IMG/VR virus record: IMGVR_UViG_3300032236_000747
Location: 248,001 to 312,000 of that record
Direction: 5' to 3' (one strand)
Length of the DNA: 64,000 nucleotides
Part shown: positions 1 through 64,000 of the stretch, one piece after another
Numbering within the stretch: the stretch's first letter is position 1
Layout: every line of letters begins with the position of its first letter
Notes under the pieces: generated by a model
Told to the model about the DNA's origin: nothing
Database searches by the model: none
The model's input: the letters and a program-made list of their open reading frames with translations, nothing else
Position numbers and translations under genes: made by a program

Positions 1-585
1 CAAGTTTTCAAATGCACTCCCGGGTACCCCCTCGGGGTCTCGGCCACCACTGTGTTCACTGCACGCTGCGTGCGACGCACGTGAGTAGCCCCGGGGTCTA
101 GCCATATATCGGCCTTGACCCCAGCCTCTGCGAAGATAAGAATTATTATCTCCTTGGGCGGCTTCCCCGGGGTCTGCCCCAAGAGTATGTGCACGCTGCG
201 TGTGTAGTATAGCGTGGCTACAGCTAGCAGCAGTGTAACAGCCCGCTCCCGCAGCAGTTCTTTCACGAGTGCAGAGTGAATGCTGCGTGGGGAGGGCCCG
301 TGAGTGTGTACTATATACGTAGCCTAGCACACTAGTGTAGTACACATGTACTAGTGCTAGCAGCTTACCATACAGCGATATATCTAGGAGTGCAATCAAC
401 TCTGCGTGGGGTTGTAAGGGAGCTATCCGTGTGTAGACCGCTGTGCTGCTGCTCGCTGCGGGGAAGATCATGCTAGGATCCCGGGGCAGCTCCTTGACAT
501 TTGTGGCCGGGGTCTCTGTGTTACCCCAGGAGCTACCGCGAAGGTAGTGCATGGTGGTTAGCAGCAAAAGTATTAGCAAAAGCAC
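1..585 (-). CDS. Partial ORF running off the window start (>=195 codons), hydrophobic N-terminus VLLLILLLLTTMH
   Basis: GTG at 585 preceded by AAGGAG and a sigma70 promoter (617-644); no in-frame stop from 585 to 1 by manual check; absent from the ORF track because it has no stop in the window. Confidence 0.45.
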   Translation of the reverse strand, partial: MLLLILLLLTTMHYLRGSSWGNTETPATNVKELPRDPSMIFPAASSSTAVYTRIAPLQPHAELIALLDISLYGKLLALVHVYYTSVLGYVYSTHSRALPTQHSLCTRERTAAGAGCYTAASCSHAILHTQRAHTLGADPGEAAQGDNNSYLRRGWGQGRYMARPRGYSRASHAACSEHSGGRDPEGVPGSAFENL

Positions 586-616
586 AGTGAGCTCCTTGTT
601 GTGTACTGACAGAGTC

Positions 617-644
617 AGTATAGCATAACTTTAGCTCTTGTCAA
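617..644 (-). promoter_or_regulatory. Early sigma70 promoter TTGACA-16-TATACT
   Basis: Consensus boxes on the minus strand; near-identical copy at 1653-1680. Confidence 0.8.
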
Positions 645-805
645 CCATTATTTTGATTTATTTTGGTAGACCCCGGCCAGGTCCTTAACTGCGTAGCACT
701 GTGGTCTTGTAAAACCCCGGTCAGGTCAACGATTGATCATCTGCGTGGTCTGCTGTTTAATTTAAAACCCCGGCCGCAAATTGTGCAGTAGTGCAGGGTG
801 ATCTC

Positions 806-943
806 TCAGGGATATATCTCGTGATATAACCGTTGTAGCTCAAACTGGTCTACCTCGTAGGCCGCCACGGTATCCTTGACCGCTTGTATATAATCGCAGC
901 CAAGGTCTAGGAGCTGTTTAAAGTGGATCACAGCCTCTGTCAT
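806..943 (-). CDS. Small hypothetical protein (45 aa, MTEAVIHFKQLL...)
   Basis: Manual translation; start overlaps the stop of the upstream ORF (ATGA). Confidence 0.6.
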   Translation of the reverse strand: MTEAVIHFKQLLDLGCDYIQAVKDTVAAYEVDQFELQRLYHEIYP

Positions 944-1029
944 TTGATGTACCTCTCTATATACCACACCTTAGCAGCAAAGATCACCACCACGGCTAGG
1001 GAGATCAAGATCACTTGTAGATCGCTCAT
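940..1029 (-). CDS. Small membrane peptide (29 aa, MSDLQVILISLAVVVIFAAKVW...)
   Basis: Manual translation; coupled to both neighbours; one hydrophobic segment. Confidence 0.55.
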   Translation of the reverse strand: MSDLQVILISLAVVVIFAAKVWYIERYIK

Positions 1030-1178
1030 CGTGCTAGCCTCACGGTGATGTCTGCGGAATAACCATCGTGTTTGATCAGTGCGCTGCGCACATCGTGTAA
1101 GGTCATGTCGCGGTCAAAGAACACGGTATCCACGATCTGACCGTTGCGGATAATGTCCCAGGCTTGCTGCTTGCTCAT
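1026..1178 (-). CDS. Hypothetical protein (50 aa, MSKQQAWDII...)
   Basis: Start moved from the track's 1355 to the ATG at 1178, which follows AAGGAG and lies downstream of the promoter at 1281-1309. Confidence 0.7.
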   Translation of the reverse strand: MSKQQAWDIIRNGQIVDTVFFDRDMTLHDVRSALIKHDGYSADITVRLAR

Positions 1179-1196
1179 CGTTGCTCCTTGAGGTGA

Positions 1197-1275
1197 AAAA
1201 GACCGCTGAGGGGAAGAACCACGGTTGCGGTACTGTGTACAGCACGGGCGGTGTGGCCCTAGGCCCCCAGCAGCA
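1197..1275 (-). ncRNA. Putative structured small RNA or leader between promoter and first gene
   Basis: GC-rich closing stem GCUGCUGGGG / CCCCUCAGCGGU followed by UUUUU; internal hairpins GGCC-UAG-GGCC and GUGCUG-UACA-CAGUAC. Confidence 0.4.
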
Positions 1276-1280
1276 GAGTT

Positions 1281-1309
1281 ATTATAACACGGTTTTACCA
1301 AGTTGTCAA
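1281..1309 (-). promoter_or_regulatory. Early sigma70 promoter TTGACA-17-TATAAT with TGGTAAAACC spacer motif
   Basis: Perfect consensus boxes. Confidence 0.85.
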
Positions 1310-1367
1310 CTGTGTTATTAAAATACTTGCTGACCTTGTCAAGGCCAGCGAGCACGTTAAGCGGGGT

Positions 1368-1619
1368 CTAGCAATCTGCGTCAAAATCTGCCCACTCCTG
1401 CGCTTCGTCGGGCTGACCGTCCCAGGCGCAATCTCGCTCGCGATCGCAGACCAATTCCCAGTAATCCTTGAGGGCGGCCATGGCGGCGGACAAGTTGCCG
1501 TTTGCCTCTGTGAGATACTGATCGTAGTCCTCAGCGCCAAAACACTCGTAGACCCAGTGCCCGCCGGCCTCGTAGTTGTCCAGTGCGTATTGCTCTAACA
1601 GTTTGATAGCTTGTGACAT
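1368..1619 (-). CDS. Hypothetical acidic early protein
   Basis: ORF with SD (AAGGA) and its own promoter. Confidence 0.8.
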   Translation of the reverse strand: MSQAIKLLEQYALDNYEAGGHWVYECFGAEDYDQYLTEANGNLSAAMAALKDYWELVCDRERDCAWDGQPDEAQEWADFDADC

Positions 1620-1652
1620 AGCGTTGTTCCTTGTTTGTTTACTGACAGAGTC

Positions 1653-1680
1653 AGTATAGCATAACTTTAACGTTTGTCAA
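1653..1680 (-). promoter_or_regulatory. Early sigma70 promoter, duplicate of 617-644
   Basis: TTGACA-16-TATACT within a ~50-bp repeat of 605-655. Confidence 0.8.
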
Positions 1681-1724
1681 CCATTATTTTAATTTATTTT
1701 TAGCCTAGCAAAAACCATGCTTTT

Positions 1725-1763
1725 AGACCCCGAGACGATTTCTCTGGATTTGCTCCGGGGTCT
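1725..1763 (-). terminator. Inverted repeat, possible terminator, built from two CGGGGTCT motifs
   Basis: AGACCCCG...CGGGGTCT just after the stop of 1769..2011. Confidence 0.45.
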
Positions 1764-1768
1764 TTGAA

Positions 1769-2011
1769 TTAGATCTCTTCAGCCTCTAATTCGTCTGCAG
1801 CAGCGATGAAATCGTCGATGAGATCAGCAATGCTGTTCTTACGTCGTTCGCTGCGCTTGCGTGGTTTGACCGAGGTGCCCTCTTGGTAGACCTTCCATAC
1901 ATGGTCTTTACAGTAGCTCTTACCTTCGATGCTAGCTTGGCAGCAGGTGGGATGATGACTCTCTGTGTTGTCCCCGATGAACTGGCAGAGTGGTTCGTGA
2001 TCGATCTTCAT
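1769..2011 (-). CDS. Hypothetical protein with Cys/His zinc-finger-like motif
   Basis: LCQF...TCC...YCKDH pattern. Confidence 0.7.
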   Translation of the reverse strand: MKIDHEPLCQFIGDNTESHHPTCCQASIEGKSYCKDHVWKVYQEGTSVKPRKRSERRKNSIADLIDDFIAAADELEAEEI

Positions 2012-2277
2012 TGTGGTCTCGCTTTGTTGTGTTCAAGGACGTCCGCTAGCTGGCCGCGTGCTGTAGCCAGTAGGGATCGCATGGTGATTAGCTCTTGCTC
2101 TGCTGCTTCCAAGGCCTCTATGTACTCGTGTGCTGCTGCTTGGTGGCCTTCCATGCGGCCTACTAGCTCTACAGCGCAAAACAAGCCCAGGAGACACATG
2201 AACTGCCACTCTTGCCAGCTGTAGCCTAACAAGTCAAGCAAGGTGCCCATAGTTGCGTACAAGAGCAAGCGTTGCAT
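2008..2277 (-). CDS. Hypothetical membrane protein
   Basis: Two hydrophobic segments; likely start at 2277 (TAATG overlap with the ATPase stop). Confidence 0.65.
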   Translation of the reverse strand: MQRLLLYATMGTLLDLLGYSWQEWQFMCLLGLFCAVELVGRMEGHQAAAHEYIEALEAAEQELITMRSLLATARGQLADVLEHNKARPQ

Positions 2278-3155
2278 TAGAGCATGTTCCTGCGCATACA
2301 TGTAGTCTTCGCCATGGCCTGCCAAGAAGCAGGGAATGCCTTCTTGAGATCGGCTATTTTAAGAACCATGCGCAAACTCAGCTCGCGCAGCTTGTCTTTA
2401 TACGTGTTAACGTAGTCTAGGATCTCTTGCTGCTCTACAGCGGGGTCTGTAAACTCGTACCTAGTTAACATTCCATCTGCGACTATGCTCTTGATCCACA
2501 AGAGTTTCTCTCGCATGGTATCCATCTGCAGATCGATATAGTGGCAGCGTGACTCAAGTGCGCTCAAGTGCTCACGTAGCTTCTTACTCTTCACGTGCTC
2601 GAACTTGATGTTCGTGATGAAGATCGCTGATCCCTTAAACTCAAAGCGATCAGGAATACCTTCCCCGCGCAGCATACGTGAATCCGTGTTCCAGGCGATC
2701 CAACGACGCTCGCTGCTGTCTAGGGCACCCTTGAGGATGTTGAGGCTTAGTTCATCGAGCAGGATCTGATCGCAGTCATCGAAGACCACCACGTGGTTCT
2801 CGTCGCTGTACTCGTAGAGTTTAGCGTAGAGGCCTAGCGCACTCATAGCGCCTTTAACAATCTCATACTTAGGTTTACGTTCCCCTAAGATATCAAAGAG
2901 GCCGTCCTTCTGAAGTACTGCTTCCACACCATAGCTCTTGCCAACACCGGGTGGGCCAGAAACAATCATCGCACGCACATCACCGCGCTTGATCGCCTTG
3001 GTCATCTCATTGAGGATCGTAAAACGTTCCTTGAGGCGAGTCAAGATCTCGTCATCGGTCTCTTGTTCTACCGCTAGCTCGCGTGCACGAATCGCATCGT
3101 GATCGAACTCGAGGATAGTTGTACCAGCTGAGGGTTTAGTATTTGCTTTTGCCAT
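2277..3155 (-). CDS. AAA-family P-loop ATPase
   Basis: Walker A GPPGVGKS, Walker B VVVFDDCD, sensor IFITN, SRC arginine-finger-like motif. Confidence 0.85.
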   Translation of the reverse strand: MAKANTKPSAGTTILEFDHDAIRARELAVEQETDDEILTRLKERFTILNEMTKAIKRGDVRAMIVSGPPGVGKSYGVEAVLQKDGLFDILGERKPKYEIVKGAMSALGLYAKLYEYSDENHVVVFDDCDQILLDELSLNILKGALDSSERRWIAWNTDSRMLRGEGIPDRFEFKGSAIFITNIKFEHVKSKKLREHLSALESRCHYIDLQMDTMREKLLWIKSIVADGMLTRYEFTDPAVEQQEILDYVNTYKDKLRELSLRMVLKIADLKKAFPASWQAMAKTTCMRRNML

Positions 3156-3183
3156 ATATTAATCCTGTGTTGTATAAAAATGT

Positions 3184-3212
3184 ATTATACAATTATTTAC
3201 GATATTTGTCAA
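3184..3212 (-). promoter_or_regulatory. Early sigma70 promoter TTGACA-17-TATAAT
   Basis: Perfect consensus upstream of the ATPase. Confidence 0.8.
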
Positions 3213-3417
3213 GAAGCAGGTTTGCCAGAGTTAGGTCTGTGACCTCGTCAAAGGCCTCCAAGATCATGATCAGCTTCATCGCGTGCATTCTATGATTGCG
3301 AGTAAGACGAATCATGTAGGCGATCTCAGCAATACTGGCCTGTTGTTCCCAAGCCTCCCACTCATCGGTAGGGGCCGTGAGCATCCAACGAAGGTTGTCC
3401 TCATCGTAGGGATTCAT
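3193..3417 (-). CDS. Hypothetical protein
   Basis: ORF in the co-oriented early array. Confidence 0.7.
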   Translation of the reverse strand: MNPYDEDNLRWMLTAPTDEWEAWEQQASIAEIAYMIRLTRNHRMHAMKLIMILEAFDEVTDLTLANLLLDKYRK

Positions 3418-3632
3418 TTATTATCGTTGGTGACCTTGGTTTTAAACAATAAACCAAACAGTATGTTAAGACCCCAGGCTTGTAGCCACGTGATCTCTTG
3501 TACGCCGGTGACTGCTCCTACAAGGCAACCATTCCATAACCAGTACACGGGCAACGATACCAGCATGCCAATCACAATGATCAGCAAGGCAGCGACCAGC
3601 AATGCGCCAACGACGGCAAATAGTTTATCCAT
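3414..3632 (-). CDS. Small two-TM membrane protein
   Basis: Two hydrophobic helices, WLWN...ITWLQAWGL; SD and TTGACG-17-TATAAT promoter at 3652-3680. Confidence 0.8.
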   Translation of the reverse strand: MDKLFAVVGALLVAALLIIVIGMLVSLPVYWLWNGCLVGAVTGVQEITWLQAWGLNILFGLLFKTKVTNDNK

Positions 3633-3660
3633 GTATTTCTCCTATGTGTATATTATACAC

Positions 3661-4008
3661 TCAAAGGGTTTCTACGTCAAAGAGCTTGGCCTTCAACTCA
3701 GTCAAGCGTGTGCGTGCATTGACCAGCGCAAGGTGGATTTGATCCTCTCCAAGGCCATCGGTCATGACCTCACGGGGATCTTCGTAGAGGCAACCGCCGA
3801 GGTATTCGCTGGCAACCTCAAGGCCGTCAAACATCACTCGCGTGCGCAGCATGAACCAATCGTAGATACCTAGGTCGATCTTGCGGATGATTTCGGCTAC
3901 GTCGTCTTCTTCAAAGAGATCACGTGGGCTAATATCCTCCCAGGTCTTGTCGAGAATCACAGTCAGACCGTTGCGTTCCACGGTAGCAATGTGTTCATAA
4001 TAGCGCAT
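3661..4008 (-). CDS. Hypothetical phage protein
   Basis: ORF with AAGGAG SD. Confidence 0.8.
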   Translation of the reverse strand: MRYYEHIATVERNGLTVILDKTWEDISPRDLFEEDDVAEIIRKIDLGIYDWFMLRTRVMFDGLEVASEYLGGCLYEDPREVMTDGLGEDQIHLALVNARTRLTELKAKLFDVETL

Positions 4009-4074
4009 CTTCGGCTCCTTGATCTAGGTTATACAGCGGGGTCTTATAGCACAAGGGCAGATGCCCCTGTGATT

Positions 4075-4359
4075 TCAGTTGTCGAAATAGCGATCGTTGG
4101 CCAGACTCAATCCCAACACGTCATTGAGATCGTCGTCGGCATATGCATACTCGCCTTCAAGGTCCTCAGTTGTGTCGTCAGTGGTTTCATCTTCTTCAAC
4201 GAAGTTGTTTGCGTGCATCATCTCTTCTACGTCTGCTTCGGGCATACGCTCAAGGCAGGCACGCAATGCGTCTGTGGGATCTACCAAACCCTCATCAACC
4301 ATGGTAAGGAGCTTGATGGTAAACTCGCGGCTACGACGTGCGGTGCTGAACATTGACAT
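4075..4359 (-). CDS. Hypothetical acidic protein
   Basis: Start moved to the ATG at 4359 after AAGGAG; promoter TTGACA-17-TATAAT at 4384-4412. Confidence 0.75.
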   Translation of the reverse strand: MSMFSTARRSREFTIKLLTMVDEGLVDPTDALRACLERMPEADVEEMMHANNFVEEDETTDDTTEDLEGEYAYADDDLNDVLGLSLANDRYFDN

Positions 4360-4421
4360 GACATTCTCCTTGTTAAAAACTGTATTATAACAAGGGCCGG
4401 AGCCCTTGTCAATCAAAGACC

Positions 4422-4889
4422 CTACCAACTGGAATGGTATTCAAAGTCCCAACCATCGCCAAACATAGCAAGAGTTGATTCAATCTCTGAGGCCGTACGG
4501 CGCAGGTCGTCCCAGTAGTATTCGTCGATGTCTGTGCTACCAAAGAAGAAGCCTGCTGCAGGAGGCAGTAACTTAGCGTTCTTGGTATCCAAGACCTCAA
4601 GGATCAGCTGATGCAGCTCGTTGAGTTTTTCGCGGCTAACATAGTAGTGGCCGCAGTTGTCTTCACCGGCTTGCACGTTCTTGACAAACCAGTCGTGGAT
4701 TTGATTGCTCTTGCGCCAGTAGATAGCTTCAGCGATGATCTCTTTGACTCTGCTAGAGGCATGACCCCAGCGGTCACAATCCTTGAGCTCGGGGAAGAGC
4801 GCCTGCACGGTGTTCGCGATCTGTTTGTCGGGGTGGTCCCCGTGTGTCCACAGATAGCGTTTAGCGTTCAAATACATATCCAATCCCAT
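4422..4889 (-). CDS. Conserved hypothetical phage protein (MGLDMYL... type)
   Basis: MGLDMYL, YWRK.NQIH.WF, GFFFGS, Y.SSW motifs typical of a widespread phage family; SD present. Confidence 0.85.
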   Translation of the reverse strand: MGLDMYLNAKRYLWTHGDHPDKQIANTVQALFPELKDCDRWGHASSRVKEIIAEAIYWRKSNQIHDWFVKNVQAGEDNCGHYYVSREKLNELHQLILEVLDTKNAKLLPPAAGFFFGSTDIDEYYWDDLRRTASEIESTLAMFGDGWDFEYHSSW

Positions 4890-4902
4890 GATCTACTCCT
4901 TG

Positions 4903-5148
4903 TTAACTGAAAACTTTTTTGTCGCCGGACTCTTCATTGAAGGCGTAACCTGCGTTGTACTCGCGTACTTCGTCGTCGGTCAGCTCTTGGCCTTCAATGA
5001 GGGGAGGATTGCCTGTACCGTTAGGGTACTTGTGTGGATTAGGCCTGCGACCATAGTAACTGTCTGCTGAGCCACGATCAAATGGATCGCCGTGTTTGAC
5101 CGTGTAGTTAACGCCTTTGTACTCAACTTGATAAAGTGCATCAAACAT
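4903..5148 (-). CDS. Hypothetical phage protein
   Basis: HG.PFDRGSADSYYGR motif; SD present. Confidence 0.8.
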   Translation of the reverse strand: MFDALYQVEYKGVNYTVKHGDPFDRGSADSYYGRRPNPHKYPNGTGNPPLIEGQELTDDEVREYNAGYAFNEESGDKKVFS

Positions 5149-5211
5149 CTTTCACTCCTTGTAAAACTGTATTATAACACAAAGAAAGGCATTTTGCAAT
5201 GCCCTTCCACT

Positions 5212-5562
5212 TTAGCTGGCTTCTAGCACCACGTTAAACTTGCGCTCCCATGCGCTTAAGAAGTTGCCGTCTACGTCACAACTAACGTAGTTGTCACCCT
5301 GCATGCCCTGCTCGCTATAGCTTACTGCGCACAAACCTTGTTCAGCTAAAAACTTATTAAGTTGCAGCATGAACAGTCTGTCTGTGTAGATCAGCCCGTC
5401 TTTGTTTACATTCCAGTCGCTGGTGTCAAAGTATACACGCAGCTCTCCGAAGTCTTTGTCATCGCTTACATACGCAATACGCATGTCTTCAACTTCTACT
5501 TCAGTTGCTTTGTTGCTCCAGTAACCGTCGCCGCAGGTCTCAAAGTAAACACGTTCAAACAT
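5212..5562 (-). CDS. Hypothetical phage protein
   Basis: GLIYTD...YSEQGMQG motif; SD present. Confidence 0.8.
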   Translation of the reverse strand: MFERVYFETCGDGYWSNKATEVEVEDMRIAYVSDDKDFGELRVYFDTSDWNVNKDGLIYTDRLFMLQLNKFLAEQGLCAVSYSEQGMQGDNYVSCDVDGNFLSAWERKFNVVLEAS

Positions 5563-5601
5563 ATTCGCTCCTTGTTAAAAACTGTAGTATAACATCTAAG
5601 A

Positions 5602-5629
5602 CACAGCGTAGCTATAACACTACGCTGTG
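5602..5629. repeat. 10-bp perfect inverted repeat (CACAGCGTAG / CTACGCTGTG)
   Basis: Intergenic hairpin between early genes. Confidence 0.7.
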
Positions 5630-5641
5630 AAGGGTTATTTT

Positions 5642-5791
5642 TTATGCTAGCAGTTCCTCGTCCTCCGTGTTATAATCGTCCTCTGCTAACTCTGCAAGCT
5701 CGTTGTCTAACTGCTCGCGTGCGTAAGCAGCAATTAACGCTTGCTCCGCGTTGTGGATGCGTTGTGTGCTTGTGCTGTCAAAAACTAGCAT
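5642..5791 (-). CDS. Small acidic protein (49 aa)
   Basis: ATG at 5791 after AAGGAG; promoter at 5819-5846. Confidence 0.7.
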   Translation of the reverse strand: MLVFDSTSTQRIHNAEQALIAAYAREQLDNELAELAEDDYNTEDEELLA

Positions 5792-5875
5792 AGTTTGCTC
5801 CTTGTTAAAAACAGCTTCATTATACAACACAAAACCCAGTTGTCAACCTCTTTTTTAAAATATTTTTAGGCCAAG

Positions 5876-5915
5876 AAAAACCCCGGAAAGATCCATCGAA
5901 GAACCTTCCGGGGTT
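5876..5915 (-). terminator. Rho-independent terminator
   Basis: AACCCCGGAA...TTCCGGGGTT followed by a T run on the minus strand. Confidence 0.6.
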
Positions 5916-5955
5916 AAGATGCCTGCGGGAGCGATTCGCAGGACTTGGAGCGATC

Positions 5956-6228
5956 TTAGATCGTGATGCCCAATGCCATGGCCTTGTAGCCTAATGCTAC
6001 GAGTTCTTGGCTTGGTTGGCCCATTACGTACTCAACGACATGAGCGTTGTTGCCAGCTGTGCGTTCCTTGCGATATACTGCGAAACCATGTTGGCGAACA
6101 CGACTTACCTCTGCGCTGATGTTCTTGATACCAAAACGCTTTTCGGCTTGACTAGCAGTGATACGCTCGCCTGCTTGTAGTGCTTTGAATAGCTTGTATG
6201 CCTTGGTTTCTTTACTGAACTTTTTCAT
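5956..6228 (-). CDS. Small basic HTH / winged-helix-like DNA-binding protein
   Basis: L..GERIT..QA..RFGI.N..AEVSRVR..G pattern. Confidence 0.6.
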   Translation of the reverse strand: MKKFSKETKAYKLFKALQAGERITASQAEKRFGIKNISAEVSRVRQHGFAVYRKERTAGNNAHVVEYVMGQPSQELVALGYKAMALGITI

Positions 6229-6271
6229 ATCATTTCCTTTTGTTATATACTGCTTAACAGTTATAACAATA

Positions 6272-6562
6272 TTACACGATTACTCGCTTTCTTGCAAGGA
6301 GTTTTTTATCCAATCGCGTACGACTTTGTCCAGTTGGTTGAGTGCTTCTTGCATTTGTTTCTCCAAATTCCTTAGTGACATAATACTTGATAAGGCTACG
6401 TTGAATCATCGTAACCAAATCGCCTGAATCGTCTGTGACGAATCTAACTGGACAACGCCCCCAAGTTCCCAGCCTTTGGAACTCTTCAAACCATCGTCTG
6501 TGGTTCTTAAGGCTAGGATCAAAGACTACCCAAGGTCTACCTATGTATGCGAGTTTGCTCAT
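6272..6562 (-). CDS. Hypothetical protein
   Basis: ORF in the array. Confidence 0.75.
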   Translation of the reverse strand: MSKLAYIGRPWVVFDPSLKNHRRWFEEFQRLGTWGRCPVRFVTDDSGDLVTMIQRSLIKYYVTKEFGETNARSTQPTGQSRTRLDKKLLARKRVIV

Positions 6563-6596
6563 GTGTAGAGGCCTTTACAGCGGGGTCTTTGCAAGT

Positions 6597-6965
6597 TCAG
6601 AGTGGCGCTGCTTCAAGTTCGGTGCTAGCTGCTAGAGCAACCCCGACTGGAGCCTCGATAGGAGCTGCCGGGGTCTTAGCCTTGGCCTTCTTCTCAGCTT
6701 TGGGTTTAGCAATCACACCGCGCTTCTCACCTGCTGCTTCCAATGCTGCGCGAACGGCTTTGTTGCCGTTGTCGAAGTCAATGCTCAACAAGTAGGCCAC
6801 AGTCTCGGCCTTGGTCATCGGATGCTTGAGCTCAACGATATCAATATCAGTGTGCCCATTCTTCTTCAGAACCTTGGTACGAAGAGCGTCGTTGCAGAAA
6901 CGAACTTTGAACTCGCCGTCTTGTTTTGAAACACCAGCATGTGAAAATTTAACGATTGTTGACAT
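6597..6965 (-). CDS. Hypothetical protein with Lys/Ala-rich tail
   Basis: SD GGAG; promoter TTGACA-17-TATACT at 7013-7041. Confidence 0.8.
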   Translation of the reverse strand: MSTIVKFSHAGVSKQDGEFKVRFCNDALRTKVLKKNGHTDIDIVELKHPMTKAETVAYLLSIDFDNGNKAVRAALEAAGEKRGVIAKPKAEKKAKAKTPAAPIEAPVGVALAASTELEAAPL

Positions 6966-7043
6966 ATTTAGATCTCCTATAATGTCCGGATTAATAAAAC
7001 TAATGAAACACTAGTATAGCATAATCTGGCCATTATGTCAACC

Positions 7044-7238
7044 TTAGGCCCCGTAGTAGGGGCTGTAGATCTCCTCAGCATGTGGCATTTCTGCCACAAC
7101 CTTAAAGCCTTCTTCCCGAGCCATTTCGGCCTCATCCAAGGTGAACACAGTGTAGAGATAGAGATCTCCGTCCCAGATTTGATAGCTCATTTGAAACTTG
7201 TCCTTTGATGCTTGCAGTTTTGCTCGGAAGCCGCTCAT
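7044..7238 (-). CDS. Hypothetical protein
   Basis: Start moved to the ATG at 7238 after AGGAG; promoter at 7261-7289. Confidence 0.7.
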   Translation of the reverse strand: MSGFRAKLQASKDKFQMSYQIWDGDLYLYTVFTLDEAEMAREEGFKVVAEMPHAEEIYSPYYGA

Positions 7239-7304
7239 GCTAGTTGCTCCTAAAACGTTTATTATACAGCCACGCTGGGGGACTGTCAATCCCCCAGTGC
7301 GAGC

Positions 7305-7673
7305 TTAACCTGCCGCAAAAGCCGCTAGGGCTTCCACTGCTCCGTCAACATTGTTGAACACAAAGCGATCATAGACCTGTTGCGCTTCTTTTTCCAGTTG
7401 CTCCGCATAGTCGTTGAGAGCTTGCTTTTTGGCTTCCAGTTGCGGCCACACAATATCGTCTGTGATCATGTAAGGGCGTGTGCAGGTTTCCGTTCCCTCT
7501 TTGAGCACTAGCTCGCCTGCTTTAATAGCATCAAAGACCATGCCCCAGGTGATGTGATATGGGCTACCACCCTTGCCAAACAGCTCGTCTTGTTTAGCCT
7601 GCATCTTAGCCTCTGTGATTGCGTTAAGGCGTGCGCGGAGGTGTGTGCGTTGCTCTTGCGAAAGTTCAGTCAT
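7305..7673 (-). CDS. Hypothetical protein
   Basis: SD and promoter TTGACA-17-TATAAT at 7699-7727. Confidence 0.8.
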   Translation of the reverse strand: MTELSQEQRTHLRARLNAITEAKMQAKQDELFGKGGSPYHITWGMVFDAIKAGELVLKEGTETCTRPYMITDDIVWPQLEAKKQALNDYAEQLEKEAQQVYDRFVFNNVDGAVEALAAFAAG

Positions 7674-7738
7674 TTAATGCTCCTTGTTAAAAACGTTTAT
7701 TATACAGTGGTTTTACCAGTCTGTCAACAGATCTAGTA

Positions 7739-8152
7739 TTACTTGACTAGAGCGTAGGGTTTATCCCAACGACCGATGTTGATGTCAACGTAGTGGCTGC
7801 AGTGAAAGTAGTCTGTCATTGAATCACTGTGATCAAAGTAGTCCGGCCCCTTGAGCGCTGCTACAGCAGCAACGAGAAAGTCCTTGGCCTTGCCGTCAAA
7901 GTGCTCATGACACCAGTATGTGTTGATCTGCAGATAGTCACGATCTACATTGCGTGGACTGTTGTTGTAGCGTGGCTGCGCTGCGCATACTCTATTAGTA
8001 TTGCCAATGAAGTCAATGCTGCCCTGCTTGACAGTAAGTACCAAAGTACTGTGATTGTTCACACTCAACGAACCCTTGAGACCGTACTGCTTGAGCAGGG
8101 CCTTGATGGTGGGTGCGATCTTAGCTTTCATTTCCTGACTTACGTATGCCAT
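7739..8152 (-). CDS. Conserved hypothetical phage protein
   Basis: MAYVSQE...SDSMTDYF...INIGRWDKPY; SD and promoter at 8176-8204. Confidence 0.85.
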   Translation of the reverse strand: MAYVSQEMKAKIAPTIKALLKQYGLKGSLSVNNHSTLVLTVKQGSIDFIGNTNRVCAAQPRYNNSPRNVDRDYLQINTYWCHEHFDGKAKDFLVAAVAALKGPDYFDHSDSMTDYFHCSHYVDINIGRWDKPYALVK

Positions 8153-8228
8153 ACACTGCTCCTTGTAAAACGTTTATTATATAGTGGTTTTACCAGTTTG
8201 TCAACCACTATTTTAAAGTTTTTTCAAT

Positions 8229-8498
8229 TTAGATCACTTCCAACAAGCTAGCGGAAACTCTCCAATTCACTGTGGGAGTAGCGACTACAACGTTTTTGGG
8301 TCCAATGCTTTTAACAGTGCCCTGCTCAAGTCTTCCACCCCGGCCGGTGAATTGAACTCGTGCACCAATGGTCAGCTTGCGGATAATACCAGCAGCTACT
8401 CGGCTGCGTGCGAACTTAAGGGCATCGTTGAGCTCAGTAACCTGTTCTGCTGTGAATGCGCCTGTTACGATTGCTGCTTTGATAGTGGCAAAGTCCAT
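8229..8498 (-). CDS. Hypothetical protein with C-terminal SH3/KOW-like barrel
   Basis: L.IGARVQF...GTVK.I..KNVVV...WRV; ATG at 8498 after AAGGAG; promoter at 8524-8552. Confidence 0.7.
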   Translation of the reverse strand: MDFATIKAAIVTGAFTAEQVTELNDALKFARSRVAAGIIRKLTIGARVQFTGRGGRLEQGTVKSIGPKNVVVATPTVNWRVSASLLEVI

Positions 8499-8558
8499 GA
8501 TCAACTCCTTGTTAAAAAACACTATTATACACTAGGTTTTACCAGTTGTCAACCACTA

Positions 8559-8738
8559 TTATTCATCGTCCTCTTCATCTAGATCATCGCCCTCGGGATC
8601 CCAATCATCAATGAGATCACCCGGGCACACAGCGTATTCTCCAGAACACACCACGATGCCATCCACGATCTTCCAAGCGAAGAACAAGAAGAATACTAGG
8701 CCAAACCACCACTGCAGGCTGTGCGGTCTATGTTTCAT
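8559..8738 (-). CDS. Small membrane protein with acidic C-terminus (59 aa)
   Basis: Manual translation MKHRPHSLQWWFGLVFFLFFAWKIVDG...DDLDEEDDE. Confidence 0.6.
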   Translation of the reverse strand: MKHRPHSLQWWFGLVFFLFFAWKIVDGIVVCSGEYAVCPGDLIDDWDPEGDDLDEEDDE

Positions 8739-8749
8739 ATATATTAAGA

Positions 8750-8826
8750 TGGTGCGTCGAACAGGGCTCGAACCTGTGACCCAGCGATTATGAGTCGCTT
8801 GCTCTAACCAACTGAGCTATCAACGC
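8750..8826 (-). tRNA. tRNA with CAT anticodon, most likely tRNA-Ile2 (lysidine type)
   Basis: Cloverleaf: acceptor GCGTTGA/TCGACGC, D arm AGCTCAGTTGGTTAGAGC, anticodon arm AGCGA-CTCATAA-TCGCT (ileX-like), T loop GGTTCGAGCC, encoded CCA; own promoter at 8839-8867. Confidence 0.92.
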
Positions 8827-8850
8827 ATCATAGTATCTATTATACAGCCT

Positions 8851-9078
8851 CTAGGCCCGTTTGTCAACCTTAGCAGCGGGGTCTCTACGTATATACCTAT
8901 ATACTCGTTCATAGATGATCGAATCCTCAGCAGCTAGCTCAGTTAACATGCCCACAAGTAGTCCCAACTCATAGACAACCTTTAGGTGATGATCCCGATC
9001 TCGATACTCACTACTAGCTAGTCTAGCATTGAGCATATCATAGATGTGCTGCTGTATACGTTGATGACGATGATCCAT
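8851..9078 (-). CDS. Hypothetical protein
   Basis: Start moved to the ATG at 9078, which sits 5 nt below a TAAATA late-promoter motif. Confidence 0.65.
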   Translation of the reverse strand: MDHRHQRIQQHIYDMLNARLASSEYRDRDHHLKVVYELGLLVGMLTELAAEDSIIYERVYRYIRRDPAAKVDKRA

Positions 9079-9084
9079 GCTAGT

Positions 9085-9680
9085 ATTTACATACACGTAT
9101 ATAACTCACATAGTGCTAGTACACGTATGTATATACACATACACGTATATACACTGTGTAGCGTATATACAACACTGTATAAAATCACAGTTGACAACTC
9201 ACACATATACATATACGTATACTAGCCATATGCACGCAGCGGGGTCTTATACAGTGTATATAGATCTACCTAGACTCACAGTATATACAGTGATCTATGG
9301 TGGGAGAACCGTGGGAAAGAATCAGGAAGATTCTAGGCCGAAACGGTGGAAAATATGGCCTGAAAAACCGTGAAAATGTTGTTTTTATCATGAATTAAGG
9401 TAAAAAATATCTTGACCATTTTGGAGAGGCAGGCTATGCACAAATACCCCAAGCCATTAACTGCTCAGATAACCGAGTTATCCACAGCCTATCCACAGCC
9501 TATCCACAACCTTTACACAGCTTGTTCATAGTTCAACGTTCTCACAGCTTCTCTACTGTATATACGTATATGTGTATATGCCTTATACACGCAGCGGGGT
9601 CTTATACTGTGTATACGCATACACATAGACTTACAGTGAGTTTCTAGACTAGTCTATGTGTATATGTGTATATACGTACT
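9085..9680. other. Putative replication origin or DnaA-binding locus
   Basis: Non-coding; alternating purine-pyrimidine tracts on both sides; direct repeat ACGCAGCGGGGTCTTATAC at 9234 and 9589; three AAC(C/G)GTG(G/A) repeats at 9306, 9341 and 9365; AT-rich segment; DnaA-box array; near the gene-strand switch. Confidence 0.5.
9478..9530 (+). repeat. DnaA-box array with 11-bp period
   Basis: TTATCCACA (9478), CTATCCACA (9489), CTATCCACA (9500), CTTTACACA (9511), TTGTTCATA (9522), each separated by 2 bp. Confidence 0.7.
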
Positions 9681-10266
9681 AGTAGGTTACGCCCAGAGCT
9701 TTGCGTCCAGGACTAGCATGATCACCACAAGCATAGGTCTTTTCGTAGTGACACATCATACACAGAGTTTGGAGATTTGAAGGATCATTGTTAGTGGGAT
9801 TACCATCTATGTGATCTACCTGCAGCTGACCTGTGAGTCTTATAGTATGTGTGCAAGGATATCCTAGTACGTGTCCGTCCAGATTTTCACAGTGATCTTT
9901 GCGATATTGACGATATGGATGCTGGCTGTTCTTCCAATCAACATAGCTTTTAAAGCCTTCTTTGTGTGCGCAGACATCGTGCACAGTTTTAACCCACTCA
10001 GCATCAGGGTGTTTGGCCGCGTATTTTCTTGCTGTATTAGCATCGTGACAGCTCTTGCACACAGTTCTATACACAGGTTTTGCCGAAGTCCAGTGCCAAT
10101 CTTGTACGATTCTTGGGTTGGTGCACTGTGGAGTTGAGCAAGTGGGATGTTCAGTTAGGTCGTTGTAGCTGGGATGTCTGCGTCTAGGTGTGCCCTGTTC
10201 GCGAGCTAGATTGCGTGCTGTTTTATGATTAAGGGCGTTGAGTTCTTTGATTGTATAACGTGCCAT
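9679..10266 (-). CDS. HNH endonuclease with N-terminal Zn-finger motifs
   Basis: LQVDHIDGNPTNNDPSNLQTLCMMCH; additional CxxC motifs. Confidence 0.8.
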   Translation of the reverse strand: MARYTIKELNALNHKTARNLAREQGTPRRRHPSYNDLTEHPTCSTPQCTNPRIVQDWHWTSAKPVYRTVCKSCHDANTARKYAAKHPDAEWVKTVHDVCAHKEGFKSYVDWKNSQHPYRQYRKDHCENLDGHVLGYPCTHTIRLTGQLQVDHIDGNPTNNDPSNLQTLCMMCHYEKTYACGDHASPGRKALGVTY

Positions 10267-10375
10267 GATGAGTGTATAATGCTAAAAAATCTGCGCTGAG
10301 TGCTAGCGCACACATGTACAAATATACAGTATTCCCGGTTAGTCTTCAACGACAAGGTTTGCCATAAATATCCTT

Positions 10376-11815
10376 ATGCGCTACAATGAATTTGTTATCA
10401 AGGAAGACTTTGGCTATGCTTGGAGATTTGAGAATCCTCCCGGGGCTTTGCCAGTTAAACTAGCCACTAATACCAACCGTGAGGGCTTTATCGACGCAGA
10501 GACTTGGCCCGCAGAGGACGGCCGGGGTGTGATGCTACATCTACACTCTGTGGCCGCAGGCTGGTATTTCAGTGACGATCCCATAGAAGGATGGGTGGAC
10601 TTTGTCTGCAACATCGACAATGTCAAGGGGGGTAAGATCACTGAAACAGACTACTCCAATCCCAGCAACAGCTATGAACCCGAGCTTGATTATGACACAC
10701 TGTGGGGTGAAATCACTGAGCTGGTTGACTACTTTCGCAAGGCCTATGGTAATACCTGGAAAGAAGTAGAAGATGAGCTAGTGGGCGGGTGGACTGTTGA
10801 CGAAGCTAGAGAACCTCAACCCTCGCTGTGGCCAGGTAGATTGGGTCCACAACGTGATCTCAGCACAGAAGAAATAGACCATATCACGGACTTTACACTG
10901 AGCTGGGACTTTGACGGCCACGACGAGAACTATGATCCCTACAGGGCCTTTGAAGATGCCAGCCACGATGAACTAGGCGATGCTGTACAGGTACACTGGG
11001 GAAATCTTCTGGATGCCAGCGGGCTAGCCACTGACTATTCTAGACTATCTAGCCCTGATGCAGACAATGTGGCCCGTCTTTTGGAACTCCTAGATGATGC
11101 CCGCAAGGAAGCTGAACAGGTCTGGGAAAGCAGGATCGTTGAAACACCACAGGACGAAAACGCCATACACGAACTAGCCCAGGGTATAATCAAATGGCTG
11201 TTAGATCACATAGACAGCATACGTGATGGCTACATAGGCGGGGGTGACCTCAAGGGTGTGATAAACATAGGCACCATAGAGGACCTCACGGGCTATCTAC
11301 GCAAGCATAGAAAACAGGGCTCTATCAATGACGTGCATGGGCGTGATGCTGCTGCCCTAGAGACCATAGTCAAAGATACCCGCATGGGCCTAATACACCC
11401 CATGCCCGATGATGCTGAGGGTGCCTACAACGCAGGCCTCAAGTTCCTTATCTTGGATCTAGAACTGGTTAAAAAGAGCCCACCACGCATGTTGGGCACT
11501 ATCATGCATGAACTACGCCATGCCCTAGACTCCAGCAAGAGCAATGATCGCTTCAATAAAAAAGACGATGCCAAGAACTATATATTTCAGCCTCTTGAGA
11601 TCAACGCACGTTTTACACAGGCCCTAGACGATATACGCAAAATGGCGGCCAAGAACCCCCAGCCCGAGCTGCTCATGGATATCATCAAGTTCAACCTGAA
11701 CAAACACAATATACGACAGATATTCCCCGGGGGTACAAAAAGCCCCAGATATCGCAGACTAGTTAACAGAGTGTACCAGCAACTAGAGTACCATAAAGGA
11801 AAGACCAAGCCATGA
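10376..11815 (+). CDS. Putative internal head protein with C-terminal HEXXH metallopeptidase-like domain
   Basis: IMHELRHALD...EINARF; N-terminus MRYNEFVIKE; TAAATA-N5-ATG. Confidence 0.65.
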   Translation: MRYNEFVIKEDFGYAWRFENPPGALPVKLATNTNREGFIDAETWPAEDGRGVMLHLHSVAAGWYFSDDPIEGWVDFVCNIDNVKGGKITETDYSNPSNSYEPELDYDTLWGEITELVDYFRKAYGNTWKEVEDELVGGWTVDEAREPQPSLWPGRLGPQRDLSTEEIDHITDFTLSWDFDGHDENYDPYRAFEDASHDELGDAVQVHWGNLLDASGLATDYSRLSSPDADNVARLLELLDDARKEAEQVWESRIVETPQDENAIHELAQGIIKWLLDHIDSIRDGYIGGGDLKGVINIGTIEDLTGYLRKHRKQGSINDVHGRDAAALETIVKDTRMGLIHPMPDDAEGAYNAGLKFLILDLELVKKSPPRMLGTIMHELRHALDSSKSNDRFNKKDDAKNYIFQPLEINARFTQALDDIRKMAAKNPQPELLMDIIKFNLNKHNIRQIFPGGTKSPRYRRLVNRVYQQLEYHKGKTKP

Positions 11816-12222
11816 GATTCAACGAATTCACCCAACCCCCACAGCAGCCAAGTCAGCCAAAGATGCCCGAATACGACTTCGAAGCTGAACTAGATCTCAG
11901 TGACATTGTCAAGGGCCTACTATGGGGTAGCACCAGCAAGTGGGACTACAGCAACAGCATCGTTGGGGTAGTATCCGGCGTAGAGTATCATGATACCAAG
12001 CGTGGCCCAGATACCTTGGCAGTAGTGGATGTCTATGAAGTATGGGCACCCATAGGCGTTGACGACGAGGGCGAAGGCGGCGATTGGGTAGACATCAAGG
12101 GTGAACTAGACAGTGAAACCATAGATAGTCTAGAAGAACAGGCTGTGGAGCATGAGCAGTGGAAAAACCGCAATACCTTTAGCCATGCTAGGTATATAAC
12201 CCGCAGTGACTTTGAGAACTAA
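11812..12222 (+). CDS. Hypothetical acidic protein (MRFNEF N-terminus)
   Basis: Coupled to the upstream gene. Confidence 0.7.
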   Translation: MRFNEFTQPPQQPSQPKMPEYDFEAELDLSDIVKGLLWGSTSKWDYSNSIVGVVSGVEYHDTKRGPDTLAVVDVYEVWAPIGVDDEGEGGDWVDIKGELDSETIDSLEEQAVEHEQWKNRNTFSHARYITRSDFEN

Positions 12223-13010
12223 GGACCTGGGCTGAATATAGGCCTAGCAGCCAGGCTATCGGCAGGGGGTTCTAGTATAGTCCACTCAGTGCCCAATACA
12301 GGCGTTAGGTGTATGTGGCTGCGTGGTATCCAATACTTGTCACCCTCGATCTGCATTTGATCAACAATATTACTAAACACTGAATCCAGTAAGATAAGGG
12401 CCTGCGCACCCTCGAGTATCTTTAACCAATCAAAGACATTGTCTGTTTGTAAAGTTATGTTTATGACCTGCCAATCTATGGGTATGGCGCTGAGATCAGC
12501 ATCACACTTGTAGGTGCTGCCTTCTGTGTGTACGACCACATAGTTGGGGTTGGCGACTAGTTTGTTGTAGAGGGCCTGCTCACGGGCAGGGTTACGTGTA
12601 ATACATTCAGCTAGAGTCCACTTCTTTAAAAAGGGCACACCTGCCTTTGAATACTTGAACTCATCAAAGTGCTGTATTTGAAAGAAGGGCTGCTTGCTGA
12701 GCTCGGGTACGATGTTGAGAGCCTGATACAAACAGATAATCTCGTCACATTTAAGTGCTTTTAATCTTTTCATGGGCTCAGCGTAGAAAAACTGTCCCTG
12801 ATTGTCTTCTGGAATAGGGATCCACTGTACCCAGGGTGCTGTTTCTTTGACAGAGCCCCAAAAGGCTTCACACACGGGCCATACAACAGTATGCCCTTGA
12901 TCTACATATGCTTTGGCTATGGGTAGAGTGATAACAATATCACCTAGCCCTCTTGATTGTATAATACCTATTTTCATATTTTTAGTTATCGAAGTCAAAT
13001 AGCTGCTCAA
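12219..13010 (-). CDS. Glycosyltransferase, GT9 / heptosyltransferase-like
   Basis: KIGIIQSRGLGDIVITLP; C-terminal LILLDS motif. Confidence 0.65.
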   Translation of the reverse strand: MSSYLTSITKNMKIGIIQSRGLGDIVITLPIAKAYVDQGHTVVWPVCEAFWGSVKETAPWVQWIPIPEDNQGQFFYAEPMKRLKALKCDEIICLYQALNIVPELSKQPFFQIQHFDEFKYSKAGVPFLKKWTLAECITRNPAREQALYNKLVANPNYVVVHTEGSTYKCDADLSAIPIDWQVINITLQTDNVFDWLKILEGAQALILLDSVFSNIVDQMQIEGDKYWIPRSHIHLTPVLGTEWTILEPPADSLAARPIFSPGP

Positions 13011-13932
13011 CTAATGTTGGCGGAGGTAAGGCCACGGCCGCTGCGGGTATCGTGGCACTGTGTAAGAGTATTTCTTCTGCTGCCTTGGCTGTGTGTGTGG
13101 CTACGTTGTTTTCATCTACGCCTCGGGCACGCCTACCTGCTGTGTAGGTGATTGGGTATTTCTTTAACAACAGTTGCCCTTGATTACTGGTATAGAAGTT
13201 ATCGCCGGCTTCTCGGTTACAGTAGAACACAATATCGCCTGCTAGGTCTTGTTGTTTACAAAAGTTTATCAGTGTTAGATGATCGGCGTCTGTGAACGTT
13301 TGCCCATAGCTAGTAAAGCTGTCTCTATAGGGTGGGTCAAAGAACCAAAAGGTCTTGCCCTGAGTGTGCGGAACAACATTGCTCCAGTTGCCACAATAGA
13401 TATCTACCTGCTGTAGGAATGCATTCCACTCTATGACATTGTCCTTGTCATAGACCTTGGAGGTTTGATTTAACAGTCCGCTGGGGGTAGCAAAGCGTCC
13501 ATTACTGGTTTTATTGGTTTGCCAAATACCGTTGAAGCCCGTTTTCATCAAGAAGTAGAGGCTAGCACTTTCATCAGTGGCTGACCACTGTGTCCAGTTA
13601 GTGGTGTACTCTGTGCGCAGAGTATAGTAGAATGCCTTGCGATCTACCTTAGACAAGGGCAAGTATTGCGCAGTCAGCTGATCCATACGTGCCATAAAGG
13701 CCAAGTGATCTGTTTTGATTGCTGTGTAGATACCCACAATCTCTGCGTTGATATCATTGAGCACAAACTTTGTTACACTTGGACAGTGGTCTTTGACCCA
13801 GCACATCATTGCGCCACCCCCAAAGAATGGCTCAGCAAATGTATCGTATTGAGTCGTGGGTATTCCGGGATCCGCAATATACTTGGGGATCATCTTGTTC
13901 TTGCCGCCTGCCCATATATACAATGGCTTCAT
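12982..13932 (-). CDS. DNA adenine methyltransferase (Dam / D12 class)
   Basis: WAGGK, EPFFGGG (motif I), LNDIN, FFDPPY (motif IV). Confidence 0.9.
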   Translation of the reverse strand: MKPLYIWAGGKNKMIPKYIADPGIPTTQYDTFAEPFFGGGAMMCWVKDHCPSVTKFVLNDINAEIVGIYTAIKTDHLAFMARMDQLTAQYLPLSKVDRKAFYYTLRTEYTTNWTQWSATDESASLYFLMKTGFNGIWQTNKTSNGRFATPSGLLNQTSKVYDKDNVIEWNAFLQQVDIYCGNWSNVVPHTQGKTFWFFDPPYRDSFTSYGQTFTDADHLTLINFCKQQDLAGDIVFYCNREAGDNFYTSNQGQLLLKKYPITYTAGRRARGVDENNVATHTAKAAEEILLHSATIPAAAVALPPPTLVEQLFDFDN

Positions 13933-14801
13933 ATTGTTATATTAACATATCCGTCTGTGATAGCCTGTGTATCTCCAGATCTTTCTGACTTCCAACTAAA
14001 CTTCAGTGATGTAAAGATAGATAGATCAGTGATATCTGCGATATTGGCTATGAGTTTCTTGTCTTGATCAATGATGATTAGACTGTTCCAACTATCAATG
14101 TCCTTGTACCAACCTAGTACTCTATGTCCGATGATGTTGTTAAAATCGTTGCCATCTTTGGCGTTAACTAGTTCAGCACACATTGCGTCAATGTCGTGCC
14201 CCGGGTATAGTTTACCGAAATATTCTTTGTAGATAGCCAAAGGATCGGGCTTAGTTTTAATCCAATCCTGATGGCCGCTGAACTTGGTAACGGGTCCTGC
14301 CCTGTTGCCTTCAAAAACTGTTCTATTAAGCTCGTCTTGTACACGAATGGCTTCTGCCAAAGGTTTAAGACTAGCGCCGTTGTTCTTTAGTTCACGGATG
14401 CCTCCGGCAACTCTACCATCACCCTTGCCATCTGTGCGTTCAAAGGTCCAGCCTTGGATAACCATGGCCAAATACAGCTCGCCTACGCCTAGACCCTTGC
14501 CCTTGAACTCTACTAGAGTGGGCATGAGTCTTTGCCAAGTCTTGTTATTCTTTAATGCTAGGGGATAAAGCTCTTCAAAGTTTAACATGAAGTTAGTGTT
14601 AAACTTAGCGCCTCCTACTAGCTGTGCGTCATCCATTAAAATATCTAGCATTTCGAACCCGTCACCTTCATGTGTGTGGGCTAACCAAGCGTGTGCTAGG
14701 AAATGCTTACAAAATGCTGTTAGTCCAATCTTCTTGGACGGCATCATTTTTCTTTTTGTTAACAGTTGGTTTACTTTCTTTTCGAAGTCGTTGATCGACA
14801 T
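13929..14801 (-). CDS. Putative PD-(D/E)xK restriction endonuclease
   Basis: GVGELYL...GDG...RELK motif; translationally coupled to the MTase; own promoter TTGACA-17-TAGTAT at 14822-14850. Confidence 0.45.
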   Translation of the reverse strand: MSINDFEKKVNQLLTKRKMMPSKKIGLTAFCKHFLAHAWLAHTHEGDGFEMLDILMDDAQLVGGAKFNTNFMLNFEELYPLALKNNKTWQRLMPTLVEFKGKGLGVGELYLAMVIQGWTFERTDGKGDGRVAGGIRELKNNGASLKPLAEAIRVQDELNRTVFEGNRAGPVTKFSGHQDWIKTKPDPLAIYKEYFGKLYPGHDIDAMCAELVNAKDGNDFNNIIGHRVLGWYKDIDSWNSLIIIDQDKKLIANIADITDLSIFTSLKFSWKSERSGDTQAITDGYVNITI

Positions 14802-14864
14802 GTGTCTCTACCTTATACAGTATACTACACTGTATAGAAACACATGTCAAAGTTTTTGAGCGTC

Positions 14865-15641
14865 TTAGAAATAGTAGCCGTTTGGCTGCTTAGGAAAGTA
14901 GCATTCGTTGCGTTCGATTGGCAAATCTCTACGGCCTTCGCAGTAGAACTCAGCACCCAAACCAATAGCCAATGATAGGGCTACACTTTGGTTGCCAATA
15001 AATGCGCCAACACCTTTGATTAGGTTAGCAACTTCCAACAATGTAGTTGTGGGTTGATACTTACAATCTTTCCAATCAGTCAACTTGACAAAGTCTTCGT
15101 ATTCATTTGGCAAGCCAACAAACAATGCTTCTTGGTCCAAACCGTCTGCCTTCCATTGATCGTAGGCAGGATTACGCTCTCCTGGAACCCAACGACCTGT
15201 GCGGTTAACAATAACACTGATGCCTTCTGGCGCCATTGGTGTAGGCGCAGTGAGCCAAGGCGTTGTTCTTAGTTGTTCTTTAACAACAGGATCATTAATA
15301 CCAAAACAACCTGCGTAGATATCTACATAGTTGCCAGGGTGTCCAACAAACGGAACTCTAAAGCGATCTAGGTTATGGGTAACTTCGTGCTTCTTTGGAT
15401 CCAAGGGTTCGAATGATTCGATATATGTCTGTGCCAGCATAAAGGATTTCATGAACTCGTAGTCTTTGAGATTCATTCTGCCTTGATGGAATGGATTTGG
15501 ATCTGCTCCGTAAAAATGCTTGCCAATCCAATCTATTTGATTCATGTGTAAGTAGAACTTACCGCCGCCTGTGTATTGAGCAATGGGTAGACTGTAGATT
15601 AAATCGCCCAAAGTGCCCGAGTGTTTGTATGAGTTTGCCAC
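14865..15641 (-). CDS. Glycosyltransferase, GT9-like
   Basis: HSGTLGDLIYSLP; LLEVANLI...FIGNQS...LAIGLG. Confidence 0.65.
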   Translation of the reverse strand: MANSYKHSGTLGDLIYSLPIAQYTGGGKFYLHMNQIDWIGKHFYGADPNPFHQGRMNLKDYEFMKSFMLAQTYIESFEPLDPKKHEVTHNLDRFRVPFVGHPGNYVDIYAGCFGINDPVVKEQLRTTPWLTAPTPMAPEGISVIVNRTGRWVPGERNPAYDQWKADGLDQEALFVGLPNEYEDFVKLTDWKDCKYQPTTTLLEVANLIKGVGAFIGNQSVALSLAIGLGAEFYCEGRRDLPIERNECYFPKQPNGYYF

Positions 15642-15673
15642 TATAGTACTTCCTTTGTAATATTTACAACTCC

Positions 15674-15713
15674 ATTGTACACGATTGACAGATCCTGGTC
15701 AATAGTGTATAAT
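15674..15713. promoter_or_regulatory. Overlapping divergent sigma70 promoters
   Basis: Plus strand TTGACA(15685)-17-TATAAT(15708); minus strand TTGACC(15702)-17-TACAAT(15679); the two -35 boxes form the palindrome ATTGAC-N8-GTCAAT. Confidence 0.75.
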
Positions 15714-15796
15714 AGCTCATTATCCTGCCGTTTTGTAGCCATATGAAGCGTCAATGATAACTATTATATCAAGCAAACTAGCAAAAGGAGGTCTTT

Positions 15797-16375
15797 ATGA
15801 CGGAATTGATACTAGATAGAGCGGAAAGTAACACACAAAAAGCAGAAGCAGTTAGCAAACTGTTTACAATCGTATTAATGCTTTTGGGAGTATGGTTAAG
15901 CGTAGACATGCTTACATACGCCGTTCATCACAAACTAGAAACTGCAGAGGTTGTTGGAGACAACAGCGTGACAACAGCAGTAAGAGAAAGACAGTTAACC
16001 TGTCTAGCTAAAAATATATACCATGAAGCAGGATCAGAGCCATTTGAAGGTAAGGTCGCTGTCGCACAGGTAACATTAAACAGGGCTAACAACAGTCAGT
16101 TCCCTGGAGATGTATGTAACGTTATCTATCAAAAGAACGTTATCTACAGTAAAGTAATATGCCAGTTCAGTTGGGCCTGTGATAGGGATACCAGCGTCAG
16201 GCCTATCAACAAAGCCATGTACAATGAAAGCGAACTGGTTGCCCGCAAGGTGCTACTAGAAGGATTTAGATTGCCTAGTTTAAATCAAGCATTGTATTAT
16301 CATGCTGACTACATAGACCCGCACTGGCGTAGAGAACGTATTACGTCAATCGGACACCATATCTTTTACAAATGA
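15797..16375 (+). CDS. Cell wall hydrolase, SleB / Hydrolase_2 family, with N-terminal TM anchor
   Basis: CLAKNIYHEAGSEP..GKVAVAQVTLNR, CQFSW, IGHHIFY. Confidence 0.9.
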   Translation: MTELILDRAESNTQKAEAVSKLFTIVLMLLGVWLSVDMLTYAVHHKLETAEVVGDNSVTTAVRERQLTCLAKNIYHEAGSEPFEGKVAVAQVTLNRANNSQFPGDVCNVIYQKNVIYSKVICQFSWACDRDTSVRPINKAMYNESELVARKVLLEGFRLPSLNQALYYHADYIDPHWRRERITSIGHHIFYK

Positions 16376-16713
16376 GAAAGCAGTATATGAATAGACAACT
16401 TATGGAACTAGTAGCTAAATGGCCACGTTGGATTTGGTATTTCTTGCGTGATCATCTAGGCAAGGTTAGTGCTCACACACTAGGATGGATGAGCATTATC
16501 TTATGTCACTTTGCTGCCATTCCTACACTGTTAGCTGTGCTACTTGGGCAAAGTGATAAGCTACCTCCTGTAGATCTTATGGTCTTTATTTGGGCAGCTT
16601 TAACTACAATGTTCTTTAAATCACTCATTGAAAAGAACTTCTTGTATCTTTCTACAATCTGTTTGGGATTTGTGGCCCAAACCATTATCATGGGTCTGAT
16701 CCTGTTCAAATAA
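16372..16713 (+). CDS. Three-TM membrane protein, holin candidate
   Basis: Three hydrophobic helices; coupled to the hydrolase gene. Confidence 0.5.
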   Translation: MRKQYMNRQLMELVAKWPRWIWYFLRDHLGKVSAHTLGWMSIILCHFAAIPTLLAVLLGQSDKLPPVDLMVFIWAALTTMFFKSLIEKNFLYLSTICLGFVAQTIIMGLILFK

Positions 16714-16720
16714 ATAATGG

Positions 16721-17176
16721 ATGCCCCAGAACAATCCACCACAAGATCTACGTAAACTTCTTGCTAGCCTACAGCAAGATCTAGCAAGAGCAGAAGCTGC
16801 CTACGCTTCTGCACAGCAGATCACTAAACCTATCAAAGAAGTCAATGGTATTACAAACTCTATCATAAGAGAAATCAGTGACCTAATCGAACAACAGGGA
16901 AGACCTGTTGAGATTCGCTACGAGATTAATGAAATAGATGAAGCTGCACACAAACTAGTAGCCAAAATATATGCTTTGGAAGATATATTTGAAGAGTCCG
17001 TCAAGAATCTACGCAGTAACATCGAAGACGTAGAATATGACATAGAAAATGGCGAAGATGAGCCGTGGACAGTGAGAGAATCATCTCTAGCTGAACAGCA
17101 TATGAACAAACTACGCAACAAGATTCTGTACACAGAGCAACTCCTTGCCTACAAGAAACTAAAAAGCAATAAATAA
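16721..17176 (+). CDS. Coiled-coil hypothetical protein
   Basis: Heptad-like composition; TAAATA upstream. Confidence 0.7.
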   Translation: MPQNNPPQDLRKLLASLQQDLARAEAAYASAQQITKPIKEVNGITNSIIREISDLIEQQGRPVEIRYEINEIDEAAHKLVAKIYALEDIFEESVKNLRSNIEDVEYDIENGEDEPWTVRESSLAEQHMNKLRNKILYTEQLLAYKKLKSNK

Positions 17177-17180
17177 AACT

Positions 17181-17546
17181 ATGAGAGCACAAGAGTTTAC
17201 CAAAGAAGCAAGAGATCACGGACCAGGGCACAATAACATGATGCCCACGGAAGATCATTCTAGTCATCGCATGACTAACAATACAATGCCATATGAAGAA
17301 AGCCGTGTTGAAGCATTGAGAAAAAACATTGCTACATTGGAACAGCAAATCCTAGAAAAGACCAGCGCCAAACTTTGCCGCAGTCCTAAGAAGCTAGGCA
17401 ACAGTGATCAAAGCTCTTGTGTAGCACAAGGTCTACGTGCTCACACCAGTAAAGGCAAAGGCCACACAGATGGCAAAGGTCACTACCTAAAAGGTCATAG
17501 AGCTAAAAGTACTAAGTACGGCGGCGACGTTCCTGATTACAGTTAA
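17181..17546 (+). CDS. Putative internal head protein (MRAQEFTKEA) with basic His-rich C-terminus
   Basis: TAAATA-N5-ATG; capsid-targeting-like N-terminus. Confidence 0.6.
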   Translation: MRAQEFTKEARDHGPGHNNMMPTEDHSSHRMTNNTMPYEESRVEALRKNIATLEQQILEKTSAKLCRSPKKLGNSDQSSCVAQGLRAHTSKGKGHTDGKGHYLKGHRAKSTKYGGDVPDYS

Positions 17547-17577
17547 TATCCTGTAGAAGGATCATGAGTAGTATTAA

Positions 17578-18039
17578 ATGATAACCTTAGAGGAATTCCA
17601 CTCTTTTATTGAAAACGATATAGTATATCTCCAGAACTTACTATACTACATTGATGCTCAAGGGCAAGAGCATAAAATCAACAACCTGGGTCATCTTCAT
17701 TCCTTGTACGGGAATACCATAAAACTAGAAGGTGCCGAGAAATACAATAAAGCTCTCTTTGACTATTGTCAATCTTTCAAACACTCGGGTCCAGTAACTT
17801 GCCACATCTTTAGATCCTTCGCAGGCTCACATAGTTTTCCAACCCATGTAGATCCAGATGATGTACACCTTAGGTTGCTATATGGACAGAAAACTATTAT
17901 ACTAGAAGATACAGAACATATTTTGAATCCCAACGACTGCTTATACATACCTGCCAATACTCCCCATCGTGCAATAAACAACGAAGAGTCTTTGATGTTA
18001 AGCATAGGACTTGAAAAGTTTCTTATTGATAAACTATGA
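17578..18039 (+). CDS. Cupin / JmjC-like oxygenase
   Basis: SFPTHVDPDDV...GQK...L.PNDCLYIPANTPHRA. Confidence 0.8.
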   Translation: MITLEEFHSFIENDIVYLQNLLYYIDAQGQEHKINNLGHLHSLYGNTIKLEGAEKYNKALFDYCQSFKHSGPVTCHIFRSFAGSHSFPTHVDPDDVHLRLLYGQKTIILEDTEHILNPNDCLYIPANTPHRAINNEESLMLSIGLEKFLIDKL

Positions 18040-19094
18040 ATTGGCTTTTCTATTTAAAAACTACAGAGACCTGTAATCTCAACTGTAAACATTGTTTCAC
18101 CAATGGAACCAGCGGAGCAAAGATCTATTGGAACAAAGAAAAAGTCAGTAAGTGGTTAAAGGATTTTAGAGAAGAAGTTGGTCCTGGGCATTCAGCTCAC
18201 TGTGAGTTTCATGGGGGAGAGCCATTCCTTGTTGATGTAGAAGAAATGAAACAAGTATACGATGAATGTAAAGACCTTTGGAATAATATGTCATGGGGTG
18301 TAACAACTAATCTCGTATTCAAACTATCTCCTTCTATCATAGAGTTTATTAAAGGGCCCTTAGACAATAGATTAGCTACGAGTTGGGATCCTGATATTAG
18401 ATTTGCTAATCCTAAACAGTATGACCTTTGGAGGAACAATGTTAGGACATTGATAAACGAAGGAGTTACTCTTAAATTGTTTGTCAGTGTTACAAAAGGC
18501 ACAGTTAAAATGAACCCCATTGATCTCTTAGAGTGGATTAGAGACCTGGGAGTGAAAGAAGTAAGTTTTGAGAGATTAACGCACAACGGTAGCGCAAACA
18601 AAAACCCTGATATATTTCCCAGCAACGTAGAACAAGATGCTTGGTTCCTTAGAATGCATCAACAGAGCGAACAGGCAAACGCTAGAACTTGGTTTAATAA
18701 CGAGTTTCTAGAAAATGTTTATACAAAGTTTGAATCCGGATTTAACAAAGCAGGAACTTTCTGCAGGGACTGTGAGGAAAAACTCTTTACGTTAAACGCA
18801 GATGGTTCTATTGCCGGATGCCCAAACAGTGCTCCGGAACAGTATTTCGGACATATAGATACTAGAATACACGATCTACTCAAAGACCCTGCTAGAATAA
18901 ACAACATAGCCTGTGAAAGATCTAGAGATCCTAGGTGTTATTCCTGTGATGTTTTTGAGTTTTGTGGAGGAGACTGCCATCAGTTATCCTGGGAAGACGA
19001 TCAGTGTGGTGCACCTAGAAGCTTGATGCAGTTGTTAGCAGGTATAAATACTCTAAGAAGTCAAAAGATCTTTAAAATAGAGGAAATTAAATGA
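18036..19094 (+). CDS. Radical SAM/SPASM peptide- or protein-maturase-like enzyme 1
   Basis: CNLNCKHC, FHGGEP, SPASM-type CRDC...GCP...C..C...CGGDC...C. Confidence 0.92.
   Translation: MNWLFYLKTTETCNLNCKHCFTNGTSGAKIYWNKEKVSKWLKDFREEVGPGHSAHCEFHGGEPFLVDVEEMKQVYDECKDLWNNMSWGVTTNLVFKLSPSIIEFIKGPLDNRLATSWDPDIRFANPKQYDLWRNNVRTLINEGVTLKLFVSVTKGTVKMNPIDLLEWIRDLGVKEVSFERLTHNGSANKNPDIFPSNVEQDAWFLRMHQQSEQANARTWFNNEFLENVYTKFESGFNKAGTFCRDCEEKLFTLNADGSIAGCPNSAPEQYFGHIDTRIHDLLKDPARINNIACERSRDPRCYSCDVFEFCGGDCHQLSWEDDQCGAPRSLMQLLAGINTLRSQKIFKIEEIK
19043..19050 (+). promoter_or_regulatory. T4-type late promoter TATAAATA upstream of the putative precursor
   Basis: Perfect consensus inside the 3' end of rSAM1, 40 nt before ATG 19091; SD GAGG present. 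Confidence 0.6.
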
Positions 19095-19750
19095 CAACGT
19101 TAAATAATCCGGTCACCTCCCAAAATATTGTTGATAGATTCTACGATTACGTAAACTATACAGCTAGTCAAGGAGTCACTTGGGGTAGTGATGTTATTCC
19201 AGCGGGCGATACTAGCCCAGTGAGCGGAGTTGCTGCATCAGTACCTATTATAGCCAGCACGGATTTTGCAGGGACAGTGGCCGCGGTTACTGATATTGCT
19301 ATTAACGGAGCAAGTATTGGATCATCCGGTGGTACTATTACAGCCTCTGACATTTGGTCGGTGCTGGTAAATGAAACAAGCAGAGAAACACATATTAGAT
19401 ATGTTCAAGCAATTTGCGGAGTAACGGGCACTGGTGGAAATGCTGGTACAAGATTGAGAAACACAACCACTAACAGTGATCCTAATCGTGTTCAAGACGT
19501 ATATAATCTTACAAGGGTAGCTAATATGAGGGCAGGTTTTGCAAGTGGCATAACCAATCCAGCTGCTTCAACCTACTCATTAACCGCTGGAAGTACTATT
19601 AGTTCAACTAACCTTGAATCTTTTTTCAGTGCTTGTCGAGACGCTTATAATAACGCTGCTAGAGCCACTGGATCAGCATATGTATATCGTACTAATGTAT
19701 GCCACGCTAGTTGCCACTCTAGTTGTCATAGTTCAAGAGGAAGAAGATGA
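19091..19750 (+). CDS. Putative modification substrate: Thr/Ser/Gly-rich structural-like protein with C-terminal (CHxS)3-RGRR core
   Basis: Ends NVCHASCHSSCHSSRGRR; embedded among rSAM genes; body has a fibre-like GxTIxxxxI/L motif twice. Confidence 0.7.
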   Translation: MTTLNNPVTSQNIVDRFYDYVNYTASQGVTWGSDVIPAGDTSPVSGVAASVPIIASTDFAGTVAAVTDIAINGASIGSSGGTITASDIWSVLVNETSRETHIRYVQAICGVTGTGGNAGTRLRNTTTNSDPNRVQDVYNLTRVANMRAGFASGITNPAASTYSLTAGSTISSTNLESFFSACRDAYNNAARATGSAYVYRTNVCHASCHSSCHSSRGRR

Positions 19751-20436
19751 ACATCATCGAAACAACAGCACCTATTTCTATAGATAATTTAAAGAAGTAT
19801 TTTGAAGATAAAGAAACTGTCTTTTTAATCGATTATGATAACTCTAATCTTAAAGAAGAAAAACTATTAACTTATCTTAGCAATCTAGAAATACCCTGCG
19901 ACCTAAACATAACAGACAATGATTATCTCTTACCGTTGATAACCTGTTATTTAAAATCTCCACATATGGTAGAAATCCCGTTTCTTGAAAGAATAACAAT
20001 TATTCTTCTCTTGCAACATAAAGGCATTTTAGAAAAACAAGATCTTACTATGTTAGAGTCTTTTAAAGAACTATTAGATCTATGGTGTGAAAGATTAGAT
20101 TCTCTAACATTATATAACTTATATTGTGTTAATGAAGACAATGATTATTTTAAAAACTGGGTATTAGAAACCGGTATAAAGGATGACACAACTGATATGT
20201 CAGGTTGTAACTTTGTTAATCTTTTAAAATATGAAGATTTCTATCGATTCTATCAAAAGAGCAGTTCGACTCCTAAATATTTTCCCTACTACTTTGACGA
20301 GTATGTATTCAAAGGGAAAAACTTATACAGTTATTGGGCCAACAATAACAACCCTATGTTTCTTTTAACATTTGGAATAGCTTCCGGTGTATTTGAACAA
20401 TTCAAGGAAAATTTAAATGCTACACCTATTCAATAA
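19747..20436 (+). CDS. Hypothetical protein in the rSAM cluster
   Basis: Translationally coupled ORF. Confidence 0.8.
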   Translation: MNIIETTAPISIDNLKKYFEDKETVFLIDYDNSNLKEEKLLTYLSNLEIPCDLNITDNDYLLPLITCYLKSPHMVEIPFLERITIILLLQHKGILEKQDLTMLESFKELLDLWCERLDSLTLYNLYCVNEDNDYFKNWVLETGIKDDTTDMSGCNFVNLLKYEDFYRFYQKSSSTPKYFPYYFDEYVFKGKNLYSYWANNNNPMFLLTFGIASGVFEQFKENLNATPIQ

Positions 20437-21520
20437 AGTCTATCTTGCTAGTGATTATACACTATGGAATATTCATGCTGACAAAATATTAATAATATCA
20501 GATCATTATGCCACTGAAGATACAAAAGGATATCAAGGATCTACCTATGTAGGTAAAAGTTTATCAGATGCTTTTGGAGAGAAAACACTGCATGATGTTT
20601 TATCAGAGTTTGCCGCAGGCACTGATAAAGTTATTATCTATGCCGATAACATAAGTTTTGCTGAAATCGCTGCTTCGTGGTTTAAGTCGATTACGCACAT
20701 GGATCAAACAGCCTACGATACATTTGTTGACTGTTATATCTATAAAAGGTCTGTTACTGGGCAAGATGTTGGTCAACTATCTGTTTTAATGAAACAACAG
20801 TTAGAGTCAGCACCGGCATATGATTTTTCTAATATAGCAGTTGATATGCCCTATGAGTTTTTATTAGCATCTGCTTTGGTCAATAGAGACTTTTCTAAGA
20901 AATCTCAGTTTTTAAAAACACAAGCTAAGTTTGTTAAGAGATCATATGAACACCTTATTCTAGAAGCACGCAGGCATTTGGACAACTATATATTAGATGC
21001 TAATTTACAAACAGCTCTAGGGGGCTCTGGTAAAACAATACAAAACTACAAAGAACTACCAAGCCTAGCTGCTTATAAAGAACCTTATTTTAAAGAAGCT
21101 GTTCCTGGGCCAGTAGTTCATAGCTATATTCCCGGACAAGGATCTAAGATCGATATTAGCCAAGGGTCTGATAGCGATATTGATGACCTATGCAGGGTTA
21201 CAAATATCATAAACGTTTCTATAGCAGGTATGACTATTTCAACAGGGCCCAATGGACCGGTTGTTTCTTCTAGTCCATATACAAACAACCTAAGAGCCGA
21301 TGATGGTAATGGTTGGAAATATCTAGCAGCAGCTAGAAGAGGCGAGCTAACCTCTGAAGAGTCTGATGCATTGTTAACTGAGTTCTTAGAACCTAGAGTG
21401 GCATTTGAGTTAGTCCCATTGGATCTATCACAAACTATTGTCATGGTACTACTCCCTTATTTTAAATCTCTTGCTAATAGCGGAAACACTACTGAGCTCA
21501 CTAAGTTTACACTAAAATAA
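20417..21520 (+). CDS. Accessory protein A, paralog of 26608..27714
   Basis: MLHLFNKVYL...KVIIYAD...EFLLA shared with the paralog. Confidence 0.8.
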   Translation: MLHLFNKVYLASDYTLWNIHADKILIISDHYATEDTKGYQGSTYVGKSLSDAFGEKTLHDVLSEFAAGTDKVIIYADNISFAEIAASWFKSITHMDQTAYDTFVDCYIYKRSVTGQDVGQLSVLMKQQLESAPAYDFSNIAVDMPYEFLLASALVNRDFSKKSQFLKTQAKFVKRSYEHLILEARRHLDNYILDANLQTALGGSGKTIQNYKELPSLAAYKEPYFKEAVPGPVVHSYIPGQGSKIDISQGSDSDIDDLCRVTNIINVSIAGMTISTGPNGPVVSSSPYTNNLRADDGNGWKYLAAARRGELTSEESDALLTEFLEPRVAFELVPLDLSQTIVMVLLPYFKSLANSGNTTELTKFTLK

Positions 21521-21521
21521 T

Positions 21522-22550
21522 ATGTCCTTGTATGATGTAATAGACAGGAAGGTCATAGACTATGCTGAGATTGTTGTCTGTTTATTTGATCATTGTAATC
21601 TACGCTGTGCTTTTTGTCCACAACATCACGATGATTTATTAGGTGCCTCTAGGGATGAAATATTAGCCAAGGTTCCGGGCATTGTTAACTGGATTAATAA
21701 TAATACTAGATCAAAGTATTTTAAAATTCATATAATGGGCGGCGAAGTATTTGAAGATATCTTCATAGAACAAGGCTTTATTGAAATCTATCAGGATTTT
21801 ATAGATCAAATAAAAAATAGTGTTCCAAAAGAAAAACACGTTGAAATAAACTTTATAACAAACTTAGTTTTTCAAAAACATCAAACAGTTTTAGATTTTC
21901 TTAATATCAATAACCTAAAAGTTTCAACATCTTACGATCCTCGTGGTCGATTTACTGCTCAACAGTTTGAAACATTTAAAAATAACATAGAGATATTTAA
22001 AGACTATATTAGTATGTTTTCTGTAGTAACTACTAGACAAAACATTGAAGCAGTTATAAAAGGCGATAGTTATTTTGATTATCTATATCAAAACTTTGTT
22101 TGTGATTGGGATTCATTTATACCAGCAATAGCAGAAACAGCCGAAGCAATGATGCCTAGTGAACAAGAGTTATTAAACTTTTATAAACATCTCGTTGACC
22201 ATTATCCGGACTGTATTAATATAGAGTATTTTACTGGTAATGAAAAAGAAAATCACATGAGCTGCACAAGGGGAAACAGTTATACTATTCTAAGAGATGG
22301 TTCTATGCCCGGTGGATGCAGTGGTGCGGTGTTTCTTAAAGATGCTGAAACAAAAAACTTAGAATCAACTATCATATTACATAAGTTTTTTGATACCTAT
22401 GATTGTTTCTCGTGTGAGTATTTTAAGAAATGTCCTTTTACCTGTTTTATAAAAAATGACTACAAAAAAATTAAACGAGATCTCGGAAGCTGTGTTTTTA
22501 AAGAAACCTTTCGATACGTCGATTCAAAACATAAAAGTATCATTCATTAA
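21522..22550 (+). CDS. Radical SAM enzyme 2 with Cys-rich C-terminal domain
   Basis: CNLRCAFC, MGGE, CTRG...GGC...CFSCEYFKKCPFTC. Confidence 0.9.
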   Translation: MSLYDVIDRKVIDYAEIVVCLFDHCNLRCAFCPQHHDDLLGASRDEILAKVPGIVNWINNNTRSKYFKIHIMGGEVFEDIFIEQGFIEIYQDFIDQIKNSVPKEKHVEINFITNLVFQKHQTVLDFLNINNLKVSTSYDPRGRFTAQQFETFKNNIEIFKDYISMFSVVTTRQNIEAVIKGDSYFDYLYQNFVCDWDSFIPAIAETAEAMMPSEQELLNFYKHLVDHYPDCINIEYFTGNEKENHMSCTRGNSYTILRDGSMPGGCSGAVFLKDAETKNLESTIILHKFFDTYDCFSCEYFKKCPFTCFIKNDYKKIKRDLGSCVFKETFRYVDSKHKSIIH

Positions 22551-24255
22551 TCCACCTCACGCCGATTGGTGTTTGGCAAACAATGCTGCTTACTTAATGT
22601 TTCAATCGCATTACAGCAGACACGGCAAAAATAATAAAAAGGTAGAGTGGATACCGGCTCCTTATCGATTTGATCAGTATGAAAATGTTCAACAAATATT
22701 AAACGAAGTTGGGAAAGCTGATGTGTATCTATTTTCTAGTTACATATGGAACTATGATGTATGTGATAGTCTCGCCAGACTAATCAAAGATACCTATCCT
22801 ACAAGCATCTGCGTATTAGGTGGCCCGCAAATAGGAACTAACGAACCAAAGTTCTTAACATCTCGTTCTATGTATGATTATATACTGCGACCAACCAAAC
22901 CCGGTGAAGTATTTGTACAAGAACTTATTGATTCGTATTTCGATAACTTAGGATATCCTGATGTAGAAGATATTTCCTGGGAACTACGTAGCGATAAAAA
23001 ATGCGATCAGTTTATGCCAGATTATAGTGTGTACGAAGAACATATAGAATATCTAACCAATGCTAGAGAACATGCTCGTGAAAATGATCTAGAACCATTT
23101 TGTATTATTGAAACAACTCGAGGATGTCCTTATGCGTGTACCTATTGCGAATGGGGCGGAGGAATAGACAGTAAAATCTATAAGAAGCCTATTGATGTAG
23201 TAAAGCGTGATTTATTAGCATTAAAGAAAGCAGGCTATCGAGATGTTTACCTGACAGATGCTAACTTCGGAGCATTTAAAGATAGGGACTTAGAAATATT
23301 TAAGTTTGCGTGGGACAATGAAATAAATCTAACTGACATCAGTACTATGAAAAGCAAGGATTTGAAAAGAAGAACAGATCTAGTCGATGCATGGTTTAGC
23401 GTTGTAGGATCCGGGCCAGAAAAACACAGCCCTGTTATAACAGGAAGAGAAGGCGGACAAGCTCTTGTTGCCGGACTAGGTGAAATGTCAGCTTTATCAA
23501 ACGATGTTTCTTATATTAGTATTGTACCAACAGTATCTATTCAAAGTATCAGCGATGAAGCTATGAAAGTAGCTAAACGTGCTGACCTATCCTTTCAAGA
23601 TAAAATAAAACTCAGCGAGCATATAAACAATCAGTGCCACAAAGAAGGATATCCTGTTCCTGCTATTGAGTTAATAATGGGAATGCCAGGCAGTACTATT
23701 GATGATTTCTATGCTGAATGGGAAATAATGTGGAACTTCAAAGCATGGACTAGTTATCGACACGATTATATGTTCTTGCCTGACTCCGAGTTAACTAATC
23801 CAGAATATTTAAAAAAGTATGATATTACTCTAGTAGAAGTTTACAGTGATCTAGTAGACGAGTTTGGTATTGATAATCAAAATAGTCTTTATAAAAATAA
23901 ACGTAGTTATTTTAAAACTATATCGTCTTGCTTCTCTTATACATTCGACGAAATGTGTGAAATGTGGTTCATGAATCTAGCTGAGAACAGACTATTAGAA
24001 AAAATATATCCAATGTTTGAAAATGATATTTTACCGAGCGAGTTTGGAAAAATGTGTTATCGAATATTATCTCAAACAGATGAGTTTGCTGTTATCCATA
24101 AACAAATACAAGACCTACTAGATCCAAATACATCTCCAAAAAATATCAAAAGATTGAATGGTAAACTAAGAAACTTTGCTATTGATGACCTCACTGATAA
24201 GTACAGAACTATCATTGTTTCTCAAATATACAAGGAGATGTTATGCATCAACTAA
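22456..24255 (+). CDS. Cobalamin-binding (class B-like) radical SAM enzyme; start uncertain
   Basis: B12 domain FSSYIWN...VLGGPQ; ETTRGCPYACTYC; DANFG; ELIMGMPG. Confidence 0.88.
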   Translation: MTTKKLNEISEAVFLKKPFDTSIQNIKVSFINPPHADWCLANNAAYLMFQSHYSRHGKNNKKVEWIPAPYRFDQYENVQQILNEVGKADVYLFSSYIWNYDVCDSLARLIKDTYPTSICVLGGPQIGTNEPKFLTSRSMYDYILRPTKPGEVFVQELIDSYFDNLGYPDVEDISWELRSDKKCDQFMPDYSVYEEHIEYLTNAREHARENDLEPFCIIETTRGCPYACTYCEWGGGIDSKIYKKPIDVVKRDLLALKKAGYRDVYLTDANFGAFKDRDLEIFKFAWDNEINLTDISTMKSKDLKRRTDLVDAWFSVVGSGPEKHSPVITGREGGQALVAGLGEMSALSNDVSYISIVPTVSIQSISDEAMKVAKRADLSFQDKIKLSEHINNQCHKEGYPVPAIELIMGMPGSTIDDFYAEWEIMWNFKAWTSYRHDYMFLPDSELTNPEYLKKYDITLVEVYSDLVDEFGIDNQNSLYKNKRSYFKTISSCFSYTFDEMCEMWFMNLAENRLLEKIYPMFENDILPSEFGKMCYRILSQTDEFAVIHKQIQDLLDPNTSPKNIKRLNGKLRNFAIDDLTDKYRTIIVSQIYKEMLCIN

Positions 24256-24749
24256 AAGAAAACATTTACAAATACGGATATCATCAACTATTTGAACCTA
24301 GTGCCCTTGATTTAATAAAAGCAGACGAGTTTCGTTTACTCAATGTAGAAGAGCGCAGTAGAGATAATATGATAAAAGATGTACCAACAGAGTTATCAAA
24401 TAGATTAACTACAGTTGCTCATTATTTTAAAACCAAATATATAGATCCTGTATGGGAGAACTCTAGATACAATAAATTTACTATCTGGGAAGGTGTTGAT
24501 CGTGACAACCAAGGATGGCATACTGATTTCTTTGAAGGTTATGATTTATTCTTTCTCTACTACCTTGATGACACATTTGAAGAATCTGGAGGGTATATTG
24601 AGTTTAAATGGGACAGCGGCGAAAAACGTTATCAACCAAAAGCAGGAGATCTGTTTTTAGTTAACAACCTACGTGGCTTCTGGCATCGTGCTGGCAGTTC
24701 TACTATATCTCGTCGTGTAGCAAGTTTTGATTTTAACGCAGGTATCTAA
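24243..24749 (+). CDS. Fe(II)/2-oxoglutarate oxygenase
   Basis: WHTD...GG...P.AGD...WHRA...RRV. Confidence 0.8.
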   Translation: MHQLKENIYKYGYHQLFEPSALDLIKADEFRLLNVEERSRDNMIKDVPTELSNRLTTVAHYFKTKYIDPVWENSRYNKFTIWEGVDRDNQGWHTDFFEGYDLFFLYYLDDTFEESGGYIEFKWDSGEKRYQPKAGDLFLVNNLRGFWHRAGSSTISRRVASFDFNAGI

Positions 24750-24750
24750 A

Positions 24751-25056
24751 ATGCAACAAGTTATTAATGATCTATTAGAAAAGAAGAAAATCCTAGGAGA
24801 TGAAAGAGACCTATGCGCTGAAGTTTATAATGTGTGGATTACTAGGATGTACGAGTGCCAGGACGATCCTGTTAAGTATGAAATGTATATAAACATGATA
24901 CAGGTTATGGAACCATATGGCCAAATGGTTAAAGAGGAAATAAGAGAAATAAATCGTCAGCTTTGTGAAATAGAAGGTGTAGATTCTATAGACGAAACTC
25001 CTTATCTTAGAGAATGCAACAACAAGTATGGAAACGCAAAACCAAACGATATCTGA
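24751..25056 (+). CDS. Small helical hypothetical protein
   Basis: ATG at 24751 directly after the upstream stop. Confidence 0.75.
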   Translation: MQQVINDLLEKKKILGDERDLCAEVYNVWITRMYECQDDPVKYEMYINMIQVMEPYGQMVKEEIREINRQLCEIEGVDSIDETPYLRECNNKYGNAKPNDI

Positions 25057-25552
25057 TATTGGCAACGATTTTCTTATTAATGGATTTGCTACCGGTCTAG
25101 TTCCTCTTGATTTATTAACTCCGTTTAATAACACATATTTTCCTGATTGTAATATAGACTGTGATTATGTGTTTCCGGAAGAAGTTATAAATTTATTAAC
25201 ACCTGTGTGCGATTGGTTAAAAATAAACTATCTAGAAACATTGTTTGCTGACTATAGAGTACATTACATAGGAGCATGGAGTGGAGTCGATGAAGGCTCA
25301 GCAAGATGGCACAACGACTGGATTGATGGCGACCCATTTAATACAAACATTCTTGTATATCTAGATCCTCCATTAGAAAACTATATAGCAGTTAGAAATA
25401 TACTTGATCCGGACAGCGAAACTAAGATATATCCAGAAGTTGGGCAGTTTGTTTGGATCAATCAACAAAAACACATACAACACAAAGCACAACATACTGC
25501 TGGCCCTAGAAGATTATTGTGCTTTGAATTCTTCGTACCTAACCTAACCTAA
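25028..25552 (+). CDS. Fe(II)/2-oxoglutarate oxygenase, paralog of 24243..24749
   Basis: W.GVD...WHND...LVYLD...QHKA...RR. Confidence 0.8.
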   Translation: METQNQTISDIGNDFLINGFATGLVPLDLLTPFNNTYFPDCNIDCDYVFPEEVINLLTPVCDWLKINYLETLFADYRVHYIGAWSGVDEGSARWHNDWIDGDPFNTNILVYLDPPLENYIAVRNILDPDSETKIYPEVGQFVWINQQKHIQHKAQHTAGPRRLLCFEFFVPNLT

Positions 25553-25556
25553 CAAA

Positions 25557-26648
25557 ATGGATCTTATCATTAAACCTACAGAAGTATGTAACTTCAAATG
25601 TACATTTTGTTCATCTACAAAAATCAGTGAAGAACATAGTTCAACACTAGACTTAGATTACGTGTTTAAGTTTCTAAAAAGATTTCCGGAAACTAATACA
25701 ATAATAGTCAATGGTGGAGATCCATTGATGATGCCTGTTAACTATTATTGGGAGATTATTAACTGGCTAGATCAACACAACTACGATCACACTACTCTTA
25801 GTCTTACAACTAATCTTTGGCCATTTTATAAAAATCCAGATAAATGGATTGAGCTATTCAAACATCCAAGGGTTGGCGTTAGTACATCGTTCCAATATGG
25901 TAACGGCCGTCTTAAAGGCAACTATGAAGTCTTTACAGAAGATGACTTTTGGGCAGCATCGAATATGATGCTAGATAAAATAGGTTATCGACCTACCTTC
26001 ATTGCTGTTATCACAGAAGAAAACGAAGACAGCATTATTAAAACAGTAGAGCTTGCTAAGAAGATGGATGTTGTTTGTAAAGTAAATTACGGAATGGCAT
26101 CCGGAGACCAGTCAACTCCATATATGTTATCAAAGATATATAAGGCCTATATAGATATATGGAAGGCGGGACTTTATCCCTGGGAACATAATACGCAGCA
26201 GATGATGACTCGATTAAAAGGAACAGCGACAATCTGCCCACAGGCCCGAAACTGTGATTCGCATATAAGAACACTTCAACCAGAAGGAGATTACTATTCC
26301 TGCGGTGCATTCGGCGACGACAAGGAAAAACCTATTAACTTTGAAGAAGAAATGAGTGGTAAGTTTTTTACACCGTTGTCTGATGACTTTGACATTGCTA
26401 CAATGAAACAATCCTGTTATACTTGTGCTATGTTTGAAATCTGTAATGGTTGCAGAAAAACCGTTAAAGATCAAAAGAGACACGGAATGGTAGAAGAACA
26501 TTGTAAGATGATGAAGTCTCTCGCTCCTGATATAATAACAGCCAATGGAGTTGTTAGGGAAGTTACCCCTTATGTTAAAGAAAGCAATCAAAGAATAATA
26601 AGGATAGTTGATGATACATTTGTTCAACCAAGTTTACCTATCTTATGA
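25557..26648 (+). CDS. Radical SAM/SPASM enzyme 4
   Basis: IIKPTEVCNFKCTFC, NGGDP, CP...C...YSC...CYTC..FEICNGC...C. Confidence 0.92.
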   Translation: MDLIIKPTEVCNFKCTFCSSTKISEEHSSTLDLDYVFKFLKRFPETNTIIVNGGDPLMMPVNYYWEIINWLDQHNYDHTTLSLTTNLWPFYKNPDKWIELFKHPRVGVSTSFQYGNGRLKGNYEVFTEDDFWAASNMMLDKIGYRPTFIAVITEENEDSIIKTVELAKKMDVVCKVNYGMASGDQSTPYMLSKIYKAYIDIWKAGLYPWEHNTQQMMTRLKGTATICPQARNCDSHIRTLQPEGDYYSCGAFGDDKEKPINFEEEMSGKFFTPLSDDFDIATMKQSCYTCAMFEICNGCRKTVKDQKRHGMVEEHCKMMKSLAPDIITANGVVREVTPYVKESNQRIIRIVDDTFVQPSLPIL

Positions 26649-27714
26649 TAATATCATAGATGAAAACATTGATAGAGTAGTAATATCAGAAGAGTTTGGT
26701 AAACATATGTTGCAGTATGCCGCTAGGCCTTCCCACGGGGCATTGTTGTATGCTGGCATGGATATTAATGACCTAGCAACAAATGGTATTAGTGATTTCT
26801 TTAACAACCTAGCAACGCATAAAAATAAAGTTGTTATCTATGCTAGTAGAGATTCGTTCTTAGAAATATTAGTGTTATGGTTTACTTCTCTATTAAAACA
26901 TGCCGACAAAGATACAGTACAAACATTGTGTAAGGCTTTGATCTTTAGGATAGTTGTGTTTTCAAATGGAAGATTTATCACACGCAGCGATAAAAACAAA
27001 ACTGAATATTCGCCGCAATACTACGAGTTCCCACAGGCCGACTTTGATTCATACTATAAGCTAGCACTTGAGTCTAACTTAGATCTAGCACCATTTCTAA
27101 ATAACATAGGTGTTGAGTATATGCTAGCAACATATCTTTACAGCGGTCATTATAAAGAAGAACTTAAATCTTTATTAAAACCCTTGATAAGAAAAGATAT
27201 GATAAAATATCTCTACGAGCTCAAAGAGATATTTCTTGTACATTTAATGACTCCTGCCTTTACAAATAAGATGTCATTAACTAAAGATTATGATTTTAAT
27301 ACATTTACTGATATTATAAATGATGATTCTAGATTTGCTAAAACATTCATGTCTACTCAAATATGGGAAACTCCTTTTATGTCAGCATATGGAAACCATG
27401 ATATCTTTTTAGAAAATATAACTCCAGAAGATATTCAAGTGTTTAAAGACTTTACTCATATTGCTGGAAACACATGGATAGAAGAAAGTGTTTATATATT
27501 TGTTAAATCAGATATTAATAAACTAGACTTTCTAGCTTGTTTTTTAGATTTTACAGATGATCTACTCGATAAGATTATAGAGGCTGAATCAACATTTGAG
27601 CACTCAGCTGGATCTTTCTTTTCTATAGACGTGACTACTGTTAATCATTATCTTGTACAAGGTCTTTTAAAAAATAGAAACAATAAAGAATATCTAAGAT
27701 TGTATTCAATATGA
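26608..27714 (+). CDS. Accessory protein B, paralog of 20417..21520
   Basis: MIHLFNQVYL...KVVIYAS...EYMLA. Confidence 0.8.
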   Translation: MMIHLFNQVYLSYDNIIDENIDRVVISEEFGKHMLQYAARPSHGALLYAGMDINDLATNGISDFFNNLATHKNKVVIYASRDSFLEILVLWFTSLLKHADKDTVQTLCKALIFRIVVFSNGRFITRSDKNKTEYSPQYYEFPQADFDSYYKLALESNLDLAPFLNNIGVEYMLATYLYSGHYKEELKSLLKPLIRKDMIKYLYELKEIFLVHLMTPAFTNKMSLTKDYDFNTFTDIINDDSRFAKTFMSTQIWETPFMSAYGNHDIFLENITPEDIQVFKDFTHIAGNTWIEESVYIFVKSDINKLDFLACFLDFTDDLLDKIIEAESTFEHSAGSFFSIDVTTVNHYLVQGLLKNRNNKEYLRLYSI

Positions 27715-28643
27715 ACATTTCTATTAACCCTTGGTACTACTGTAACTTTCGCTGCGATTTTTGTTATCTAACCACGCAACAGTTATCAGATAAGCAGTTA
27801 CTAGATCTCGATGTACTAGAAACACGTCTAAGAGAAATACCCTCTCCTATTGATCAGGTAGATCTATACGGGGGTGAGATAGGTCTTCTTCCTAAAGAGT
27901 ATTTTCAAAGACTCAAAGAAATCTGTAAAAGATACACTGATAAAATAAACATTATTACAAACTTATCTACAGTAAACAGCATTACCACAGATGAAGATTG
28001 CTATATATCAGTTAGCTATGATTTTGACTGTAGGGAAAATCACGAAATAGTTTTTAAAAATATGATGCTATTAGAAAGACCATTTTCTATTTTAATGCTA
28101 GCTGGAGATAAACTAATAGAGAAAGATGTTAGCCATATGATTAATATGTTTAATCTTATAGGAAACTTGGAATCAGTTGAGATTAAACCTTACAGTAGCA
28201 ACCAAGCTAATCAACAAACGGTTACTTTTAAACAGTTTGAAGATTTTATAATAAAATGGATTGATAGCCCTATTAAGAAAAACTTTTCTTTTATAAACGA
28301 GTTCCTAATAGAAGATGTATTAGATAAAACTAGAAACAGTTTTTCCGATGATCACATTTACATAACTCCTAGTGGTAGATATGCTGTTTTAGAATTTGAT
28401 TTAAATGACAATGAGTTCTTTCTTGAATATGATACATTTCAGGACTACCTAAACTGGTGTTCGATTGAAAAGAAACGAACACACAAGAACTCCTATTGTA
28501 ATCAATGCGAGTATAACGGTCATTGTCTATCTGAACACCTGAGAGATGTCAAAGATCTAAATAATAGTTGTAACGGATTTAAACATCTGATAGATTGGTA
28601 TAAGAATGAAAGACTGGAAGATTCGACAAGAAGTTTATCATAA
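27711..28643 (+). CDS. Radical SAM enzyme 5
   Basis: CNFRCDFC, LYGGE, CNQCEYNGHC...SCNG. Confidence 0.9.
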   Translation: MNISINPWYYCNFRCDFCYLTTQQLSDKQLLDLDVLETRLREIPSPIDQVDLYGGEIGLLPKEYFQRLKEICKRYTDKINIITNLSTVNSITTDEDCYISVSYDFDCRENHEIVFKNMMLLERPFSILMLAGDKLIEKDVSHMINMFNLIGNLESVEIKPYSSNQANQQTVTFKQFEDFIIKWIDSPIKKNFSFINEFLIEDVLDKTRNSFSDDHIYITPSGRYAVLEFDLNDNEFFLEYDTFQDYLNWCSIEKKRTHKNSYCNQCEYNGHCLSEHLRDVKDLNNSCNGFKHLIDWYKNERLEDSTRSLS

Positions 28644-29010
28644 ACTAAATCGTTCACACACGGATGATTTAAACTCAGTTGATATAATAAACACTACCGA
28701 AACAGTAAAAGATGCTGTAAGATATTTTCACGAAACAAACATTGGATGGATATATCCTTCAAAGAGTTATATGGTTGCTATATGTTATGCTAGATGGCTA
28801 GGCGAAAACTTCGGCGGTGATCCTTACGAATATCTAAATGATCCTGATTTGCTTTATGGAAACGATCCTTATTTTATTCCCTATAGAGAATCAAAAAAAG
28901 AATACGATCAAATTTTGATTGATATTAATGGTTGGCAGTTTTCCGAAACTTCAGGTATGGTGCCCGATGTTAAACAATATTTCCTAGAGGAGTTCATGAT
29001 AGATGTATGA
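28606..29010 (+). CDS. Hypothetical protein in the rSAM cluster
   Basis: Overlapping operon ORF. Confidence 0.8.
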   Translation: MKDWKIRQEVYHKLNRSHTDDLNSVDIINTTETVKDAVRYFHETNIGWIYPSKSYMVAICYARWLGENFGGDPYEYLNDPDLLYGNDPYFIPYRESKKEYDQILIDINGWQFSETSGMVPDVKQYFLEEFMIDV

Positions 29011-29629
29011 TGATTTACACAGCCCTTCGGGCAAGGGCAATAGCTGGGGCACTGGCAATAAACTAACCAACGGAGTTAACTTACTGTGGCCTAATCAAGT
29101 TCTATCCGGTAATATAGAAGAAAAGGATTTGTTAGATAAGTTTTCTCAAACTATATTCGAATCTGTAGATTTTTCATCTAATAGATTTTCGGAGTTTGAT
29201 CCGTTAATAGAAGGTCCAGAGATTTGTCAAGAGTTTAAAAATAAAGTTGTTGTGCCCTGCTTTGAAAAGTATCTTAACAACATGGGGCTAAATCTACAAT
29301 CCTTTGGAAACTATAGACTTAAATCTTGGATAACCGGATCAAAAGAAGGATACTCAATATCAGCACACAATCATAGCGGTGCTAGTTTAAGTGCTGTGTT
29401 TTATCTTTTAGTAGGGAATAGAGTAACCGGAGGGGACCTTGTAATAATAGACCCTAGGACCAATGCTAACCGAGGATACCTAGATGCATTTAAACCATTT
29501 TTTGAAAATAAGGTCTTTACACCGCAGTCTGGGGAATATATAATCATACCCGGATATCTTTATCATCATACTACTACATTTTATGGATCACTGAGGCTTG
29601 CTATGCCGGTAGATTTGTTTTTGAGTTAA
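29003..29629 (+). CDS. Putative Fe(II)/2OG oxygenase, phage type
   Basis: HNH...LSAVFYL...DPR...PGYLYH...R. Confidence 0.8.
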   Translation: MYDDLHSPSGKGNSWGTGNKLTNGVNLLWPNQVLSGNIEEKDLLDKFSQTIFESVDFSSNRFSEFDPLIEGPEICQEFKNKVVVPCFEKYLNNMGLNLQSFGNYRLKSWITGSKEGYSISAHNHSGASLSAVFYLLVGNRVTGGDLVIIDPRTNANRGYLDAFKPFFENKVFTPQSGEYIIIPGYLYHHTTTFYGSLRLAMPVDLFLS

Positions 29630-29955
29630 ACTCTAAAACTTTCGCCGCAGCCACAACGGTCGCGTTCATTAGGATTTCTAAACTCAAACCCTTCATTTAA
29701 TCCATTTCGAACATAATCTACAGTTGTTCCTAAAATATATGGAAGGTGTCTGGTGTAAATCTTGATTATGAAATCCGGATAGATAATGCGCTCTTCACTA
29801 GGGTCAAAGGAATCTGGATAGTTTAACCATTCTAAAGTATAAGCTAAACCACTACACCCTGTAGTTTTAACTCCTATCCTAAGTCCTACACTAGCTCCTC
29901 GTTTTATTTTCAACTGTTTAATCTTGTCTAGGGCTTGCTCTGTTAGTGTGATCAT
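29626..29955 (-). CDS. iscA: Fe-S cluster assembly A-type carrier IscA
   Basis: GVKTTGCSGLAY...GLNEGFEFRNPN...CGCGESF. Confidence 0.93.
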   Translation of the reverse strand: MITLTEQALDKIKQLKIKRGASVGLRIGVKTTGCSGLAYTLEWLNYPDSFDPSEERIIYPDFIIKIYTRHLPYILGTTVDYVRNGLNEGFEFRNPNERDRCGCGESFRV

Positions 29956-29993
29956 GTTATTATTTACAATAAATACAATCTAGGGAGAAACAT

Positions 29994-30287
29994 ATGAAAA
30001 AGATCCTTCTAACATTTATCATAGCATTAGCGGCAGTACCTGCAATGGCGCAGTGGCATCATCATCATTGCTGTTATCGAGGCGGATGGGTTGGTCCTGC
30101 CCTCATAGGTGGTGTAGTCGGATATGAGTTATCTCGCCCTCGTACAGTAGTTGTTGAACAACCTATTATTGTACAACAACCACAACAACCTATTATTGTA
30201 CCTAGCGCCGCCCCTGCTGGATATCATTGGCAACAAATGATCAATCCACAAACAAATCAATATCAACTAGTACTGGTACCTAACTAA
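29994..30287 (+). CDS. Small secreted Pro/Gln-rich protein with HHHHCC near the mature N-terminus
   Basis: Signal peptide MKKILL...AMA; SD; TAAATA at 29970. Confidence 0.75.
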   Translation: MKKILLTFIIALAAVPAMAQWHHHHCCYRGGWVGPALIGGVVGYELSRPRTVVVEQPIIVQQPQQPIIVPSAAPAGYHWQQMINPQTNQYQLVLVPN

Positions 30288-30288
30288 T

Positions 30289-30420
30289 ATGAAACTACGT
30301 AAACTAAGAAAAAAGATGTACAAGGCTATATTCAATCATGATGTAGCAAAAGAAAGAAAAACTTGGCTCAAGATTCTTAAAAAATCTATGAAGCACAAAC
30401 ACACCGCAGACGTTCAATAA
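30289..30420 (+). CDS. Small basic protein (43 aa, MKLRKLRKKMYKAIF...)
   Basis: Manual translation; fills the gap, stop overlaps the iscU start. Confidence 0.6.
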   Translation: MKLRKLRKKMYKAIFNHDVAKERKTWLKILKKSMKHKHTADVQ

Positions 30421-30803
30421 TGGCATATTCGGATAAAGTAATAGATCATTACGAGAATCCTAGAAATGTAGGAAAGTTTGACATCGACGATAGTATAGGC
30501 ACGGGCATGGTCGGAGCTCCTTCTTGCGGTGATGTTATGAAACTACAAATCAAAGTAAATGAAGAAGGTATCATTGAAGATGCAAGATTTAAAACATATG
30601 GATGCGGTTCAGCAATCGCATCAAGCTCACTTATCACAGAGCTTGTCAAAGGAATGTCTCTTGACCAGGCGACAGCTATTAAAAACAGCGACATCGCCGA
30701 GGAGTTGGCTCTTCCACCTGTTAAGATTCACTGCTCAATCCTCGCAGAAGACGCAATCAAAGCAGCAGTAATAGATTATAAAAAGAAGAATAATCTGTTG
30801 TGA
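30420..30803 (+). CDS. iscU: Fe-S scaffold IscU
   Basis: YSDKVIDHYENPRNVG, APSCGDVM, GCGSA, LPPVKIHCS. Confidence 0.96.
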   Translation: MAYSDKVIDHYENPRNVGKFDIDDSIGTGMVGAPSCGDVMKLQIKVNEEGIIEDARFKTYGCGSAIASSSLITELVKGMSLDQATAIKNSDIAEELALPPVKIHCSILAEDAIKAAVIDYKKKNNLL

Positions 30804-30811
30804 TCTAACTT

Positions 30812-31552
30812 ATGTTTCAATCAATTTTTCCACCTGCAATAGTTAGAGAACATAGACAAGAAAAACCCAGCAAAGTTTCTAGTGCTAGATTTAGTAATGA
30901 TGAAATACTGGGAAGAGCACTGTTTAGGTCAACTAATAAGTTGAAAGGGAAAGACGGAAGAACATACAACTACATAGATAAAAATGGGGAATATGTTAGT
31001 TCTAGGATTAGCCCTTATAGCCCTTATATAGATGATAATATAGAACCCGGTGTATACGATATAGTTAAATCATTATTAAACAAAGGATACTTAACTGTTA
31101 GTAGTTGTCAAGGACATAGTGATAGGAAATTTAGATTTGTTACGGTTGCTTTTAAAACACAACAAAACTCTGATGAATTTAAAGATGTGTTGATTAACTC
31201 TAAAGTTCCACTACATTTTCAAAAAGTTTCCAAAAATACCGGCTTTTCATTTGTATATGATCAAAATAGATATAACGGTAAAGAACTAGCTGGTGAAGAA
31301 TACAGGAATGTCCCTTATTCTGAATCAGATCTTGTTAAATATCTTAACATAATGTTTTTAAGGAACTACTCCGAATATCATCTATTACAAGTAAGGATAG
31401 CATCTGAACCAGATATAGAGTCTGTAGGAATATTAAAATATATTTTATCAAAGCCATATTATTTTGTTCTATATCAGTTTAGAGATTATTTCACTAAAAA
31501 ACTAGTTTCTTACATTAATACGTACTTAAAAGATTATTCGGACAAACTATGA
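30812..31552 (+). CDS. Hypothetical protein with TYW3-like T.SSC.G motif
   Basis: [26 protein letters not shown]. Confidence 0.55.
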
Positions 31553-31881
31553 ATATTACAATTTCAGATTCTTGTGTATCAAAAATAAAAGACCTTCTTC
31601 TAGAAGAAAATAATCCTTTGTTGAATCTGCGTACATTTGTCCAGGGCGGTGGCTGTTCAGGAATGCAGTACGGATTTACCTTTGATGAAGAAATCAACGA
31701 AGATGATTTTATCTTAGAACAGTCCGGATTTAAAATATTAATAGATAGCATGAGCTATCAGTATCTTCAAGGATCTACCGTTGATTACAAAGAAGATCTA
31801 CAAGGTAGCCGGTTTGTTATTCAAAACCCAAATGCCCAAACAACCTGTGGTTGTGGCAGCTCGTTTAGTGTAGCAGAATAA
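31549..31881 (+). CDS. erpA: Fe-S insertion protein ErpA (A-type carrier)
   Basis: [21 protein letters not shown]...DSMSYQYL...[14 protein letters not shown]. Confidence 0.92.
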
Positions 31882-31887
31882 CAACGG

Positions 31888-31916
31888 TTGACAGCATTGG
31901 TAAAATCCTGTATAAT
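31888..31916 (+). promoter_or_regulatory. sigma70 promoter TTGACA-17-TATAAT with TGGTAAAA spacer motif
   Basis: Perfect consensus upstream of the ligase. Confidence 0.85.
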
Positions 31917-31943
31917 ATTAGCATTAAACAACTAGGAATACCA

Positions 31944-33269
31944 ATGACAGATACTTGCGACAGCGTTATTCGCAGTTTGGAAGAACATCCAAGCCGCCTT
32001 AATAAAGAAGCTATTCTCGAAGCACAAGCTAACTTCAACAACATCGAGTTGTTTGATGGTATTCGCTTGGCACTTGATAATCTGATTACATTTGGTGTTA
32101 AGAAAGTTCCCAGTCATGGTGGTCCAGACGGACAAGGTTTGCCTTGGGTGGCTTTTGTAGAACTTGCCAGCTTGTTAGCTAAACGAGAACTCACAGGTGA
32201 TGACGCTAAGAAAGCTATTGAACTAGCCTTATCAGCAAGCACAAAAGCACAGTGGAACGATTGGTATCGTCGTATCCTTATCAAAGACCTGCGCTGTGGT
32301 GTAAGCGAAAAGACAGTAAACAAAGTACTCAAAGGCTTCCCTAACATCAAATCAGTGCCTGTGTTTGAATGCATGTTGGCACATGATGGTGCTAATCACG
32401 AAAAGAAGATCACAGGTAAGAAACTTCTAGAGCCTAAGTTAGACGGTGTGCGTGTTATCACAGTTGTTAACTACGAACTGCGCACAGTACAACAGTTTAG
32501 CCGCAATGGCAAAGAACTGTTAAACTTCTCACATATTACAGATGAGCTAGCCAAGCACATTGATGATTTTGGCCGCAGTTACATACTAGATGGAGAAATC
32601 ATTAGTTCTAGTTTCCAAGATCTAATGAAGCAAGTACATCGCAAAGACGATGTAGCGGCCACAGACGCTAAACTTATGTTATTTGACATTCTGCCACTCA
32701 GCGAGTTCCGCAATGGTAAGAGTGTACAAACACAGAAGATCCGTAGTAATCTACTACGTTCGTTTAATACTGTTTGGGATGCTGTACCTAGCATTGAACT
32801 AGTTCCGCAGACTGCTATTGACTTAGATGGTGGTGCTATAGCTGACATTCAGTTTAAACAATACAACAAAGATGCTATTGAAGCAGGCTACGAAGGCATT
32901 ATGATCAAAGATCCTAGTGCTCTCTACGAATGTAAACGTAGCGTAGCATGGCTTAAACAAAAGCCATTTATCGAAGTTAGTCTTGCTGTGATAGCTGTTG
33001 AAGAGGGAACTGGTAAAAACGAAGGGCGCCTAGGTGCACTGATTTGTGAAGGTGAAGATGATGGGAAAGTTATCCGTGTCAATGTTGGATCAGGTTTTAC
33101 TGACGACCAACGTACTGAATACTGGATGGATAAAGAATCAATGGTGGGGCAGATCGTTGAAGTCCGCGCTGATGCGGCGACTCTCAGTCAAGATAGTGAA
33201 CAGACTTGGTCACTACGATTTCCCCGTTTTCTCCGATTCCGTGGCTTCGTTGCAGGTGAAAAGTTATAA
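31944..33269 (+). CDS. lig: ATP-dependent DNA ligase
   Basis: EPKLDGVR (motif I), LDGEI, FDIL, EGIMIK, KRS..WLK.K, OB-fold SLRFPRF. Confidence 0.95.
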   Translation: MTDTCDSVIRSLEEHPSRLNKEAILEAQANFNNIELFDGIRLALDNLITFGVKKVPSHGGPDGQGLPWVAFVELASLLAKRELTGDDAKKAIELALSASTKAQWNDWYRRILIKDLRCGVSEKTVNKVLKGFPNIKSVPVFECMLAHDGANHEKKITGKKLLEPKLDGVRVITVVNYELRTVQQFSRNGKELLNFSHITDELAKHIDDFGRSYILDGEIISSSFQDLMKQVHRKDDVAATDAKLMLFDILPLSEFRNGKSVQTQKIRSNLLRSFNTVWDAVPSIELVPQTAIDLDGGAIADIQFKQYNKDAIEAGYEGIMIKDPSALYECKRSVAWLKQKPFIEVSLAVIAVEEGTGKNEGRLGALICEGEDDGKVIRVNVGSGFTDDQRTEYWMDKESMVGQIVEVRADAATLSQDSEQTWSLRFPRFLRFRGFVAGEKL

Positions 33270-33270
33270 T

Positions 33271-33513
33271 ATGGATAAATCAGCAGTAAAAGATCTATTG
33301 TTCGGCGGCATTAATGAGTTAATGCGTAACCGAAACTACTACTATCACAGTAGTGTAGGTGCCGGGTACTCGCACTGGACAGATGAGGGCAAAAAGGCAC
33401 TCGCAGAGTATATGGATGTAATGGGCTGGAAACTTAGAGAAGCTGAAGAAGCTGATTTAAAGAAACGCTCGAAGGAAATGGTTATGCAAGGATTAAAAGG
33501 AGAATCAGTTTAA
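33271..33513 (+). CDS. Hypothetical protein
   Basis: Start moved to the ATG at 33271, just after the ligase stop. Confidence 0.75.
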
Positions 33514-33514
33514 A

Positions 33515-33733
33515 GTGGCTAAAGAAGACCAAATACAGGTAGAAGGATACGTAGAAGAAGTTCTACCCAACGCAATGTTTCGCGTTAAAATCAATGAAAC
33601 ACATAGAATCACGGCAGTTATCTCTGGCAAGATGCGTCAGAATAGAATACAGATCCTGCAAGGTGACAGGGTTAAAGTAGAAATGAGCCCTTACGATATG
33701 ACCAAGGGCCGTGTTGTTTATAGAGAGAAATAA
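33515..33733 (+). CDS. infA: Translation initiation factor IF-1
   Basis: [20 protein letters not shown]...SGKMR.N.I.IL.GDRV.VEMSPYD.TKGR. Confidence 0.96.
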
Positions 33734-33754
33734 AAAGCCGCTTAAAGCGGCTTT
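33734..33754. terminator. Bidirectional Rho-independent terminator
   Basis: AAAGCCGC-TTAAA-GCGGCTTT between convergent genes. Confidence 0.8.
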
Positions 33755-33759
33755 CTAGC

Positions 33760-34278
33760 TTACTCAATACCTAAGTACAATGCCCAGCTAGGGTGCTGTA
33801 AGTCGAACGGTTGCTTTCGACGTTTTTGTACCAACTGATAGTATGTAGGCTTGTAAGGCTTCATTTTAGGAACAATCTTTTTATTGTTACCTTTTTTGCT
33901 GTTACAAGGACTGCATGAAGTTGCGGTATTTTCCCATGTAGATGTTCCTCCGTGGCTAACTGGTAGCACATGGTCAAGTGTAGCTGTCTTACGATCTACC
34001 TTTGATTCACAGTAGACACAGGTATATCCGTCACGCAAGAAAATGTTCTGCTTTGAGTAGCGGATCGTAGTCTTGGGCTTCATATATTCAGTCAGCATGA
34101 TTACAGCAGGAACCTTGGTTTCCCACTTTTCGCTGCGGACTTTCCAGTCTTCATACCATTCTAATACATAAGCCTTTTCTAAAACCATATATCTGATGGC
34201 ATCTTCCCATGAGATTACACTCAAAGGAAGCAGGCTAACTGGGTTAGCGTCCGAATTTAATACTAATACGCCGTTCAT
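33760..34278 (-). CDS. HNH endonuclease (McrA-like)
   Basis: VLVLN...RDGYTCVYC...TLDHVLP.S.GG...WEN...C..CN..KG. Confidence 0.9.
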   Translation of the reverse strand: MNGVLVLNSDANPVSLLPLSVISWEDAIRYMVLEKAYVLEWYEDWKVRSEKWETKVPAVIMLTEYMKPKTTIRYSKQNIFLRDGYTCVYCESKVDRKTATLDHVLPVSHGGTSTWENTATSCSPCNSKKGNNKKIVPKMKPYKPTYYQLVQKRRKQPFDLQHPSWALYLGIE

Positions 34279-34365
34279 GATAATATTTATGGTTTAGTTG
34301 ATTACGTTACTATTATAACAGGTTTAGGGAAAACGAGCAATAGCTAAAATAGAATAAATACCTTT

Positions 34366-35943
34366 ATGACCACAGCTACAATACTCGTTATCAATACAGG
34401 CACATCACCAAATTCAGGTGATGGAGATACCCTAAGAACCGCCTTTAACAAAATAAACTACAATTTTGCTACCCTTGAGAACCAAATCGGTGGTGTTGTA
34501 GCATTTACAGGTACTGTTACTAGCAGCGCCAATCTTGGTGATTTATACATCATAGGTGCTACTATCTTTAGTACAGGTACTGATGAAGGTATTGTACTAT
34601 CTCCTAATGGAACTGGAACAGTTATTATAGAATCAATTTTACAACCTGTACAAGGTGTAAAGTTCGTCGACGGCAGTTTACAAACCACAGCAGTTAACTC
34701 TTCTACTATTACGGTAAGCGAAGTAACTTCGAGCACAGGTGGAAACATCATAACCAATGAAGTAATCGGGGTTAGTGCTCTACGCTTTGCTACAGAAGCG
34801 GGTTTCACAGTCAGTGATATTGGTGGCGGTCAAGCATATGTTAGCATGAATAGTACGTTTAAGTACTGGGAGATTGACGGACAGGCTACTCTAATAGCCA
34901 ACGGCTTAGATACCATGCACTTCAAAACAGGCGCAGGTATCCAAATTGTGTCTAGTGCTACAGATAGTCCGCAAAGCATTCAATTCAACGTTAAACCTGC
35001 TACAACAACAACGCTGGGCGGTGTAATCATTGGGCGTGGTTTATCTATAAACGCTCAGGGTGTATTAACAGCAACTAATCAAGCAAGTACCGGGGGCATG
35101 TCTTTCGGTGGAACTACAATGTATCCTGCTTCGGGCAGTACAGACGTAGTTATTTCTAATCAAAACGGTACTAATGGCAACTTTGTTAAGTTACCTGCTA
35201 CCAATGATAACTCAACTCTACTAACCATCTTAGGCAGTAACGGTGTGTTAGTTACTACAAACACAACAACAAGCGGTCCTATCGTTATTAGTCCAAACAA
35301 TGGCTACGATGGTCCGGGTGATGTACAAATTTTTGCACGTGGTGCTTATGATAATACAGCAGGAGTATACCTAGCCAGTGCTGATGCGCAAGTATTCTTA
35401 TACCCAAGTGATGTATTGCCTGCTTTAGTATCTATGTCCGCTGGACAAAACGTGGGTGTTTTAGATATTGCTACTAGAGTAGGTCACACTATCAGTATTA
35501 GACCAGGCGGCATTGATAATACAACAGGAACTGTATATGTAGACGGCGATATGGTTGTCAACAGTGTTACTGTACTTAATGGAGCTAAAATAGGAAGTGC
35601 TACATCAAGTACCTTAGCAGGTGGAGTAGCAGTTACTAGCAGCACCTATCATTCATCAGCAGTTGCCTTATCGCTATCGGCTAACATACAAAAGTTAACC
35701 AGTGGTGCTTACTATCTTCCTCCGGGCGCGGAAGGACAACAAGTTTATTTTGCTCCTAAGAACGGAACTAATAGCGGAACTAGTGTAACTGTTTGGTTCC
35801 AGGCCGTGAGATCATTTGTTGGCGGCTCGGCAACAACATTGTCAGACAAAGCATGGTATCCGTTTTATGATTCCAGCGTAGGATTGCCGTATGCGATATA
35901 CACAGACGGTACCTGGAACCTTAGTACAAATCACATAGTTTAA
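34366..35943 (+). CDS. Baseplate/tail-fibre protein with T4 gp9/gp10-like N-terminus
   Basis: INTGTSPNSGDGDTLRTAFNKINYNF; Thr/Gly-rich body. Confidence 0.8.
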   Translation: MTTATILVINTGTSPNSGDGDTLRTAFNKINYNFATLENQIGGVVAFTGTVTSSANLGDLYIIGATIFSTGTDEGIVLSPNGTGTVIIESILQPVQGVKFVDGSLQTTAVNSSTITVSEVTSSTGGNIITNEVIGVSALRFATEAGFTVSDIGGGQAYVSMNSTFKYWEIDGQATLIANGLDTMHFKTGAGIQIVSSATDSPQSIQFNVKPATTTTLGGVIIGRGLSINAQGVLTATNQASTGGMSFGGTTMYPASGSTDVVISNQNGTNGNFVKLPATNDNSTLLTILGSNGVLVTTNTTTSGPIVISPNNGYDGPGDVQIFARGAYDNTAGVYLASADAQVFLYPSDVLPALVSMSAGQNVGVLDIATRVGHTISIRPGGIDNTTGTVYVDGDMVVNSVTVLNGAKIGSATSSTLAGGVAVTSSTYHSSAVALSLSANIQKLTSGAYYLPPGAEGQQVYFAPKNGTNSGTSVTVWFQAVRSFVGGSATTLSDKAWYPFYDSSVGLPYAIYTDGTWNLSTNHIV

Positions 35944-35946
35944 TTT

Positions 35947-37191
35947 ATGACCATAAGAAAAATACCATCAGGGCAGGTACATACAACATTAGAAAACTAC
36001 GTAGGCGAGTTGGGCCACCTATTCTACGATTCTAATAGAGGCAACCTAAGATTAAGCGATGGACATACTCCTGGCGGAATATCTCTGTTAAGCAGTGGCA
36101 CAGGCAATATTATTCAATCTTCTACTCCTCCTGCACATAACACAGGCACCTTATGGTATGATACCGTTGGCGGTCGCAGCTATGTTTATTTTGATAATAC
36201 CTGGGTTGATGCTGCTCCTATATCAGGAAATGGTCCTAGTTGGTTATTAACTTCTAGCACAGCAGTGGTTAGCTTAACTTCTACAGGGCAATTTAACCTA
36301 GGAACAGCGCAAAATCAAGCAGGTTCCTTTACAGATGTAGCTGTTCAGATTGACAGTGATACAAATAGTTATGCTCAGATAGTATTCCAAAATCACAACA
36401 GTGGACCTATTGCTAGTACAGATATTGTACTAATGAACTCCGACGGCGATGATTTTAATAATATTATTGACATAGGCATCAATAGTAATAACTATGACTT
36501 CCCAGAATATTCTATACAAAGTCCCGGATCCGGATACTTATTCACTAATGGTGGAGATTTAACAATCGGAACACAGACTCCGGGCAAGGCACTGATATTC
36601 CACGCAGGTGGAACAACAGGAACAAACAGCGTTGGACGATTTGATCAATACGGTTGGGCGTTTAATAGGCAAGTAGTAGTTAGTGATAATAAAACAGGTC
36701 CGTTGGTATTCACAACTCAAAATATCAGTACTAGTTCTAATGCTAGTGCTTTATATCAAGCAGAAAACGATAATAACAGTTATCTTCAGTTTGGTATATT
36801 GGGTAGTCACAATGGAGGTATTGGTGTCGATTGGAATCCTAGTGATGTATTCTTCACAGCAAACGGCAGCGGACAATCTATGCATTTTGGCGGACAGCTA
36901 GATCTAAGATTTTATGCTAGTCGAGCTGATAGCAACACCAGTGACCCTGCCTTGTGGATTAATAACGTAGATCAAACTGCTGTATTTGATGGAAACATAC
37001 TACCACAAGAGACTGCATCATACAATCTAGGGACATCAACTGCTGTGTGGAATACTTTATATGTTAACCATATAGCATATACTCCTTCCACTCCTAGTAA
37101 CTGGCACGGAACACCGCCAACAACAGTACAACAAGCATTAGATAGATTAGCCGCAGTAGTTAAATCTTTAAACGGCGGCATCGGAGCATAA
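35947..37191 (+). CDS. Tail-fibre-associated structural protein
   Basis: GELGHLFYD...SDGHTPGG N-terminal domain; LWYDTVGGRSYVY..WVDA module. Confidence 0.75.
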   Translation: MTIRKIPSGQVHTTLENYVGELGHLFYDSNRGNLRLSDGHTPGGISLLSSGTGNIIQSSTPPAHNTGTLWYDTVGGRSYVYFDNTWVDAAPISGNGPSWLLTSSTAVVSLTSTGQFNLGTAQNQAGSFTDVAVQIDSDTNSYAQIVFQNHNSGPIASTDIVLMNSDGDDFNNIIDIGINSNNYDFPEYSIQSPGSGYLFTNGGDLTIGTQTPGKALIFHAGGTTGTNSVGRFDQYGWAFNRQVVVSDNKTGPLVFTTQNISTSSNASALYQAENDNNSYLQFGILGSHNGGIGVDWNPSDVFFTANGSGQSMHFGGQLDLRFYASRADSNTSDPALWINNVDQTAVFDGNILPQETASYNLGTSTAVWNTLYVNHIAYTPSTPSNWHGTPPTTVQQALDRLAAVVKSLNGGIGA

Positions 37192-37215
37192 CATGAACAA
37201 CAGGAATAACCAACA

Positions 37216-40200
37216 ATGCTAAATCTTAATTTTCCAACAACAGGTATAACAACCGGTACACAATACACAGGTGACAACGGTGTTACATACATATACGACG
37301 GAGTTAAGTGGGTAGGACACTCTGTAGCACAGCCAGCAGGGACAAACTCAATCACTAATGCTGGACATACAGTACAAGTTGACGGCAGTGGTAATCTTGT
37401 TACTCCTAACTATGTATTCCCAGCAACTTCGGGTATAGCAAATCAAGTTCTAGTATGGCCCAACAGTGGCAACACGCTAGTATGGTCTAATCAAAGCGGG
37501 TCCGGCGGCGGCTCTAGCGGACCAGTTAACCAACTAACCAGCGGCACCGCAGTATTAAGTTTAGATCTTAACAGCACACTTAAAACAGTATCTCCGAACC
37601 TACAGGTACAGATAGGTGAATCATATGCACCTTATTGGGTAGCAGAATACGGTGGTCTTGGTTCCTCGGCCGTAGTAGCAAATGACTATGCTTATGGTAC
37701 CGGCGCTATATATGATAGCAAGGGTAATTTATATATTCTAGGTTCTGCCGCATCACAGATCAATGGCAGTACTTTTAACGACAGTTTGTTGTTGAAATAT
37801 GATCCTGCAGGTAATCTATTATGGCACAAGACTTGGCGCGATCCAATTAATGGTGGCAACTGCGGTGCCACCAATGTGGCCGTTGCCATAGATGCTAATG
37901 ATCGTATCTACTGGGTGGCCAACGATTGGACATCGGGCGGCATGTGGACTGGCTACATGGACACTGACGGTAATCTCGGTCTTGGTGGACAAGCACAACA
38001 AGTATTAGGGTTCAGTAGTCTTTATCCTACAGATCTTGCCTGCGACACTTCGGGCAACTACTATATTTCAGGTGCAATAACTGCCACAGGTAGTCCTTTC
38101 GGTGGTGGACAGTATGGTCAACCAATAGTTGTTAAAATCAACGGCGACAGTGGAGATGTAGTATGGACCAGCGACCTAACACCTGTTGCTTCTGACTCTA
38201 GTACTAGTACAGGACTATATCGTGCTGTTACTGTCAATGCTGCAACGGGAGATATTTGGGCAGTAGGCGACTATGTAGATATTAGCACCACTTGGGCTAT
38301 GTTGACTAAATGGAACAGCGCAGGTGTACATCAATGGACCAAGAAGTTAGTCACATACTCGGGAGATAAGGGCGAAGCAGTAGTCTTTAATAACGGCCAT
38401 GTCTATACTGTGGTCAATGACGGTACTGAAGTTAAAGTAGTAGTATCTAAATTTACTACCAATGGCACATTAGTTTGGGCATCTAACCTAGCACAAGGCG
38501 GATCTGATCCACAAGGATTTGATTTAAGTTTTGATTCAGACAATAATGTGTATCTAACTGGTACTTTACAAGGTCAGATATGGTTGACCAAGCTAGATCC
38601 TGCTACTGGTGCAATGCTATATAGCCGTAATTTAGTAACACAAAGCGGAGAAATAATATTTGACGGATCAGGTGATCCATTAGTTGGACACAGAGTAGGC
38701 GATATCTATCAAGATAAGATAGCTATTACTGCTATGACTCAAAGCGATCTTACACAAGCAGGCGGCTTCAACTCAAGAATTATACTAGCACAGTTGCCTA
38801 TTGATGGTAGCATTACCGGTGTATTTAATAATGTAGAAATCGGTGATATTACTAGTACTATAGCAGGCTCTTGCACAACAGGTACCTATTCTGTCACATC
38901 ATTGACCTGGATCACAGGAACAATAGGTACAAGTATTGGCACATTGAGTCAATTGTCAGCTAGTGCTGTTACCACAGTGGGCCAAATGAGTGGTCGAATA
39001 ATCAGCATCAGCACAGGCACTAGATCAACTGCTTGGAACTTTGGTCAGGACGGTGGATTAGCATTTCCAGATGGAACTGTACAGTACTCAGCGGCAGCAG
39101 GCGCGGAAACAAGATGGACTGCTACACCAGCAGTATCAGGTTGTCCTATCTACACAGAACTAACTCCAGACCACTTCTACGCATACACACAACAAAGTCA
39201 TTTGAGTTTAGAGAACGCGGGTGATTGGTGGTTAGGTAGTAGTTTCAACGGCACTTATGTTGGATCCCTTAATAGTACTGATACTACTGTCGTTGCTGTA
39301 AACGGTAAGGTTGTTGTTGGCGCAGGGTCAAGAGAGTTGGTATTTAGAGGTGATGGCAGTTTAACATTACCGGATACTAATAAGATAACAGCGGCAGTAA
39401 CTCCACAGGTTGGTTATATAGCAGTAGGTGTTGAAAATCCCGAGCAAGGAGTAGGTACTGACACTTTTGGATTTGTCAACTATATCTGGTCTAACGCCAG
39501 TACTGTGTTCCAATCAATTTTCCATCTAGGGCTAAATGGTTGGTACTTCTATCCAGTAGGTCATCCAGAGCAAAGTGTAGTCGTAGGCACCACTGGACAA
39601 CTAGGTTCAGCCTCAATAGGATTTAATACTACGCTTCCTCAAGGTCCCTATGTAGCATATAGTCCAGACTACAGACCTGCTGTCGGCCATCCTATTGTCG
39701 TTGAAACCAATGCCAATACATGGACATTTATGGTAGATGGCTCGTTGAAACTGACTGGAAGCAATCCAGAAAGTATTTATGGTGGTCCAGGCATTATTGA
39801 TTTTACTCCGGACAGCAGTTTAAGAATAGGTACTCCTACCTTAACTGGATCTGGGTTCCGCGACCACAACATTCGACATGCTATTGCCATTGGTAATGGC
39901 GCACAAGACTGGAATGTCAACACAGGTAGCTACTCAATTGTGATTGGTAGCGGAGACGACACCGGCTACGGTGCCAAAGACAAGTCTGTTGTTATTGGTA
40001 GTGGGGCAGGATTCAACGATGGCGGTGCAGTAGGTACAGCCTCTATTGCCATTGGTTATCGTGCTAACTACGATCACGGAGCAGATCACACAATAACACT
40101 CAACGCCACCGGCAATGATCTAAGTGTTGATCATTCTGGATTCTTTGTTAAACCGATTCGACAAGACGGTGCTAGCAGAGCCAAAGCTGTATTTTACAAT

Positions 40201-43200
40201 ACTGCCACCGGTGAACTAACTTATACAACATCAACAGTATATCAACTGACCAGCGGAACAGCAGTATTAAGCGTAGCCTCAGACAGTAGCGTGACACTGC
40301 CTAATGGCGCTAAACTAGACGGCGGAGTTTCTTATAAGTTTGCCACAGACAATAGTGTAACGCAGTATATTGATCTACGTGATGCAAGTGGTCGTGGTTT
40401 CTATACTGACGGTAGCGGATATACATTAAGAAGTAGTAGTAGCTACAGCTGGATCTTTGGTCCAGATGGTAGTTTAAGAGCACCGGCATTACCTGTAAAC
40501 GGTGCATCGTTTGACATAGTATATACACAGCCAACATTGATGCTAGGTGTAAACTCATCTGATTCTACTATTGCCGACACACCAAGTGATGAAACCAATC
40601 GCGGCAACCGCACTATCCTAATACAAGGACAAAGAGGCTACGGCAGTTTTAGTACTAATGGACCGGGCGGAAAAGGCACCAGTGTTCGCATTCAGGGTGG
40701 ATTAGGTGGAGAAAGTGGCACCACTAACGGTGGCGGCGAAGGCGGAACTATTAACGTCTACGGCGGCGACGGTAATGGCGGTAATGGTGGCGGCTGGGTT
40801 AACATCGGCGGAGGCACCGCAGCATACAACGACATTGGATCAACTCCTTATGGTGGACAAGTTAATATCACCGGTGGTAGTGCATTAGGCGCCTATAGCG
40901 GTACAGGCATTGGCGGCGATATAATACTTCAAGGCGGACGAGGTAATTTTGCCAACGGACGTGTCAGTATTCAAACATTTGATTCATTACTTAGCACCTG
41001 GAACAATTGGAACTTTAACCAAGACGGTACTTTAAATATACAAGGTGATATACAAGATTCTAATGGATCGGTTATTCGTATAGCAACAACTAGCACAGCA
41101 CCTACTAGAGTTAATGGACAGTTATGGTTTAACACTGATGAAGGTCGTACTTATATTAAGTACAACGGTCAATGGGTTGATGCTAGTCCAACAGAAGTTC
41201 CTCCTGTAAGTACATATCTAGGCGATATTACGGTCATCGGCAATACTCTATATATCAATACTTCTACACTAACTATTGACGACTCCGGTACACTATTAGT
41301 CAATGGCGCACAAGTAACCGGTACTGGCGGAGGCGGTGGTGGAGGTTTTATTACTAGTGGAACATTATTCGGACCACAGATTGTAGGATTTGTACCCCCG
41401 GATAGTGCGTTAATATTCTCTAGTACAGCAAGTAATAGCAATTTAGCTGAATTAGGATTTGTAGCACCTGGCGGCTTTGGTAGTAACAATGATTTTATAT
41501 CAGTTCTTGGTGCCGCTAACCTCGGCGGTAGTACAGCATCATCAGTAATGATCTTTAGTGCGGCAGCTAGCGGCAATCAGAGCCAATGGAAGTTCGGTGG
41601 CGACGGCGTATTAACATTAAGCACAGCAAGTACTATTTTAGGAACAGGCTCAGACCCCAATGTCTATATCGAAACAGTTACATCTAGTACAACCAGCATT
41701 TGGACATTTGGTACTAACGGCGTTCTAACACTACCTGCGTCCACTCCTGTAATCAAGGGTGCTGGATCTGGTACAGATGTTACCCTTGTTGCTACAACAG
41801 GTTCTAATACTAGTACCTGGGTGTTTGGCGCAAACGGAACTACGCATTTCCCACAATACACATTCCCTGCTGTAGATGGCGCTGCATATCAAATGCTACA
41901 AACAGATGGTAGTGGTAACTTAACCTGGGTTGACAACGCACACAACTATATATCTAATGGTACAAGCGGCGTAACTATTCCGGGCGAGAATGGTAATGTT
42001 ATTATGTCTGTTGAAGGCAATACTATTGCTGAGTTTACTCCTACTGGAGTTAACATTACAGGCAATCTAAATATTACTAACTCGGCAACTTACATTGTCA
42101 GTACTAATACAGTCTATACAGATAGCCTAATCGAAATACACGCACCTCCGGGTGGAGTAGCAAGTACTTGGACCAGCAATGATCTCAATGATATTGGTTT
42201 CCGATTCCATTATTATAATGGGGCGGATAAAAATGCTGGCTTATATATGGACAACGGCACTTGGAGATTAAAGTGGGCTGTGGACGGTGTTGAATCGGGT
42301 GGACAGTTTGTTCACAGTGGCCTAGGCGATATTGAGGCACGCACATTCTACGGTAACTTAAATGCCACTACTGCTACATTCTCGGGTGGTCTAACAATTG
42401 ATAATGGAGGTATTGCTGGCCTTGATCAAAATAGAGTTAATATTAATTCATCTGGGGCTAACGGAGGAACAACATTATATTGGTTATCTACATTCACAAA
42501 CACATCGTCGATACAGACGGTCAGTGTTGATCTCGGCCAACAAGGTGGCGGATTGCCAGGTGTACGGATTCAGGCCTATGACGAAAGGTATTTAAACCCT
42601 AACGATTATGGCGGCTGGACTTTTGATTATTATGGTAATTTGTCATTGCCAGATGGTTCAACATTAGGAAACAATAAATGGATATCAGTCAGTCAATCTA
42701 TGGCTATTAAATTAGATGACACATATGTTCAAATTACTCCTGTTGATCAGTATTCTAATAGTACTACCCCTTGGACTTTTAGTAGTACTGGCACACTTAC
42801 ATTCCCTAACGATACTGTGCAAACCACAGCCTATTTAGGAACTGCTACAACTGGAAGAGTTGGTGGAGTTAAGATTGGTAGTGGCATTAGTATAACAGCA
42901 GATGGTACCATATCGGCTGCGGCAATTAGCACATCTAGTTTCTTAGTTAATAACTTTACCGCAGTAGGTACAACCACGGTAGGTGTATTTAAAGCAACAC
43001 AGGTAGCGGAAACATTCACTAGTTTAACTCCTGCCAACGCATCAACTGCTACACTTAACTGTTCAGGTGGTAATGTCTTTAATATCACAATGGGGACATT
43101 GGGTCAAAACTGGACTCCATGGTTGACTAACCTTAATGTAACATCAGGCACAGTGGCTACTGTATCTATCATTGTTAACCAAACAGGCACAGCTTACATT

Positions 43201-43362
43201 CCGACTAGTGTGGTTATTCCGGGCGCTACTAATACTAGTTTTACATGGCAAGGCGGATCTACTCCAACAGGTAGTCCTAACAAGAAAGATGTTATTGCTT
43301 ATAACATCTACAGTACAGCAACTAACCAATATGTTGTATTAGCACAGTTGATATCATTCTAA
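37216..43362 (+). CDS. Large tail fibre / adhesin (2048 aa) with beta-propeller region
   Basis: D..GN.Y..G / K....G...W propeller repeats; repeated W.FG.DG.L..P modules; AIG..A repeats. Confidence 0.8.
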   Translation: MLNLNFPTTGITTGTQYTGDNGVTYIYDGVKWVGHSVAQPAGTNSITNAGHTVQVDGSGNLVTPNYVFPATSGIANQVLVWPNSGNTLVWSNQSGSGGGSSGPVNQLTSGTAVLSLDLNSTLKTVSPNLQVQIGESYAPYWVAEYGGLGSSAVVANDYAYGTGAIYDSKGNLYILGSAASQINGSTFNDSLLLKYDPAGNLLWHKTWRDPINGGNCGATNVAVAIDANDRIYWVANDWTSGGMWTGYMDTDGNLGLGGQAQQVLGFSSLYPTDLACDTSGNYYISGAITATGSPFGGGQYGQPIVVKINGDSGDVVWTSDLTPVASDSSTSTGLYRAVTVNAATGDIWAVGDYVDISTTWAMLTKWNSAGVHQWTKKLVTYSGDKGEAVVFNNGHVYTVVNDGTEVKVVVSKFTTNGTLVWASNLAQGGSDPQGFDLSFDSDNNVYLTGTLQGQIWLTKLDPATGAMLYSRNLVTQSGEIIFDGSGDPLVGHRVGDIYQDKIAITAMTQSDLTQAGGFNSRIILAQLPIDGSITGVFNNVEIGDITSTIAGSCTTGTYSVTSLTWITGTIGTSIGTLSQLSASAVTTVGQMSGRIISISTGTRSTAWNFGQDGGLAFPDGTVQYSAAAGAETRWTATPAVSGCPIYTELTPDHFYAYTQQSHLSLENAGDWWLGSSFNGTYVGSLNSTDTTVVAVNGKVVVGAGSRELVFRGDGSLTLPDTNKITAAVTPQVGYIAVGVENPEQGVGTDTFGFVNYIWSNASTVFQSIFHLGLNGWYFYPVGHPEQSVVVGTTGQLGSASIGFNTTLPQGPYVAYSPDYRPAVGHPIVVETNANTWTFMVDGSLKLTGSNPESIYGGPGIIDFTPDSSLRIGTPTLTGSGFRDHNIRHAIAIGNGAQDWNVNTGSYSIVIGSGDDTGYGAKDKSVVIGSGAGFNDGGAVGTASIAIGYRANYDHGADHTITLNATGNDLSVDHSGFFVKPIRQDGASRAKAVFYNTATGELTYTTSTVYQLTSGTAVLSVASDSSVTLPNGAKLDGGVSYKFATDNSVTQYIDLRDASGRGFYTDGSGYTLRSSSSYSWIFGPDGSLRAPALPVNGASFDIVYTQPTLMLGVNSSDSTIADTPSDETNRGNRTILIQGQRGYGSFSTNGPGGKGTSVRIQGGLGGESGTTNGGGEGGTINVYGGDGNGGNGGGWVNIGGGTAAYNDIGSTPYGGQVNITGGSALGAYSGTGIGGDIILQGGRGNFANGRVSIQTFDSLLSTWNNWNFNQDGTLNIQGDIQDSNGSVIRIATTSTAPTRVNGQLWFNTDEGRTYIKYNGQWVDASPTEVPPVSTYLGDITVIGNTLYINTSTLTIDDSGTLLVNGAQVTGTGGGGGGGFITSGTLFGPQIVGFVPPDSALIFSSTASNSNLAELGFVAPGGFGSNNDFISVLGAANLGGSTASSVMIFSAAASGNQSQWKFGGDGVLTLSTASTILGTGSDPNVYIETVTSSTTSIWTFGTNGVLTLPASTPVIKGAGSGTDVTLVATTGSNTSTWVFGANGTTHFPQYTFPAVDGAAYQMLQTDGSGNLTWVDNAHNYISNGTSGVTIPGENGNVIMSVEGNTIAEFTPTGVNITGNLNITNSATYIVSTNTVYTDSLIEIHAPPGGVASTWTSNDLNDIGFRFHYYNGADKNAGLYMDNGTWRLKWAVDGVESGGQFVHSGLGDIEARTFYGNLNATTATFSGGLTIDNGGIAGLDQNRVNINSSGANGGTTLYWLSTFTNTSSIQTVSVDLGQQGGGLPGVRIQAYDERYLNPNDYGGWTFDYYGNLSLPDGSTLGNNKWISVSQSMAIKLDDTYVQITPVDQYSNSTTPWTFSSTGTLTFPNDTVQTTAYLGTATTGRVGGVKIGSGISITADGTISAAAISTSSFLVNNFTAVGTTTVGVFKATQVAETFTSLTPANASTATLNCSGGNVFNITMGTLGQNWTPWLTNLNVTSGTVATVSIIVNQTGTAYIPTSVVIPGATNTSFTWQGGSTPTGSPNKKDVIAYNIYSTATNQYVVLAQLISF

Positions 43363-43370
43363 GGACTGCA

Positions 43371-44189
43371 ATGTTTGGATTTTTTACTAACGCTATAGGT
43401 TTTGGGGAACGACCTGCTATTAAGCAGACTGTTACTGCGGCCAACTTAACCGCTACTGTGACTGCTACAGTAGTTTGGTATGATATGAGTACTACTGGTA
43501 CAAATTATGTAGATCAATTTGTACAAGCTACTTCTGCTGCTACCCCTATAAACAGCGGAACAGCTATTACTAAGTTTATTAATCGAGCCAATACTGCAAC
43601 TTATACAATGACAGTGTCGGGTAATCCGCAGTATGTTACTAATGCTAATAATACATTGGGTGCTGTCAAGTTCACAGGCAGTCAATACGGAACATTAGGT
43701 TCTATGTCAACAGTATTTGGTGGCAAGTCGGGGATGACTGCTATTGCTGTGGTCAAGCCCGCTGCAATGTCTACATCAACATCGGGTGGCTTGTGGATAT
43801 GTGGTTCAGACAACGGTCCAGAGATGGTTATAAAATACGAAACTAGTGTATGGAAATGTACTGTTGCTGGATACACTGGCGCTACTACAGTTCCTTTGAA
43901 CACTACTACTTGGCAAGTGTTCAGTTTTGTGTTTGATGGCATAGCACCAGCAACTGCTGGTAGACTGCGATTCCGTTATAACAAAGCAGATCAAGTATTA
44001 ACCTATAGTGGAACTGCTGGTACTGCCACAGGTGGTTCAACAGACAACTACTATATAGGTGGTATGGGATCAGGTCCTTCAAATCAAATGAGCGGACAGA
44101 TAGGCGAGTTCTTTATTTGGAATCGTGCTCTTAAAGTTTCTGAAGTAAGTGCTATAGAAACTTATCTCGGAACCAAGTGGGGTATATAA
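43371..44189 (+). CDS. Concanavalin/LamG-like structural protein
   Basis: VWYD...GQIGEFFIWNRAL...ETYL..KWG. Confidence 0.75.
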   Translation: MFGFFTNAIGFGERPAIKQTVTAANLTATVTATVVWYDMSTTGTNYVDQFVQATSAATPINSGTAITKFINRANTATYTMTVSGNPQYVTNANNTLGAVKFTGSQYGTLGSMSTVFGGKSGMTAIAVVKPAAMSTSTSGGLWICGSDNGPEMVIKYETSVWKCTVAGYTGATTVPLNTTTWQVFSFVFDGIAPATAGRLRFRYNKADQVLTYSGTAGTATGGSTDNYYIGGMGSGPSNQMSGQIGEFFIWNRALKVSEVSAIETYLGTKWGI

Positions 44190-45553
44190 TGGCAATAACA
44201 ATACGATCAGCACAGACTATCAGCAACGGTATTAAACTCAAAGGTAATTACAATATTAACGAAGGTATAATCTTATGGCTTGATGCTGCCAACCCAGCAA
44301 GTTATCCTGGTTCAGGAACAACCTGGTATGATTTAACCAGCAATCACTATAACGCTACCTTATATGGCGCTACTTATAGCAACAGGGCCATCAACTTTGA
44401 CTACACACAAAGCCAGTATGCTGCACTAGCCGCTAACAATATCCTAGGTGGAGACTTTACAGCTATAGGTTGGGTCTATGTTCGCAGTTATCAAGCCTGG
44501 AGTAGACTATTTGATTTTGGTAATGGTGCAGGTGGTGTTAATGTGATTCTAGCAGTTACACAGGGCTCTAGTGGGAATCCTGTGTGGAGCACTGACGGAG
44601 CAGATAATATAAACAGCAGTCAACTATTACCTCTAAATCAATGGGTTCAGTTGTCAGCAACTCAATCAGGACTAACAGGCACAATCTACATAAACGGACA
44701 ACAAGTGGCTAGTGCTACTAATACTGGAATAGCTACTGTAACTCGTAATCTCAACTATATTGGCAAGAGTAACTGGAATGGTGATGGTTACCTAGATGGT
44801 AAGATTAAATCGTTGAAAATGTGGAATAGAACACTGAGTCCTAGTGAGATTAGTTTTGACTATCAAACTAACAATCCTAATATTGTTACTACAGGACTCT
44901 ACGCCAACTATGATGCCACTGCAATAACCAACACCACAACATTCCCAGACTCTAGCGGTAATGGTCGCAATGCTAGCTTGTTTAATGGTCCTACTACTAC
45001 AATATTTAATGGTACACAAGTATTACAGTTAAACGGTAGCAGTCAATATTTTGCTAAAAATGATGGGTACGGTTCAGACTTGGACTCAGCGTTTACATTT
45101 GATGTATGGGCGTGTCCTGTAAGTGCTGGCACACCAGGAGTGCTGATAGCCGAATGGTCACCGACGGTTACTGGCGGCTGGCAAGATACACAGATGGGAT
45201 TTACTAATGTGGATATCAGAGCAGGTGTTTATAATACTAATGCCGCTGTAGCCAAAGACAGTTGGACTGCTAACACTTGGTATCATATCGTAACAACATA
45301 TGACGGGTCTATACTTAGAACCTATGTCAATAGTGTAGCAGGTGCTACTAGTGCAGGAGCAAAACAAAGTCCAACAGGATCTAGTGTTGGGCCAACAGTT
45401 TTAAGTATGGGTATACCTTGTGCTGATTATCTAGGCGGCGTTAGCGGATACTTTCACGGATTTATTGGTGCTTGGAAAATCTACAACCGAGCACTAACAC
45501 CTGCAGAGGTAAATCAAAACTTTAACGCACTACGCGGTCAGTACGGAGTATAA
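44189..45553 (+). CDS. Protein with two LamG/concanavalin domains
   Basis: LWLDAANPASYPGSGTTWYDL; W..L..T...IYING; KIYNRALT..EVNQNF. Confidence 0.85.
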   Translation: MAITIRSAQTISNGIKLKGNYNINEGIILWLDAANPASYPGSGTTWYDLTSNHYNATLYGATYSNRAINFDYTQSQYAALAANNILGGDFTAIGWVYVRSYQAWSRLFDFGNGAGGVNVILAVTQGSSGNPVWSTDGADNINSSQLLPLNQWVQLSATQSGLTGTIYINGQQVASATNTGIATVTRNLNYIGKSNWNGDGYLDGKIKSLKMWNRTLSPSEISFDYQTNNPNIVTTGLYANYDATAITNTTTFPDSSGNGRNASLFNGPTTTIFNGTQVLQLNGSSQYFAKNDGYGSDLDSAFTFDVWACPVSAGTPGVLIAEWSPTVTGGWQDTQMGFTNVDIRAGVYNTNAAVAKDSWTANTWYHIVTTYDGSILRTYVNSVAGATSAGAKQSPTGSSVGPTVLSMGIPCADYLGGVSGYFHGFIGAWKIYNRALTPAEVNQNFNALRGQYGV

Positions 45554-45554
45554 C

Positions 45555-46361
45555 ATGAGCCTAATAATTAATCCAGGATACACAATAGGGCCAGGTACTA
45601 CTCTACATAGTGGCAATCCAGTAATACCAGCACCAACGGGACTAACCAGTAGTAATCCTAGTACAAGTGCGTGGGCTATTAAACAGGCATATCCAAATAG
45701 TCCGGATGGCCGATACTGGATACAGAACGCTAACATTAACGGCGGAGCTCCTGTACAGATTTATGCTGATATGACCACATTGGGTGGCGGCTGGACCTTA
45801 TTAGTACAGAACCCTAGTTCAGACTGGACCACCTCAAATGGCTTATTACGCAATCAAACCTCACCACCTAGCAGTCTAGTTGACTTTAACAGCAATGGCT
45901 CCGGCACGGCCTACAGCATACTAGGTTGGGCAGATTATATCAAACGTAGCGCAAGCGGATTTGATTATATGTTTGATGCTGGCTACAGAGGACGCAACGG
46001 AGCGGCTTATACTGCTAACGAAGCCTATAGTTTTGTTGAAGTATGGAACAATCAATCAGTTGGAAGTGTTGGATTAGCTAATAACGGTTGGCGCAAGAAC
46101 ATTACAGAAATTCAGCGTTTCCCAGCAGGTACTTCAAGCGATACTAACTTAACTTGGAACTACGATCAAGACGGTATAGAAGCTCGTATGCCCTGGTATG
46201 CCTACGGAGGCCACGATGCTCAAGCAATATTGACCACAGACGGCCCAGGCAATGGGGGGTGGTGGGGAACTATTATAGCAACAGCTGGCTGGGATCCAGC
46301 ACCATGGCATAACCCCTCAGGTTGGGGTTACCCAAAGGTTATCTGGTACTGGGTTAGATAA
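45555..46361 (+). CDS. Fibrinogen-C-like domain structural protein
   Basis: PDGRYWI...QIYADMTTLGGGWTL. Confidence 0.75.
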   Translation: MSLIINPGYTIGPGTTLHSGNPVIPAPTGLTSSNPSTSAWAIKQAYPNSPDGRYWIQNANINGGAPVQIYADMTTLGGGWTLLVQNPSSDWTTSNGLLRNQTSPPSSLVDFNSNGSGTAYSILGWADYIKRSASGFDYMFDAGYRGRNGAAYTANEAYSFVEVWNNQSVGSVGLANNGWRKNITEIQRFPAGTSSDTNLTWNYDQDGIEARMPWYAYGGHDAQAILTTDGPGNGGWWGTIIATAGWDPAPWHNPSGWGYPKVIWYWVR

Positions 46362-46384
46362 CACAAAAACAGGTAAATACGCAT

Positions 46385-47566
46385 ATGACACATCCAATAC
46401 CATTTCCAACAAGCCCTCAAACAGGGCAACAATTTCTAGCAGATAATACAGTGACTTATATCTGGACTGGAGATCGTTGGTCTTCTAGTCGTGCTCTAGT
46501 TAATAGATATACAACATTTACTGTAGAAGAAGGCGCATTTGCAGATTTTGACTACAATCCATCAATTAATAAGTTATTAGATAGTGGTGATAGTACTACA
46601 GAATCATACCGTTTTATAGATGCAGGCAGTTCTAATGTTGGACTTGAGCAAATAACTGTCACATCATCTTATCTAGCACCTAGCGGATACGCACCTGGTG
46701 ATTTTGGCACAGTTACTTACTATATTGTACACGACGGCGCACAAGAAGCTGGTCTAGTTTTCCACGGACTAACCGGCGGTGGAGACCAAACAATAACAGG
46801 CACCTACGCTCAGGGCAGTAATACTTTAGTAATACCTCCATTATATCAGAGTTTATGGTCACAAATAGTATCTGTTAGAGCTTATGTGGTAGACAGTCTC
46901 GGTGATACATATTTTGCTGATGTTAGCGATATGTGGGAAACACCTTATGGTCCGTGTCTAGTAGCAGGCACATTAATGACATTGGCTGATGGAACACATA
47001 AGAAGATTGAAGACATTACATATGATGATGTATTGAGTGTATGGAACTTTGATCTAGGTGAAATGTCAGAAGCCCGTCCACTATGGGTCAAACGCAAACA
47101 AACCGCCGGAGACTATACACTGGTAAAGTTCAGCGATGGTACAGAATTACGCACTGTTGGACACCATATATTCAACAAACAAGTAGGCGAGTTTACAAAG
47201 ATTATCACTGATGATACTCCGGTAGGTACTATCACCGTAAACGAACAAGGACAAGAGATTGCTATTGTTAGCAAAGAACTAGTGCGAGAAACTGTAGACT
47301 ACTATAACATCTGGACACAGTATCATTTGAACGCTTATGCTAATGGTCTATTAACTGGCAACAAATATTGTAATATCTACCCTGTTGTGGATATGAAGTA
47401 TGTGAAAGATGACAGAACTTTACGCTCTGTAGAAGAATTTGCGGATATCGATGAGAAATATATCGCAGGTATGAGATTACAAGAACAAACATTCGATTTA
47501 GCATTTATACAAACTATGGTAGATAGAATAGAATTATTAGACAGCAAGGCTGCTATAACAGCATAA
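46385..47566 (+). CDS. Structural protein with Hint (intein-like) domain at about 46955-47362
   Basis: GP-CLVAGTLMTLADG...IEDI...DYYNI...YANGLLTGN. Confidence 0.85.
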   Translation: MTHPIPFPTSPQTGQQFLADNTVTYIWTGDRWSSSRALVNRYTTFTVEEGAFADFDYNPSINKLLDSGDSTTESYRFIDAGSSNVGLEQITVTSSYLAPSGYAPGDFGTVTYYIVHDGAQEAGLVFHGLTGGGDQTITGTYAQGSNTLVIPPLYQSLWSQIVSVRAYVVDSLGDTYFADVSDMWETPYGPCLVAGTLMTLADGTHKKIEDITYDDVLSVWNFDLGEMSEARPLWVKRKQTAGDYTLVKFSDGTELRTVGHHIFNKQVGEFTKIITDDTPVGTITVNEQGQEIAIVSKELVRETVDYYNIWTQYHLNAYANGLLTGNKYCNIYPVVDMKYVKDDRTLRSVEEFADIDEKYIAGMRLQEQTFDLAFIQTMVDRIELLDSKAAITA

Positions 47567-47579
47567 TAGGAAAACAACT

Positions 47580-49202
47580 ATGACAACGAGAATTAAACAA
47601 AGACGCGACACAGCGGCAAACTGGTTAGGTTATAACCCAATTCTAGCACTGGGAGAAACAGGCTGGGAAACTGATACCGGCCGCGTAAAAATAGGCGACG
47701 GATCCTCAAACTGGCAAACCCTACAGTATGCAGTAGGTGGCGCAGGACACGGACTAGGTGGTGCTATTCAAATAGGAACGGTATGTACATCTGGTTCATA
47801 TTGCGGTTGTTGTAATAACTCAGTGGCTATTGGCACAGGTGCTGGTTCTTGCTGTAGATGCAGCGGCCCGTCGATCGCTATAGGACACGATGCAGGACAT
47901 TGCAAACAACATGGATCTGCGATCGCAATTGGTCGCCAGGCAGGGCGTTGTTGCCAAGCTATGAATACAATAGCCATGGGTCGTTATGCTGGCTCATACG
48001 GTCAAAACTACGGTGCTGTTGCTATTGGTAAGTATGCTGGCAACTATGGTCAACAATCATATGGAGTAGCCATTGGGTATGGTGCTCAAAACGGTTATGG
48101 TGGATGTAATGCTGTTGCCATCGGACATTATGCAGGCAGCTATGGGCAAAATACTTCTGCCGTAGCTATTGGACATCAAGCAGGTTCCTGTTGTCAAGGA
48201 TATCGATCAGTTAGTATTGGACGTTGGGCAGGCCAGTGTTGTCAGTGCTACCAGTCAGTGGCTATCGGTGCATTGGCAGGAAGAGAATATCAAGGCGAGT
48301 GTTCGGTTGCTATCGGTCGTCATGCTGGTCTTGTAAATCAAGGTTCCAACTCTGTAGCTATCGGACATCAAGCAGGACAGGGATTAGGCGATAGTCAGTA
48401 CTATTGTCACATAAACGCAACTTATGTATCTGGTGGTGCTAGTGGAGCTACAACATTTGTAGTCAATACTGTTGCAGGCATTCACCCAGGTATGTATCCT
48501 GAAGGTGCTAACCTTGGCCCTCAAAAGGTCACAGCAGTTAACACAGCAACCAACGAAATCACTTTAGATTTTGGTACCTTTGGACAGTTAAGTGGTACAT
48601 ACTATTTCTACGGTGCTCAAGGTAGTAATGCTGTTGCTATTGGTGCATATGCTGGTCTTTCAGTTCAACAAGATAATAGCATTATTATCAACGCTACAGG
48701 CATTGAAGTAAATTCAGCAGGTACAGGCACAACGGTAATTAAACCAGTTGCGCCAACTACTACTGGTAATCCTTTGTATTATAATGCCGACACTGGTCAA
48801 ATTACCTACGGTACTGTTAATCGTTATGTCAGCACTGCTACCAGTACACCTGTCAATGCCCCTGTAATTGATATAACTAGTAGTAAGGTATTCCTAGCAC
48901 CGCTATCTGGTGGTAATGCCAGCTATGTAATACCAGGGAATGGATTATATGACGGACAAACTATTGAATTCTACCCACAATGGGTCTCTGGCACAAATAA
49001 CACAGATGTAGCGAACATCTTTATCTATGTGTCAAATATATTTGATATTAATTCAGGAAACGGTCAATACTCCGGTGGCGGATACTACAACTGGTATCCA
49101 TTCCAAACTTATAACACAACAGGTGCCGCGAAAGGTACCGCAACTTGGGATGCCCACCAACAACATTGGGTGATTGATCCAGGTTGGACCAAGTTTGATT
49201 AA
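47580..49202 (+). CDS. Tail fibre with Mtd-like N-terminus and Cys-rich YadA-like AIG repeats
   Basis: RIKQRRDTAANW..NPILALGE.GWETDTGRVKIGDG; about 14 ~16-aa repeats of type VAIG..AG. Confidence 0.85.
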   Translation: MTTRIKQRRDTAANWLGYNPILALGETGWETDTGRVKIGDGSSNWQTLQYAVGGAGHGLGGAIQIGTVCTSGSYCGCCNNSVAIGTGAGSCCRCSGPSIAIGHDAGHCKQHGSAIAIGRQAGRCCQAMNTIAMGRYAGSYGQNYGAVAIGKYAGNYGQQSYGVAIGYGAQNGYGGCNAVAIGHYAGSYGQNTSAVAIGHQAGSCCQGYRSVSIGRWAGQCCQCYQSVAIGALAGREYQGECSVAIGRHAGLVNQGSNSVAIGHQAGQGLGDSQYYCHINATYVSGGASGATTFVVNTVAGIHPGMYPEGANLGPQKVTAVNTATNEITLDFGTFGQLSGTYYFYGAQGSNAVAIGAYAGLSVQQDNSIIINATGIEVNSAGTGTTVIKPVAPTTTGNPLYYNADTGQITYGTVNRYVSTATSTPVNAPVIDITSSKVFLAPLSGGNASYVIPGNGLYDGQTIEFYPQWVSGTNNTDVANIFIYVSNIFDINSGNGQYSGGGYYNWYPFQTYNTTGAAKGTATWDAHQQHWVIDPGWTKFD

Positions 49203-49222
49203 TACACAAAGGATAACATAAA

Positions 49223-49474
49223 ATGGCACAATATAACATTACAGCAACATCAGCTAGTAGAGACATGACAGTGAGTAACACCACTATTGACATCTTGGTA
49301 GAAAATGAAGAAGGTGGTCGTCCAACAGCGGGCACAAGAATACAATTTCCAAGTCCTGCTGAGTTTGATACACTGGAACTAGCACAGAAATATGCCAACA
49401 GCTATGCTGGACATCTAAATGATCATTATCACGAAGGTGGCGATGATTGGGTTGGACAGGCTACAGCAGTTTAA
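49223..49474 (+). CDS. Hypothetical protein
   Basis: SD AAGGA. Confidence 0.75.
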   Translation: MAQYNITATSASRDMTVSNTTIDILVENEEGGRPTAGTRIQFPSPAEFDTLELAQKYANSYAGHLNDHYHEGGDDWVGQATAV

Positions 49475-50068
49475 TCAAGCTCTAATACCAGCGTCCTTCA
49501 ACTGTAGGCAAGTTTTACATTTGCCGCAGGGTTGGATGCTTTCTTTTGAGTATACTGGAGTGCGGCATGACCAAAACATGTTCTTTAATGTGTCAGGCAA
49601 GCTGTCATAGATCTCACGCTTGGTCAAGTCAAGTACAGGGTAAATCTTCTTTACACTTGTAAAAGCTGACAGTATAGCATTAGCACGGACTCTGCGCTCT
49701 TCTAGACTGTGATTGCTGTCATCAGACTGCATGCCTAGAGCTACTAGTTTGATATCAGGGTTTACACTACAGATATAGCCCGCAAAAAAGTTGATGCTGT
49801 CCGTGTCATACATATACTGTCCATTATAGGGTTGACTGGCTATTTGGCTTTCACTATAGACAAAACTGTAGCCTAGACGTTCTAGTTCTCTTAGTGCCAT
49901 TTCGACTGTAATGGCCTCGGCACGGTGTCTGTCCTCTACATTGTGTTGATGCACGTGATGTATGTGTATCTGGTAGTCTTGATATTCAGGATCTGTTAAT
50001 AACTTATAAACAGTACCTAGACTGTCTAGGCCACCTGAATACATTACAAGGATTGTTTTTTGTTCCAT
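49475..50068 (-). CDS. QueC-like PP-loop ATP pyrophosphatase
   Basis: YSGGLDS; WSC...PCGKCKTC zinc motif. Confidence 0.8.
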   Translation of the reverse strand: MEQKTILVMYSGGLDSLGTVYKLLTDPEYQDYQIHIHHVHQHNVEDRHRAEAITVEMALRELERLGYSFVYSESQIASQPYNGQYMYDTDSINFFAGYICSVNPDIKLVALGMQSDDSNHSLEERRVRANAILSAFTSVKKIYPVLDLTKREIYDSLPDTLKNMFWSCRTPVYSKESIQPCGKCKTCLQLKDAGIRA

Positions 50069-50505
50069 ATATAAAATGTGTAAACGTTGTTAACGGGATG
50101 CTCTTCTGGCTGTGGATCTAGTTCATAGACACGTGGAAAATACACAGCGTATTTTGTGGGCCAGTTGGGATTTAAAAACGTGCGTGATATAAATCGATCA
50201 CAATGATCTAGAACAATGGGCAACAAGCGTTCTGTAAAATCTTTACCCAAGGCTAGTCCGCCGTCGATTATTATAGTGTCCCAATGTTCGTTCAAACTAA
50301 ACCAATCTTTGACCCTTATTTTAGGATCATTGTAAACTGGCTCTAGGTCCCATGCTTCTGTACATAAAGGTAATAGTAGCTTAGTGCTACCCAGCAATAA
50401 AACTTTACCTCTACAATATCTTTCAAATACAGCATAATCATCTTGATTAGGAGCAGCGGGCCACTCTAATGTTGTCCAGAATTCGGGGTCGTTGATCATG
50501 CTCAT
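50044..50505 (-). CDS. Hypothetical protein, possibly a degenerate Rossmann methyltransferase fold
   Basis: KVLLLGST...WDL...DWF...WDTIIIDGGL. Confidence 0.55.
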   Translation of the reverse strand: MSMINDPEFWTTLEWPAAPNQDDYAVFERYCRGKVLLLGSTKLLLPLCTEAWDLEPVYNDPKIRVKDWFSLNEHWDTIIIDGGLALGKDFTERLLPIVLDHCDRFISRTFLNPNWPTKYAVYFPRVYELDPQPEEHPVNNVYTFYIWNKKQSL

Positions 50506-50593
50506 GTGGATATTTAAGCGGTAAATAACGGTAGAACATACAATAATGGCTGAGATTACCTAACTAGGTAAATATAGCAAACGGAGACAACAA

Positions 50594-50920
50594 ATGTCAG
50601 TAAACTTTAGAAAAGGTGCTTATTACCCAGGCACAACCCAGAATCAAACAACAACTAGCACTAATGCTGTGACCAATGCTTTTAGTTCAACTACGAGCAT
50701 TATTCGTGTCGCAGTACAAAATGATACATATGTTCAGCCTGTTAACAACTCTAGCACAACGGCCACTGTTAGCAGTATGATCATCCCAGGTGGTGGCGTA
50801 GAGTTCTTCGCAGTTCGCCCGAATACATATCTAGCACACCTATTAGTGAGTTCGGCGGGTTGGATAAGTGTTACTGAACTTTCTAATCTAAACAATATTG
50901 TAAACGGAACAACTTACTAA
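50594..50920 (+). CDS. Hypothetical structural protein
   Basis: SD GGAG; TAAATA upstream. Confidence 0.75.
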   Translation: MSVNFRKGAYYPGTTQNQTTTSTNAVTNAFSSTTSIIRVAVQNDTYVQPVNNSSTTATVSSMIIPGGGVEFFAVRPNTYLAHLLVSSAGWISVTELSNLNNIVNGTTY

Positions 50921-51969
50921 TGTGGGCAAAACCTGGTCATGTTAAACCAGCTGGAAGTCTACACACCGTAGCCAAAGCTATTAATATTAAGAATACTGTG
51001 GATCGTTACGGTTTCTTTGAACAGCAACTAGATGGTGGAACTTATATTGATTTTAATCAAAGTATTTCTAGACAACAGGTAAAGTTTATCTGTACCAACT
51101 TCAACGGCAATCCAACACACGGCAGCTATATCAAAGTTAACGGTACACTGATAGCAGGTGACAAGCAGGGTCTTGCCCCGGACGGTGTTAACACTAACCT
51201 TGCACCATTCCAAATGGGTCGCGGACATACCATTGTGGTCATAAACCCAGCTGATGGTTCTATAAGAGCTGGTTATCCAAAATTATATGATACCTACGGC
51301 AACTCCGCACTATGTAGCCAAATGAGACTTGATCTCAATATTGTAGACCCTAATGATATTGTAGCCATTGGCACATATGATGCTACCAGCTGTACACAAG
51401 ATCTTCGCGACGGTCTAACCAATTACTTCGGCGACATTACTTATAGTAACACATGGACCAGCAGTCGTATCAGCCAGATGTTCTTGGGCAAGCGAAACTC
51501 CTTCATTGACTATCTACCAGGTGCGGTTCGCAGAACCTATGGATCATACTATAACGGTACCAAAGCATATTTTAATACAGCCAGTGTTACAGCAACAACC
51601 GTTGCTACAGACTTTCAAGTTAGTACAAACACCGCTAACTTCAGCTATCAGTATCAAGGTTACATACTGGCAGACTATACAGGAACTTGGACATTTGCGT
51701 TTACCACAGATGACTATTGTCATATCTGGATAGGACCTGAGGCACTTCGTTCACCGGACGTTGCTGGCGCAGAAAATGCTGCAAGTCCAATCGGCAGTGG
51801 TAGTTTTACAGTTAATATGGTATCGGGCACGTACTACCCAATTAAAGTAATGTACGGAAACAGTGGCGGGCCGGGAAATCTTACATTGTCCTGGAACCGC
51901 AACGGATCTGGTGCATCAACTAACTGGACCAACAAACTGTACTTCAACCCAAGAACAAATGGCTTCTAA
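50920..51969 (+). CDS. ILEI/PANDER-like plus PA14/GLEYA-like lectin protein
   Basis: GHTIVVIN...YDTY...IVAIGTYDA; GYILADYTGTWTF...TDD...WIG...YYPIKVMYGN.GGPG. Confidence 0.7.
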   Translation: MWAKPGHVKPAGSLHTVAKAINIKNTVDRYGFFEQQLDGGTYIDFNQSISRQQVKFICTNFNGNPTHGSYIKVNGTLIAGDKQGLAPDGVNTNLAPFQMGRGHTIVVINPADGSIRAGYPKLYDTYGNSALCSQMRLDLNIVDPNDIVAIGTYDATSCTQDLRDGLTNYFGDITYSNTWTSSRISQMFLGKRNSFIDYLPGAVRRTYGSYYNGTKAYFNTASVTATTVATDFQVSTNTANFSYQYQGYILADYTGTWTFAFTTDDYCHIWIGPEALRSPDVAGAENAASPIGSGSFTVNMVSGTYYPIKVMYGNSGGPGNLTLSWNRNGSGASTNWTNKLYFNPRTNGF

Positions 51970-51980
51970 TAAATACTATC

Positions 51981-52256
51981 ATGAGAGCAAAAGAATTTAC
52001 AATTAACATTCCTATCAACATTAAGATCAATGGTGATGGCGAGCCTGAAATCAGCACAAGTCAAGATACCGAAGCTGATGTAGATTCTAACCCTGTATTT
52101 GTTCCGCCTCTACAGCAACATTTAGAGCTACACAAAGCAGAACTAGGTAAAGAAAGCCCTGTCATTGACAAACTTACACAAGATAATGATATTGGCACAG
52201 AACCGGACGGAACCGAAGCACAGCTAGCTAGACTCAAGCAACTGATGGCCCGATAA
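51981..52256 (+). CDS. Hypothetical protein (MRAKEF N-terminus)
   Basis: TAAATA-N5-ATG. Confidence 0.75.
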   Translation: MRAKEFTINIPINIKINGDGEPEISTSQDTEADVDSNPVFVPPLQQHLELHKAELGKESPVIDKLTQDNDIGTEPDGTEAQLARLKQLMAR

Positions 52257-52278
52257 ATACTCAAACTAGGGTATTTTA

Positions 52279-55200
52279 ATGGCCTTCATTCAGAAGTTAT
52301 TCACAACACTACAAAACTACGATAATGGCGATACTCGTATTGGCGAGCTCAACCGTATTTGGTATGACTCTAATCGTAATGCCTTCTACATATCTGACGG
52401 CCAAACAGAAGGCGGTATACTAATTGGTGGCGGTGGTGGTGGCGGAACTTACACACTATTAACAGCAACTACTACCCGCCTAGGTGGTGTTAGAATCGGT
52501 GCTGGTATTCAAGTTGATTATCGCGGTGTTATTAGTGTAAACACATCTACGCTAGCAGGACCACAAGGTCCTAAAGGCGACACTGGTCCTAAAGGGGATA
52601 CTGGAACACAAGGATCAGTTGGGGCTCAAGGCGATCCCGGTATAGGAGTTCCTGTCGGCGGCGTTGCTGGACAAGTGCTGGCTAAAATTGACGGTGTTGA
52701 TTATAATACATATTGGGTTGATCAAACTGGTGGTACAGGTAATGGTAGCGTAATACAAAGTGATATAGCTCCTACTCCTGCAAATACTACGACTCTTTGG
52801 TATGATACAGTAGGCGGTCGTAGTTATGTGTATTATTACGGGGGTTGGGTTGACGCTAGCCCAGGAATAGGCGGGATACCTGGACCAAAAGGCGATACAG
52901 GTACGCAAGGACCTACTGGACTACAAGGAGACATAGGTCCAAAAGGTGATACAGGTACTCAGGGACTAATAGGTCCAATGGGTCCGAAAGGCGATACAGG
53001 TACTCGAGGCCTTACTGGTGATATAGGCCCAGTTGGACCAAAGGGAGATACCGGAACACAGGGATTGATAGGACCAACAGGACCTAAAGGGGACACTGGT
53101 ACACAAGGTATTCAAGGACCGATTGGTCTAACTGGAAACACTGGAACACAGGGTATACAAGGAATTCCGGGCGAAGGCGTTCCGGTAGGCGGAACTGCCG
53201 GGCAAGTATTAACCAAGATTGACGGTGTTGATTACAATACACACTGGGTTGATGCTAATTTTTCTAGTTCAACTGCTACTGCTGGTGTAAGTGATATTAC
53301 CGCAGGGACAGGAACTTATGTATCTGCTAATACAGGTTCAGTGAGCATCTGGGTTGATCCAAACGTAGTCGAAGGCACGGTAGCTCCTGCATCTACAGCT
53401 TCATTTTGGTATGATACTAATGTAGGTCGACTATTCATATATTATAATGGGTCTTGGATTGATGCTAGTCCGGGAACTACTGGTATACCTGGTCCAAAGG
53501 GAGACACTGGAACTACTGGTCCAACTGGACTACAGGGAGATATTGGCCCTAAAGGTGATACCGGTACAGCAGCTACCCTAGTTATAGGAACAGTTACCTT
53601 AGGAACTTATACAAGTGTAATTAATGTAGGCGATCAATACAATGCTGTGTTTGACTTTGTATTACAGCAAGGACCTAAAGGTGATGCTGGGCTCAAAGGC
53701 GACACAGGAACCACAGGTGCAACTGGCGCACAAGGACCTAAAGGTGATACTGGCACCCAAGGAATACAAGGCATACAAGGTTTTCAGGGAATACAAGGCA
53801 TTAAAGGTGATACTGGCACCACCGGAGCAACTGGTGCTACAGGCAGTGTTGGTCCAAAAGGTGATACCGGTACACAGGGTATTCAAGGTATTCAGGGACC
53901 AAAAGGCGATACAGGAACTACCGGCGCACAAGGTATCCAAGGCATACAAGGTATCCAGGGCGTAACGGGTAGTACAGGTACTCAAGGACCAAAAGGCGAT
54001 ACTGGCTCAATTGGCATAGCTACATTAAATTTAGGCACAGGTACATACGGCACACTAACATCGCAGACATTAAGTTTATGGATCGGCCAAGATGTTTCTG
54101 CTACAAGTAATGTAACATTTAACTCTGTGGCTATTAGTAATCTTGGTAGCATTTTATCATCTCAAGTAAACATTGATGCATTTATTACAGTCTATACCTT
54201 AACTAATGTTGTTGACTATAGTTCTACTGCTACTTTGGCATCGGGTGTTTACGGTAACATCAATGGAGTTCAACCTCCGTGGACTGTATTTGATCTAAGT
54301 CCCGGACCTTCAGGTACTCCTGTAAGTACTATTGCTATTAACGATAAACTAACAGGTGCTGGTATTATTCCTAGTACCGTAGAAGATCGCGGCACCGGAA
54401 CTTATGCATCTTATGTTATTGTTAATTTAGATCTAGCTGGCCTAGGACAGATACAACCTTTAGTTGGGGCGGCATTTAACCTTGTACGCCCACTACAAAA
54501 AGCTGGCTTGGACATTACTACACAAAACAACACAGACATTTTCCTAAACAGCAATGGTCTAGGTGATGTACTAGTTAACACCAACATTCTACCAGTTGCC
54601 ACCAATGTAAGTAATTTAGGAAGTCCAGACTTTAGATGGAAGAGTTTGTATGTTGGCCCAGGTACTATCTATGTCTTAGATGAAACATTAGGCAAAGATA
54701 TTAGCATTGGCGCTCGTGACGGACTACTATATGTACAAAACGGTGCTGGGCTTGTAGTAGGTGAGTTTACTCTTATTGACAATCAGATTAAGATTGCCAA
54801 TCCCGATCGTGATATTATTATTGGAACTACTACTGCTACAGGTAGTGTAGTATTAAATCGTCCTATTAGAGTTAACACACTAGCAGGACAAACTTCATTT
54901 AGTGTAGATAGACTAGGTCTAACTACAATCCACCCACTTATCTCAATGAGCTCTACTCAATCAGCATTGAATATTGTGGGCAACACTAGCGGACTACAGC
55001 AACCTCGTAATTTTAACGATACAATGTTGCAGATTACAGGTGCAGACAATACTGCTACTCGTGTAAGTTTAGATTCATTTGGTACAGGCACATATCCAGT
55101 TATTGCTGGTCGTCAAGCAGGCGGAACAGTAGCGTCTCCAAGTCAAACAAAATTAAACGATACGCTGTTAAGATTTAGTGCCCAGGGTTGGGGGACTACA

Positions 55201-58200
55201 GGATATGTAAGTACTATTGCTCGTATAAACATGCGAGCTCTACAAGATTTTACTGACACCGCCGCAGGCACAGGAATACGTTTTCAATTAACTCCTATAA
55301 ACACAACTACAATACAAACTGTTACAGTAGACATCACTGCTACAGGTATAAGTTTTGTTGGTAACTCTATTGGCGGAATCACATTCAGTAACAATGACAG
55401 ACTAACTTACTTCCCAACACCTGTGGGACAAGCCGGCTTATATTTAAAGTCAGATGGTACTACAATGAGTTGGCAAACAGGAGGTGCTGGCGCCAAAGGT
55501 GATACCGGTACAGCAGCTACAATTACAATAGGTACTGTTACAGTTTCTACAACTACAGCAAGTGTAACCAATGTAGGTAACTCTAGTAGTGCTATACTTA
55601 ATTTTGTCTTACAACAAGGTCCACAAGGTATCCAGGGAGCTACCGGTAGCACAGGAACACAGGGACCCAAAGGCGATACAGGTACTACTGGCGCACAGGG
55701 CATACAAGGTATTCAAGGCATTCAGGGAGCAACCGGAACCAGTGCGACAGTTATGGTTGGACTAGTTACTACAGGTTCAACAGCTCTAGTTACTAACACA
55801 GGAACAAGTGCTAACGCGGTACTTAACTTCCAAATTCCATGGATACCGGGCCCACAGGGCGCAACTGGTGCTACGGGAAGTACAGGTACACAAGGACCTA
55901 AAGGGGATACCGGAACACAGGGTATTCAAGGACCTATTGGGCCAACTGGAACATTTACAGGTAGTGTAGTTACTCTAGCATCTGCTGATACTGCGGCACT
56001 GACTTATACATCATCAACTGGCATATTCTCATTCACTCCTAACAATGTCTATAAGACATTGTCTAGTTTAAGTGATGTTAATGTTCCAGCACCCGGCAAC
56101 AATCAAGTACTAACCTGGAGTACCGGCACTAATCGTTGGATTCCTACAACAGTAAACGGTGTTGGTGTTCCTATTACAGGTATTGCCTACTATGGTACAT
56201 TCTACGACGTGGGCGCGGATCAAACAGCGCCACTGACAACCAGCAGTTATGTTGTAAGAATAGATCACACTGACGGTAGCAATGGCATCAGCATTGTTGA
56301 CAATAATCAAATAACATTTGCCTACGGCGGAACTTATGAAGTAGAGTTTAGCATACAGTTCCAAAATACAGATACTAAAGATGCCACTGTTAGTGTATGG
56401 TTTAGAAAGAACGGCGCAGACATAGCAGATTCAAACAGCATATTCACAGCGCCAAGTAAGCAAAACGGTAATGGATTCTTGATAGCAGTCACTCCGTTTA
56501 TCGTCACAGTCAACGCCGGCGACTATGTACAGATTATGTGGTCAAGTGACAATACAGTAACCAAAATCGTCACAACAGCGGCTGGAACTACCCCAACTGT
56601 TCCACGCACACCGGGCGTTATTATCACAGTGGTGCCGGTTACCTCAGTGGTTATCCCAGGCACCGTTGAGAGTTTAACAGTAACGGGCAATGCCAGTGCC
56701 AATAACTTTATCTCAGCGTATCTGCCCATAGTGTCAAGTGGTACTACTACTGTGCTGTCTGTTACAAGTCCGCACTATATATCAGTAAGTGGTGTATCAA
56801 CACAGACTATCAAACTGCCAAACGCTACCTTATTGACTGTAGGACAAAGTTACAAGATTGACAACAACTCAAGTGGCAATGTTTACATACAAGATGCTAC
56901 TGGTGCTCAGATTGGCGGTGCTCTGTTACCGGGTGCGGCCACTGAAGGTAGAGTTATTAATGTAGGTACAACAGCAGGCACATGGGATGGTTGGAACTAT
57001 GTTCCTGGCAATGTATCATTTGGCACAAGTCAGATGGTGTTTACTGGCGGGACCATTGTAGCCAGCACATTCACTGGTAGTTTAGTAGGTACTGCTACCA
57101 CAGCAACCTACGCACAATCATTTAATACTGCGACTCTAGTAACTACTGCTGTTAGTGCTACTACTGCCACTAACGCTGGTTACGCATATTCATTTAATAC
57201 AAACACAGTCGTAACTACAGCAGTTACAGCAACTAACGCTGGGTATGCCTACTCGTTCAACACATCAACCCTAGTATTGAAAGCAACTACAGCTACACTG
57301 GCACAAACTGTTACTGCGGCCGCACAGCCTGCTATCACAAGTGTAGGAACACTAACAAGTCTATCACTTCAGGGCAGTATAACATTTAATGATGCCACTA
57401 CACAATCTACAGCATGGACTGGTAGTACATATAGAATAATCAAAGTTGCTGACGGTTTTGGAGTAGGCCTACCATTCCAGTCTTATGTAACTGCTGATAC
57501 CAGCACAGGCATTATTGTTTCCGCATTAACTGGTATTCCAGCAAGCCCTACATATAAAACTTGGACATTTGGGTTTGACGGAGTCTTAACATTCCCAGAT
57601 AACTCAACACAAACAGTTGCGTGGAATACAAGCACAGCAGTTTATTATTCACAGATAAGGAATGCGCCTTCTACTACAGGCACAGCAGTATTCAATATTG
57701 TTAGTGCTACTAACATAACAGTTGGCGGAACAACAATACAAAACTTGTTTAGTGTATCAACAGCTACAGTGAGCAATACTGCTACTAGTCTTGTCTATAA
57801 TACTAGCACCGGTGTTTATACATTTACACCATTTAGTCTAAACACCAGTACACTAATGGCTCGAGCTGTCACTGTTACAAGTTCAACACAAGCGGCTATT
57901 ACCGCACTTGGTACATTAACGTCTCTATCAGTTAGCGGAGCATCAACAGTTAGTGGGCTTGCTACCTTTAACTATACAGGCGGTGGATCAACTTCAACTA
58001 TTTCTGTCAGTGGGCAAAATAGCAAAGGTGGCGCACTATATCACGACTTCCTAAGTGCTACTAACGGGTTAGCCACTGCTACCAATGCTACCAAATATTT
58101 CCGTCTAAACAACGTAGGCACCTTAGAAATATTGAATAGTGCTTATAATGCAACTGTATTCTCAGTAACTGATAACGGATATATTGCTATCAATGCGGCA

Positions 58201-59205
58201 TCCGGTGTTTCAAACGGTTTGCCTGGTAATAATGCTATAGCGATGAATAACAACAGTTACATCTACGATGATGGTAACTATCACCTTACAAGTAAGTCTG
58301 GTAGCATTTGGATCAATGCCAACGGTGGTAATGATGTTAATATAAACACACAAGTCCCTAGTGGTACTATGCCAGGCGGGTTGAATGTACAGGGTGCTAT
58401 AACAAGTCAAGGCTCTGGTACAGCCGCTACATCGTTTATATCAGGTGTAAACGCATATAGTGGCGTAGCACTACAGCTGACTCCAAACGGTACAGGTGCG
58501 GCAAACCAAGCTATTCGTGATACATCAAGTGCGGCAAGCACAATGTATTTTGACGTTAATACTGGTGGTAGTGCTCACGGCCAATTCCAATTTAGATCAA
58601 GCAATGCGTTTAGTCAACTCTTGGTTGTAAGTAATAGTGCCGTAACAGTTAACAGACAAATGTTGATAGGTGGTGGTAGTCAAGGCGCCTATGTTACTAT
58701 TAACGGAACAAACACTTACAACATCAATGGGCCTTTTGGATACTTAAACGGTGGCGGCGCAGGCGCCATCAACAGCAGTGGATCAACGGGTAATCAAGGG
58801 TTTTCATTACAATGTAGTGGACGTATTCAAGCTAATGAAGTTGACGTTCCTTCAGACGAACGATTAAAAGACATACAGGGCACTATTCCTTTAGATAAGG
58901 CACTACAGTTTGTTCGAGCCGTAGATGGTATCTTGTATACTTGGAAGCCAGGATTTGGCGACAACGGATTAAAGTCAGGGTTTAATGCTCAAGGTGTATA
59001 CAAAGCTGGATTTGATCATATGGTTGTTCCTGTGCCAAATGATCGTGTAGCGGGTTCAACTGATGCTGATGGATTTACAAGCCCAGATAAGTTCCAATTA
59101 AGTTTAAACTATCAAGAAGCTATCCCATATCATCACGAAGTTATCAAGCACTTGCTAGATCGTATTGAGCAGCTAGAAGCTACAGTAGCCAAGTTAACTA
59201 AATAA
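52279..59205 (+). CDS. Collagen-like long tail fibre (2308 aa) with C-terminal S74 intramolecular chaperone
   Basis: Several Gly-X-Y tracts (GPKGDTGTQG, GIQGIQ); SDERLKD...G..AQ...coiled-coil end. Confidence 0.9.
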   Translation: MAFIQKLFTTLQNYDNGDTRIGELNRIWYDSNRNAFYISDGQTEGGILIGGGGGGGTYTLLTATTTRLGGVRIGAGIQVDYRGVISVNTSTLAGPQGPKGDTGPKGDTGTQGSVGAQGDPGIGVPVGGVAGQVLAKIDGVDYNTYWVDQTGGTGNGSVIQSDIAPTPANTTTLWYDTVGGRSYVYYYGGWVDASPGIGGIPGPKGDTGTQGPTGLQGDIGPKGDTGTQGLIGPMGPKGDTGTRGLTGDIGPVGPKGDTGTQGLIGPTGPKGDTGTQGIQGPIGLTGNTGTQGIQGIPGEGVPVGGTAGQVLTKIDGVDYNTHWVDANFSSSTATAGVSDITAGTGTYVSANTGSVSIWVDPNVVEGTVAPASTASFWYDTNVGRLFIYYNGSWIDASPGTTGIPGPKGDTGTTGPTGLQGDIGPKGDTGTAATLVIGTVTLGTYTSVINVGDQYNAVFDFVLQQGPKGDAGLKGDTGTTGATGAQGPKGDTGTQGIQGIQGFQGIQGIKGDTGTTGATGATGSVGPKGDTGTQGIQGIQGPKGDTGTTGAQGIQGIQGIQGVTGSTGTQGPKGDTGSIGIATLNLGTGTYGTLTSQTLSLWIGQDVSATSNVTFNSVAISNLGSILSSQVNIDAFITVYTLTNVVDYSSTATLASGVYGNINGVQPPWTVFDLSPGPSGTPVSTIAINDKLTGAGIIPSTVEDRGTGTYASYVIVNLDLAGLGQIQPLVGAAFNLVRPLQKAGLDITTQNNTDIFLNSNGLGDVLVNTNILPVATNVSNLGSPDFRWKSLYVGPGTIYVLDETLGKDISIGARDGLLYVQNGAGLVVGEFTLIDNQIKIANPDRDIIIGTTTATGSVVLNRPIRVNTLAGQTSFSVDRLGLTTIHPLISMSSTQSALNIVGNTSGLQQPRNFNDTMLQITGADNTATRVSLDSFGTGTYPVIAGRQAGGTVASPSQTKLNDTLLRFSAQGWGTTGYVSTIARINMRALQDFTDTAAGTGIRFQLTPINTTTIQTVTVDITATGISFVGNSIGGITFSNNDRLTYFPTPVGQAGLYLKSDGTTMSWQTGGAGAKGDTGTAATITIGTVTVSTTTASVTNVGNSSSAILNFVLQQGPQGIQGATGSTGTQGPKGDTGTTGAQGIQGIQGIQGATGTSATVMVGLVTTGSTALVTNTGTSANAVLNFQIPWIPGPQGATGATGSTGTQGPKGDTGTQGIQGPIGPTGTFTGSVVTLASADTAALTYTSSTGIFSFTPNNVYKTLSSLSDVNVPAPGNNQVLTWSTGTNRWIPTTVNGVGVPITGIAYYGTFYDVGADQTAPLTTSSYVVRIDHTDGSNGISIVDNNQITFAYGGTYEVEFSIQFQNTDTKDATVSVWFRKNGADIADSNSIFTAPSKQNGNGFLIAVTPFIVTVNAGDYVQIMWSSDNTVTKIVTTAAGTTPTVPRTPGVIITVVPVTSVVIPGTVESLTVTGNASANNFISAYLPIVSSGTTTVLSVTSPHYISVSGVSTQTIKLPNATLLTVGQSYKIDNNSSGNVYIQDATGAQIGGALLPGAATEGRVINVGTTAGTWDGWNYVPGNVSFGTSQMVFTGGTIVASTFTGSLVGTATTATYAQSFNTATLVTTAVSATTATNAGYAYSFNTNTVVTTAVTATNAGYAYSFNTSTLVLKATTATLAQTVTAAAQPAITSVGTLTSLSLQGSITFNDATTQSTAWTGSTYRIIKVADGFGVGLPFQSYVTADTSTGIIVSALTGIPASPTYKTWTFGFDGVLTFPDNSTQTVAWNTSTAVYYSQIRNAPSTTGTAVFNIVSATNITVGGTTIQNLFSVSTATVSNTATSLVYNTSTGVYTFTPFSLNTSTLMARAVTVTSSTQAAITALGTLTSLSVSGASTVSGLATFNYTGGGSTSTISVSGQNSKGGALYHDFLSATNGLATATNATKYFRLNNVGTLEILNSAYNATVFSVTDNGYIAINAASGVSNGLPGNNAIAMNNNSYIYDDGNYHLTSKSGSIWINANGGNDVNINTQVPSGTMPGGLNVQGAITSQGSGTAATSFISGVNAYSGVALQLTPNGTGAANQAIRDTSSAASTMYFDVNTGGSAHGQFQFRSSNAFSQLLVVSNSAVTVNRQMLIGGGSQGAYVTINGTNTYNINGPFGYLNGGGAGAINSSGSTGNQGFSLQCSGRIQANEVDVPSDERLKDIQGTIPLDKALQFVRAVDGILYTWKPGFGDNGLKSGFNAQGVYKAGFDHMVVPVPNDRVAGSTDADGFTSPDKFQLSLNYQEAIPYHHEVIKHLLDRIEQLEATVAKLTK

Positions 59206-59229
59206 TATACTAACTTTTAAAGGTTTAAC

Positions 59230-60051
59230 ATGAAGAAGATTTTATTTGCACTATTGCTAGCAGCCACAAGCCTAGCACACGCTTGGGACCAACGTGCCCC
59301 TAATCCAGTACAAGCCTGTGCTGTCCATAGCCCATATGGCTTTGCTCAAACAGCTCGTACAGCACAACCAATCTGCAGAGAGGCCTATCTAGTAGCATAT
59401 GATGCACCAGTTAAAATTCCGGCTTATGTCGCTTATACACTACAGCCACAGAACGCACTTGGATGCTTTCCTCGCACTAATGCTTTTGTCGCTGATCAGT
59501 CAATCACTGGTGGAGCTCGCCCTGACGACTACGCAGGAACAGGCTACGACAAAGGACACGCAGCCCCAGATGGAGATTTGTCTTGGTCTGCACAAGTAGA
59601 ATACGAAAGTTTTTTAATGACAAACATGTATCCACAACACGGTTCTTTAAACAGGGGAATCTGGAAGTTGTTAGAGACATCAGTCCGCGGATGGGCCGTC
59701 CAACTGAACCAACCATTTACTATATACGTTGGCGCTTTATATGGCGCTGGTGATCCTACTATTGGTAATGGCGTTATCGTTCCGCACGGTTTCTACAAGA
59801 TTGTTATTAATAACACAACAGGTCAAGTTGCAGGCTGGATGTTCCCACATACCAAACCTTATGTTAATCTAGGCAACGACCTAACCAAGTTCCGTGCTAC
59901 TATAGCACAGATACAACAGCAAGCAGGAGTACAATATAAGTTTCCTGCCAAGGCTGTTGAACTACAACCTGGTCAAGAATGGCCGGTCAACTTTGGCGCA
60001 CTAACAAACGCTAAAAGAGCAAAGTGCGGCGCTAATGCATCCGCAGATTAA
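59230..60051 (+). CDS. Secreted DNA/RNA non-specific endonuclease (NucA/EndA family)
   Basis: Signal peptide; YDKGH, ESFLMTNMYPQ..LNRGIW..LE. Confidence 0.92.
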   Translation: MKKILFALLLAATSLAHAWDQRAPNPVQACAVHSPYGFAQTARTAQPICREAYLVAYDAPVKIPAYVAYTLQPQNALGCFPRTNAFVADQSITGGARPDDYAGTGYDKGHAAPDGDLSWSAQVEYESFLMTNMYPQHGSLNRGIWKLLETSVRGWAVQLNQPFTIYVGALYGAGDPTIGNGVIVPHGFYKIVINNTTGQVAGWMFPHTKPYVNLGNDLTKFRATIAQIQQQAGVQYKFPAKAVELQPGQEWPVNFGALTNAKRAKCGANASAD

Positions 60052-60062
60052 GGAAATAAGAA

Positions 60063-60266
60063 ATGCAAGGTACAGTGAAGTGGTTTAATACCGTAAAAGG
60101 GTTTGGTTTTATCACACCCGAAACAGGCGGAGCGGATGTATTTGTACATTATTCGCAAATTCAAGCAGATGGCTATAAAAACTTAAAAGAAGGACAACAA
60201 GTTCAGTTTGAGCTAGTTAGTACTCCAAAAGGCGATTTAGCAAATTCGGTTACTGTTGTCGGTTAA
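60063..60266 (+). CDS. cspA: Cold-shock protein
   Basis: GTVKWFN..KGFGFI, DVFVHYS. Confidence 0.93.
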
Positions 60267-60316
60267 AATAAATAAAGGATACACTTAAAACTGTATCCTT
60301 TACTATTTGCCACACA

Positions 60317-61153
60317 ATGAAAACATTCAAAGACTATCTTAGGGAAGCACAACAGGCCGCAGCAGCGGAACCTGAAGATGATGAACCTCCTAAGAAAAGA
60401 ACACAAACACAAGATCGTCCTAATACCAGTGCCTATGATAGAGCATTCGGACAACAAGGACAAGATCACCCCCTAGCACAAAATCCTGATCACAATCGCA
60501 GAGAACGTGAACCAGAACAGCCAGATGATCCTAGAGGCCGTCAATCTAGCAGAGATAATACTCGCAATAGAACAAGCGGTCTAAGCACACCGGGTATGTC
60601 GGATTTACTTGCTAACCTAAGAGATATAGAGCCACATCCAGATGATGTTCCTAATCCAGACCAAGAACCTAGACAAGACATAGAACTAAGAGTAGACACA
60701 GAAAACCTACCATCGGTGGCAGGACAGGCTCTACAAGCTTCGGGTATTGTCAATCCAGAATGGCACAAGGTAGCTAACCTACCAGGCAACATGAAACGTG
60801 CTATACAATCACTAGGTCGACATTTGTTTAGTAGCATGACAAGTACTCCTACAGAAGAAATACAAATGATTGCTAATCTAGGAGGACAAGGTCCTAACAC
60901 TACAAGAGAAGTTAACTCTGTGGCTAACTGGATTCGTGAACACGGTGATGATCAAGGACCAGGCAACATAGATTTCGCAACTAGCATCCCAGGATACAAC
61001 GCAGAGATACATAACTATGTAGCAGCAGGAATACATTGGTTGTTGGTTAGAGATGAGTTTGGACAATACATTTATAGTTGGCCAGAGCAAGATTCTCTAG
61101 AGCATCGATCAGCTGCAAGACTAGGCAACGATAGACCAAGATTAGGTAGGTAA
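60317..61153 (+). CDS. Putative internal head protein (MKTFKDYLREA)
   Basis: T4 capsid-targeting-like N-terminus; disordered N-terminal half. Confidence 0.6.
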   Translation: MKTFKDYLREAQQAAAAEPEDDEPPKKRTQTQDRPNTSAYDRAFGQQGQDHPLAQNPDHNRREREPEQPDDPRGRQSSRDNTRNRTSGLSTPGMSDLLANLRDIEPHPDDVPNPDQEPRQDIELRVDTENLPSVAGQALQASGIVNPEWHKVANLPGNMKRAIQSLGRHLFSSMTSTPTEEIQMIANLGGQGPNTTREVNSVANWIREHGDDQGPGNIDFATSIPGYNAEIHNYVAAGIHWLLVRDEFGQYIYSWPEQDSLEHRSAARLGNDRPRLGR

Positions 61154-61160
61154 ATATAAA

Positions 61161-62102
61161 ATGAGACCAGAACGATTAAGATTATTTGCTCAACTAGCAG
61201 AGCAGTTAATGGAAGCTAGTACCGCCGGCGATTTAGTTAAGCGCCATCCAGGTGGTAATGAGATCATGCAGAAGTTGCATAGAGATCTAGGACTACCACA
61301 CAACGTAACATGGTCCGAACTAGGCATGGGAGAACGTTTCCATTGGACTCCGTTTAAAGAAACCAAGTTCGGTAGCTGGGTTATTGTTAAAGGACCAAAA
61401 GGCACAGGAGCCATTCAAGCTCAGAAAGGCGGCGGCGCATATCTAGGCATGGCTAGCACAGGTGGCCCTATTGAAACAATCAGAGATGACCGTGGTGGTA
61501 ACATTGTAGACTTTCTAGTAAGACATCTAGGCAAGGATCTAAGAAGATATAGCGGAGACACAGTAGGACCAGCGTCGACATATCAACGAACTGATAATCC
61601 AAGACAAATGACATATCCTGAAAAAACAAAATACAGGAAAGATCTTAAAACACTGGGCGGTTCAAAGAAAACCATGGATGCTGATGCCATACTAAAAAGA
61701 TTTAAACCTCTATGGAAATCTGGTGTAGTAAAAGCTATGGCTGACATTCAAGGTTTTGTTTCTCAACAAATCAAAGCAGGTGCCTATGCCAAAGCTGAAA
61801 GTAAAATTCAAAGATTAAAAAAACTTCAATCAATAATGAATATTTTAGACAATGATGAAGAACTACCACCATCAAATGATTACAGTGATAGTAATATTCT
61901 TTCATCTGCTGTTAAGAGTGCTATTACTCTCGGAGCAGCGCACTACTATCCAGAGTTAACAGGTAATGTAACTAAAAACGGTTACTCTTATCGTGCAGGT
62001 AATGCTGAAGGTACACAAAAGTTATTACAAGATATCGCAGGAGGTGATACAAGTAAAATGTTTACAGTAGCACATTTCTTTAGAAGGAGTTTAATATCAT
62101 GA
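61161..62102 (+). CDS. Hypothetical protein
   Basis: TAAATA-N4-ATG. Confidence 0.8.
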   Translation: MRPERLRLFAQLAEQLMEASTAGDLVKRHPGGNEIMQKLHRDLGLPHNVTWSELGMGERFHWTPFKETKFGSWVIVKGPKGTGAIQAQKGGGAYLGMASTGGPIETIRDDRGGNIVDFLVRHLGKDLRRYSGDTVGPASTYQRTDNPRQMTYPEKTKYRKDLKTLGGSKKTMDADAILKRFKPLWKSGVVKAMADIQGFVSQQIKAGAYAKAESKIQRLKKLQSIMNILDNDEELPPSNDYSDSNILSSAVKSAITLGAAHYYPELTGNVTKNGYSYRAGNAEGTQKLLQDIAGGDTSKMFTVAHFFRRSLIS

Positions 62103-63139
62103 AGCTAGGACAGATTGTTACAGAAGCCAACATAGCCCTTAAGGTATTAAAAGACCCTAAACTACCTAAGCAGTTATACATTGCTTTTACTCATGATAGT
62201 AGTCTTCCTGGAAACATTATTGCTAGACTAGGAACAAAGCCTACAGTAGAGCAAGTAGTTAAAGCATGGAGTGATCTAATAGATAGTTCTCTAAGAGATA
62301 GTAACTACGGTGACCTAAGTTCTAATGGTAAGTTTGATGATTGGTTGTTAAGATTGTATATATCCGGTCAAGTTGATTATGAAGATATCAACGGAGAAGC
62401 AGGAGATGCTCTTGGACTGTGGAGTGCCCTAAGCAGAAGAGGTAGACTTGATGTTAAAGATCAAGACTTCAACAAGTTTAAAGATATCCATAGCCTTAGA
62501 GCAGCAATGAATAAACCTCAGTATCGTGCTGAACTAGAAAGAATTAAAAACTCGGAAATTATTGAAAAACACAAGCGTGCTAGAAAAGAAGTTGTGTTAA
62601 TCGACGATGACAGATTCCATGTTATTCTACCATTGAACTATGGTGCTTGTTATACATTTAATAACTCCGAAGGTATTCAAGCAAACTTCTGTACTGGAGG
62701 TAGTAACGGTCTACACTGGTTCCAGAACTATGCTCCTTATACACCTATTATCAGTATTCTAGATAAAACTAATATGAATAATAAGTGGGGCAAATGGCAG
62801 TTACACGCATGGCCAGCTTTTGGTGCTGCCGGACAGTTAGTTAATGCTGAACAAAATAACAGAGGTGATCTACCGGGAAATGATCGTAAGTTTGCTGAAC
62901 TATTTCCGGGATTAATGAAGAGAATAGTAGCAGCTCTGGCAGAGAAGGGCCCTGAGATTGAACAACTCAGCGGTGAACCGGATTCTACAGGAACTACACT
63001 AATTCGCGGAGGCTACGATATACAAGACGCTATTTCTCGTATTAAACAAACTTTTCCAGCTAGCTATGCTTCGGAAGAGCCCGGAGCAGAAGAACCGGGC
63101 GCCGGCGAACCAGCACCAGGCGGCGAAGAGTTGTACTAA
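62099..63139 (+). CDS. Hypothetical protein (MKLGQIVTEA), C-terminal EPGA repeats
   Basis: Coupled ORF. Confidence 0.8.
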   Translation: MKLGQIVTEANIALKVLKDPKLPKQLYIAFTHDSSLPGNIIARLGTKPTVEQVVKAWSDLIDSSLRDSNYGDLSSNGKFDDWLLRLYISGQVDYEDINGEAGDALGLWSALSRRGRLDVKDQDFNKFKDIHSLRAAMNKPQYRAELERIKNSEIIEKHKRARKEVVLIDDDRFHVILPLNYGACYTFNNSEGIQANFCTGGSNGLHWFQNYAPYTPIISILDKTNMNNKWGKWQLHAWPAFGAAGQLVNAEQNNRGDLPGNDRKFAELFPGLMKRIVAALAEKGPEIEQLSGEPDSTGTTLIRGGYDIQDAISRIKQTFPASYASEEPGAEEPGAGEPAPGGEELY

Positions 63140-63140
63140 A

Positions 63141-63246
63141 CCCACCTTAGGGCCGTTGTCGCTAACGGTTAGGACGAAAGTCCAGGCGTCACAAGGCGGC
63201 TGCTGCCGACCACATTACTTACGCCAGAGTATTGTGATAAGTGAGC
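63141..63246 (+). ncRNA. Unclassified structured RNA with predicted pseudoknot
   Basis: Four hairpins including GGAC-GAAA-GUCC; loop ACGCC complementary to upstream GGCGU; GC-rich patch in an intergenic gap. Confidence 0.55.
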
Positions 63247-63259
63247 AATAAATACTATT

Positions 63260-64000
63260 ATGAAAATACATCATCTCTTAAATGAAACTGTAGAAACTTA
63301 TACTACTGTAGATGAGTTCGTGGACATTATGAAGGATTTTTTACCTTTGGCCATGCATCATCTTAAGATAGATGCGCTACCTCACATTAGGTTAGAAAAG
63401 TATATCAAAGACTCACATCAGCCTACGTTTGGCAAATACGTTAACGAAGAAAATGTGATACACGTAGGCATTGAAAATCGTCACCCATTAGATGTTCTAA
63501 GAACACTAGCACATGAACTAGTACACTTTAAACAAGGAACAGAGAATAGATTAGATGCCAAGAGCGGCGAAACTGGCAGTCCTATAGAGAATGAAGCACA
63601 CGAGGTAGCTGGTATTATCATGCGTCATTTTGGTAAAAGATATCCTCATTATTTTACAGACACAGCTATTACTATTTCCGAAGATTGGAACAAAGTTAAT
63701 CACCACGATAAAACTAACGGCCTAAGTCGTAAAGCAGTCAAAGCCTATCGTCGTGAACATCCAGGTAGTAAACTACAAACAGCAGTTACTACTAAACCTA
63801 GTAAGTTAAAGGCGGGTAGTAAGGATGCTAAACGCCGTAAAAGTTTCTGTGCTCGTATGAGTGGCAACAAAGGCCCAATGAAAAAGCCTAATGGTAAACC
63901 TACTCCTAAAGCATTGGCCTTGCGCCGTTGGAACTGTGAGAGCATTGAAGAAATGCGTCAGCTGATCGAAACAGCTGAACAGGTTATCATGCAGGAAAAA
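63260..64000 (+). CDS. Partial ORF: HEXXH metallopeptidase-like domain plus basic RRKSFCARM...RRWNC domain
   Basis: Manual translation MKIHHLLNE...LRTLAHELVHFKQ...ENEA; runs off the window end; TAAATA-N5-ATG. Confidence 0.8.
   Translation, partial: MKIHHLLNETVETYTTVDEFVDIMKDFLPLAMHHLKIDALPHIRLEKYIKDSHQPTFGKYVNEENVIHVGIENRHPLDVLRTLAHELVHFKQGTENRLDAKSGETGSPIENEAHEVAGIIMRHFGKRYPHYFTDTAITISEDWNKVNHHDKTNGLSRKAVKAYRREHPGSKLQTAVTTKPSKLKAGSKDAKRRKSFCARMSGNKGPMKKPNGKPTPKALALRRWNCESIEEMRQLIETAEQVIMQEK

What the first reader, a model, noticed from the sequence alone, without database searches (positions are those of the whole stretch)
33..9602. Polarised octamer CGGGGTCT concentrated in the first 9.6 kb
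Seen on the plus strand at 33, 92, 168, 508, 1362, 1756, 2441, 4037, 6581, 6669, 8877, 9240 and 9595, and on the minus strand at 668 and 1725. Six copies extend to (A/G)CAGCGGGGTCT, and some lie inside coding sequence. Well under one copy per strand is expected by chance in 10 kb. I noticed none in the remaining 54 kb, though that scan was not exhaustive. Inference: it is an oriented protein-binding signal, for example for DNA entry, packaging, Chi/KOPS-like protection or an early regulator.
Basis: seen in the sequence. Interest (0 to 1): 0.62.

Follow-up and report, generated by a model that had tools for sequence, protein, structure and literature searches.

The report
Oriented motif marking phage early block
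A short DNA word repeated in one direction is real, conserved in related uncultivated giant phages and confined to one 10-kb block of early genes, so it is a genuine but still unassigned control signal.

Summary
CGGGGTCT occurs 13 times on + and twice on - between 33 and 9602. It occurs nowhere else in the window or in the 354,680-bp genome; 0.7 copies are expected.

The region is the only leftward block of small genes in an uncultivated T4-superfamily jumbo phage. At least 14 near-consensus sigma-70 promoters drive it. On the gene strand the word reads AGACCCCG. Six copies carry the longer core GACCCCGCTG(Y).

That core recurs in about 19 related metagenomic loci, 59 times in the sense orientation and never antisense. 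In whole related records it lies only beside the same block. It persists while flanks diverge, and it has been written into coding sequence.

The copies form three groups:
- a head cluster in an untranslated, palindrome-rich stretch with DnaA boxes;
- scattered copies just after stop codons;
- a tail array in a structured GC-rich stretch.

It is not a promoter. It is not over-represented in 106 sampled proteobacterial genomes.

Best reading (confidence about 0.35): oriented protein sites on DNA that delimit a T5-first-step-transfer-like, possibly terminally redundant, early block. Assembly depth fits a twofold copy of exactly this interval. RNA-level and origin or priming readings remain open.

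The parts
9595..9602 (+). Motif copy, class A. The full element on the - strand is AAGACCCCGCTGC. Head cluster, inside the 78-nt repeat 9560-9637.
9240..9247 (+). Motif copy, class A. Head cluster, inside the 78-nt repeat 9205-9282, 355 bp from copy 9595.
8877..8884 (+). Motif copy, class A. Head cluster, 363 bp from copy 9240. It ends 5 nt before the -35 box of the sigma-70 promoter of tRNA-Met.
6669..6676 (+). Motif copy, class B (AGACCCCGG), inside ORF 6597..6965 (frame K-T-P). It pairs with CGGGGT 23 nt downstream in the predicted RNA.
6581..6588 (+). Motif copy, class A. It lies 9 nt after the stop of ORF 6597..6965 and 15 nt before the ATG of ORF 6272..6562. It is conserved at the same place in G001 and G002 although the flanks differ.
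4037..4044 (+). Motif copy, class A. It lies 31 nt after the stop of ORF 4075..4428 and follows a hairpin. The same gene is followed by the motif in L003 and L004.
2441..2448 (+). Motif copy, class A, inside the AAA+ ATPase gene (codons D-P-A-V). These residues occur only in motif-bearing lineages.
1756..1763 (+). Motif copy, class B, 12 nt after the stop of ORF 1769..2011. It forms an 8-bp stem with the inverted copy at 1725.
1725..1732 (-). Inverted copy, hairpin partner of copy 1756.
1362..1369 (+). Motif copy (AGACCCCGCTT). It overlaps the stop codon of ORF 1368..1619 and lies 13 nt before a terminator-like hairpin (1349..1329).
668..675 (-). Inverted copy, class B, 24 nt upstream of the -35 box of promoter P644.
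33..515 (+). Tail array: four class B copies (33, 92, 168, 508), each inside a GC-rich hairpin stem.
1..620 (-). GC-rich (0.56) untranslated, strongly structured stretch transcribed from sigma-70 promoter P644. Its long ORFs have no homologue in relatives. It matches in position the 8-copy class A array of relative G016.
8827..9678 (.). Head untranslated region. It holds GTATAC-type direct and inverted repeats, three motif copies, DnaA boxes, and blocks conserved with G001 and L103.
9478..9508 (+). Three tandem DnaA-type boxes at 11-bp spacing: TTATCCACA, then CTATCCACA twice.
600..10266 (-). Early block of about 25 small genes on the - strand, with 14 near-consensus sigma-70 promoters (TTGACA-N16/17-TATAAT) and a shared leader TTTTTAACAAGGAG.
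8750..8826 (-). tRNA-Met (CAT), the first gene downstream of the head cluster. The same order is found in L103.

Best explanation
CGGGGTCT is the visible part of a strand-specific element. On the strand of the early genes it reads (A)AGACCCCGCTG(Y); the part shared by all 15 copies here is AGACCCCG. It is a lineage-specific cis-acting recognition site that marks one 10-kb segment. That segment is the only leftward, host-RNA-polymerase (sigma-70) driven early-gene block of an uncultivated T4-superfamily jumbo phage.

The copies form three groups. A head cluster of three copies about 360 bp apart sits in an untranslated, palindrome-rich region with DnaA boxes. Single copies are scattered in the short spacers after stop codons. 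A tail array sits in a structured GC-rich untranslated stretch next to the convergent terminator.

I think the sites are most likely bound on DNA by a sequence-specific protein. I think they act with a directional process that treats this block as a unit, and that the block is the counterpart of the T5 first-step-transfer / terminal-repeat segment. On this reading the block is probably terminally redundant and first to enter. The head region with DnaA boxes would be its inner boundary, and the oriented arrays would delimit, anchor or protect it.

Shown: existence, polarity, restriction to the block, conservation and selection, the three-part architecture, and the association with DnaA boxes. 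Inferred: protein binding, action at DNA level, terminal redundancy, and the role in entry or end processing.
For: - All 15 genomic copies lie in 9.6 kb. Only the exact word is enriched.
- The 10-mer GACCCCGCTG occurs in the whole records of relatives only beside the homologous block and on one strand: 5, 6, 2, 2 and 3 copies in G001-G005, and likewise in G016-G020.
- Across 19 related loci there are 59 sense copies and 0 antisense. One-mismatch variants are few, lie on the sense strand, and differ at the edge positions.
- The motif persists between orthologous genes while the flanks diverge. It was created inside the ATPase and the glycosyltransferase-like gene in different frames.
- It is specific to this block. 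The genome has 46 other strong sigma-70 promoters on the + strand with no motif near them.
- The head region resembles the T5 injection-stop region. It is untranslated, full of direct and inverted repeats, carries DnaA boxes (3 here, 8-9 in L103), has an HNH gene beside it, and its repeats are better conserved than the ORFs.
- A 5'-deoxynucleotidase gene flanks the block; compare T5 dmp.
- G016 has the same layout, with an 8-copy tail array next to a convergent terminator.
- In the probable source run, the contig covering window -3253..8831 has depth 26.4 and its right neighbour 15.8. The ratio is 1.67. A twofold interval from about -160..0 to 9680..10300 predicts 1.63-1.68.
- The closest cultured relative, PA5oct, has a long terminal repeat full of early genes (PMC7318152).
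Against: - No raw reads were available. Terminal redundancy therefore rests on two contig-mean depths, which GC bias or strain mixtures could also explain.
- Most relatives that share the same block lack the motif, so it is not needed for the block as such.
- No cognate protein was found. wHTH identity does not track the motif. The AAA+ ATPase is a generic clamp-loader/ORC/RuvB-type fold.
- T5 itself has no such word. In PA5oct the homologous ATPase region lies outside the terminal repeat.
- The sense-only orientation, and the position right after stop codons or just before terminators, would fit an RNA-level signal equally well.
Confidence: 0.35

Rival explanations
1. An RNA-level or transcription-coupled signal. 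The element is read in the early transcripts, or on the non-template strand, by an RNA-binding or polymerase-associated factor. It would define or protect 3' ends, process polycistronic early mRNAs, or modulate termination or translation of the next cistron. The untranslated head and tail would then be multi-site RNAs.
For: - All copies are sense to the genes around them, 59:0 in relatives and 13:2 here.
- Sixteen of 59 copies lie within about 30 nt after a stop codon, and 13 of these within -2..12 nt. Several use their own TGA as the stop.
- Copies sit just before terminators or at transcript ends: 1362 here; three tandem copies in L103, the last of which forms the 5' arm of an intrinsic terminator; and the 8-copy array in G016 about 50 nt before a terminator.
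- Class A copies are mostly unpaired in local folds. The tail is a structured RNA-like stretch under its own promoter.
- PA5oct has long non-coding RNAs, one next to the homologous ATPase block.
Against: - The motif is absent from all other sigma-70-promoter regions of the same genome, so it is not a general early-mRNA element.
- Copies lie inside essential-looking genes, the ATPase and mid-gene in the glycosyltransferase-like ORF. Cleavage or termination sites there would be harmful.
- In longer folds the motif is no less paired than its surroundings, and sense and antisense folds do not differ.
- No antisense partner sequence exists in the genomes.
- No RNA data were available.
Confidence: 0.25
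2. A replication element. The copies would be iteron-like initiator sites and/or defined priming sites around a DnaA-box origin at the head of the block. The + strand reads CAGCGGGGTCT. That is a DnaG-type CTG site on the - strand template, or a T7-gp4-type GGGTC site on the + strand. In either case the 10-11 conserved nucleotides match the length of a primer.
For: - Direct repeats in one orientation flank tandem DnaA boxes and AT-rich palindromic DNA.
- L103 has 8-9 DnaA boxes in 125 bp, and tandem copies at 34-bp spacing.
- G016 has 8 copies in 570 bp.
- DnaA-box clusters occur only in motif-bearing lineages.
- A DnaG-like primase and a DnaB-like helicase are encoded 3-5 kb to the left.
- The local GC-skew minimum is at window 9556.
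- The primase recognition rules are from my own knowledge of E. coli DnaG and T7 gp4.
Against: - The spacing of 355 and 363 bp in the window is unlike iterons.
- Scattered copies over 9 kb and a tail array are not explained.
- No initiator gene was identified next to the sites.
- The skew minimum simply follows the change of gene strand.
- G005 and G002 have their clusters inside or beside a coding gene without DnaA boxes.
- In T5 the comparable DnaA boxes are thought not to be an origin.
Confidence: 0.15
3. A Chi-like hotspot. The G-rich strand CAGCGGGGTC(T) would be recognised by the host RecBCD/AddAB enzyme entering from the head-side end. That would stop degradation and start recombination within the block. 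The head cluster would be the first barrier and the tail array the last.
For: - The word is short, G-rich and asymmetric, and strictly one orientation.
- Clusters lie at both edges of the block.
- The block is possibly terminally redundant.
- Properties of Chi are from my own knowledge.
Against: - CGGGGTCT is not over-represented against its reversed control in 5 genomes, and is under-represented in three of them (two Acinetobacter, one Paraglaciecola).
- GCGGGGTC is never more than about twofold over control in 101 evenly drawn genomes of the class. One of these, G064, is unpublished.
- The conserved element is 10-13 nt, longer than known Chi sites.
- Unrelated phages did not show it except by chance or coding repeats.
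- Many close relatives lack it.
- The host is unknown, so the test is incomplete.
Confidence: 0.07
4. A compact phage-specific (middle-type) promoter, recognised by host polymerase with a phage factor or by a phage polymerase.
For: - The copies are co-oriented with the genes.
- Several lie 9-28 nt upstream of start codons. One gene (the G001 orthologue of ORF 6272..6562) has no Shine-Dalgarno sequence behind it.
- In G002 the motif stands where the window has a sigma-70 promoter.
- An A-rich 5' flank and a Y-A-W-A 3' flank recall single-subunit polymerase promoters (the comparison is from my own knowledge).
Against: - There is no -10-like element at a fixed distance.
- The element is 80% G+C.
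- In L103 there are three tandem copies 34 bp apart, the last being part of a terminator hairpin.
- Eight copies lie within 570 bp ahead of a terminator in G016.
- No T7-like RNA polymerase was detected, though the control search did not ring either.
- Class B copies lack any AT-rich 3' flank.
Confidence: 0.06
5. No function. The word would be a by-product of composition, of GC-rich terminator hairpins, or of a recently spread small repeat.
For: - The block is GC-richer than the genome.
- Class B copies are arms of CCCCGG/CCGGGG hairpins, and related AAACCCCGG terminator halves exist.
Against: - Shuffles expect 0.7 copies.
- One-mismatch words are not enriched.
- The flanks of the copies are unrelated, so it is not a mobile repeat.
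- The 10-mer is invariant across lineages whose ATPase is only 70-83% identical.
- It was created independently in coding and non-coding places.
Confidence: 0.02

Closest known systems
Untranslated repeat regions and injection-stop signal of the T5 first-step-transfer DNA (left terminal repeat)
   Same: Both are blocks of about 10 kb of small genes transcribed by host polymerase from very strong sigma-70 promoters. [quoted passage not shown] Both have clustered DnaA boxes at one boundary, an HNH endonuclease gene beside a repeat region, and a 5'-deoxynucleotidase nearby.
   Different: There is no sequence similarity, and T5 has no single oriented word peppered through the block. Terminal redundancy and two-step entry are unproven here. 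This phage belongs to the T4 superfamily / PA5oct-related jumbo group, not the T5 group. Homologues of T5 A1 and A2 were not sought. The role of the T5 repeats is itself only hypothesised (bioRxiv 10.1101/866236).
Chi sites (RecBCD/AddAB crossover hotspot instigators)
   Same: Both are short, G-rich, asymmetric words that act only in one orientation. Several copies close together would raise the chance of recognition.
   Different: Chi is defined by the host and is abundant and skewed in the host chromosome. No such excess was found in 106 sampled genomes. The conserved element here is longer (10-13 nt), and only some lineages of the phage group carry it.
Iterons of plasmid and phage theta-type origins (for example P1, RK2, lambda ori)
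   Same: Both are direct repeats in one orientation next to DnaA boxes and AT-rich DNA. Extra copies lie outside the core, and copies can lie inside coding sequence.
   Different: Spacing is hundreds of bp rather than about 22 bp in most genomes. No adjacent initiator gene was found. Copies are spread over 9-10 kb with a second array at the far end.
PeSL (promoter-early stem-loop) cassettes of T4-type phages (Arbiol et al. 2010, cited from memory)
   Same: Both are repeated, co-oriented regulatory modules between small, fast-evolving early ORFs. The block itself has such repeated sigma-70 promoter and leader modules.
   Different: The octamer is not part of the promoter or leader module. It has no promoter features, and it is restricted to a subset of lineages.
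nut / ops-type antitermination signals
   Same: Both are short conserved words read only in the sense orientation of transcription units. Their invariance could reflect a conserved host partner.
   Different: Here almost every gene has its own promoter. Copies sit at the 3' ends of cistrons and before terminators rather than promoter-proximally. There is no boxB-like hairpin next to class A copies.

Membership tests
Chi site | Short asymmetric G-rich oligomer with uniform orientation towards a DNA end | tested here: inconclusive
   The G-rich strand and uniform polarity are met. The position of DNA ends is unknown because no raw reads exist.
Chi site | Strong over-representation and strand skew in the host chromosome | tested here: inconclusive
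   No excess over the reversed control in 5 + 101 proteobacterial genomes (one genome, G064, is unpublished). The host is not identified.
Chi site | Recognition by host RecBCD/AddAB with attenuation of nuclease activity | not testable with these tools
   Needs biochemistry or genetics.
T5-type first-step-transfer / terminal-repeat block | About 10-kb block of small genes under strong host-type promoters | tested here: met
   14 near-consensus sigma-70 promoters and about 25 small ORFs in window 600..10266.
T5-type first-step-transfer / terminal-repeat block | Untranslated repeat- and palindrome-rich region with clustered DnaA boxes at a boundary | tested here: met
   Window 8827-9678 with three boxes at 9478-9508. 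L103 has 8-9 boxes. For comparison.
T5-type first-step-transfer / terminal-repeat block | Terminal redundancy: twofold coverage with fixed ends | tested here: inconclusive
   The contig depth ratio of 1.67 fits a twofold interval of about -160..9700. Only contig means are available, and GC bias is not excluded.
T5-type first-step-transfer / terminal-repeat block | Two-step DNA transfer that depends on block-encoded proteins (A1/A2) | not tested
   No homology search against A1 or A2 was run. The phenotype needs an isolate.
Origin iterons | Direct repeats of one orientation adjacent to DnaA boxes and AT-rich DNA | tested here: met
Origin iterons | Regular short spacing in helical phase (about 20-25 bp) | tested here: not met
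   Spacing is 355 and 363 bp in the window, 279-424 bp in G002 and G005, 34 bp only in L103, and 41-108 bp in G016.
Origin iterons | Cognate initiator gene next to the repeats | tested here: inconclusive
   Neighbouring ORFs have no informative family matches. The AAA+ ATPase has a clamp-loader/ORC-like fold but is generic.
Promoter (sigma-70, T4 middle/late or single-subunit polymerase type) | AT-rich melting element or -10 box at a fixed distance, and a start site downstream | tested here: not met
   No conserved -10-like element. Tandem copies merge into a terminator. Start sites could not be tested.
Promoter (single-subunit polymerase type) | Phage-encoded T7-like RNA polymerase | tested here: inconclusive
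   PF00940 was not found in the genome, but the control genomes did not ring either.
KOPS / FtsK-orienting sequences | Genome-wide skewed distribution pointing to a terminus | tested here: not met
   All copies lie within 9.6 kb of a 355-kb genome.
PeSL early promoter cassettes | The motif is part of the repeated sigma-70 promoter and stem-loop unit | tested here: not met
   Promoter and leader repeat families D1, D2, D4 and D5 do not contain the word.
nut / ops antitermination signals | Promoter-proximal position in long operons, with a hairpin (boxB) or pause context | tested here: not met
   Copies lie after stop codons and before terminators, nearly every gene has its own promoter, and class A copies are unpaired without an adjacent conserved hairpin.

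The most novel reading that the evidence does not exclude
A clade of uncultivated T4-superfamily jumbo phages has a T5-like, terminally redundant 'first-entering' early block of about 10 kb. The boundaries and interior of this block are marked by an invariant oriented 10-13-nt word. The head cluster with DnaA boxes and the tail array would act as directional stop, anchor or protection signals for DNA translocation or end processing. This would be a cis-acting system with no described counterpart in this phage group and no known binding protein.
Probability: 0.25. Interest if true: 0.8.

Novelty: new variant of a known kind. Interest (0 to 1): 0.62.

Why it matters
Cis-acting signals in jumbo-phage genomes are almost unknown. 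Most relatives of this phage are uncultivated, and their early regions are treated as strings of hypothetical ORFs.

This finding gives:
- a precise, invariant and testable DNA word;
- a defined architecture of head cluster, scattered copies and tail array;
- a set of about 20 natural variants.

If the block proves to be terminally redundant and first to enter, T5-type staged entry logic would extend to a T4-related jumbo lineage. It would also supply a sequence handle for finding the protein that reads the signal.

If the signal is instead read on RNA or used for priming, it would be a new kind of early-operon or origin signal.

In either case the word is a simple marker for locating this block, and perhaps the genome ends, in metagenomic assemblies.

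Tried and rejected
**Steps that led nowhere**
- DNA similarity to 50,697 phage records: none.
- Rfam: only the tRNA.
- Literature search for the word and the 10-mer: only primers and unrelated sequences.
- A lineage-specific equivalent word in relatives that lack the motif: only promoter and leader repeats found.
- An analogous motif in PA5oct: none. My first guess that the PA5oct ATPase lies in its terminal repeat was wrong; the repeat covers gp1-105.
- A trans-acting antisense RNA: no inverted copy of the 10-mer anywhere in the relatives' records.
- An RNA 'sponge' with exposed motifs: the motif is no less paired than its surroundings.
- Gene-motif co-occurrence profiling: uninformative with fragmentary loci.
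- wHTH as the specificity factor: no correlation.
- T7-like RNA polymerase: not found.
- Host identification through the AlgH-like gene (no hit) and the phage DnaK (75-81% to many Gamma- and Betaproteobacteria, not diagnostic).
- Chi-type over-representation: not seen.

**Side results set aside**
- The IMG/VR scan for motif pairs also returned chance or coding hits in high-GC contigs, and a CRISPR-like array whose repeat contains the 10-mer. These were set aside as unrelated.
- A sigma-54-like reading of the conserved head block fits L103 and L101 but not the window or G001, by my own inspection.
- Complex prediction was not used, because no candidate pair justified it.

Full report
**1. Observation**

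CGGGGTCT occurs at exactly the 15 reported places. Thirteen copies are on + between 33 and 9602, and two are on - at 668 and 1725. Dinucleotide-preserving shuffles expect 0.69.

The window is positions 248001-312000 of a single 354,680-bp virus contig. All 15 copies in that genome lie in these 9.6 kb. One-mismatch versions are at background. AGACCCCG is the commonest 8-mer of the region.

**2. What the region is**

Window 600-10266 carries about 25 small ORFs, all on the - strand. At least 14 near-consensus sigma-70 promoters on that strand drive them, nine of them 12/12 matches. They share a leader, TTTTTAACAAGGAG.

The block contains:
- a tRNA-Met;
- an HNH endonuclease and a small wHTH protein;
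- an AAA+ ATPase homologous to T4 nrdC.10, 47% identical to a PA5oct protein. Its fold is of the clamp-loader/ORC/RuvB type.

To the left, + strand genes encode a DnaG-like primase, a DnaB-like helicase, an AlgH-like protein and a 5'-deoxynucleotidase. They end at a terminator that converges on the block.

This is the host-polymerase early block of a T4-superfamily jumbo phage assembled from a metagenome. It is the only cluster of strong leftward promoters: 13 of the 15 on that strand. Another 46 strong promoters on the + strand lie elsewhere, and none has the motif nearby. On the gene strand the word reads AGACCCCG.

**3. The real element and its conservation**

Eighty related IMG/VR loci were fetched through the ATPase. 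In the closest ones the word appears as GACCCCGCTG, in the orientation of the genes.

Whole-record scans find this 10-mer only beside the homologous block, always on one strand: 5, 6, 2, 2 and 3 copies in G001-G005. The 7-mer elsewhere is at background. Nine other relatives have none.

A scan of IMG/VR for two copies 321-351 bp apart recovered eleven more relatives. It also returned chance hits in high-GC contigs and an unrelated CRISPR-like array. Their records show the same restriction.

Over 19 loci (255 kb) there are 59 sense and 0 antisense copies. The few one-mismatch variants lie on the sense strand and differ at the edge positions. The consensus is aAAGACCCCGCTG-Y-A.

The motif is under selection:
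- It is kept between orthologous genes while the neighbouring bases differ. It follows the ORF 6597 orthologue in the window, G001 and G002, and the ORF 4075 orthologue in the window, L003 and L004.
- The ATPase has D-P-A-V at the motif only in motif-bearing lineages.
- In G002, G005, L088 and L101 copies were created in two frames inside a glycosyltransferase-like gene. That gene's window homologue lacks them.

**4. Two classes and a three-part layout**

Six window copies are class A, with the full 10-mer: 2441, 4037, 6581, 8877, 9240 and 9595. Nine share only AGACCCCG and are class B, mostly AGACCCCGG.

Class B copies are arms of GC-rich hairpins, with pairing probability 0.6-0.99. Class A copies are mostly unpaired.

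The layout has three parts.

*(a) Head cluster.* Copies 9595, 9240 and 8877 are spaced 355 and 363 bp apart in an untranslated region. The region is rich in GTATAC-type direct and inverted repeats. It has three tandem DnaA-type boxes at 9478-9508.
- G001 and L103 have the same arrangement, with conserved blocks between the first two copies.
- L103 adds three tandem copies at 34-bp spacing that run into an intrinsic terminator, followed by a sigma-70 promoter and tRNA-Met.
- L103 also has 8-9 DnaA boxes in 125 bp.
- DnaA-box clusters were found only in motif-bearing lineages.

*(b) Scattered copies.* These lie mostly a few nucleotides after stop codons.

*(c) Tail array.* Copies 33, 92, 168 and 508 lie in a 0.56-GC, strongly structured stretch (z = -3.6) under its own promoter. 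The stretch has no homologue. G016 has eight class A copies within 570 bp at the equivalent place, next to the convergent terminator, and scattered copies upstream. This links the two classes.

**5. What it is not**

- *Not a promoter.* There is no -10-like element at a fixed distance, tandem copies merge into a terminator, and no phage RNA polymerase was seen.
- *Not part of the repeated early promoter modules*.
- *Not a target of a trans antisense RNA*.
- *Not a general early-mRNA element*.
- *Chi-like use is unsupported.* The word is not over-represented against its reversed control in five genomes, nor in 101 evenly drawn genomes of the class reached through the phage DnaK. One of the 101, G064, is unpublished, and only the collective negative result rests on it. 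The host remains unknown.

**6. Most likely mechanism**

The block resembles the T5 first-step-transfer segment. Both are about 10 kb of small genes under very strong host-type promoters. Both have untranslated repeat and palindrome regions better conserved than the ORFs. Both have clustered DnaA boxes at one boundary, an adjacent HNH gene, and a deoxynucleotidase nearby. PA5oct, the closest isolate, has a long terminal repeat of early genes, although its ATPase region lies outside that repeat.

In the probable source run, the contig covering window -3253..8831 has mean depth 26.4, and the next contig (8802 to about 30700) has 15.8. The ratio is 1.67. A twofold interval bounded by the convergent terminator (about -160..0) and the head region (9680..10300) predicts 1.63-1.68. 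That is the motif-bearing interval.

This is only a lead. It rests on two contig means, and GC bias or strain mixture could give the same figure. The contig break itself lies in the tRNA gene. Gene order across the break is the same in independent assemblies, so a chimeric join is unlikely.

I therefore favour oriented protein sites on DNA that delimit, and act within, a T5-like and possibly terminally redundant early block (0.35).

The rivals are:
- an RNA-level or transcription-coupled element (0.25), supported by the sense-only orientation and the positions after stop codons and before terminators;
- origin iterons or defined priming sites (0.15). The reverse complement reads as a DnaG-type CTG or T7-type GGGTC site plus a primer-length tract; the recognition rules are from my own knowledge;
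- a Chi-like site (0.07);
- a promoter (0.06);
- no function (0.02).

**7. Novelty and verdict**

I found no description of this word or of such an arrangement.

It is a real, conserved, oriented cis-element. It is specific to one early block of a subset of an uncultivated jumbo-phage clade. I file it as a new variant of known kinds of phage cis-signals: repeat regions of terminal or early segments, iterons, and Chi-like words. Its reader and role are unknown.

No binding test was run and no structural complex was attempted.

Noticed in passing
window 9478-9508; L103 3222-3345; L084 (G001) near 10090-10120: There are tandem DnaA boxes at the head of the early block: three here at 11-bp spacing, and 8-9 in 125 bp in L103, arranged as two opposed groups. 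Among about 95 related loci such clusters occur only in motif-bearing lineages. They could be an origin, a DnaA sink, or a T5-like membrane anchor.
   Followed up: partly
window 600-8900, - strand: Fourteen near-consensus sigma-70 promoters share a conserved spacer (TGGTAAAACC) and a common leader, TTTTTAACAAGGAG. Relatives have their own lineage-specific versions. This looks like the PeSL-type repeated early modules of T4-type phages.
   Followed up: partly
window 1-620, - strand: A 0.56-GC stretch under promoter P644 folds far better than shuffles (z = -3.6). Its long ORFs have no homologues. It may be a long non-coding RNA. PA5oct has an annotated 619-nt lncRNA next to its homologous ATPase block.
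   Followed up: partly
window about -3253..8831 against 8802..30700 (run X1): Logan contig depths are 26.4 and 15.8, a ratio of 1.67. The break lies in the tRNA-Met gene, where short side contigs of depth 6-9 share 30-mers.
   Followed up: partly
L001 10392-10892 and 9068-9634 (genome 246392-246892 and 245068-245634): A 5'-deoxynucleotidase (NT5C family) with its own sigma-70 promoter, and an AlgH-like (DUF179) protein, lie just left of the block. The nucleotidase recalls T5 dmp.
   Followed up: no
window 9679-10266, - strand: A free-standing HNH endonuclease gene lies directly beside the head repeat region. In T5 an HNH gene splits two repeat regions of the terminal repeat.
   Followed up: no
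genome 1-60 and 353816-354679: The contig starts inside a tRNA gene and ends inside a phage-encoded DnaK gene that is 75-81% identical to proteobacterial DnaK. The contig ends are therefore assembly breaks, not genome termini, and there is no terminal overlap.
   Followed up: partly
window 20000-32000: This segment is markedly AT-rich (0.34 GC) against 0.40 for the genome and 0.49 for the early block. The genome is compositionally mosaic.
   Followed up: no
L089 and L098 (IMG/VR contigs of 60,787 bp, 0.68 GC): A 22-unit array with 72-bp period looks like a CRISPR array on a viral contig. Its roughly 36-nt repeat happens to contain GACCCCGCTG. It is unrelated to this phage group.
   Followed up: no
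L109 3-404 and 2093-2629: The DnaB-like helicase of relative G016 matches in two pieces 1.7 kb apart. It may carry an intein or an inserted gene. The source-sample contig also breaks inside the helicase gene of this genome.
   Followed up: no
L103 about 2010-2045; L101, L088 and window about 9420-9450: A conserved head-region block, AATGGTTGGCACCATTT-AGCATAGCCT, is a near-palindrome. In L103 and L101 it also fits the spacing of a sigma-54 -24/-12 promoter. The window and G001 versions do not fit.
   Followed up: partly
window 12982-13932 and 18036-19094: A Dam-like DNA methyltransferase and a radical-SAM protein lie to the right of the block. Glycosyltransferase-like genes lie at 12219-13010 and 14865-15641. 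This hints at DNA or surface modification functions.
   Followed up: no

What the first reader, a model, noticed from the sequence alone, without database searches (positions are those of the whole stretch)
9078..63262. Late genes share an exact TAAATA-N5-ATG architecture without SD, suggesting leaderless mRNAs
Seen with exactly 5 nt spacing at starts 10376, 17181, 34366, 46385, 51981 and 63260 (plus) and 9078, 29955, 34278 and 50505 (minus). Spacing is 4 nt at 16721 and 61161. Known: T4 late promoters (TATAAATA) initiate a few nt downstream. Inference: these transcripts begin at or next to the AUG, whereas early genes use a strong AAGGAG. This would be a translational switch that could involve the phage IF-1.
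Basis: partly seen in the sequence, partly recalled or inferred. Interest (0 to 1): 0.6.

Follow-up and report, generated by a model that had tools for sequence, protein, structure and literature searches.

The report
Late promoters fused to start codons
In this uncultivated 355-kb jumbo phage and its many environmental relatives, about half of the predicted T4-type late promoters sit exactly 5 bases before an ATG with no ribosome-binding site, so these late messages very probably start at their own start codon (leaderless mRNAs); no RNA data were available to prove it.

Summary
All 12 listed sites check out. TAAATA-N5-ATG occurs 11 times in the window against 1.1 expected. Genome-wide, 25 of 223 TAAATA are followed by ATG at exactly 5 nt and 10 at 4 nt, against about 3.7 expected per offset.

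TAAATA behaves as a DNA-level signal: it is depleted 2.5- to 4-fold inside genes on both strands. The genome encodes a gp55-like late sigma. T4 geometry (TATAAATA at -13 to -6) puts the A of ATG at +1. In the N5 class the base before ATG is always a pyrimidine, Shine-Dalgarno (SD) pairing is absent, and the start is ATG.

The layout is conserved in hundreds of uncultivated jumbo-phage contigs. Upstream of TerL and the tail tube gene it reads: covarying terminator, TAAATA, 5 variable bases, ATG. This holds down to 34% protein identity, while more distant orthologs use GAGGAGG.

Leaderless late mRNAs are the best explanation, unproven for lack of RNA data.

- About half of the predicted late promoters have 13-40-nt leaders with SD, and internal cistrons use SD.
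- The IF-1 link is speculative. IF-1 is genuine, sits in a sigma70-type operon and is conserved in the clade, but Sinorhizobium phage Phosso has IF-1 without the motif.

The parts
10365..10378 (+). TAAATA-N5-ATG; head of gene 10376-11815 (479 aa, unknown function)
   Evidence: no PHROG hit
16711..16723 (+). TAAATA-N4-ATG; gene 16721-17176 (151 aa). The TAA of the motif is the stop codon of the upstream ORF.
17170..17183 (+). TAAATA-N5-ATG; gene 17181-17546 (121 aa, N-terminus MRAQEFT). The stop codon of the upstream ORF overlaps the motif.
34355..34368 (+). TAAATA-N5-ATG; gene 34366-35943 (525 aa), first gene of a long + strand block that includes the 2048-aa ORF. Conserved in orthologous loci L088 and L089; N4 in L090.
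46374..46387 (+). TAAATA-N5-ATG; gene 46385-47566 (393 aa), followed by a tail-fibre-like gene at 47580-49202
51970..51983 (+). TAAATA-N5-ATG; gene 51981-52256 (91 aa, MRAKEFT), just before the 2308-aa collagen-repeat / S74-chaperone fibre gene
61151..61163 (+). TAAATA-N4-ATG; gene 61161-62102 (313 aa)
63249..63262 (+). TAAATA-N5-ATG; gene 63260 onward (427 aa, runs past the window end)
9076..9089 (-). TAAATA-N5-ATG; gene 9078-8851 (75 aa), upstream of tRNA(CAT) at 8826-8750
29953..29966 (-). TAAATA-N5-ATG; gene 29955-29626 (109 aa, phrog_17776). It shares a 38-bp intergenic region with the diverging leadered late promoter of gene 29994.
34276..34289 (-). TAAATA-N5-ATG; gene 34278-33760 (172 aa, HNH endonuclease), diverging from the 34366 promoter. 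Conserved in L088 and L089.
50503..50516 (-). TAAATA-N5-ATG; gene 50505-50044 (153 aa)
29970..29996 (+). Leadered version of the same promoter: TAAATA, 18 nt containing GGGAG, then ATG of gene 29994-30287
50569..50596 (+). Leadered version: TAAATA, 19 nt containing CGGAG, then ATG of gene 50594-50920
15639..15666 (-). Leadered version: TAAATA, 19 nt containing AAGGAAG, then GTG of gene 15641-14865
33515..33733 (+). Phage IF-1 (infA homolog, 72 aa, GTG start, AAAGGAG SD)
   Evidence: PF01176 at 87 bits, above the cut-off; full-length match to solved bacterial IF-1 chains, E about 2e-24
31888..31916 (+). Perfect sigma70-type promoter (TTGACA-17-TATAAT, 12 of 12) heading the DNA ligase ... IF-1 operon
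   Evidence: ligase is phrog_114
33731..33757 (.). Hairpin terminator closing the ligase/IF-1 operon (the scan scored it on the - strand; the stem is palindromic)
600..8900 (-). Early region: at least 12 near-perfect TTGACA-N17-TATAAT promoters, many followed by a short leader ending in TTTTTAACAAGGAG-N6/7-ATG

Best explanation
(R)TAAATA is the -10-like late promoter element of this phage lineage. Host RNA polymerase core carrying the phage's gp55-like sigma (genome 128223-129131, outside the window) reads it.

In the T4 register the element spans -12/-11 to -6. In the N5 class the five variable bases are therefore -5 to -1, and the A of ATG is +1. The transcript begins pppAUG with no leader and no Shine-Dalgarno sequence. 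Its first cistron must be initiated by direct binding of ribosomes and fMet-tRNA to the 5'-terminal AUG. N4 sites give a leader of 0-1 nt.

Downstream cistrons of the same operons use ordinary SD-led or coupled initiation. Roughly half of the late promoters instead lie 13-40 nt upstream and make conventional SD-containing leaders.

What is shown and what is inferred:
- Shown: motif, spacing, depletion, conservation, the sigma homolog, absence of SD.
- Inferred: gp55 dependence, late timing, the exact 5' end, the mode of translation.
For: 1. Spacing. There is a sharp N5 (and N4) spike in the window, in the genome and in relatives. In 80 TerL-linked loci: N5 107, N4 28, N6 13, N7 27, at most 3 at any other spacing from 0 to 16, and a secondary hump at 17-26.

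2. DNA-level signal. TAAATA inside genes is depleted on both strands: sense 64 against 164 +/- 12, antisense 45 against 174 +/- 12 in synonymous-codon shuffles. TATAAT and four of five control hexamers are not clearly depleted on either strand (obs/exp 0.79-1.16); only TAAAAT is also exactly 1.0 antisense. Genome-wide there are 223 against 390 expected.

3. Sigma factor. A gp55 homolog is present (phrog_12791 at 3.6e-84, phrog_234 at 1.8e-26). It keeps T4 residues R57, F86, Y97 and T99, four of the seven DNA-pocket residues tested by mutation in PMC7892883; that paper assigns Y97 to A-12 and T99 to A-8.

4. Geometry. In T4 the adenines at -12, -9 and -8 are flipped. TATAAATA is therefore at -13 to -6, so TAAATA-N5 places the A of ATG at +1.

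5. Start-site signature. The base at -1 is a pyrimidine in 19 of 19 N5 sites here and in 105 of 107 in relatives, against 46% for SD-led genes (Fisher p = 4e-6). The base before TAAATA is a purine in 18 of 19.

6. Leaderless features.
- No SD pairing.
- After TAAATA-N5: ATG 25, against GTG 3, TTG 3 and CTG 1.
- The first 35 nt are less structured than in other genes (p = 3e-4).

7. Context.
- Intrinsic terminators end 3-6 nt before the motif at the tail tube gene, TerL and gene 145188.
- Upstream of TerL the hairpin covaries across 38 relatives: 99.1% of cells paired; 30 double-change cells against 7.3 in shuffles, 0 of 500 reaching the observed value.
- The 5-nt spacer takes 30 different sequences, all ending in T or C.
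- Several sites are in divergent intergenic regions with no upstream gene on the same strand.

8. The same hexamer occurs at 13-40 nt together with an SD, so it is not itself a ribosome signal.

9. Genes served are late-type: tail tube, TerS, TerL, head-tail adaptor and a structural protein.

10. Tail tube orthologs keep terminator-TAAATA-N5-ATG down to 34% identity. A more distant set has GAGGAGG or TAGGAG instead.
Against: - There is no direct 5'-end evidence. No RNA run was listed, and no metagenome contig starts at such an ATG.
- gp33 and gp45 homologs were not detected by sequence, so full T4-type activation is unproven.
- The upstream T of the T4 octamer is not conserved, and H95 and L54 of gp55 are replaced. 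The start-site distance could therefore differ by a base or two from T4.
- For N4 (and for N6 and N7 in relatives) a fixed distance does not land on the A.
- In three window cases (16721, 17181, 51981) the upstream gene's stop codon lies within or directly abuts the motif, so re-initiation on read-through transcripts could also translate those genes.
- Gene calls are from a home-made caller.
- Related contigs are not phylogenetically independent.
Confidence: 0.72

Rival explanations
1. TAAATA is a promoter giving leaderless mRNAs, but it is read by the host primary sigma (a minimal -10-only promoter, as in Thermus phage phiYS40 or Deinococcus) rather than by the phage gp55 homolog.
For: -10-like elements placed next to ORFs drive leaderless genes with the housekeeping sigma in Deinococcus-Thermus (PMC12340547). 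phiYS40 is reported to make mostly leaderless middle/late mRNAs (PMC3594737). gp33 and gp45 were not found here.
Against: - The phage's own sigma70-type promoters are textbook TTGACA-N17-TATAAT.
- TAAATA lacks the T at the last position of a sigma70 -10 hexamer.
- TATAAT is not depleted inside genes, while TAAATA is.
- A gp55 homolog with conserved DNA-pocket residues is encoded.
- The genes served are structural and packaging genes.
Confidence: 0.1
2. The motif acts on RNA, not DNA. It would be an SD-independent, A/U-rich initiation or stop-restart signal on polycistronic transcripts, with the TAA inside the motif terminating the upstream frame and the ribosome restarting 8-9 nt later.
For: At 16721 and 17181 the stop codon of the upstream ORF lies within the motif, and at 51981 it directly abuts it. 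Many sites sit in very short intergenic gaps.
Against: - Depletion is at least as strong on the antisense strand of genes.
- The motif stands behind covarying terminators and in divergent intergenic regions with no upstream co-oriented gene.
- The same hexamer sits at 13-40 nt together with a normal SD.
- The exact hexamer and the pyrimidine at -1 are conserved rather than general A/U richness.
Confidence: 0.06
3. TAAATA is the late promoter, but initiation is a few bases upstream or scattered. The mRNAs would carry 2-5-nt leaders and be poorly translated. The layout would then serve mainly to set low protein output for promoter-proximal, low-copy products, not to create a privileged class of messages.
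For: - Several served genes are low-copy products: terminase subunits, HNH endonuclease, adaptor, peptide deformylase.
- The tail sheath gene uses an SD leader.
- N4, N6 and N7 variants exist.
Against: - The tail tube protein, a high-copy product, is in the N5 class here and in 18 of 18 clade-A orthologs.
- The strict pyrimidine at -1 followed by A argues for one dominant start at the A.
- Strict ATG use fits recognition of a 5'-terminal AUG.
Confidence: 0.1
4. Chance, base composition or a start-codon annotation artefact.
For: The genome is 60% A+T. In AT-rich relatives the bare pattern is not enriched: PA5oct 15 against 12 control, T4 10 against 5, GAP32 5 against 8.
Against: - 0 of 100 shuffles reach the observed count.
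- The spike is confined to N4 and N5.
- The starts are first-in-frame ATGs chosen without reference to the motif.
- The layout is conserved at orthologous genes across deep divergence.
Confidence: 0.01

Closest known systems
Bacteriophage T4 late promoters (TATAAATA; gp55 sigma, gp33 co-activator, gp45 sliding clamp)
   Same: An A/T-rich -10-like element with no -35. A gp55-family sigma with conserved DNA-pocket residues. Structural and packaging genes are served. The register of the element relative to +1 is the one assumed here (PMC2988020, PMC7892883).
   Different: - The core is (R)TAAATA; the first T of the octamer is not conserved.
- The sigma is 302 aa with an N-terminal extension of about 150 aa.
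- gp33 and gp45 homologs were not detected.
- T4 shows no enrichment of TAAATA-N5-ATG (10 against 5 control), so the start-codon fusion is not a T4 feature.
Thermus phage phiYS40 middle/late leaderless mRNAs
   Same: A large lytic phage reported to make most middle/late transcripts without a leader. It is proposed to favour them by shifting host initiation factors, with IF2 up and IF3 down (review PMC3594737 citing Sevostyanova et al. 2007).
   Different: - It is an unrelated phage and host. Leaderless genes with a -10 element next to the ORF are already common across the Deinococcus-Thermus phylum to which that host belongs (PMC12340547).
- No gp55-type sigma is involved.
- Here only about half of the late promoters are of this type, and the phage carries its own IF-1.
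- The primary phiYS40 paper could not be opened.
Deinococcus-Thermus '-10 region adjacent to ORF' genes
   Same: A -10 element at a fixed short distance from the start codon acts as the promoter of leaderless genes, with an experimentally shown spacing requirement (PMC12340547).
   Different: These are cellular genes with a TANNNT motif read by the housekeeping sigma. Here a phage-specific hexamer is presumably read by a phage sigma.
Pseudomonas phage PA5oct (closest cultured relative: TerL 56%, gp55 homolog 45% identity)
   Same: - A jumbo T4-superfamily myovirus with the long-form gp55 homolog.
- TAAATA is found upstream of its sheath, tube, adaptor and other structural genes.
   Different: - There the motif lies 19-46 nt upstream with SDs, and only one N5 case occurs in 50 kb.
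- There is no genome-wide N5 enrichment and no IF-1.
- The PA5oct omics paper reports only sigma70-like promoters and does not mention leaderless RNAs (PMC7318152).
Lambda cI mRNA from PRM, and leaderless mRNAs in general
   Same: A 5'-terminal AUG is the ribosome recognition signal. IF1 and IF2 stimulate it, high IF3 inhibits it, extra fMet-tRNA strongly helps, and an unstructured 5' end is needed (review PMC9031893).
   Different: Lambda cI is a single regulatory gene. Here there is a whole class of 27 genes tied to one promoter type.
Poxvirus late promoters (TAAATG initiator overlapping the start codon); from my own knowledge, not tested here
   Same: A late-specific TAAAT element abuts or overlaps the ATG, so transcription start and translation start are fused.
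   Different: It is a eukaryotic virus with its own RNA polymerase, and its mRNAs acquire a 5' poly(A) leader by slippage. There is no homology; it is an analogy only.

Membership tests
T4-type (gp55-dependent) late promoter | A/T-rich -10-like TATAAATA-type element with no conserved -35 | tested here: met
   (R)TAAATA is invariant. Information content upstream of -13 is near zero in 19 N5 and 8 N4 sites. The first T of the T4 octamer is not conserved, so this is a variant motif.
T4-type (gp55-dependent) late promoter | Phage encodes a gp55-family sigma | tested here: met
   Genome 128223-129131: phrog_12791 at 3.6e-84, phrog_234 at 1.8e-26; T4 gp55 matches at 1.8e-7. R57, F86, Y97 and T99 are conserved.
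T4-type (gp55-dependent) late promoter | gp33 co-activator present | tested here: inconclusive
   T4 gp33 finds nothing in the genome. It is a small, fast-evolving protein, and no profile was tried.
T4-type (gp55-dependent) late promoter | gp45-type sliding clamp as mobile activator | tested here: inconclusive
   phrog_223, T4 gp45 and PF02916 give no credible hit. The only PF02916 match is 15 bits, inside a 1905-aa frame.
T4-type (gp55-dependent) late promoter | Precedes late (virion and packaging) genes | tested here: met
   Tail tube, TerS, TerL, head-tail adaptor and a structural protein carry N5. The sheath gene carries the leadered form. The timing itself has not been measured.
T4-type (gp55-dependent) late promoter | Transcription starts about 6 nt after the element | not testable with these tools
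   No RNA run was listed. The start is inferred from T4 numbering and the pyrimidine(-1)/A(+1) signature.
Leaderless mRNA | Primary 5' end at, or within a few nt of, the start codon | not testable with these tools
   One search listed none. No metagenome contig begins at such an ATG.
Leaderless mRNA | Promoter -10 element at a fixed short distance from the start codon | tested here: met
   N5/N4 spike in the genome and in relatives. Spacer length is conserved while its sequence varies.
Leaderless mRNA | No Shine-Dalgarno pairing upstream | tested here: met
   Median duplex energy is -0.1 against -4.2 kcal/mol, p = 1.4e-7.
Leaderless mRNA | AUG (not GUG or UUG) start and an unstructured 5' coding end | tested here: met
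   ATG 25, against GTG 3, TTG 3 and CTG 1 after TAAATA-N5. MFE of the first 35 nt is -0.5 against -1.7, p = 3e-4.
Bacterial IF-1 (InfA) | Single S1-like OB domain of about 72 aa matching PF01176 above its cut-off | tested here: met
   87.1 bits against a cut-off of 30.2. End-to-end alignment to solved IF-1 chains, E about 2e-24.
Bacterial IF-1 (InfA) | Acts on leaderless late messages of this phage | not tested
   There is only co-occurrence within one clade, plus one counter-example: Phosso has IF-1 but no motif enrichment.

The most novel reading that the evidence does not exclude
A widespread clade of uncultivated jumbo phages may have coupled a gp55-type late promoter directly to the start codon. 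It would then support this class of 5'-AUG messages with its own translation factors: an IF-1 made from a sigma70-type operon, and a peptide deformylase that itself sits behind an N5 promoter. That would be a virus-encoded shift of the initiation machinery toward leaderless late mRNAs. Nothing here excludes it. The only support is clade-wide co-occurrence and the published in vitro stimulation of leaderless translation by IF1.
Probability: 0.13. Interest if true: 0.8.

Novelty: new variant of a known kind. Interest (0 to 1): 0.55.

Why it matters
- **New combination.** Leaderless phage late mRNAs are documented for Thermus phage phiYS40, and gp55-type late promoters for T4-like phages. I found no description of the two combined: not in the PA5oct omics paper, the RaK2 paper or a 2026 jumbo-phage review, and not in four literature searches.
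- **Annotation.** If confirmed, the motif fixes the true start codon of about 27 genes per genome in hundreds of environmental contigs.
- **Evolution.** It provides a natural series in which orthologous genes (tail tube, TerL) have switched between SD-led and leaderless initiation.
- **Open question made testable.** It offers a concrete way to ask why huge phages carry initiation factors.
- **Practical use.** The motif is a compact 14-bp promoter-plus-start cassette that could be tried in expression systems once the sigma is characterised.

Tried and rejected
- **RNA evidence.** The look-up of sequencing runs (kind rna) on window 29800-35800 listed no run, so read laying was never used.
- **Transcript-like contigs.** I looked for metagenome contigs that begin at the ATG of tail tube orthologs. 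None did.
- **Phage initiator tRNA.** Extra fMet-tRNA strongly favours leaderless translation. None of the three tRNA(CAT) genes has the C1-A72 mismatch or the three G-C pairs in the anticodon stem. The idea is rejected.
- **Alternative PA5oct motif.** ATTTANATATG, seen at two PA5oct genes, was tested as a PA5oct version of the layout. It gave 4 matches against 3 in the control. Rejected.
- **Cultured relatives.** TAAATA-N5-ATG is not enriched in PA5oct, T4, GAP32 or Phosso. A different motif with the same layout in those phages was not excluded.
- **gp45 and gp33.** Searches with PHROG, Pfam and the T4 proteins found nothing usable.
- **MRAKEFT as an RNA element.** The shared ATGAGAGCAAAAGAATT at three motif genes could have been a downstream translation element of leaderless mRNAs. 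Two further copies are SD-led, so it is a protein N-terminal motif. Rejected.
- **Direct similarity.** Megablast of 10 kb of the window against phage records found no match.
- **Primary phiYS40 paper.** It is not held in the library, so it is cited through a review.
- **Not used.** The large protein searches (search for homologous proteins, the search of protein representatives), structure prediction and complex prediction were not used; no claim depends on them.
- **Other points.** The host was not identified.

Full report
**What the window is**

The window is bases 248001-312000 of a single 354,680-bp IMG/VR virus record. GC content is 40.4% and CheckV rates it complete. It is a jumbo member of the T4 superfamily:
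- tail sheath, tail tube, large and small terminase, gp20-type portal, gp32-like SSB, UvsX-like recombinase and ATP-dependent ligase;
- 14 tRNAs;
- several ORFs of 2,000-4,600 aa.

No near-identical phage record exists. The closest cultured relative is Pseudomonas phage PA5oct (TerL 56% identity). Next come Sinorhizobium phage Phosso and the RaK2/GAP32 group. More than 599 IMG/VR stretches encode a TerL relative; the 80 best kept are 62-84% identical.

- Window: TAAATA-N5-ATG occurs 11 times against 1.14 expected.
- Genome: of 223 TAAATA, 25 are followed by ATG at exactly 5 nt and 10 at 4 nt, with about 3.7 expected at any offset.
- At first-in-frame ATGs of ORFs of at least 60 aa the histogram reads 0, 0, 0, 0, 8, 21, 0 for spacings 0-6. 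A low, broad hump follows at 17-25.
- With a simple home-made gene caller, 27 genes carry the motif at N4 or N5, 24 of them at the first possible start.

**The motif is a DNA signal, most likely the late promoter**

- TAAATA is strongly avoided inside genes on both strands: 64 against 164 +/- 12 in sense and 45 against 174 +/- 12 in antisense, in synonymous-codon shuffles. TATAAT and four of five control hexamers are not clearly depleted on either strand (obs/exp 0.79-1.16); only TAAAAT is also exactly 1.0 antisense. Avoidance on the non-transcribed orientation is what one expects of a promoter. It is not expected of a ribosome signal.
- The genome encodes a gp55-family sigma of 302 aa at 128223-129131. 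It keeps T4 residues R57, F86, Y97 and T99, four of the seven DNA-pocket residues tested by mutation; the structure paper assigns Y97 to A-12 and T99 to A-8.
- The same hexamer also stands 13-40 nt upstream of some 25-29 other starts, each with a normal SD in between. These include the sheath gene and window genes 29994, 50594 and 15641.
- The genes behind N5 sites include tail tube, TerS, TerL, head-tail adaptor and a structural protein.
- gp33 and a gp45-type clamp were not found. This leaves the activation mechanism open.

**Why the N5 class is probably leaderless**

- Register. In the T4 open complex the adenines at -12, -9 and -8 are flipped into gp55 pockets (PMC7892883). That fixes TATAAATA at -13 to -6. 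With TAAATA at -11 to -6 and a five-base spacer, the A of ATG is +1.
- Start-site signature. The base before the ATG is a pyrimidine in 19 of 19 N5 sites here and in 105 of 107 in relatives, against 46% at SD-led genes. A pyrimidine at -1 followed by a purine at +1 is the usual bacterial start-site preference (my own knowledge).
- No SD. These genes pair with the anti-SD even less than random sequence does.
- ATG only. They use ATG almost exclusively.
- Open 5' end. The first 35 nt of their coding sequence are less structured than in other genes.
- Terminators. At the tail tube gene, TerL and gene 145188 an intrinsic terminator ends 3-6 nt before the motif. A transcript for the downstream gene has nowhere else to begin, unless it reads through the terminator.

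**Comparative evidence**

TerL relatives:
- Among 67 distinct upstream contexts, 43 have TAAATA at N5, 8 at N4, 1 at N7, 2 are leadered and 13 lack it.
- The 43 N5 spacers take 30 different sequences, all ending in T or C.
- The preceding hairpin covaries: 99.1% of cells are paired, and 30 cells carry compensatory double changes against 7.3 in shuffles, with 0 of 500 shuffles reaching that.

Tail tube orthologs from metagenomes fall into two sets:
- 18 of 18 in the nearer set (34-65% identity) keep terminator, TAAATA, N5, ATG, with quite different stems.
- A more distant set (30-39% identity) has the gene operon-internal behind GAGGAGG or TAGGAG.

Other comparisons:
- The divergent pair at window 34278/34366 is conserved in two orthologous loci.
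- Whole related records are enriched over a reversed-pattern control: 15 against 4, 16 against 1, 9 against 3, 6 against 1, 5 against 2, 8 against 4 and 4 against 1. Two fragments show nothing clear.
- Cultured relatives are not enriched: PA5oct 15 against 12, T4 10 against 5, GAP32 5 against 8, Phosso 3 against 2.
- In PA5oct's structural region the hexamer is present before the sheath, tube, adaptor and other virion genes, but at 19-46 nt with SDs. Only one N5 case occurs there.

The start-codon fusion thus looks like a derived trait of the uncultivated clade.

The layout is not shared by 'late genes' in general:
- About half of the predicted late promoters are leadered.
- Internal cistrons of late operons have weak to good SDs, for example 43371, 45555, 47580, 49223 and 62099.
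- Ordinary SD-led initiation therefore continues late in infection, so no wholesale switch of the translation apparatus is required.

The IF-1 gene (window 33515-33733):
- It is a genuine, full-length infA homolog.
- It has its own AAAGGAG and a GTG start.
- It ends an operon that begins with a perfect TTGACA-17-TATAAT promoter before the ligase gene, and the operon closes with a terminator. It is therefore probably made early, by inference.

Co-occurrence of IF-1 and the motif:
- IF-1 is present in the two best related records, and at least 113 IMG/VR stretches encode a relative. The 80 best loci together show the same N4/N5 spike.
- IF-1 is absent from PA5oct, T4 and GAP32.
- This is essentially one clade, and Phosso carries IF-1 without the motif.

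A review states that IF1 and IF2 stimulate leaderless translation in vitro, and that extra initiator tRNA helps strongly (PMC9031893). None of the phage's three tRNA(CAT) genes is an initiator. The IF-1 link is therefore possible but unsupported.

**Comparison with known systems**

- phiYS40 is reported to make mostly leaderless middle/late mRNAs and to shift host IF2 and IF3 (PMC3594737).
- Deinococcus-Thermus genomes place a -10 element next to ORFs, with a proven spacing requirement (PMC12340547).
- phiKZ shows no leaderless transcripts, and AR9 has 5' UTRs of 26-491 nt.
- The PA5oct omics paper reports only sigma70-like promoters.
- Neither the RaK2 paper nor a 2026 jumbo-phage review mentions leaderless mRNAs, late promoters of this kind or initiation factors.

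I therefore rate this as a new variant of a known kind: a gp55-type late promoter fused to the start codon, conserved in a large uncultivated clade.

**Limits**

- There is no RNA evidence.
- The host is unknown.
- Gene calls and start choices come from a simple caller. The key histograms use first-in-frame ATGs chosen without reference to the motif.
- Related contigs share ancestry, so counts over them are not independent events.
- The N4, N6 and N7 variants imply some flexibility in start-site choice that I cannot resolve.
- The large protein searches, structure prediction and read laying were not used.

Noticed in passing
window 600-8900 (- strand); also 15685 and 31888 (+): At least 14 near-perfect sigma70 promoters (TTGACA-N17-TATAAT). 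Many share a conserved spacer (TGGTAAAACC) and a short leader ending in TTTTTAACAAGGAG. They stand before small minus-strand genes, which looks like a stereotyped early promoter/5'UTR cassette.
   Followed up: partly
G000 63745-64251 (L155:8745-9251): A phage peptide deformylase (phrog_2890, 4.8e-37) sits directly behind a TAAATA-N5-ATG site. This is a second translation-related gene in the genome, and one predicted to be late and leaderless itself.
   Followed up: no
window 17181 and 51981; G000 57916, 72617, 73009; also L164, L167, L179, L180, L187: Otherwise dissimilar small proteins (85-184 aa) all begin with MRA(K/Q)EF(T/I/L). Only the first seven residues align. Some are behind N5 promoters and others behind SDs. 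The meaning of the shared N-terminus is unexplained.
   Followed up: partly
window 8750-8826 (-): The tRNA(CAT) lacks initiator features (G1-C72 paired, no GGG/CCC in the anticodon stem). From memory, its anticodon arm resembles tRNA-Ile2 (lysidine type). A sigma70-type promoter at 8867-8838 lies just upstream, inside the 3' end of the 75-aa late ORF.
   Followed up: partly
window 29953-29996: Two late promoters of opposite orientation share a 38-bp intergenic region. One is leaderless (gene 29955, - strand) and one is leadered with GGGAG (gene 29994, + strand).
   Followed up: yes
window 33760-34278 (-): An HNH endonuclease gene (phrog_16726, 1.5e-32) sits behind an N5 late promoter, diverging from the 34366 promoter. 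The arrangement is conserved in L088 and L089.
   Followed up: partly
window 37216-43362 and 52279-59205 (+); G000 104990-118729 (-): Giant ORFs of 2048 aa, 2308 aa and 4579 aa. The 2308-aa ORF has collagen triple-helix repeats and a C-terminal S74 endosialidase-chaperone domain, so it is probably a fibre.
   Followed up: no
L147:5956-5985 (PA5oct record about 128846-128875): The annotated PA5oct TerL start lies inside the loop of a terminator hairpin. Homology with this clade points to the ATG 27 nt downstream, right after the T-run. That ATG has no SD and no TAAATA.
   Followed up: partly
L255-L300 (metagenome contigs): A distant set of tail tube orthologs (30-39% identity) is operon-internal behind a very strong GAGGAGG or TAGGAG. 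Nearer orthologs are leaderless, so the same gene uses opposite initiation modes in sister groups.
   Followed up: yes
G000 328174-328753: ARAGORN calls a 580-nt permuted 'tmRNA*' with the tag AKKVNANDSQFLMVA. It is unusually long and may be a false positive.
   Followed up: no
G000 128223-129131 (L007:1042-1950): The gp55 homolog carries an N-terminal extension of about 150 aa that is absent from T4 gp55. The extension is shared with PA5oct-like, 121Q/RaK2-like and Salicola SCTP-2 phages, where the gene is mostly annotated as hypothetical or structural.
   Followed up: partly
window 21986-21999 (-): The only TAAATA-N5-ATG in the window that is not at a gene start. It lies antisense inside gene 21522-22550 and precedes an 8-codon frame. 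It could be chance or a small antisense transcript.
   Followed up: partly

What the first reader, a model, noticed from the sequence alone, without database searches (positions are those of the whole stretch)
9085..9680. oriC-like locus: helically phased DnaA boxes in a phage intergenic region
Seen: a perfect TTATCCACA followed by four progressively degenerate boxes at exact 11-bp spacing (9478-9530). Upstream lie an AT-rich stretch and three iteron-like repeats (9306, 9341, 9365). The locus is bracketed by a 19-bp direct repeat (9234, 9589) and long alternating purine-pyrimidine tracts, near the gene-strand switch. Known: E. coli oriC uses a strong box anchoring weak boxes 2 bp apart to grow a DnaA filament. 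Inference: this is a host-DnaA-dependent origin or a DnaA sink that blocks host replication, which would be unusual for a T4-like phage.
Basis: partly seen in the sequence, partly recalled or inferred. Interest (0 to 1): 0.7.

Follow-up and report, generated by a model that had tools for sequence, protein, structure and literature searches.

The report
Conserved DnaA-box array in jumbo phage
A row of five binding sites for the host's replication-initiator protein DnaA sits in a non-coding control region of an uncultured T4-like giant phage, and related phages keep it while the DNA around it drifts, so these phages probably tie their replication start or early gene expression to the host's own replication switch.

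Summary
Five 9-mers sit at exact 11-bp spacing at 9478-9530: one perfect TTATCCACA, two with 8 of 9 matches, two weaker.

This array is the only non-coding DnaA-box cluster in a 354.7-kb metagenome-derived jumbo phage genome. The phage has a Gp23-type capsid and is Rak2/GAP32-like.

The array is not a slippage accident. Seven related uncultured phage contigs, found through two different neighbouring genes, carry 2 to about 14 DnaA boxes at the same 11-bp phasing in the same early-gene control region.
- In the closest syntenic relative the whole 600-bp locus aligns at 55% identity, but boxes 1-3 align at 91%.
- Box positions are conserved and the 2-bp spacers are not.

The phage encodes no DnaA. 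It has its own primase and DnaB-like helicase about 12 kb away.

The oriC analogy is only partly met. There is no clear unwinding element, IHF site, GATC cluster or Rep gene. The "bracketing repeat" is a dispersed, strand-specific motif (GACCCCGCTG).

My best reading is a host-DnaA docking array acting as a promoter-coupled replication origin (about 0.4). DnaA control of early transcription is a close rival (about 0.3). A DnaA sink is less likely.

The parts
9478..9530 (+). Array of five DnaA-box 9-mers at exact 11-bp phasing: perfect, 8/9, 8/9, then two weak.
   Evidence: The boxes are orthologous to five boxes in relative L305. Box positions are 36/45 identical against 4/10 for spacers.
9412..9440 (+). 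Sigma-70-like promoter-like element, TTGACC-17 nt-TATGCA, with an A-tract upstream. It points into the boxes.
   Evidence: Read. It is homologous to a perfect TTGACG-17-TATAAT promoter just downstream of the boxes in L309, and to a version with a 20-nt spacer in L305. The -10 is poor, so activity is not shown.
9371..9410 (.). The most A+T-rich 40-mer of the locus (82.5% A+T). It is either an A-tract/UP-like segment or a modest unwinding element.
   Evidence: It is only in the top 2.7% of the genome for low duplex stability.
9304..9380 (+). Three weak iteron-like repeats with core AAC[CG]GTG at 9307, 9342 and 9366.
   Evidence: the only such triple in the genome. The third repeat is conserved in L305 and L309. 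Homologous 22-bp units are tandemly repeated three times in L311.
9588..9607 (-). Right copy of the 20-bp direct repeat. It contains the motif GACCCCGCTG (minus strand) flanked by Pu/Py tracts.
9233..9252 (-). Left copy of the 20-bp direct repeat with the same motif.
9083..9222 (.). Alternating purine-pyrimidine (GTATATAC-type) tracts belonging to the motif modules.
   Evidence: They are partly conserved in L305. Similar tracts precede the promoter of the 137-aa gene in L014, L101 and L106.
9557..9678 (.). Right-hand Pu/Py tracts and a 20-bp imperfect hairpin (arms 9612-9631 and 9651-9670) after the HNH gene.
9679..10266 (-). HNH endonuclease gene. It is an insertion next to the control region and is absent from the syntenic relative L305.
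8750..8826 (-). tRNA-Met. Upstream at 8867-8839 it has a perfect TTGACA-17-TATAAT promoter, itself preceded by a motif copy (8874-8883).
7739..8152 (-). 137-aa gene (phrog_10415), used as the first anchor to find relatives.
12219..13010 (-). 263-aa gene, used as the second, independent anchor to find positional homologues.

Best explanation
The array is a genuine, selectively maintained docking site for a host DnaA oligomer. A strong box anchors weaker boxes on the same face of the helix. It is the core of a single-copy cis-acting control region at the head of the phage's early small-gene cluster.

I think it most likely works as a replication origin coupled to transcription. Host DnaA assembles on the boxes next to a sigma-70 promoter and iteron-like repeats. 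This helps open, or hold open, the neighbouring easily melted DNA, so that the phage's own DnaB-like helicase and primase can start replication.

What is shown:
- the boxes, their phasing, their uniqueness in the genome and their conservation;
- that the phage has no DnaA of its own;
- that it has its own helicase and primase.

What is inferred:
- DnaA binding;
- unwinding and helicase loading;
- any effect on replication.
For: Reality and uniqueness:
- The array occurs in 0 of 100 shuffles.
- It is the only non-coding perfect box in 354.7 kb.

Conservation, found through two independent anchor genes:
- L098/L099 have 3+2 boxes, L101 has 3, L106 has 4 perfect, L014 has 2, and L012=L104 has 2.
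- L305 has 5 boxes at the same place and in the same orientation as the window. L309 has 9 perfect boxes plus about 5 near-perfect ones in 274 bp, with box pairs every 41-54 bp, that is 4-5 helical turns.
- Across 160 related loci (1.27 Mb), box pairs with at most 2 mismatches number 10 at period 11, and 0 at periods 9, 10 and 13-20.

Footprint:
- The locus is 55% identical to L305 overall, but boxes 1-3 are 91% identical.
- Box positions are 36/45 conserved against 4/10 for spacers, Fisher p = 0.018.
- Flanks in more distant relatives do not align at all.

Single copy:
- In G005, 9 of 12 perfect boxes lie in the cluster. In G006 the only perfect box is in the array.

Features that fit an origin:
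- The non-coding region is large (about 600-860 bp).
- Iteron-like repeats have homologues in relatives, including 3 perfect tandem 22-bp units in L311.
- A homologous promoter sits next to the boxes in the window, L305, L309 and L104.
- The order and orientation of boxes relative to the promoter and genes vary between relatives. A position-independent role tolerates this better than promoter control does.
- Phage primase and DnaB-like helicase lie 12-13 kb away in the window genome and in G006.
- No phage DnaA gene exists.

Generality:
- In a sample of 120 viral contigs, adjacent perfect boxes peak at spacings of 11-12, 21 and 32 bp.
Against: - There is no clear duplex-unwinding element. The least stable 40-mer is only in the top 2.7% of the genome, and it lies on the 5' side of the TTATCCACA strand. 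In E. coli and B. subtilis origins the unwinding element lies on the 3' side (the geometry is from memory).
- There is no IHF consensus site and no GATC cluster. I saw no DnaA-trio-like 3-mer repeat by eye.
- No initiator or Rep gene lies next to the locus. The neighbouring genes differ in every relative.
- Five cultured Rak2/GAP32-like phages lack such arrays, so this is not the ancestral origin of the group.
- Three relatives with 68% identity in the anchor gene, and L311/L312, show no boxes in the DNA fetched.
- T4-type replisomes are not known to need DnaA.
- There are no RNA or replication data. The only run holding the sequence is a DNA metagenome kept as contigs.
Confidence: 0.4

Rival explanations
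1. DnaA-dependent transcription switch. Host DnaA bound to the boxes represses, blocks or activates the adjacent sigma-70 promoter, or reinforces termination between early transcription units. Early phage gene expression would then follow the host's DnaA-ATP level, that is its growth state.
For: - All arrays lie in intergenic DNA of the early-type small-gene cluster, next to strong promoters or terminators.
- In L309 the boxes end about 57 bp upstream of a perfect TTGACG-17-TATAAT promoter. In L099 they end about 55 bp upstream of an extended -10 promoter.
- In L014, L101 and L106 they follow the intrinsic terminator of the 137-aa gene by 6-66 nt. This recalls the asnC terminator, where bound DnaA blocks RNA polymerase (Schaefer and Messer 1988/1989, as cited in PMC10950094).
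- In the window a homologous promoter-like element fires into the boxes.
Against: - Box position relative to the promoter flips from upstream (L309, L104) to downstream (window, L305), which would invert the regulatory logic.
- Orientation relative to the genes is not conserved.
- The window's -10 (TATGCA) and L305's 20-nt spacer make that promoter doubtful.
- Fourteen helically phased boxes in L309 are far more than promoter control needs.
- With one site per genome, only one transcription unit would be controlled.
Confidence: 0.3
2. DnaA sink or DnaA-state modulator (datA- or DARS-like). The array, amplified on replicating phage DNA, titrates or inactivates host DnaA and so stops host chromosome initiation.
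For: - The boxes are high-affinity and phased for cooperative oligomers.
- Box number ranges up to about 14 in L309.
- The function would not depend on position or orientation, which matches the variable placement.
- In L309 the array directly follows tRNA genes, as datA follows glyV-X-Y in E. coli (PMC10950094).
Against: - There is one array per genome, with only 2-5 boxes in most relatives.
- No IHF consensus site was found, and datA needs one (PMC10950094).
- At one copy early in infection the array cannot compete with the host's own sites. Later the host is already taken over.
- No benefit is evident for a phage that has its own replisome.
Confidence: 0.12
3. The 9-mers are sites for a phage-encoded DNA-binding protein and only resemble DnaA boxes.
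For: - Many small proteins of unknown function are encoded nearby.
- Other lineage-specific repeats in the same region (the GACCCCGCTG motif and the 22-bp units) must have binders of their own.
Against: - The conserved sequence is exactly the near-universal DnaA consensus.
- Substitutions between relatives fall at the tolerated positions of that consensus.
- The 11-bp phasing is that of DnaA arrays, and it recurs in unrelated viral contigs of 35-60% G+C.
- No protein with a DnaA domain IV is encoded.
Confidence: 0.08
4. A functionless 11-bp slippage minisatellite that happens to contain a DnaA-box-like word.
For: Units 1-3 are nearly identical, as recent slippage would give. Copy number varies among relatives.
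Against: The array is conserved in seven related contigs while the flanks diverge. Boxes are conserved and spacers are not. A perfect box is kept in every array.
Confidence: 0.03

Closest known systems
DnaA-oligomerisation arrays of E. coli oriC (R1-tau-R5M-I1-I2 and R4-C1-I3-C2-C3)
   Same: - A strong consensus box anchors same-orientation weaker boxes separated by 2 bp, so the phasing is 11 bp.
- Some relatives (L099, L104) have two arrays pointing away from each other, like the two halves of oriC. The oriC layout is from memory (Rozgaja et al. 2011).
   Different: - The strong box is at the 5' end of the TTATCCACA strand, not the 3' end.
- There are no 13-mer unwinding repeats, no IHF or Fis site and no GATC cluster.
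- There is no dnaA gene.
- It lies in a virulent-type phage that has its own replisome.
Iteron-type theta origins that also use host DnaA (P1 oriR, F oriS, pSC101, RK2 oriV)
   Same: DnaA boxes lie in tandem beside short direct repeats and an A+T-rich stretch in one non-coding block. A relative has three perfect 22-bp tandem repeats, a typical iteron length.
   Different: - No Rep gene is recognisable next to the locus, and the neighbouring genes vary.
- The window's iterons are weak and irregularly spaced (35 and 24 bp).
- The genome is a 355-kb myovirus, not a plasmid or phage-plasmid.
T4 origins oriF (uvsY) and oriG (34): a promoter plus a downstream unwinding element that forms an R-loop primer
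   Same: The phage belongs to the T4 superfamily. A promoter-like element points into the element, with easily melted TA-rich tracts beyond it.
   Different: T4 origins have no DnaA boxes and use a MotA-dependent middle promoter. Here the -10 is poor and no transcript is shown.
E. coli datA and the asnC terminator/DnaA roadblock; DnaA-regulated promoters
   Same: These are clusters of DnaA boxes outside an origin that act by binding DnaA. Boxes lie next to a terminator or tRNA genes in some relatives (PMC10950094).
   Different: There is no IHF site. Geometry relative to promoters and terminators is not conserved among relatives.
DnaA-box arrays in other viral contigs (IMG/VR), for example L002-L007
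   Same: These arrays have the same 11-bp phasing and even the same 19-nt word. They lie in intergenic DNA of unrelated phages.
   Different: They occur in unrelated genomes with different neighbours (RecE/RecT module, small terminase, phosphoesterase). Their function is equally untested.

Membership tests
DnaA-box cluster / DnaA-oligomerisation region | At least one consensus 9-mer TTATCCACA, plus further boxes fitting TT(A/T)TNCACA | tested here: met
   Mismatches to the relaxed consensus are 0, 1, 1, 1, 2 in the window and 0, 1, 0, 1, 1 in L305.
DnaA-box cluster / DnaA-oligomerisation region | Same-orientation boxes in helical phase (2-bp spacers, 11-bp period) | tested here: met
   In relatives only period 11 is enriched.
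DnaA-box cluster / DnaA-oligomerisation region | Evolutionary conservation of boxes relative to flanks | tested here: met
   Boxes 1-3 are 91% identical against 53-55% for the rest of the locus. Boxes are 36/45 conserved against 4/10 for spacers. Seven related contigs carry arrays.
DnaA-box cluster / DnaA-oligomerisation region | Physical binding of DnaA | not testable with these tools
   Complex prediction gave no verdict for protein-DNA. EMSA or footprinting is needed.
Chromosome-type origin (oriC, basal unwinding system) | Marked A+T-rich duplex-unwinding element next to the boxes | tested here: inconclusive
   The least stable 40-mer (9380) is only in the top 2.7% of the genome. Nothing comparable is conserved in relatives.
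Chromosome-type origin (oriC, basal unwinding system) | IHF/Fis site and GATC cluster (enterobacterial type) | tested here: not met
   No WATCAANNNNTTR match in the window or in five relatives. GATC density is 3.4 per kb against 3.8 per kb for the genome.
Chromosome-type origin (oriC, basal unwinding system) | DnaA-trio 3-mer repeats beside the proximal box | tested here: inconclusive
   Inspected by eye only. No 3-nt periodic run was seen.
Chromosome-type origin (oriC, basal unwinding system) | Cognate initiator gene (dnaA) in the replicon | tested here: not met
   PF08299 gave no hit. PF00308 gave only a sub-threshold hit.
Iteron-type plasmid/P1-like origin | Three or more direct repeats of 17-22 bp (iterons) | tested here: inconclusive
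   The window has three weak repeats of about 14 nt. Homologous 22-bp units occur three times in tandem in L311, which has no DnaA boxes.
Iteron-type plasmid/P1-like origin | Adjacent Rep initiator gene | tested here: not met
   The neighbours are an HNH endonuclease and proteins without family matches. They are not conserved in L305, L309 or L104.
T4-type R-loop origin | Active promoter reading into an unwinding element | tested here: inconclusive
   TTGACC-17-TATGCA lies at 9412-9440. It was not picked up by the promoter scan. It is homologous to a perfect promoter in L309. No RNA data exist.
datA-like DnaA-inactivating locus | IHF-binding site between essential boxes | tested here: not met
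   The requirement is taken from PMC10950094.
DnaA-regulated promoter / roadblock | Boxes at a fixed position relative to a promoter or terminator | tested here: not met
   The boxes are adjacent in every case, but the order and orientation differ between window/L305, L309/L104, L099 and L014/L101/L106.

The most novel reading that the evidence does not exclude
A clade of uncultured T4-superfamily jumbo phages, although equipped with their own helicase, primase and polymerase, starts or licenses genome replication through the host initiator DnaA. It does so at a single DnaA-oligomerisation array combined with phage-specific iterons and a promoter. Phage replication would then be gated by the host's DnaA-ATP state. 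This would be the first host-initiator-dependent origin in this phage superfamily.
Probability: 0.3. Interest if true: 0.8.

Novelty: new variant of a known kind. Interest (0 to 1): 0.6.

Why it matters
How jumbo and T4-related phages outside T4 itself choose where and when to start replication is largely unknown.

This locus is a conserved, single-copy array of sites for the host's master initiator, in phages that carry their own replisome. It gives a concrete candidate origin or host-state sensor, small enough (about 55 bp) to test by footprinting, plasmid assays and point mutation.

Helically phased DnaA-box arrays are also common in unrelated viral contigs. The question of what phages do with host DnaA is therefore broader than this one genome.

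Full-text searches found no paper with both "DnaA box" and "jumbo phage". They found only software-predicted origins in another lytic phage.

Tried and rejected
- DNA search of the locus against 50,697 phage records matched only the tRNA.
- The 479-aa neighbour has no relative in phage records or IMG/VR.
- Rfam gave only the tRNA plus sub-threshold microRNA-like noise on the Pu/Py tracts.
- A multiple alignment of the intergenic DNA of the window, L014, L106 and L101 showed nothing alignable except the boxes.
- A small ORF at 9436-9531 (31 aa), read through the boxes, is rejected as a gene. In L305 the corresponding frame and length differ, and the shared residues are just the translated boxes.
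- I tested whether the AAA+ ATPase at 2277-3155 is a DnaC/DnaA-like loader. It is very conserved, but its predicted fold (pLDDT 70) matches generic AAA+ proteins (RuvB, MoxR/NorQ, clamp loader), so it gives no support.
- Complex prediction with four DnaA domain IV copies on the array was not folded and gave no verdict. It is not evidence either way.
- GC skew follows gene orientation and says nothing about an origin.
- Sequencing runs: only a DNA metagenome kept as contigs holds the locus. It reproduces the sequence without differences but gives no depth profile or RNA.
- IHF, GATC and duplex-stability scans were negative or weak.
- Five cultured Rak2/GAP32-like phages have no comparable array.

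Full report
**What the genome is.** The window is positions 248,001-312,000 of a single 354,680-bp contig with 40.4% G+C. The contig is a metagenome-derived virus record rated complete. It encodes a Gp23-family major capsid protein. That protein is 68-71% identical to those of the Rak2/GAP32-like jumbo phages: Sinorhizobium phage Phosso, Vibrio phage 2.275.O, Cronobacter GAP32 and Pectobacterium CBB. So "T4-like phage" is right in the broad sense. No close relative is in the cultured-phage collection. Only a DNA metagenome run holds the sequence. Its independently built contigs reproduce 7500-11500 without a difference, but there are no RNA data and no depth profile.

**The observation.** The sequence at 9478-9530 reads as five 9-mers, each followed by two spacer bases. 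The 9-mers are TTATCCACA, CTATCCACA, CTATCCACA, CTTTACACA and TTGTTCATA.
- Tandem Repeats Finder sees a period-11 array.
- Three TATCCACA words at this phasing never occur in 100 shuffles of the window.
- The genome has only two perfect boxes, about what base composition predicts (my arithmetic gives roughly four). The other lies inside a 947-aa ORF. The genome is therefore not rich in boxes; it has one non-coding cluster.
- The A+T-rich stretch, the three weak repeats, the direct repeat (20 bp, 9233-9252 = 9588-9607) and the alternating purine-pyrimidine tracts are all present.

**Surroundings.** The locus is a 580-bp non-coding gap inside a block of minus-strand small genes.
- To the left lie a doubtful 81-aa ORF, then tRNA-Met with a perfect TTGACA-17-TATAAT promoter, then a second perfect promoter and more small genes.
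- To the right lies an HNH endonuclease gene (minus strand). Beyond it is the strand switch to a 479-aa and a 136-aa gene of unknown function. A Dam-type methyltransferase lies further on.
- The whole block (genome about 245-262 kb) has 45-55% G+C against 40% for the genome.
- Its far end abuts the phage's primase and DnaB-like helicase genes, 12.4 kb from the array.
- The phage has no DnaA. There is no hit to the DNA-binding domain and only a sub-threshold hit to the ATPase domain.

**The "bracketing" repeat.** The two 20-bp copies contain GACCCCGCTG on the minus strand. This motif occurs seven times in the genome (six exact 10-mers plus one copy that keeps only the ACCCCGCT core). All copies lie between window 1367 and 9600, all on the minus strand, and typically 16-50 nt upstream of a gene start or of the tRNA promoter. 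In the window and seven related contigs, 29 of 29 copies lie on the strand of the small genes, usually beside GTATATATACAG-type tracts. It is therefore a dispersed, transcription-linked signal of this lineage. It is not a boundary of the DnaA locus.

**Conservation, the main result.** I looked for relatives through the 137-aa gene at 7739-8152.
- Among 80 IMG/VR and 80 metagenome loci, the only close same-strand pairs of near-consensus boxes were in the nearest relatives, and most were at exactly 11 bp. L098/L099 have three boxes one way and two the other. L101 has three, L106 has four perfect, L014 has two and L012=L104 has two.
- Over all 160 loci (1.27 Mb), pairs with at most two mismatches number 10 at period 11, and 0 at periods 9, 10 and 13-20.
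- A second anchor, the 263-aa gene at 12219-13010, found positional homologues. L305 comes from a 194-kb contig whose helicase is 91% identical to this phage's. It has five boxes at the same place and in the same orientation, again between two motif copies.
- L309 comes from a 353-kb, 99%-complete genome. It has nine perfect boxes plus about five near ones in 274 bp. They form pairs at 11 bp, and the pairs recur every 41-54 bp, so all sit on one face of the helix.
- In each genome the array is unique.

**Footprint.** The whole window locus aligns to L305 at 55% identity, but boxes 1-3 align at 91%, the longest conserved block.
- Unit by unit, box positions are 36/45 identical and spacers 4/10 (p = 0.018). 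The window's two "degenerate" boxes correspond to better boxes in L305.
- With more distant relatives nothing but the boxes aligns.
- The slippage-minisatellite reading is thus rejected.
- Five cultured Rak2/GAP32-like phages have no such array. Some relatives (L010/L011/L013, L311/L312) show none in the DNA fetched. The element is therefore specific to a sub-clade.

**Other conserved parts.** On the plus strand at 9412-9440 lies TTGACC-17 nt-TATGCA, preceded by an A-tract and the third "iteron".
- This segment is homologous to a perfect TTGACG-17-TATAAT promoter in L309 and to a similar segment in L104 and L305.
- In L309 and L104 the boxes lie upstream of it. In the window and L305 they lie downstream, so the promoter-like element points into them. 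There its -10 is poor (window) or its spacer is 20 nt (L305).
- The weak iterons have homologues too. L311 has three perfect tandem 22-bp units of related sequence, and inverted copies further on, but no DnaA boxes.
- L104 has a second 11-bp-phased array of seven units. Three of them read as weak boxes, and the array faces away from its two strong boxes.
- The genes between the 263-aa gene and the control region differ in every relative, and the HNH gene is an insertion peculiar to the window.

**How general the architecture is.** The exact 19-nt word spanning two boxes also occurs in six unrelated viral contigs, each with 4-10 phased boxes. They lie next to different genes. In a capped sample of 120 viral contigs with two perfect boxes within 33 bp, start-to-start spacings peak at 11-12 (74 cases), 21 (23 cases) and 32 (10 cases). 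The window's array therefore follows a recurrent architecture.

**What it does.** DnaA binding itself could not be tested, because the complex predictor gives no verdict for DNA.

For an origin:
- the array is single-copy;
- it lies in a large, repeat-rich non-coding block with iterons and a promoter;
- its placement and orientation vary in a way a position-independent function tolerates;
- the phage has its own helicase and primase but no recognisable initiator.

Against an oriC-type origin:
- there is no marked unwinding element;
- there is no IHF site and no GATC cluster;
- no trios were seen by eye;
- there is no Rep gene nearby;
- cultured relatives lack the array.

For transcription control:
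- the boxes are close to promoters and terminators in every relative. This includes a layout like the asnC terminator, where bound DnaA blocks RNA polymerase (cited in PMC10950094).

Against transcription control:
- the geometry is not conserved;
- 14 phased boxes in L309 are excessive for that job.

A sink is possible but poorly motivated by one small array per genome. I therefore rank the readings as follows:

| Reading | Probability |
|---|---|
| Promoter-coupled, DnaA-assisted origin | about 0.4 |
| DnaA-dependent transcription switch or roadblock | about 0.3 |
| DnaA sink or DnaA-state modulator | about 0.12 |
| Sites for a phage protein | about 0.08 |
| Functionless repeat | about 0.03 |

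**Novelty.** DnaA-box clusters are well known in chromosomes, plasmids and P1-type prophages. Some phage papers list software-predicted boxes. Full-text searches found no paper holding both "DnaA box" and "jumbo phage", and none holding my four terms for DnaA titration by a phage. A conserved, single-copy, helically phased array in T4-superfamily jumbo phages with their own replisome is, to my knowledge, a new variant of a known kind.

Noticed in passing
window 1367, 2446, 4042, 6586, 8882, 9245, 9600 (minus strand): The motif RGACCCCGCTGY occurs seven times, only in this 8-kb stretch of the 354.7-kb genome and always on the gene strand. It lies 16-50 nt before gene starts or the tRNA promoter. 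In the window plus seven relatives, 29 of 29 copies are on the gene strand, usually beside GTATATATACAG-type tracts. It is probably a lineage-specific transcription signal. Its binder is unknown.
   Followed up: partly
window 1-15,600 (genome about 245-262 kb): This is a higher-G+C block (45-55% against 40% for the genome) of mostly minus-strand small genes. Its head is the DnaA-box control region and its tail abuts the primase/DnaB-like helicase operon.
   Followed up: partly
window 9679-10266 (-): A free-standing HNH endonuclease gene is inserted between the control region and the rightward genes. It is absent from the syntenic relative L305. The slot between the 263-aa gene and the control region holds different cargo in each relative. 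In L104 the cargo is an AlgH-like gene, 31% identical to the one at genome 245,068-245,634.
   Followed up: partly
L309 6211-6484 (IMGVR_UViG_3300020045_006153): Nine perfect TTATCCACA plus about five near boxes lie in 274 bp. They form pairs at 11 bp, recurring every 41-54 bp. The array lies directly after three tRNA genes and before a perfect sigma-70 promoter. It is the largest array of the clade.
   Followed up: partly
L311 13125-13192 (IMGVR_UViG_3300032297_000073): Three tandem 22-bp repeats, homologous to the window's weak iterons, with inverted copies about 150 bp further on. This relative has no DnaA boxes.
   Followed up: partly
L104 3005-3081: A second 11-bp-phased array of seven units (GTGAATACTGT / GTGAAGATTGA). 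The reverse complement of the first unit type is a weak DnaA box. It lies 85 bp from the two strong boxes and faces the other way.
   Followed up: no
window 2277-3155 (-): A 292-aa AAA+ ATPase (phrog_1250) is 75-84% identical to more than 8000 metagenomic proteins. Its predicted fold is a generic AAA+ (RuvB, MoxR, clamp loader). Its function is unknown despite very strong conservation.
   Followed up: partly
window 8867-8839 and 8552-8524 (-): Two perfect TTGACA-17-TATAAT promoters, one for tRNA-Met and one for the 97-aa/137-aa genes. They imply a host with a canonical sigma-70.
   Followed up: no
window 52,560-55,730: Runs of 9-, 18-, 27- and 45-bp tandem repeats of the GGN-NNN-NNN type. They suggest collagen-like Gly-X-Y repeats in a large protein, possibly a fibre.
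   Followed up: no
L179-L298 (sample of 120 IMG/VR contigs): Adjacent perfect DnaA boxes in viral contigs show start-to-start spacings that peak at 11-12, 21 and 32 bp. Helically phased arrays are therefore common in phage and prophage DNA generally.
   Followed up: partly
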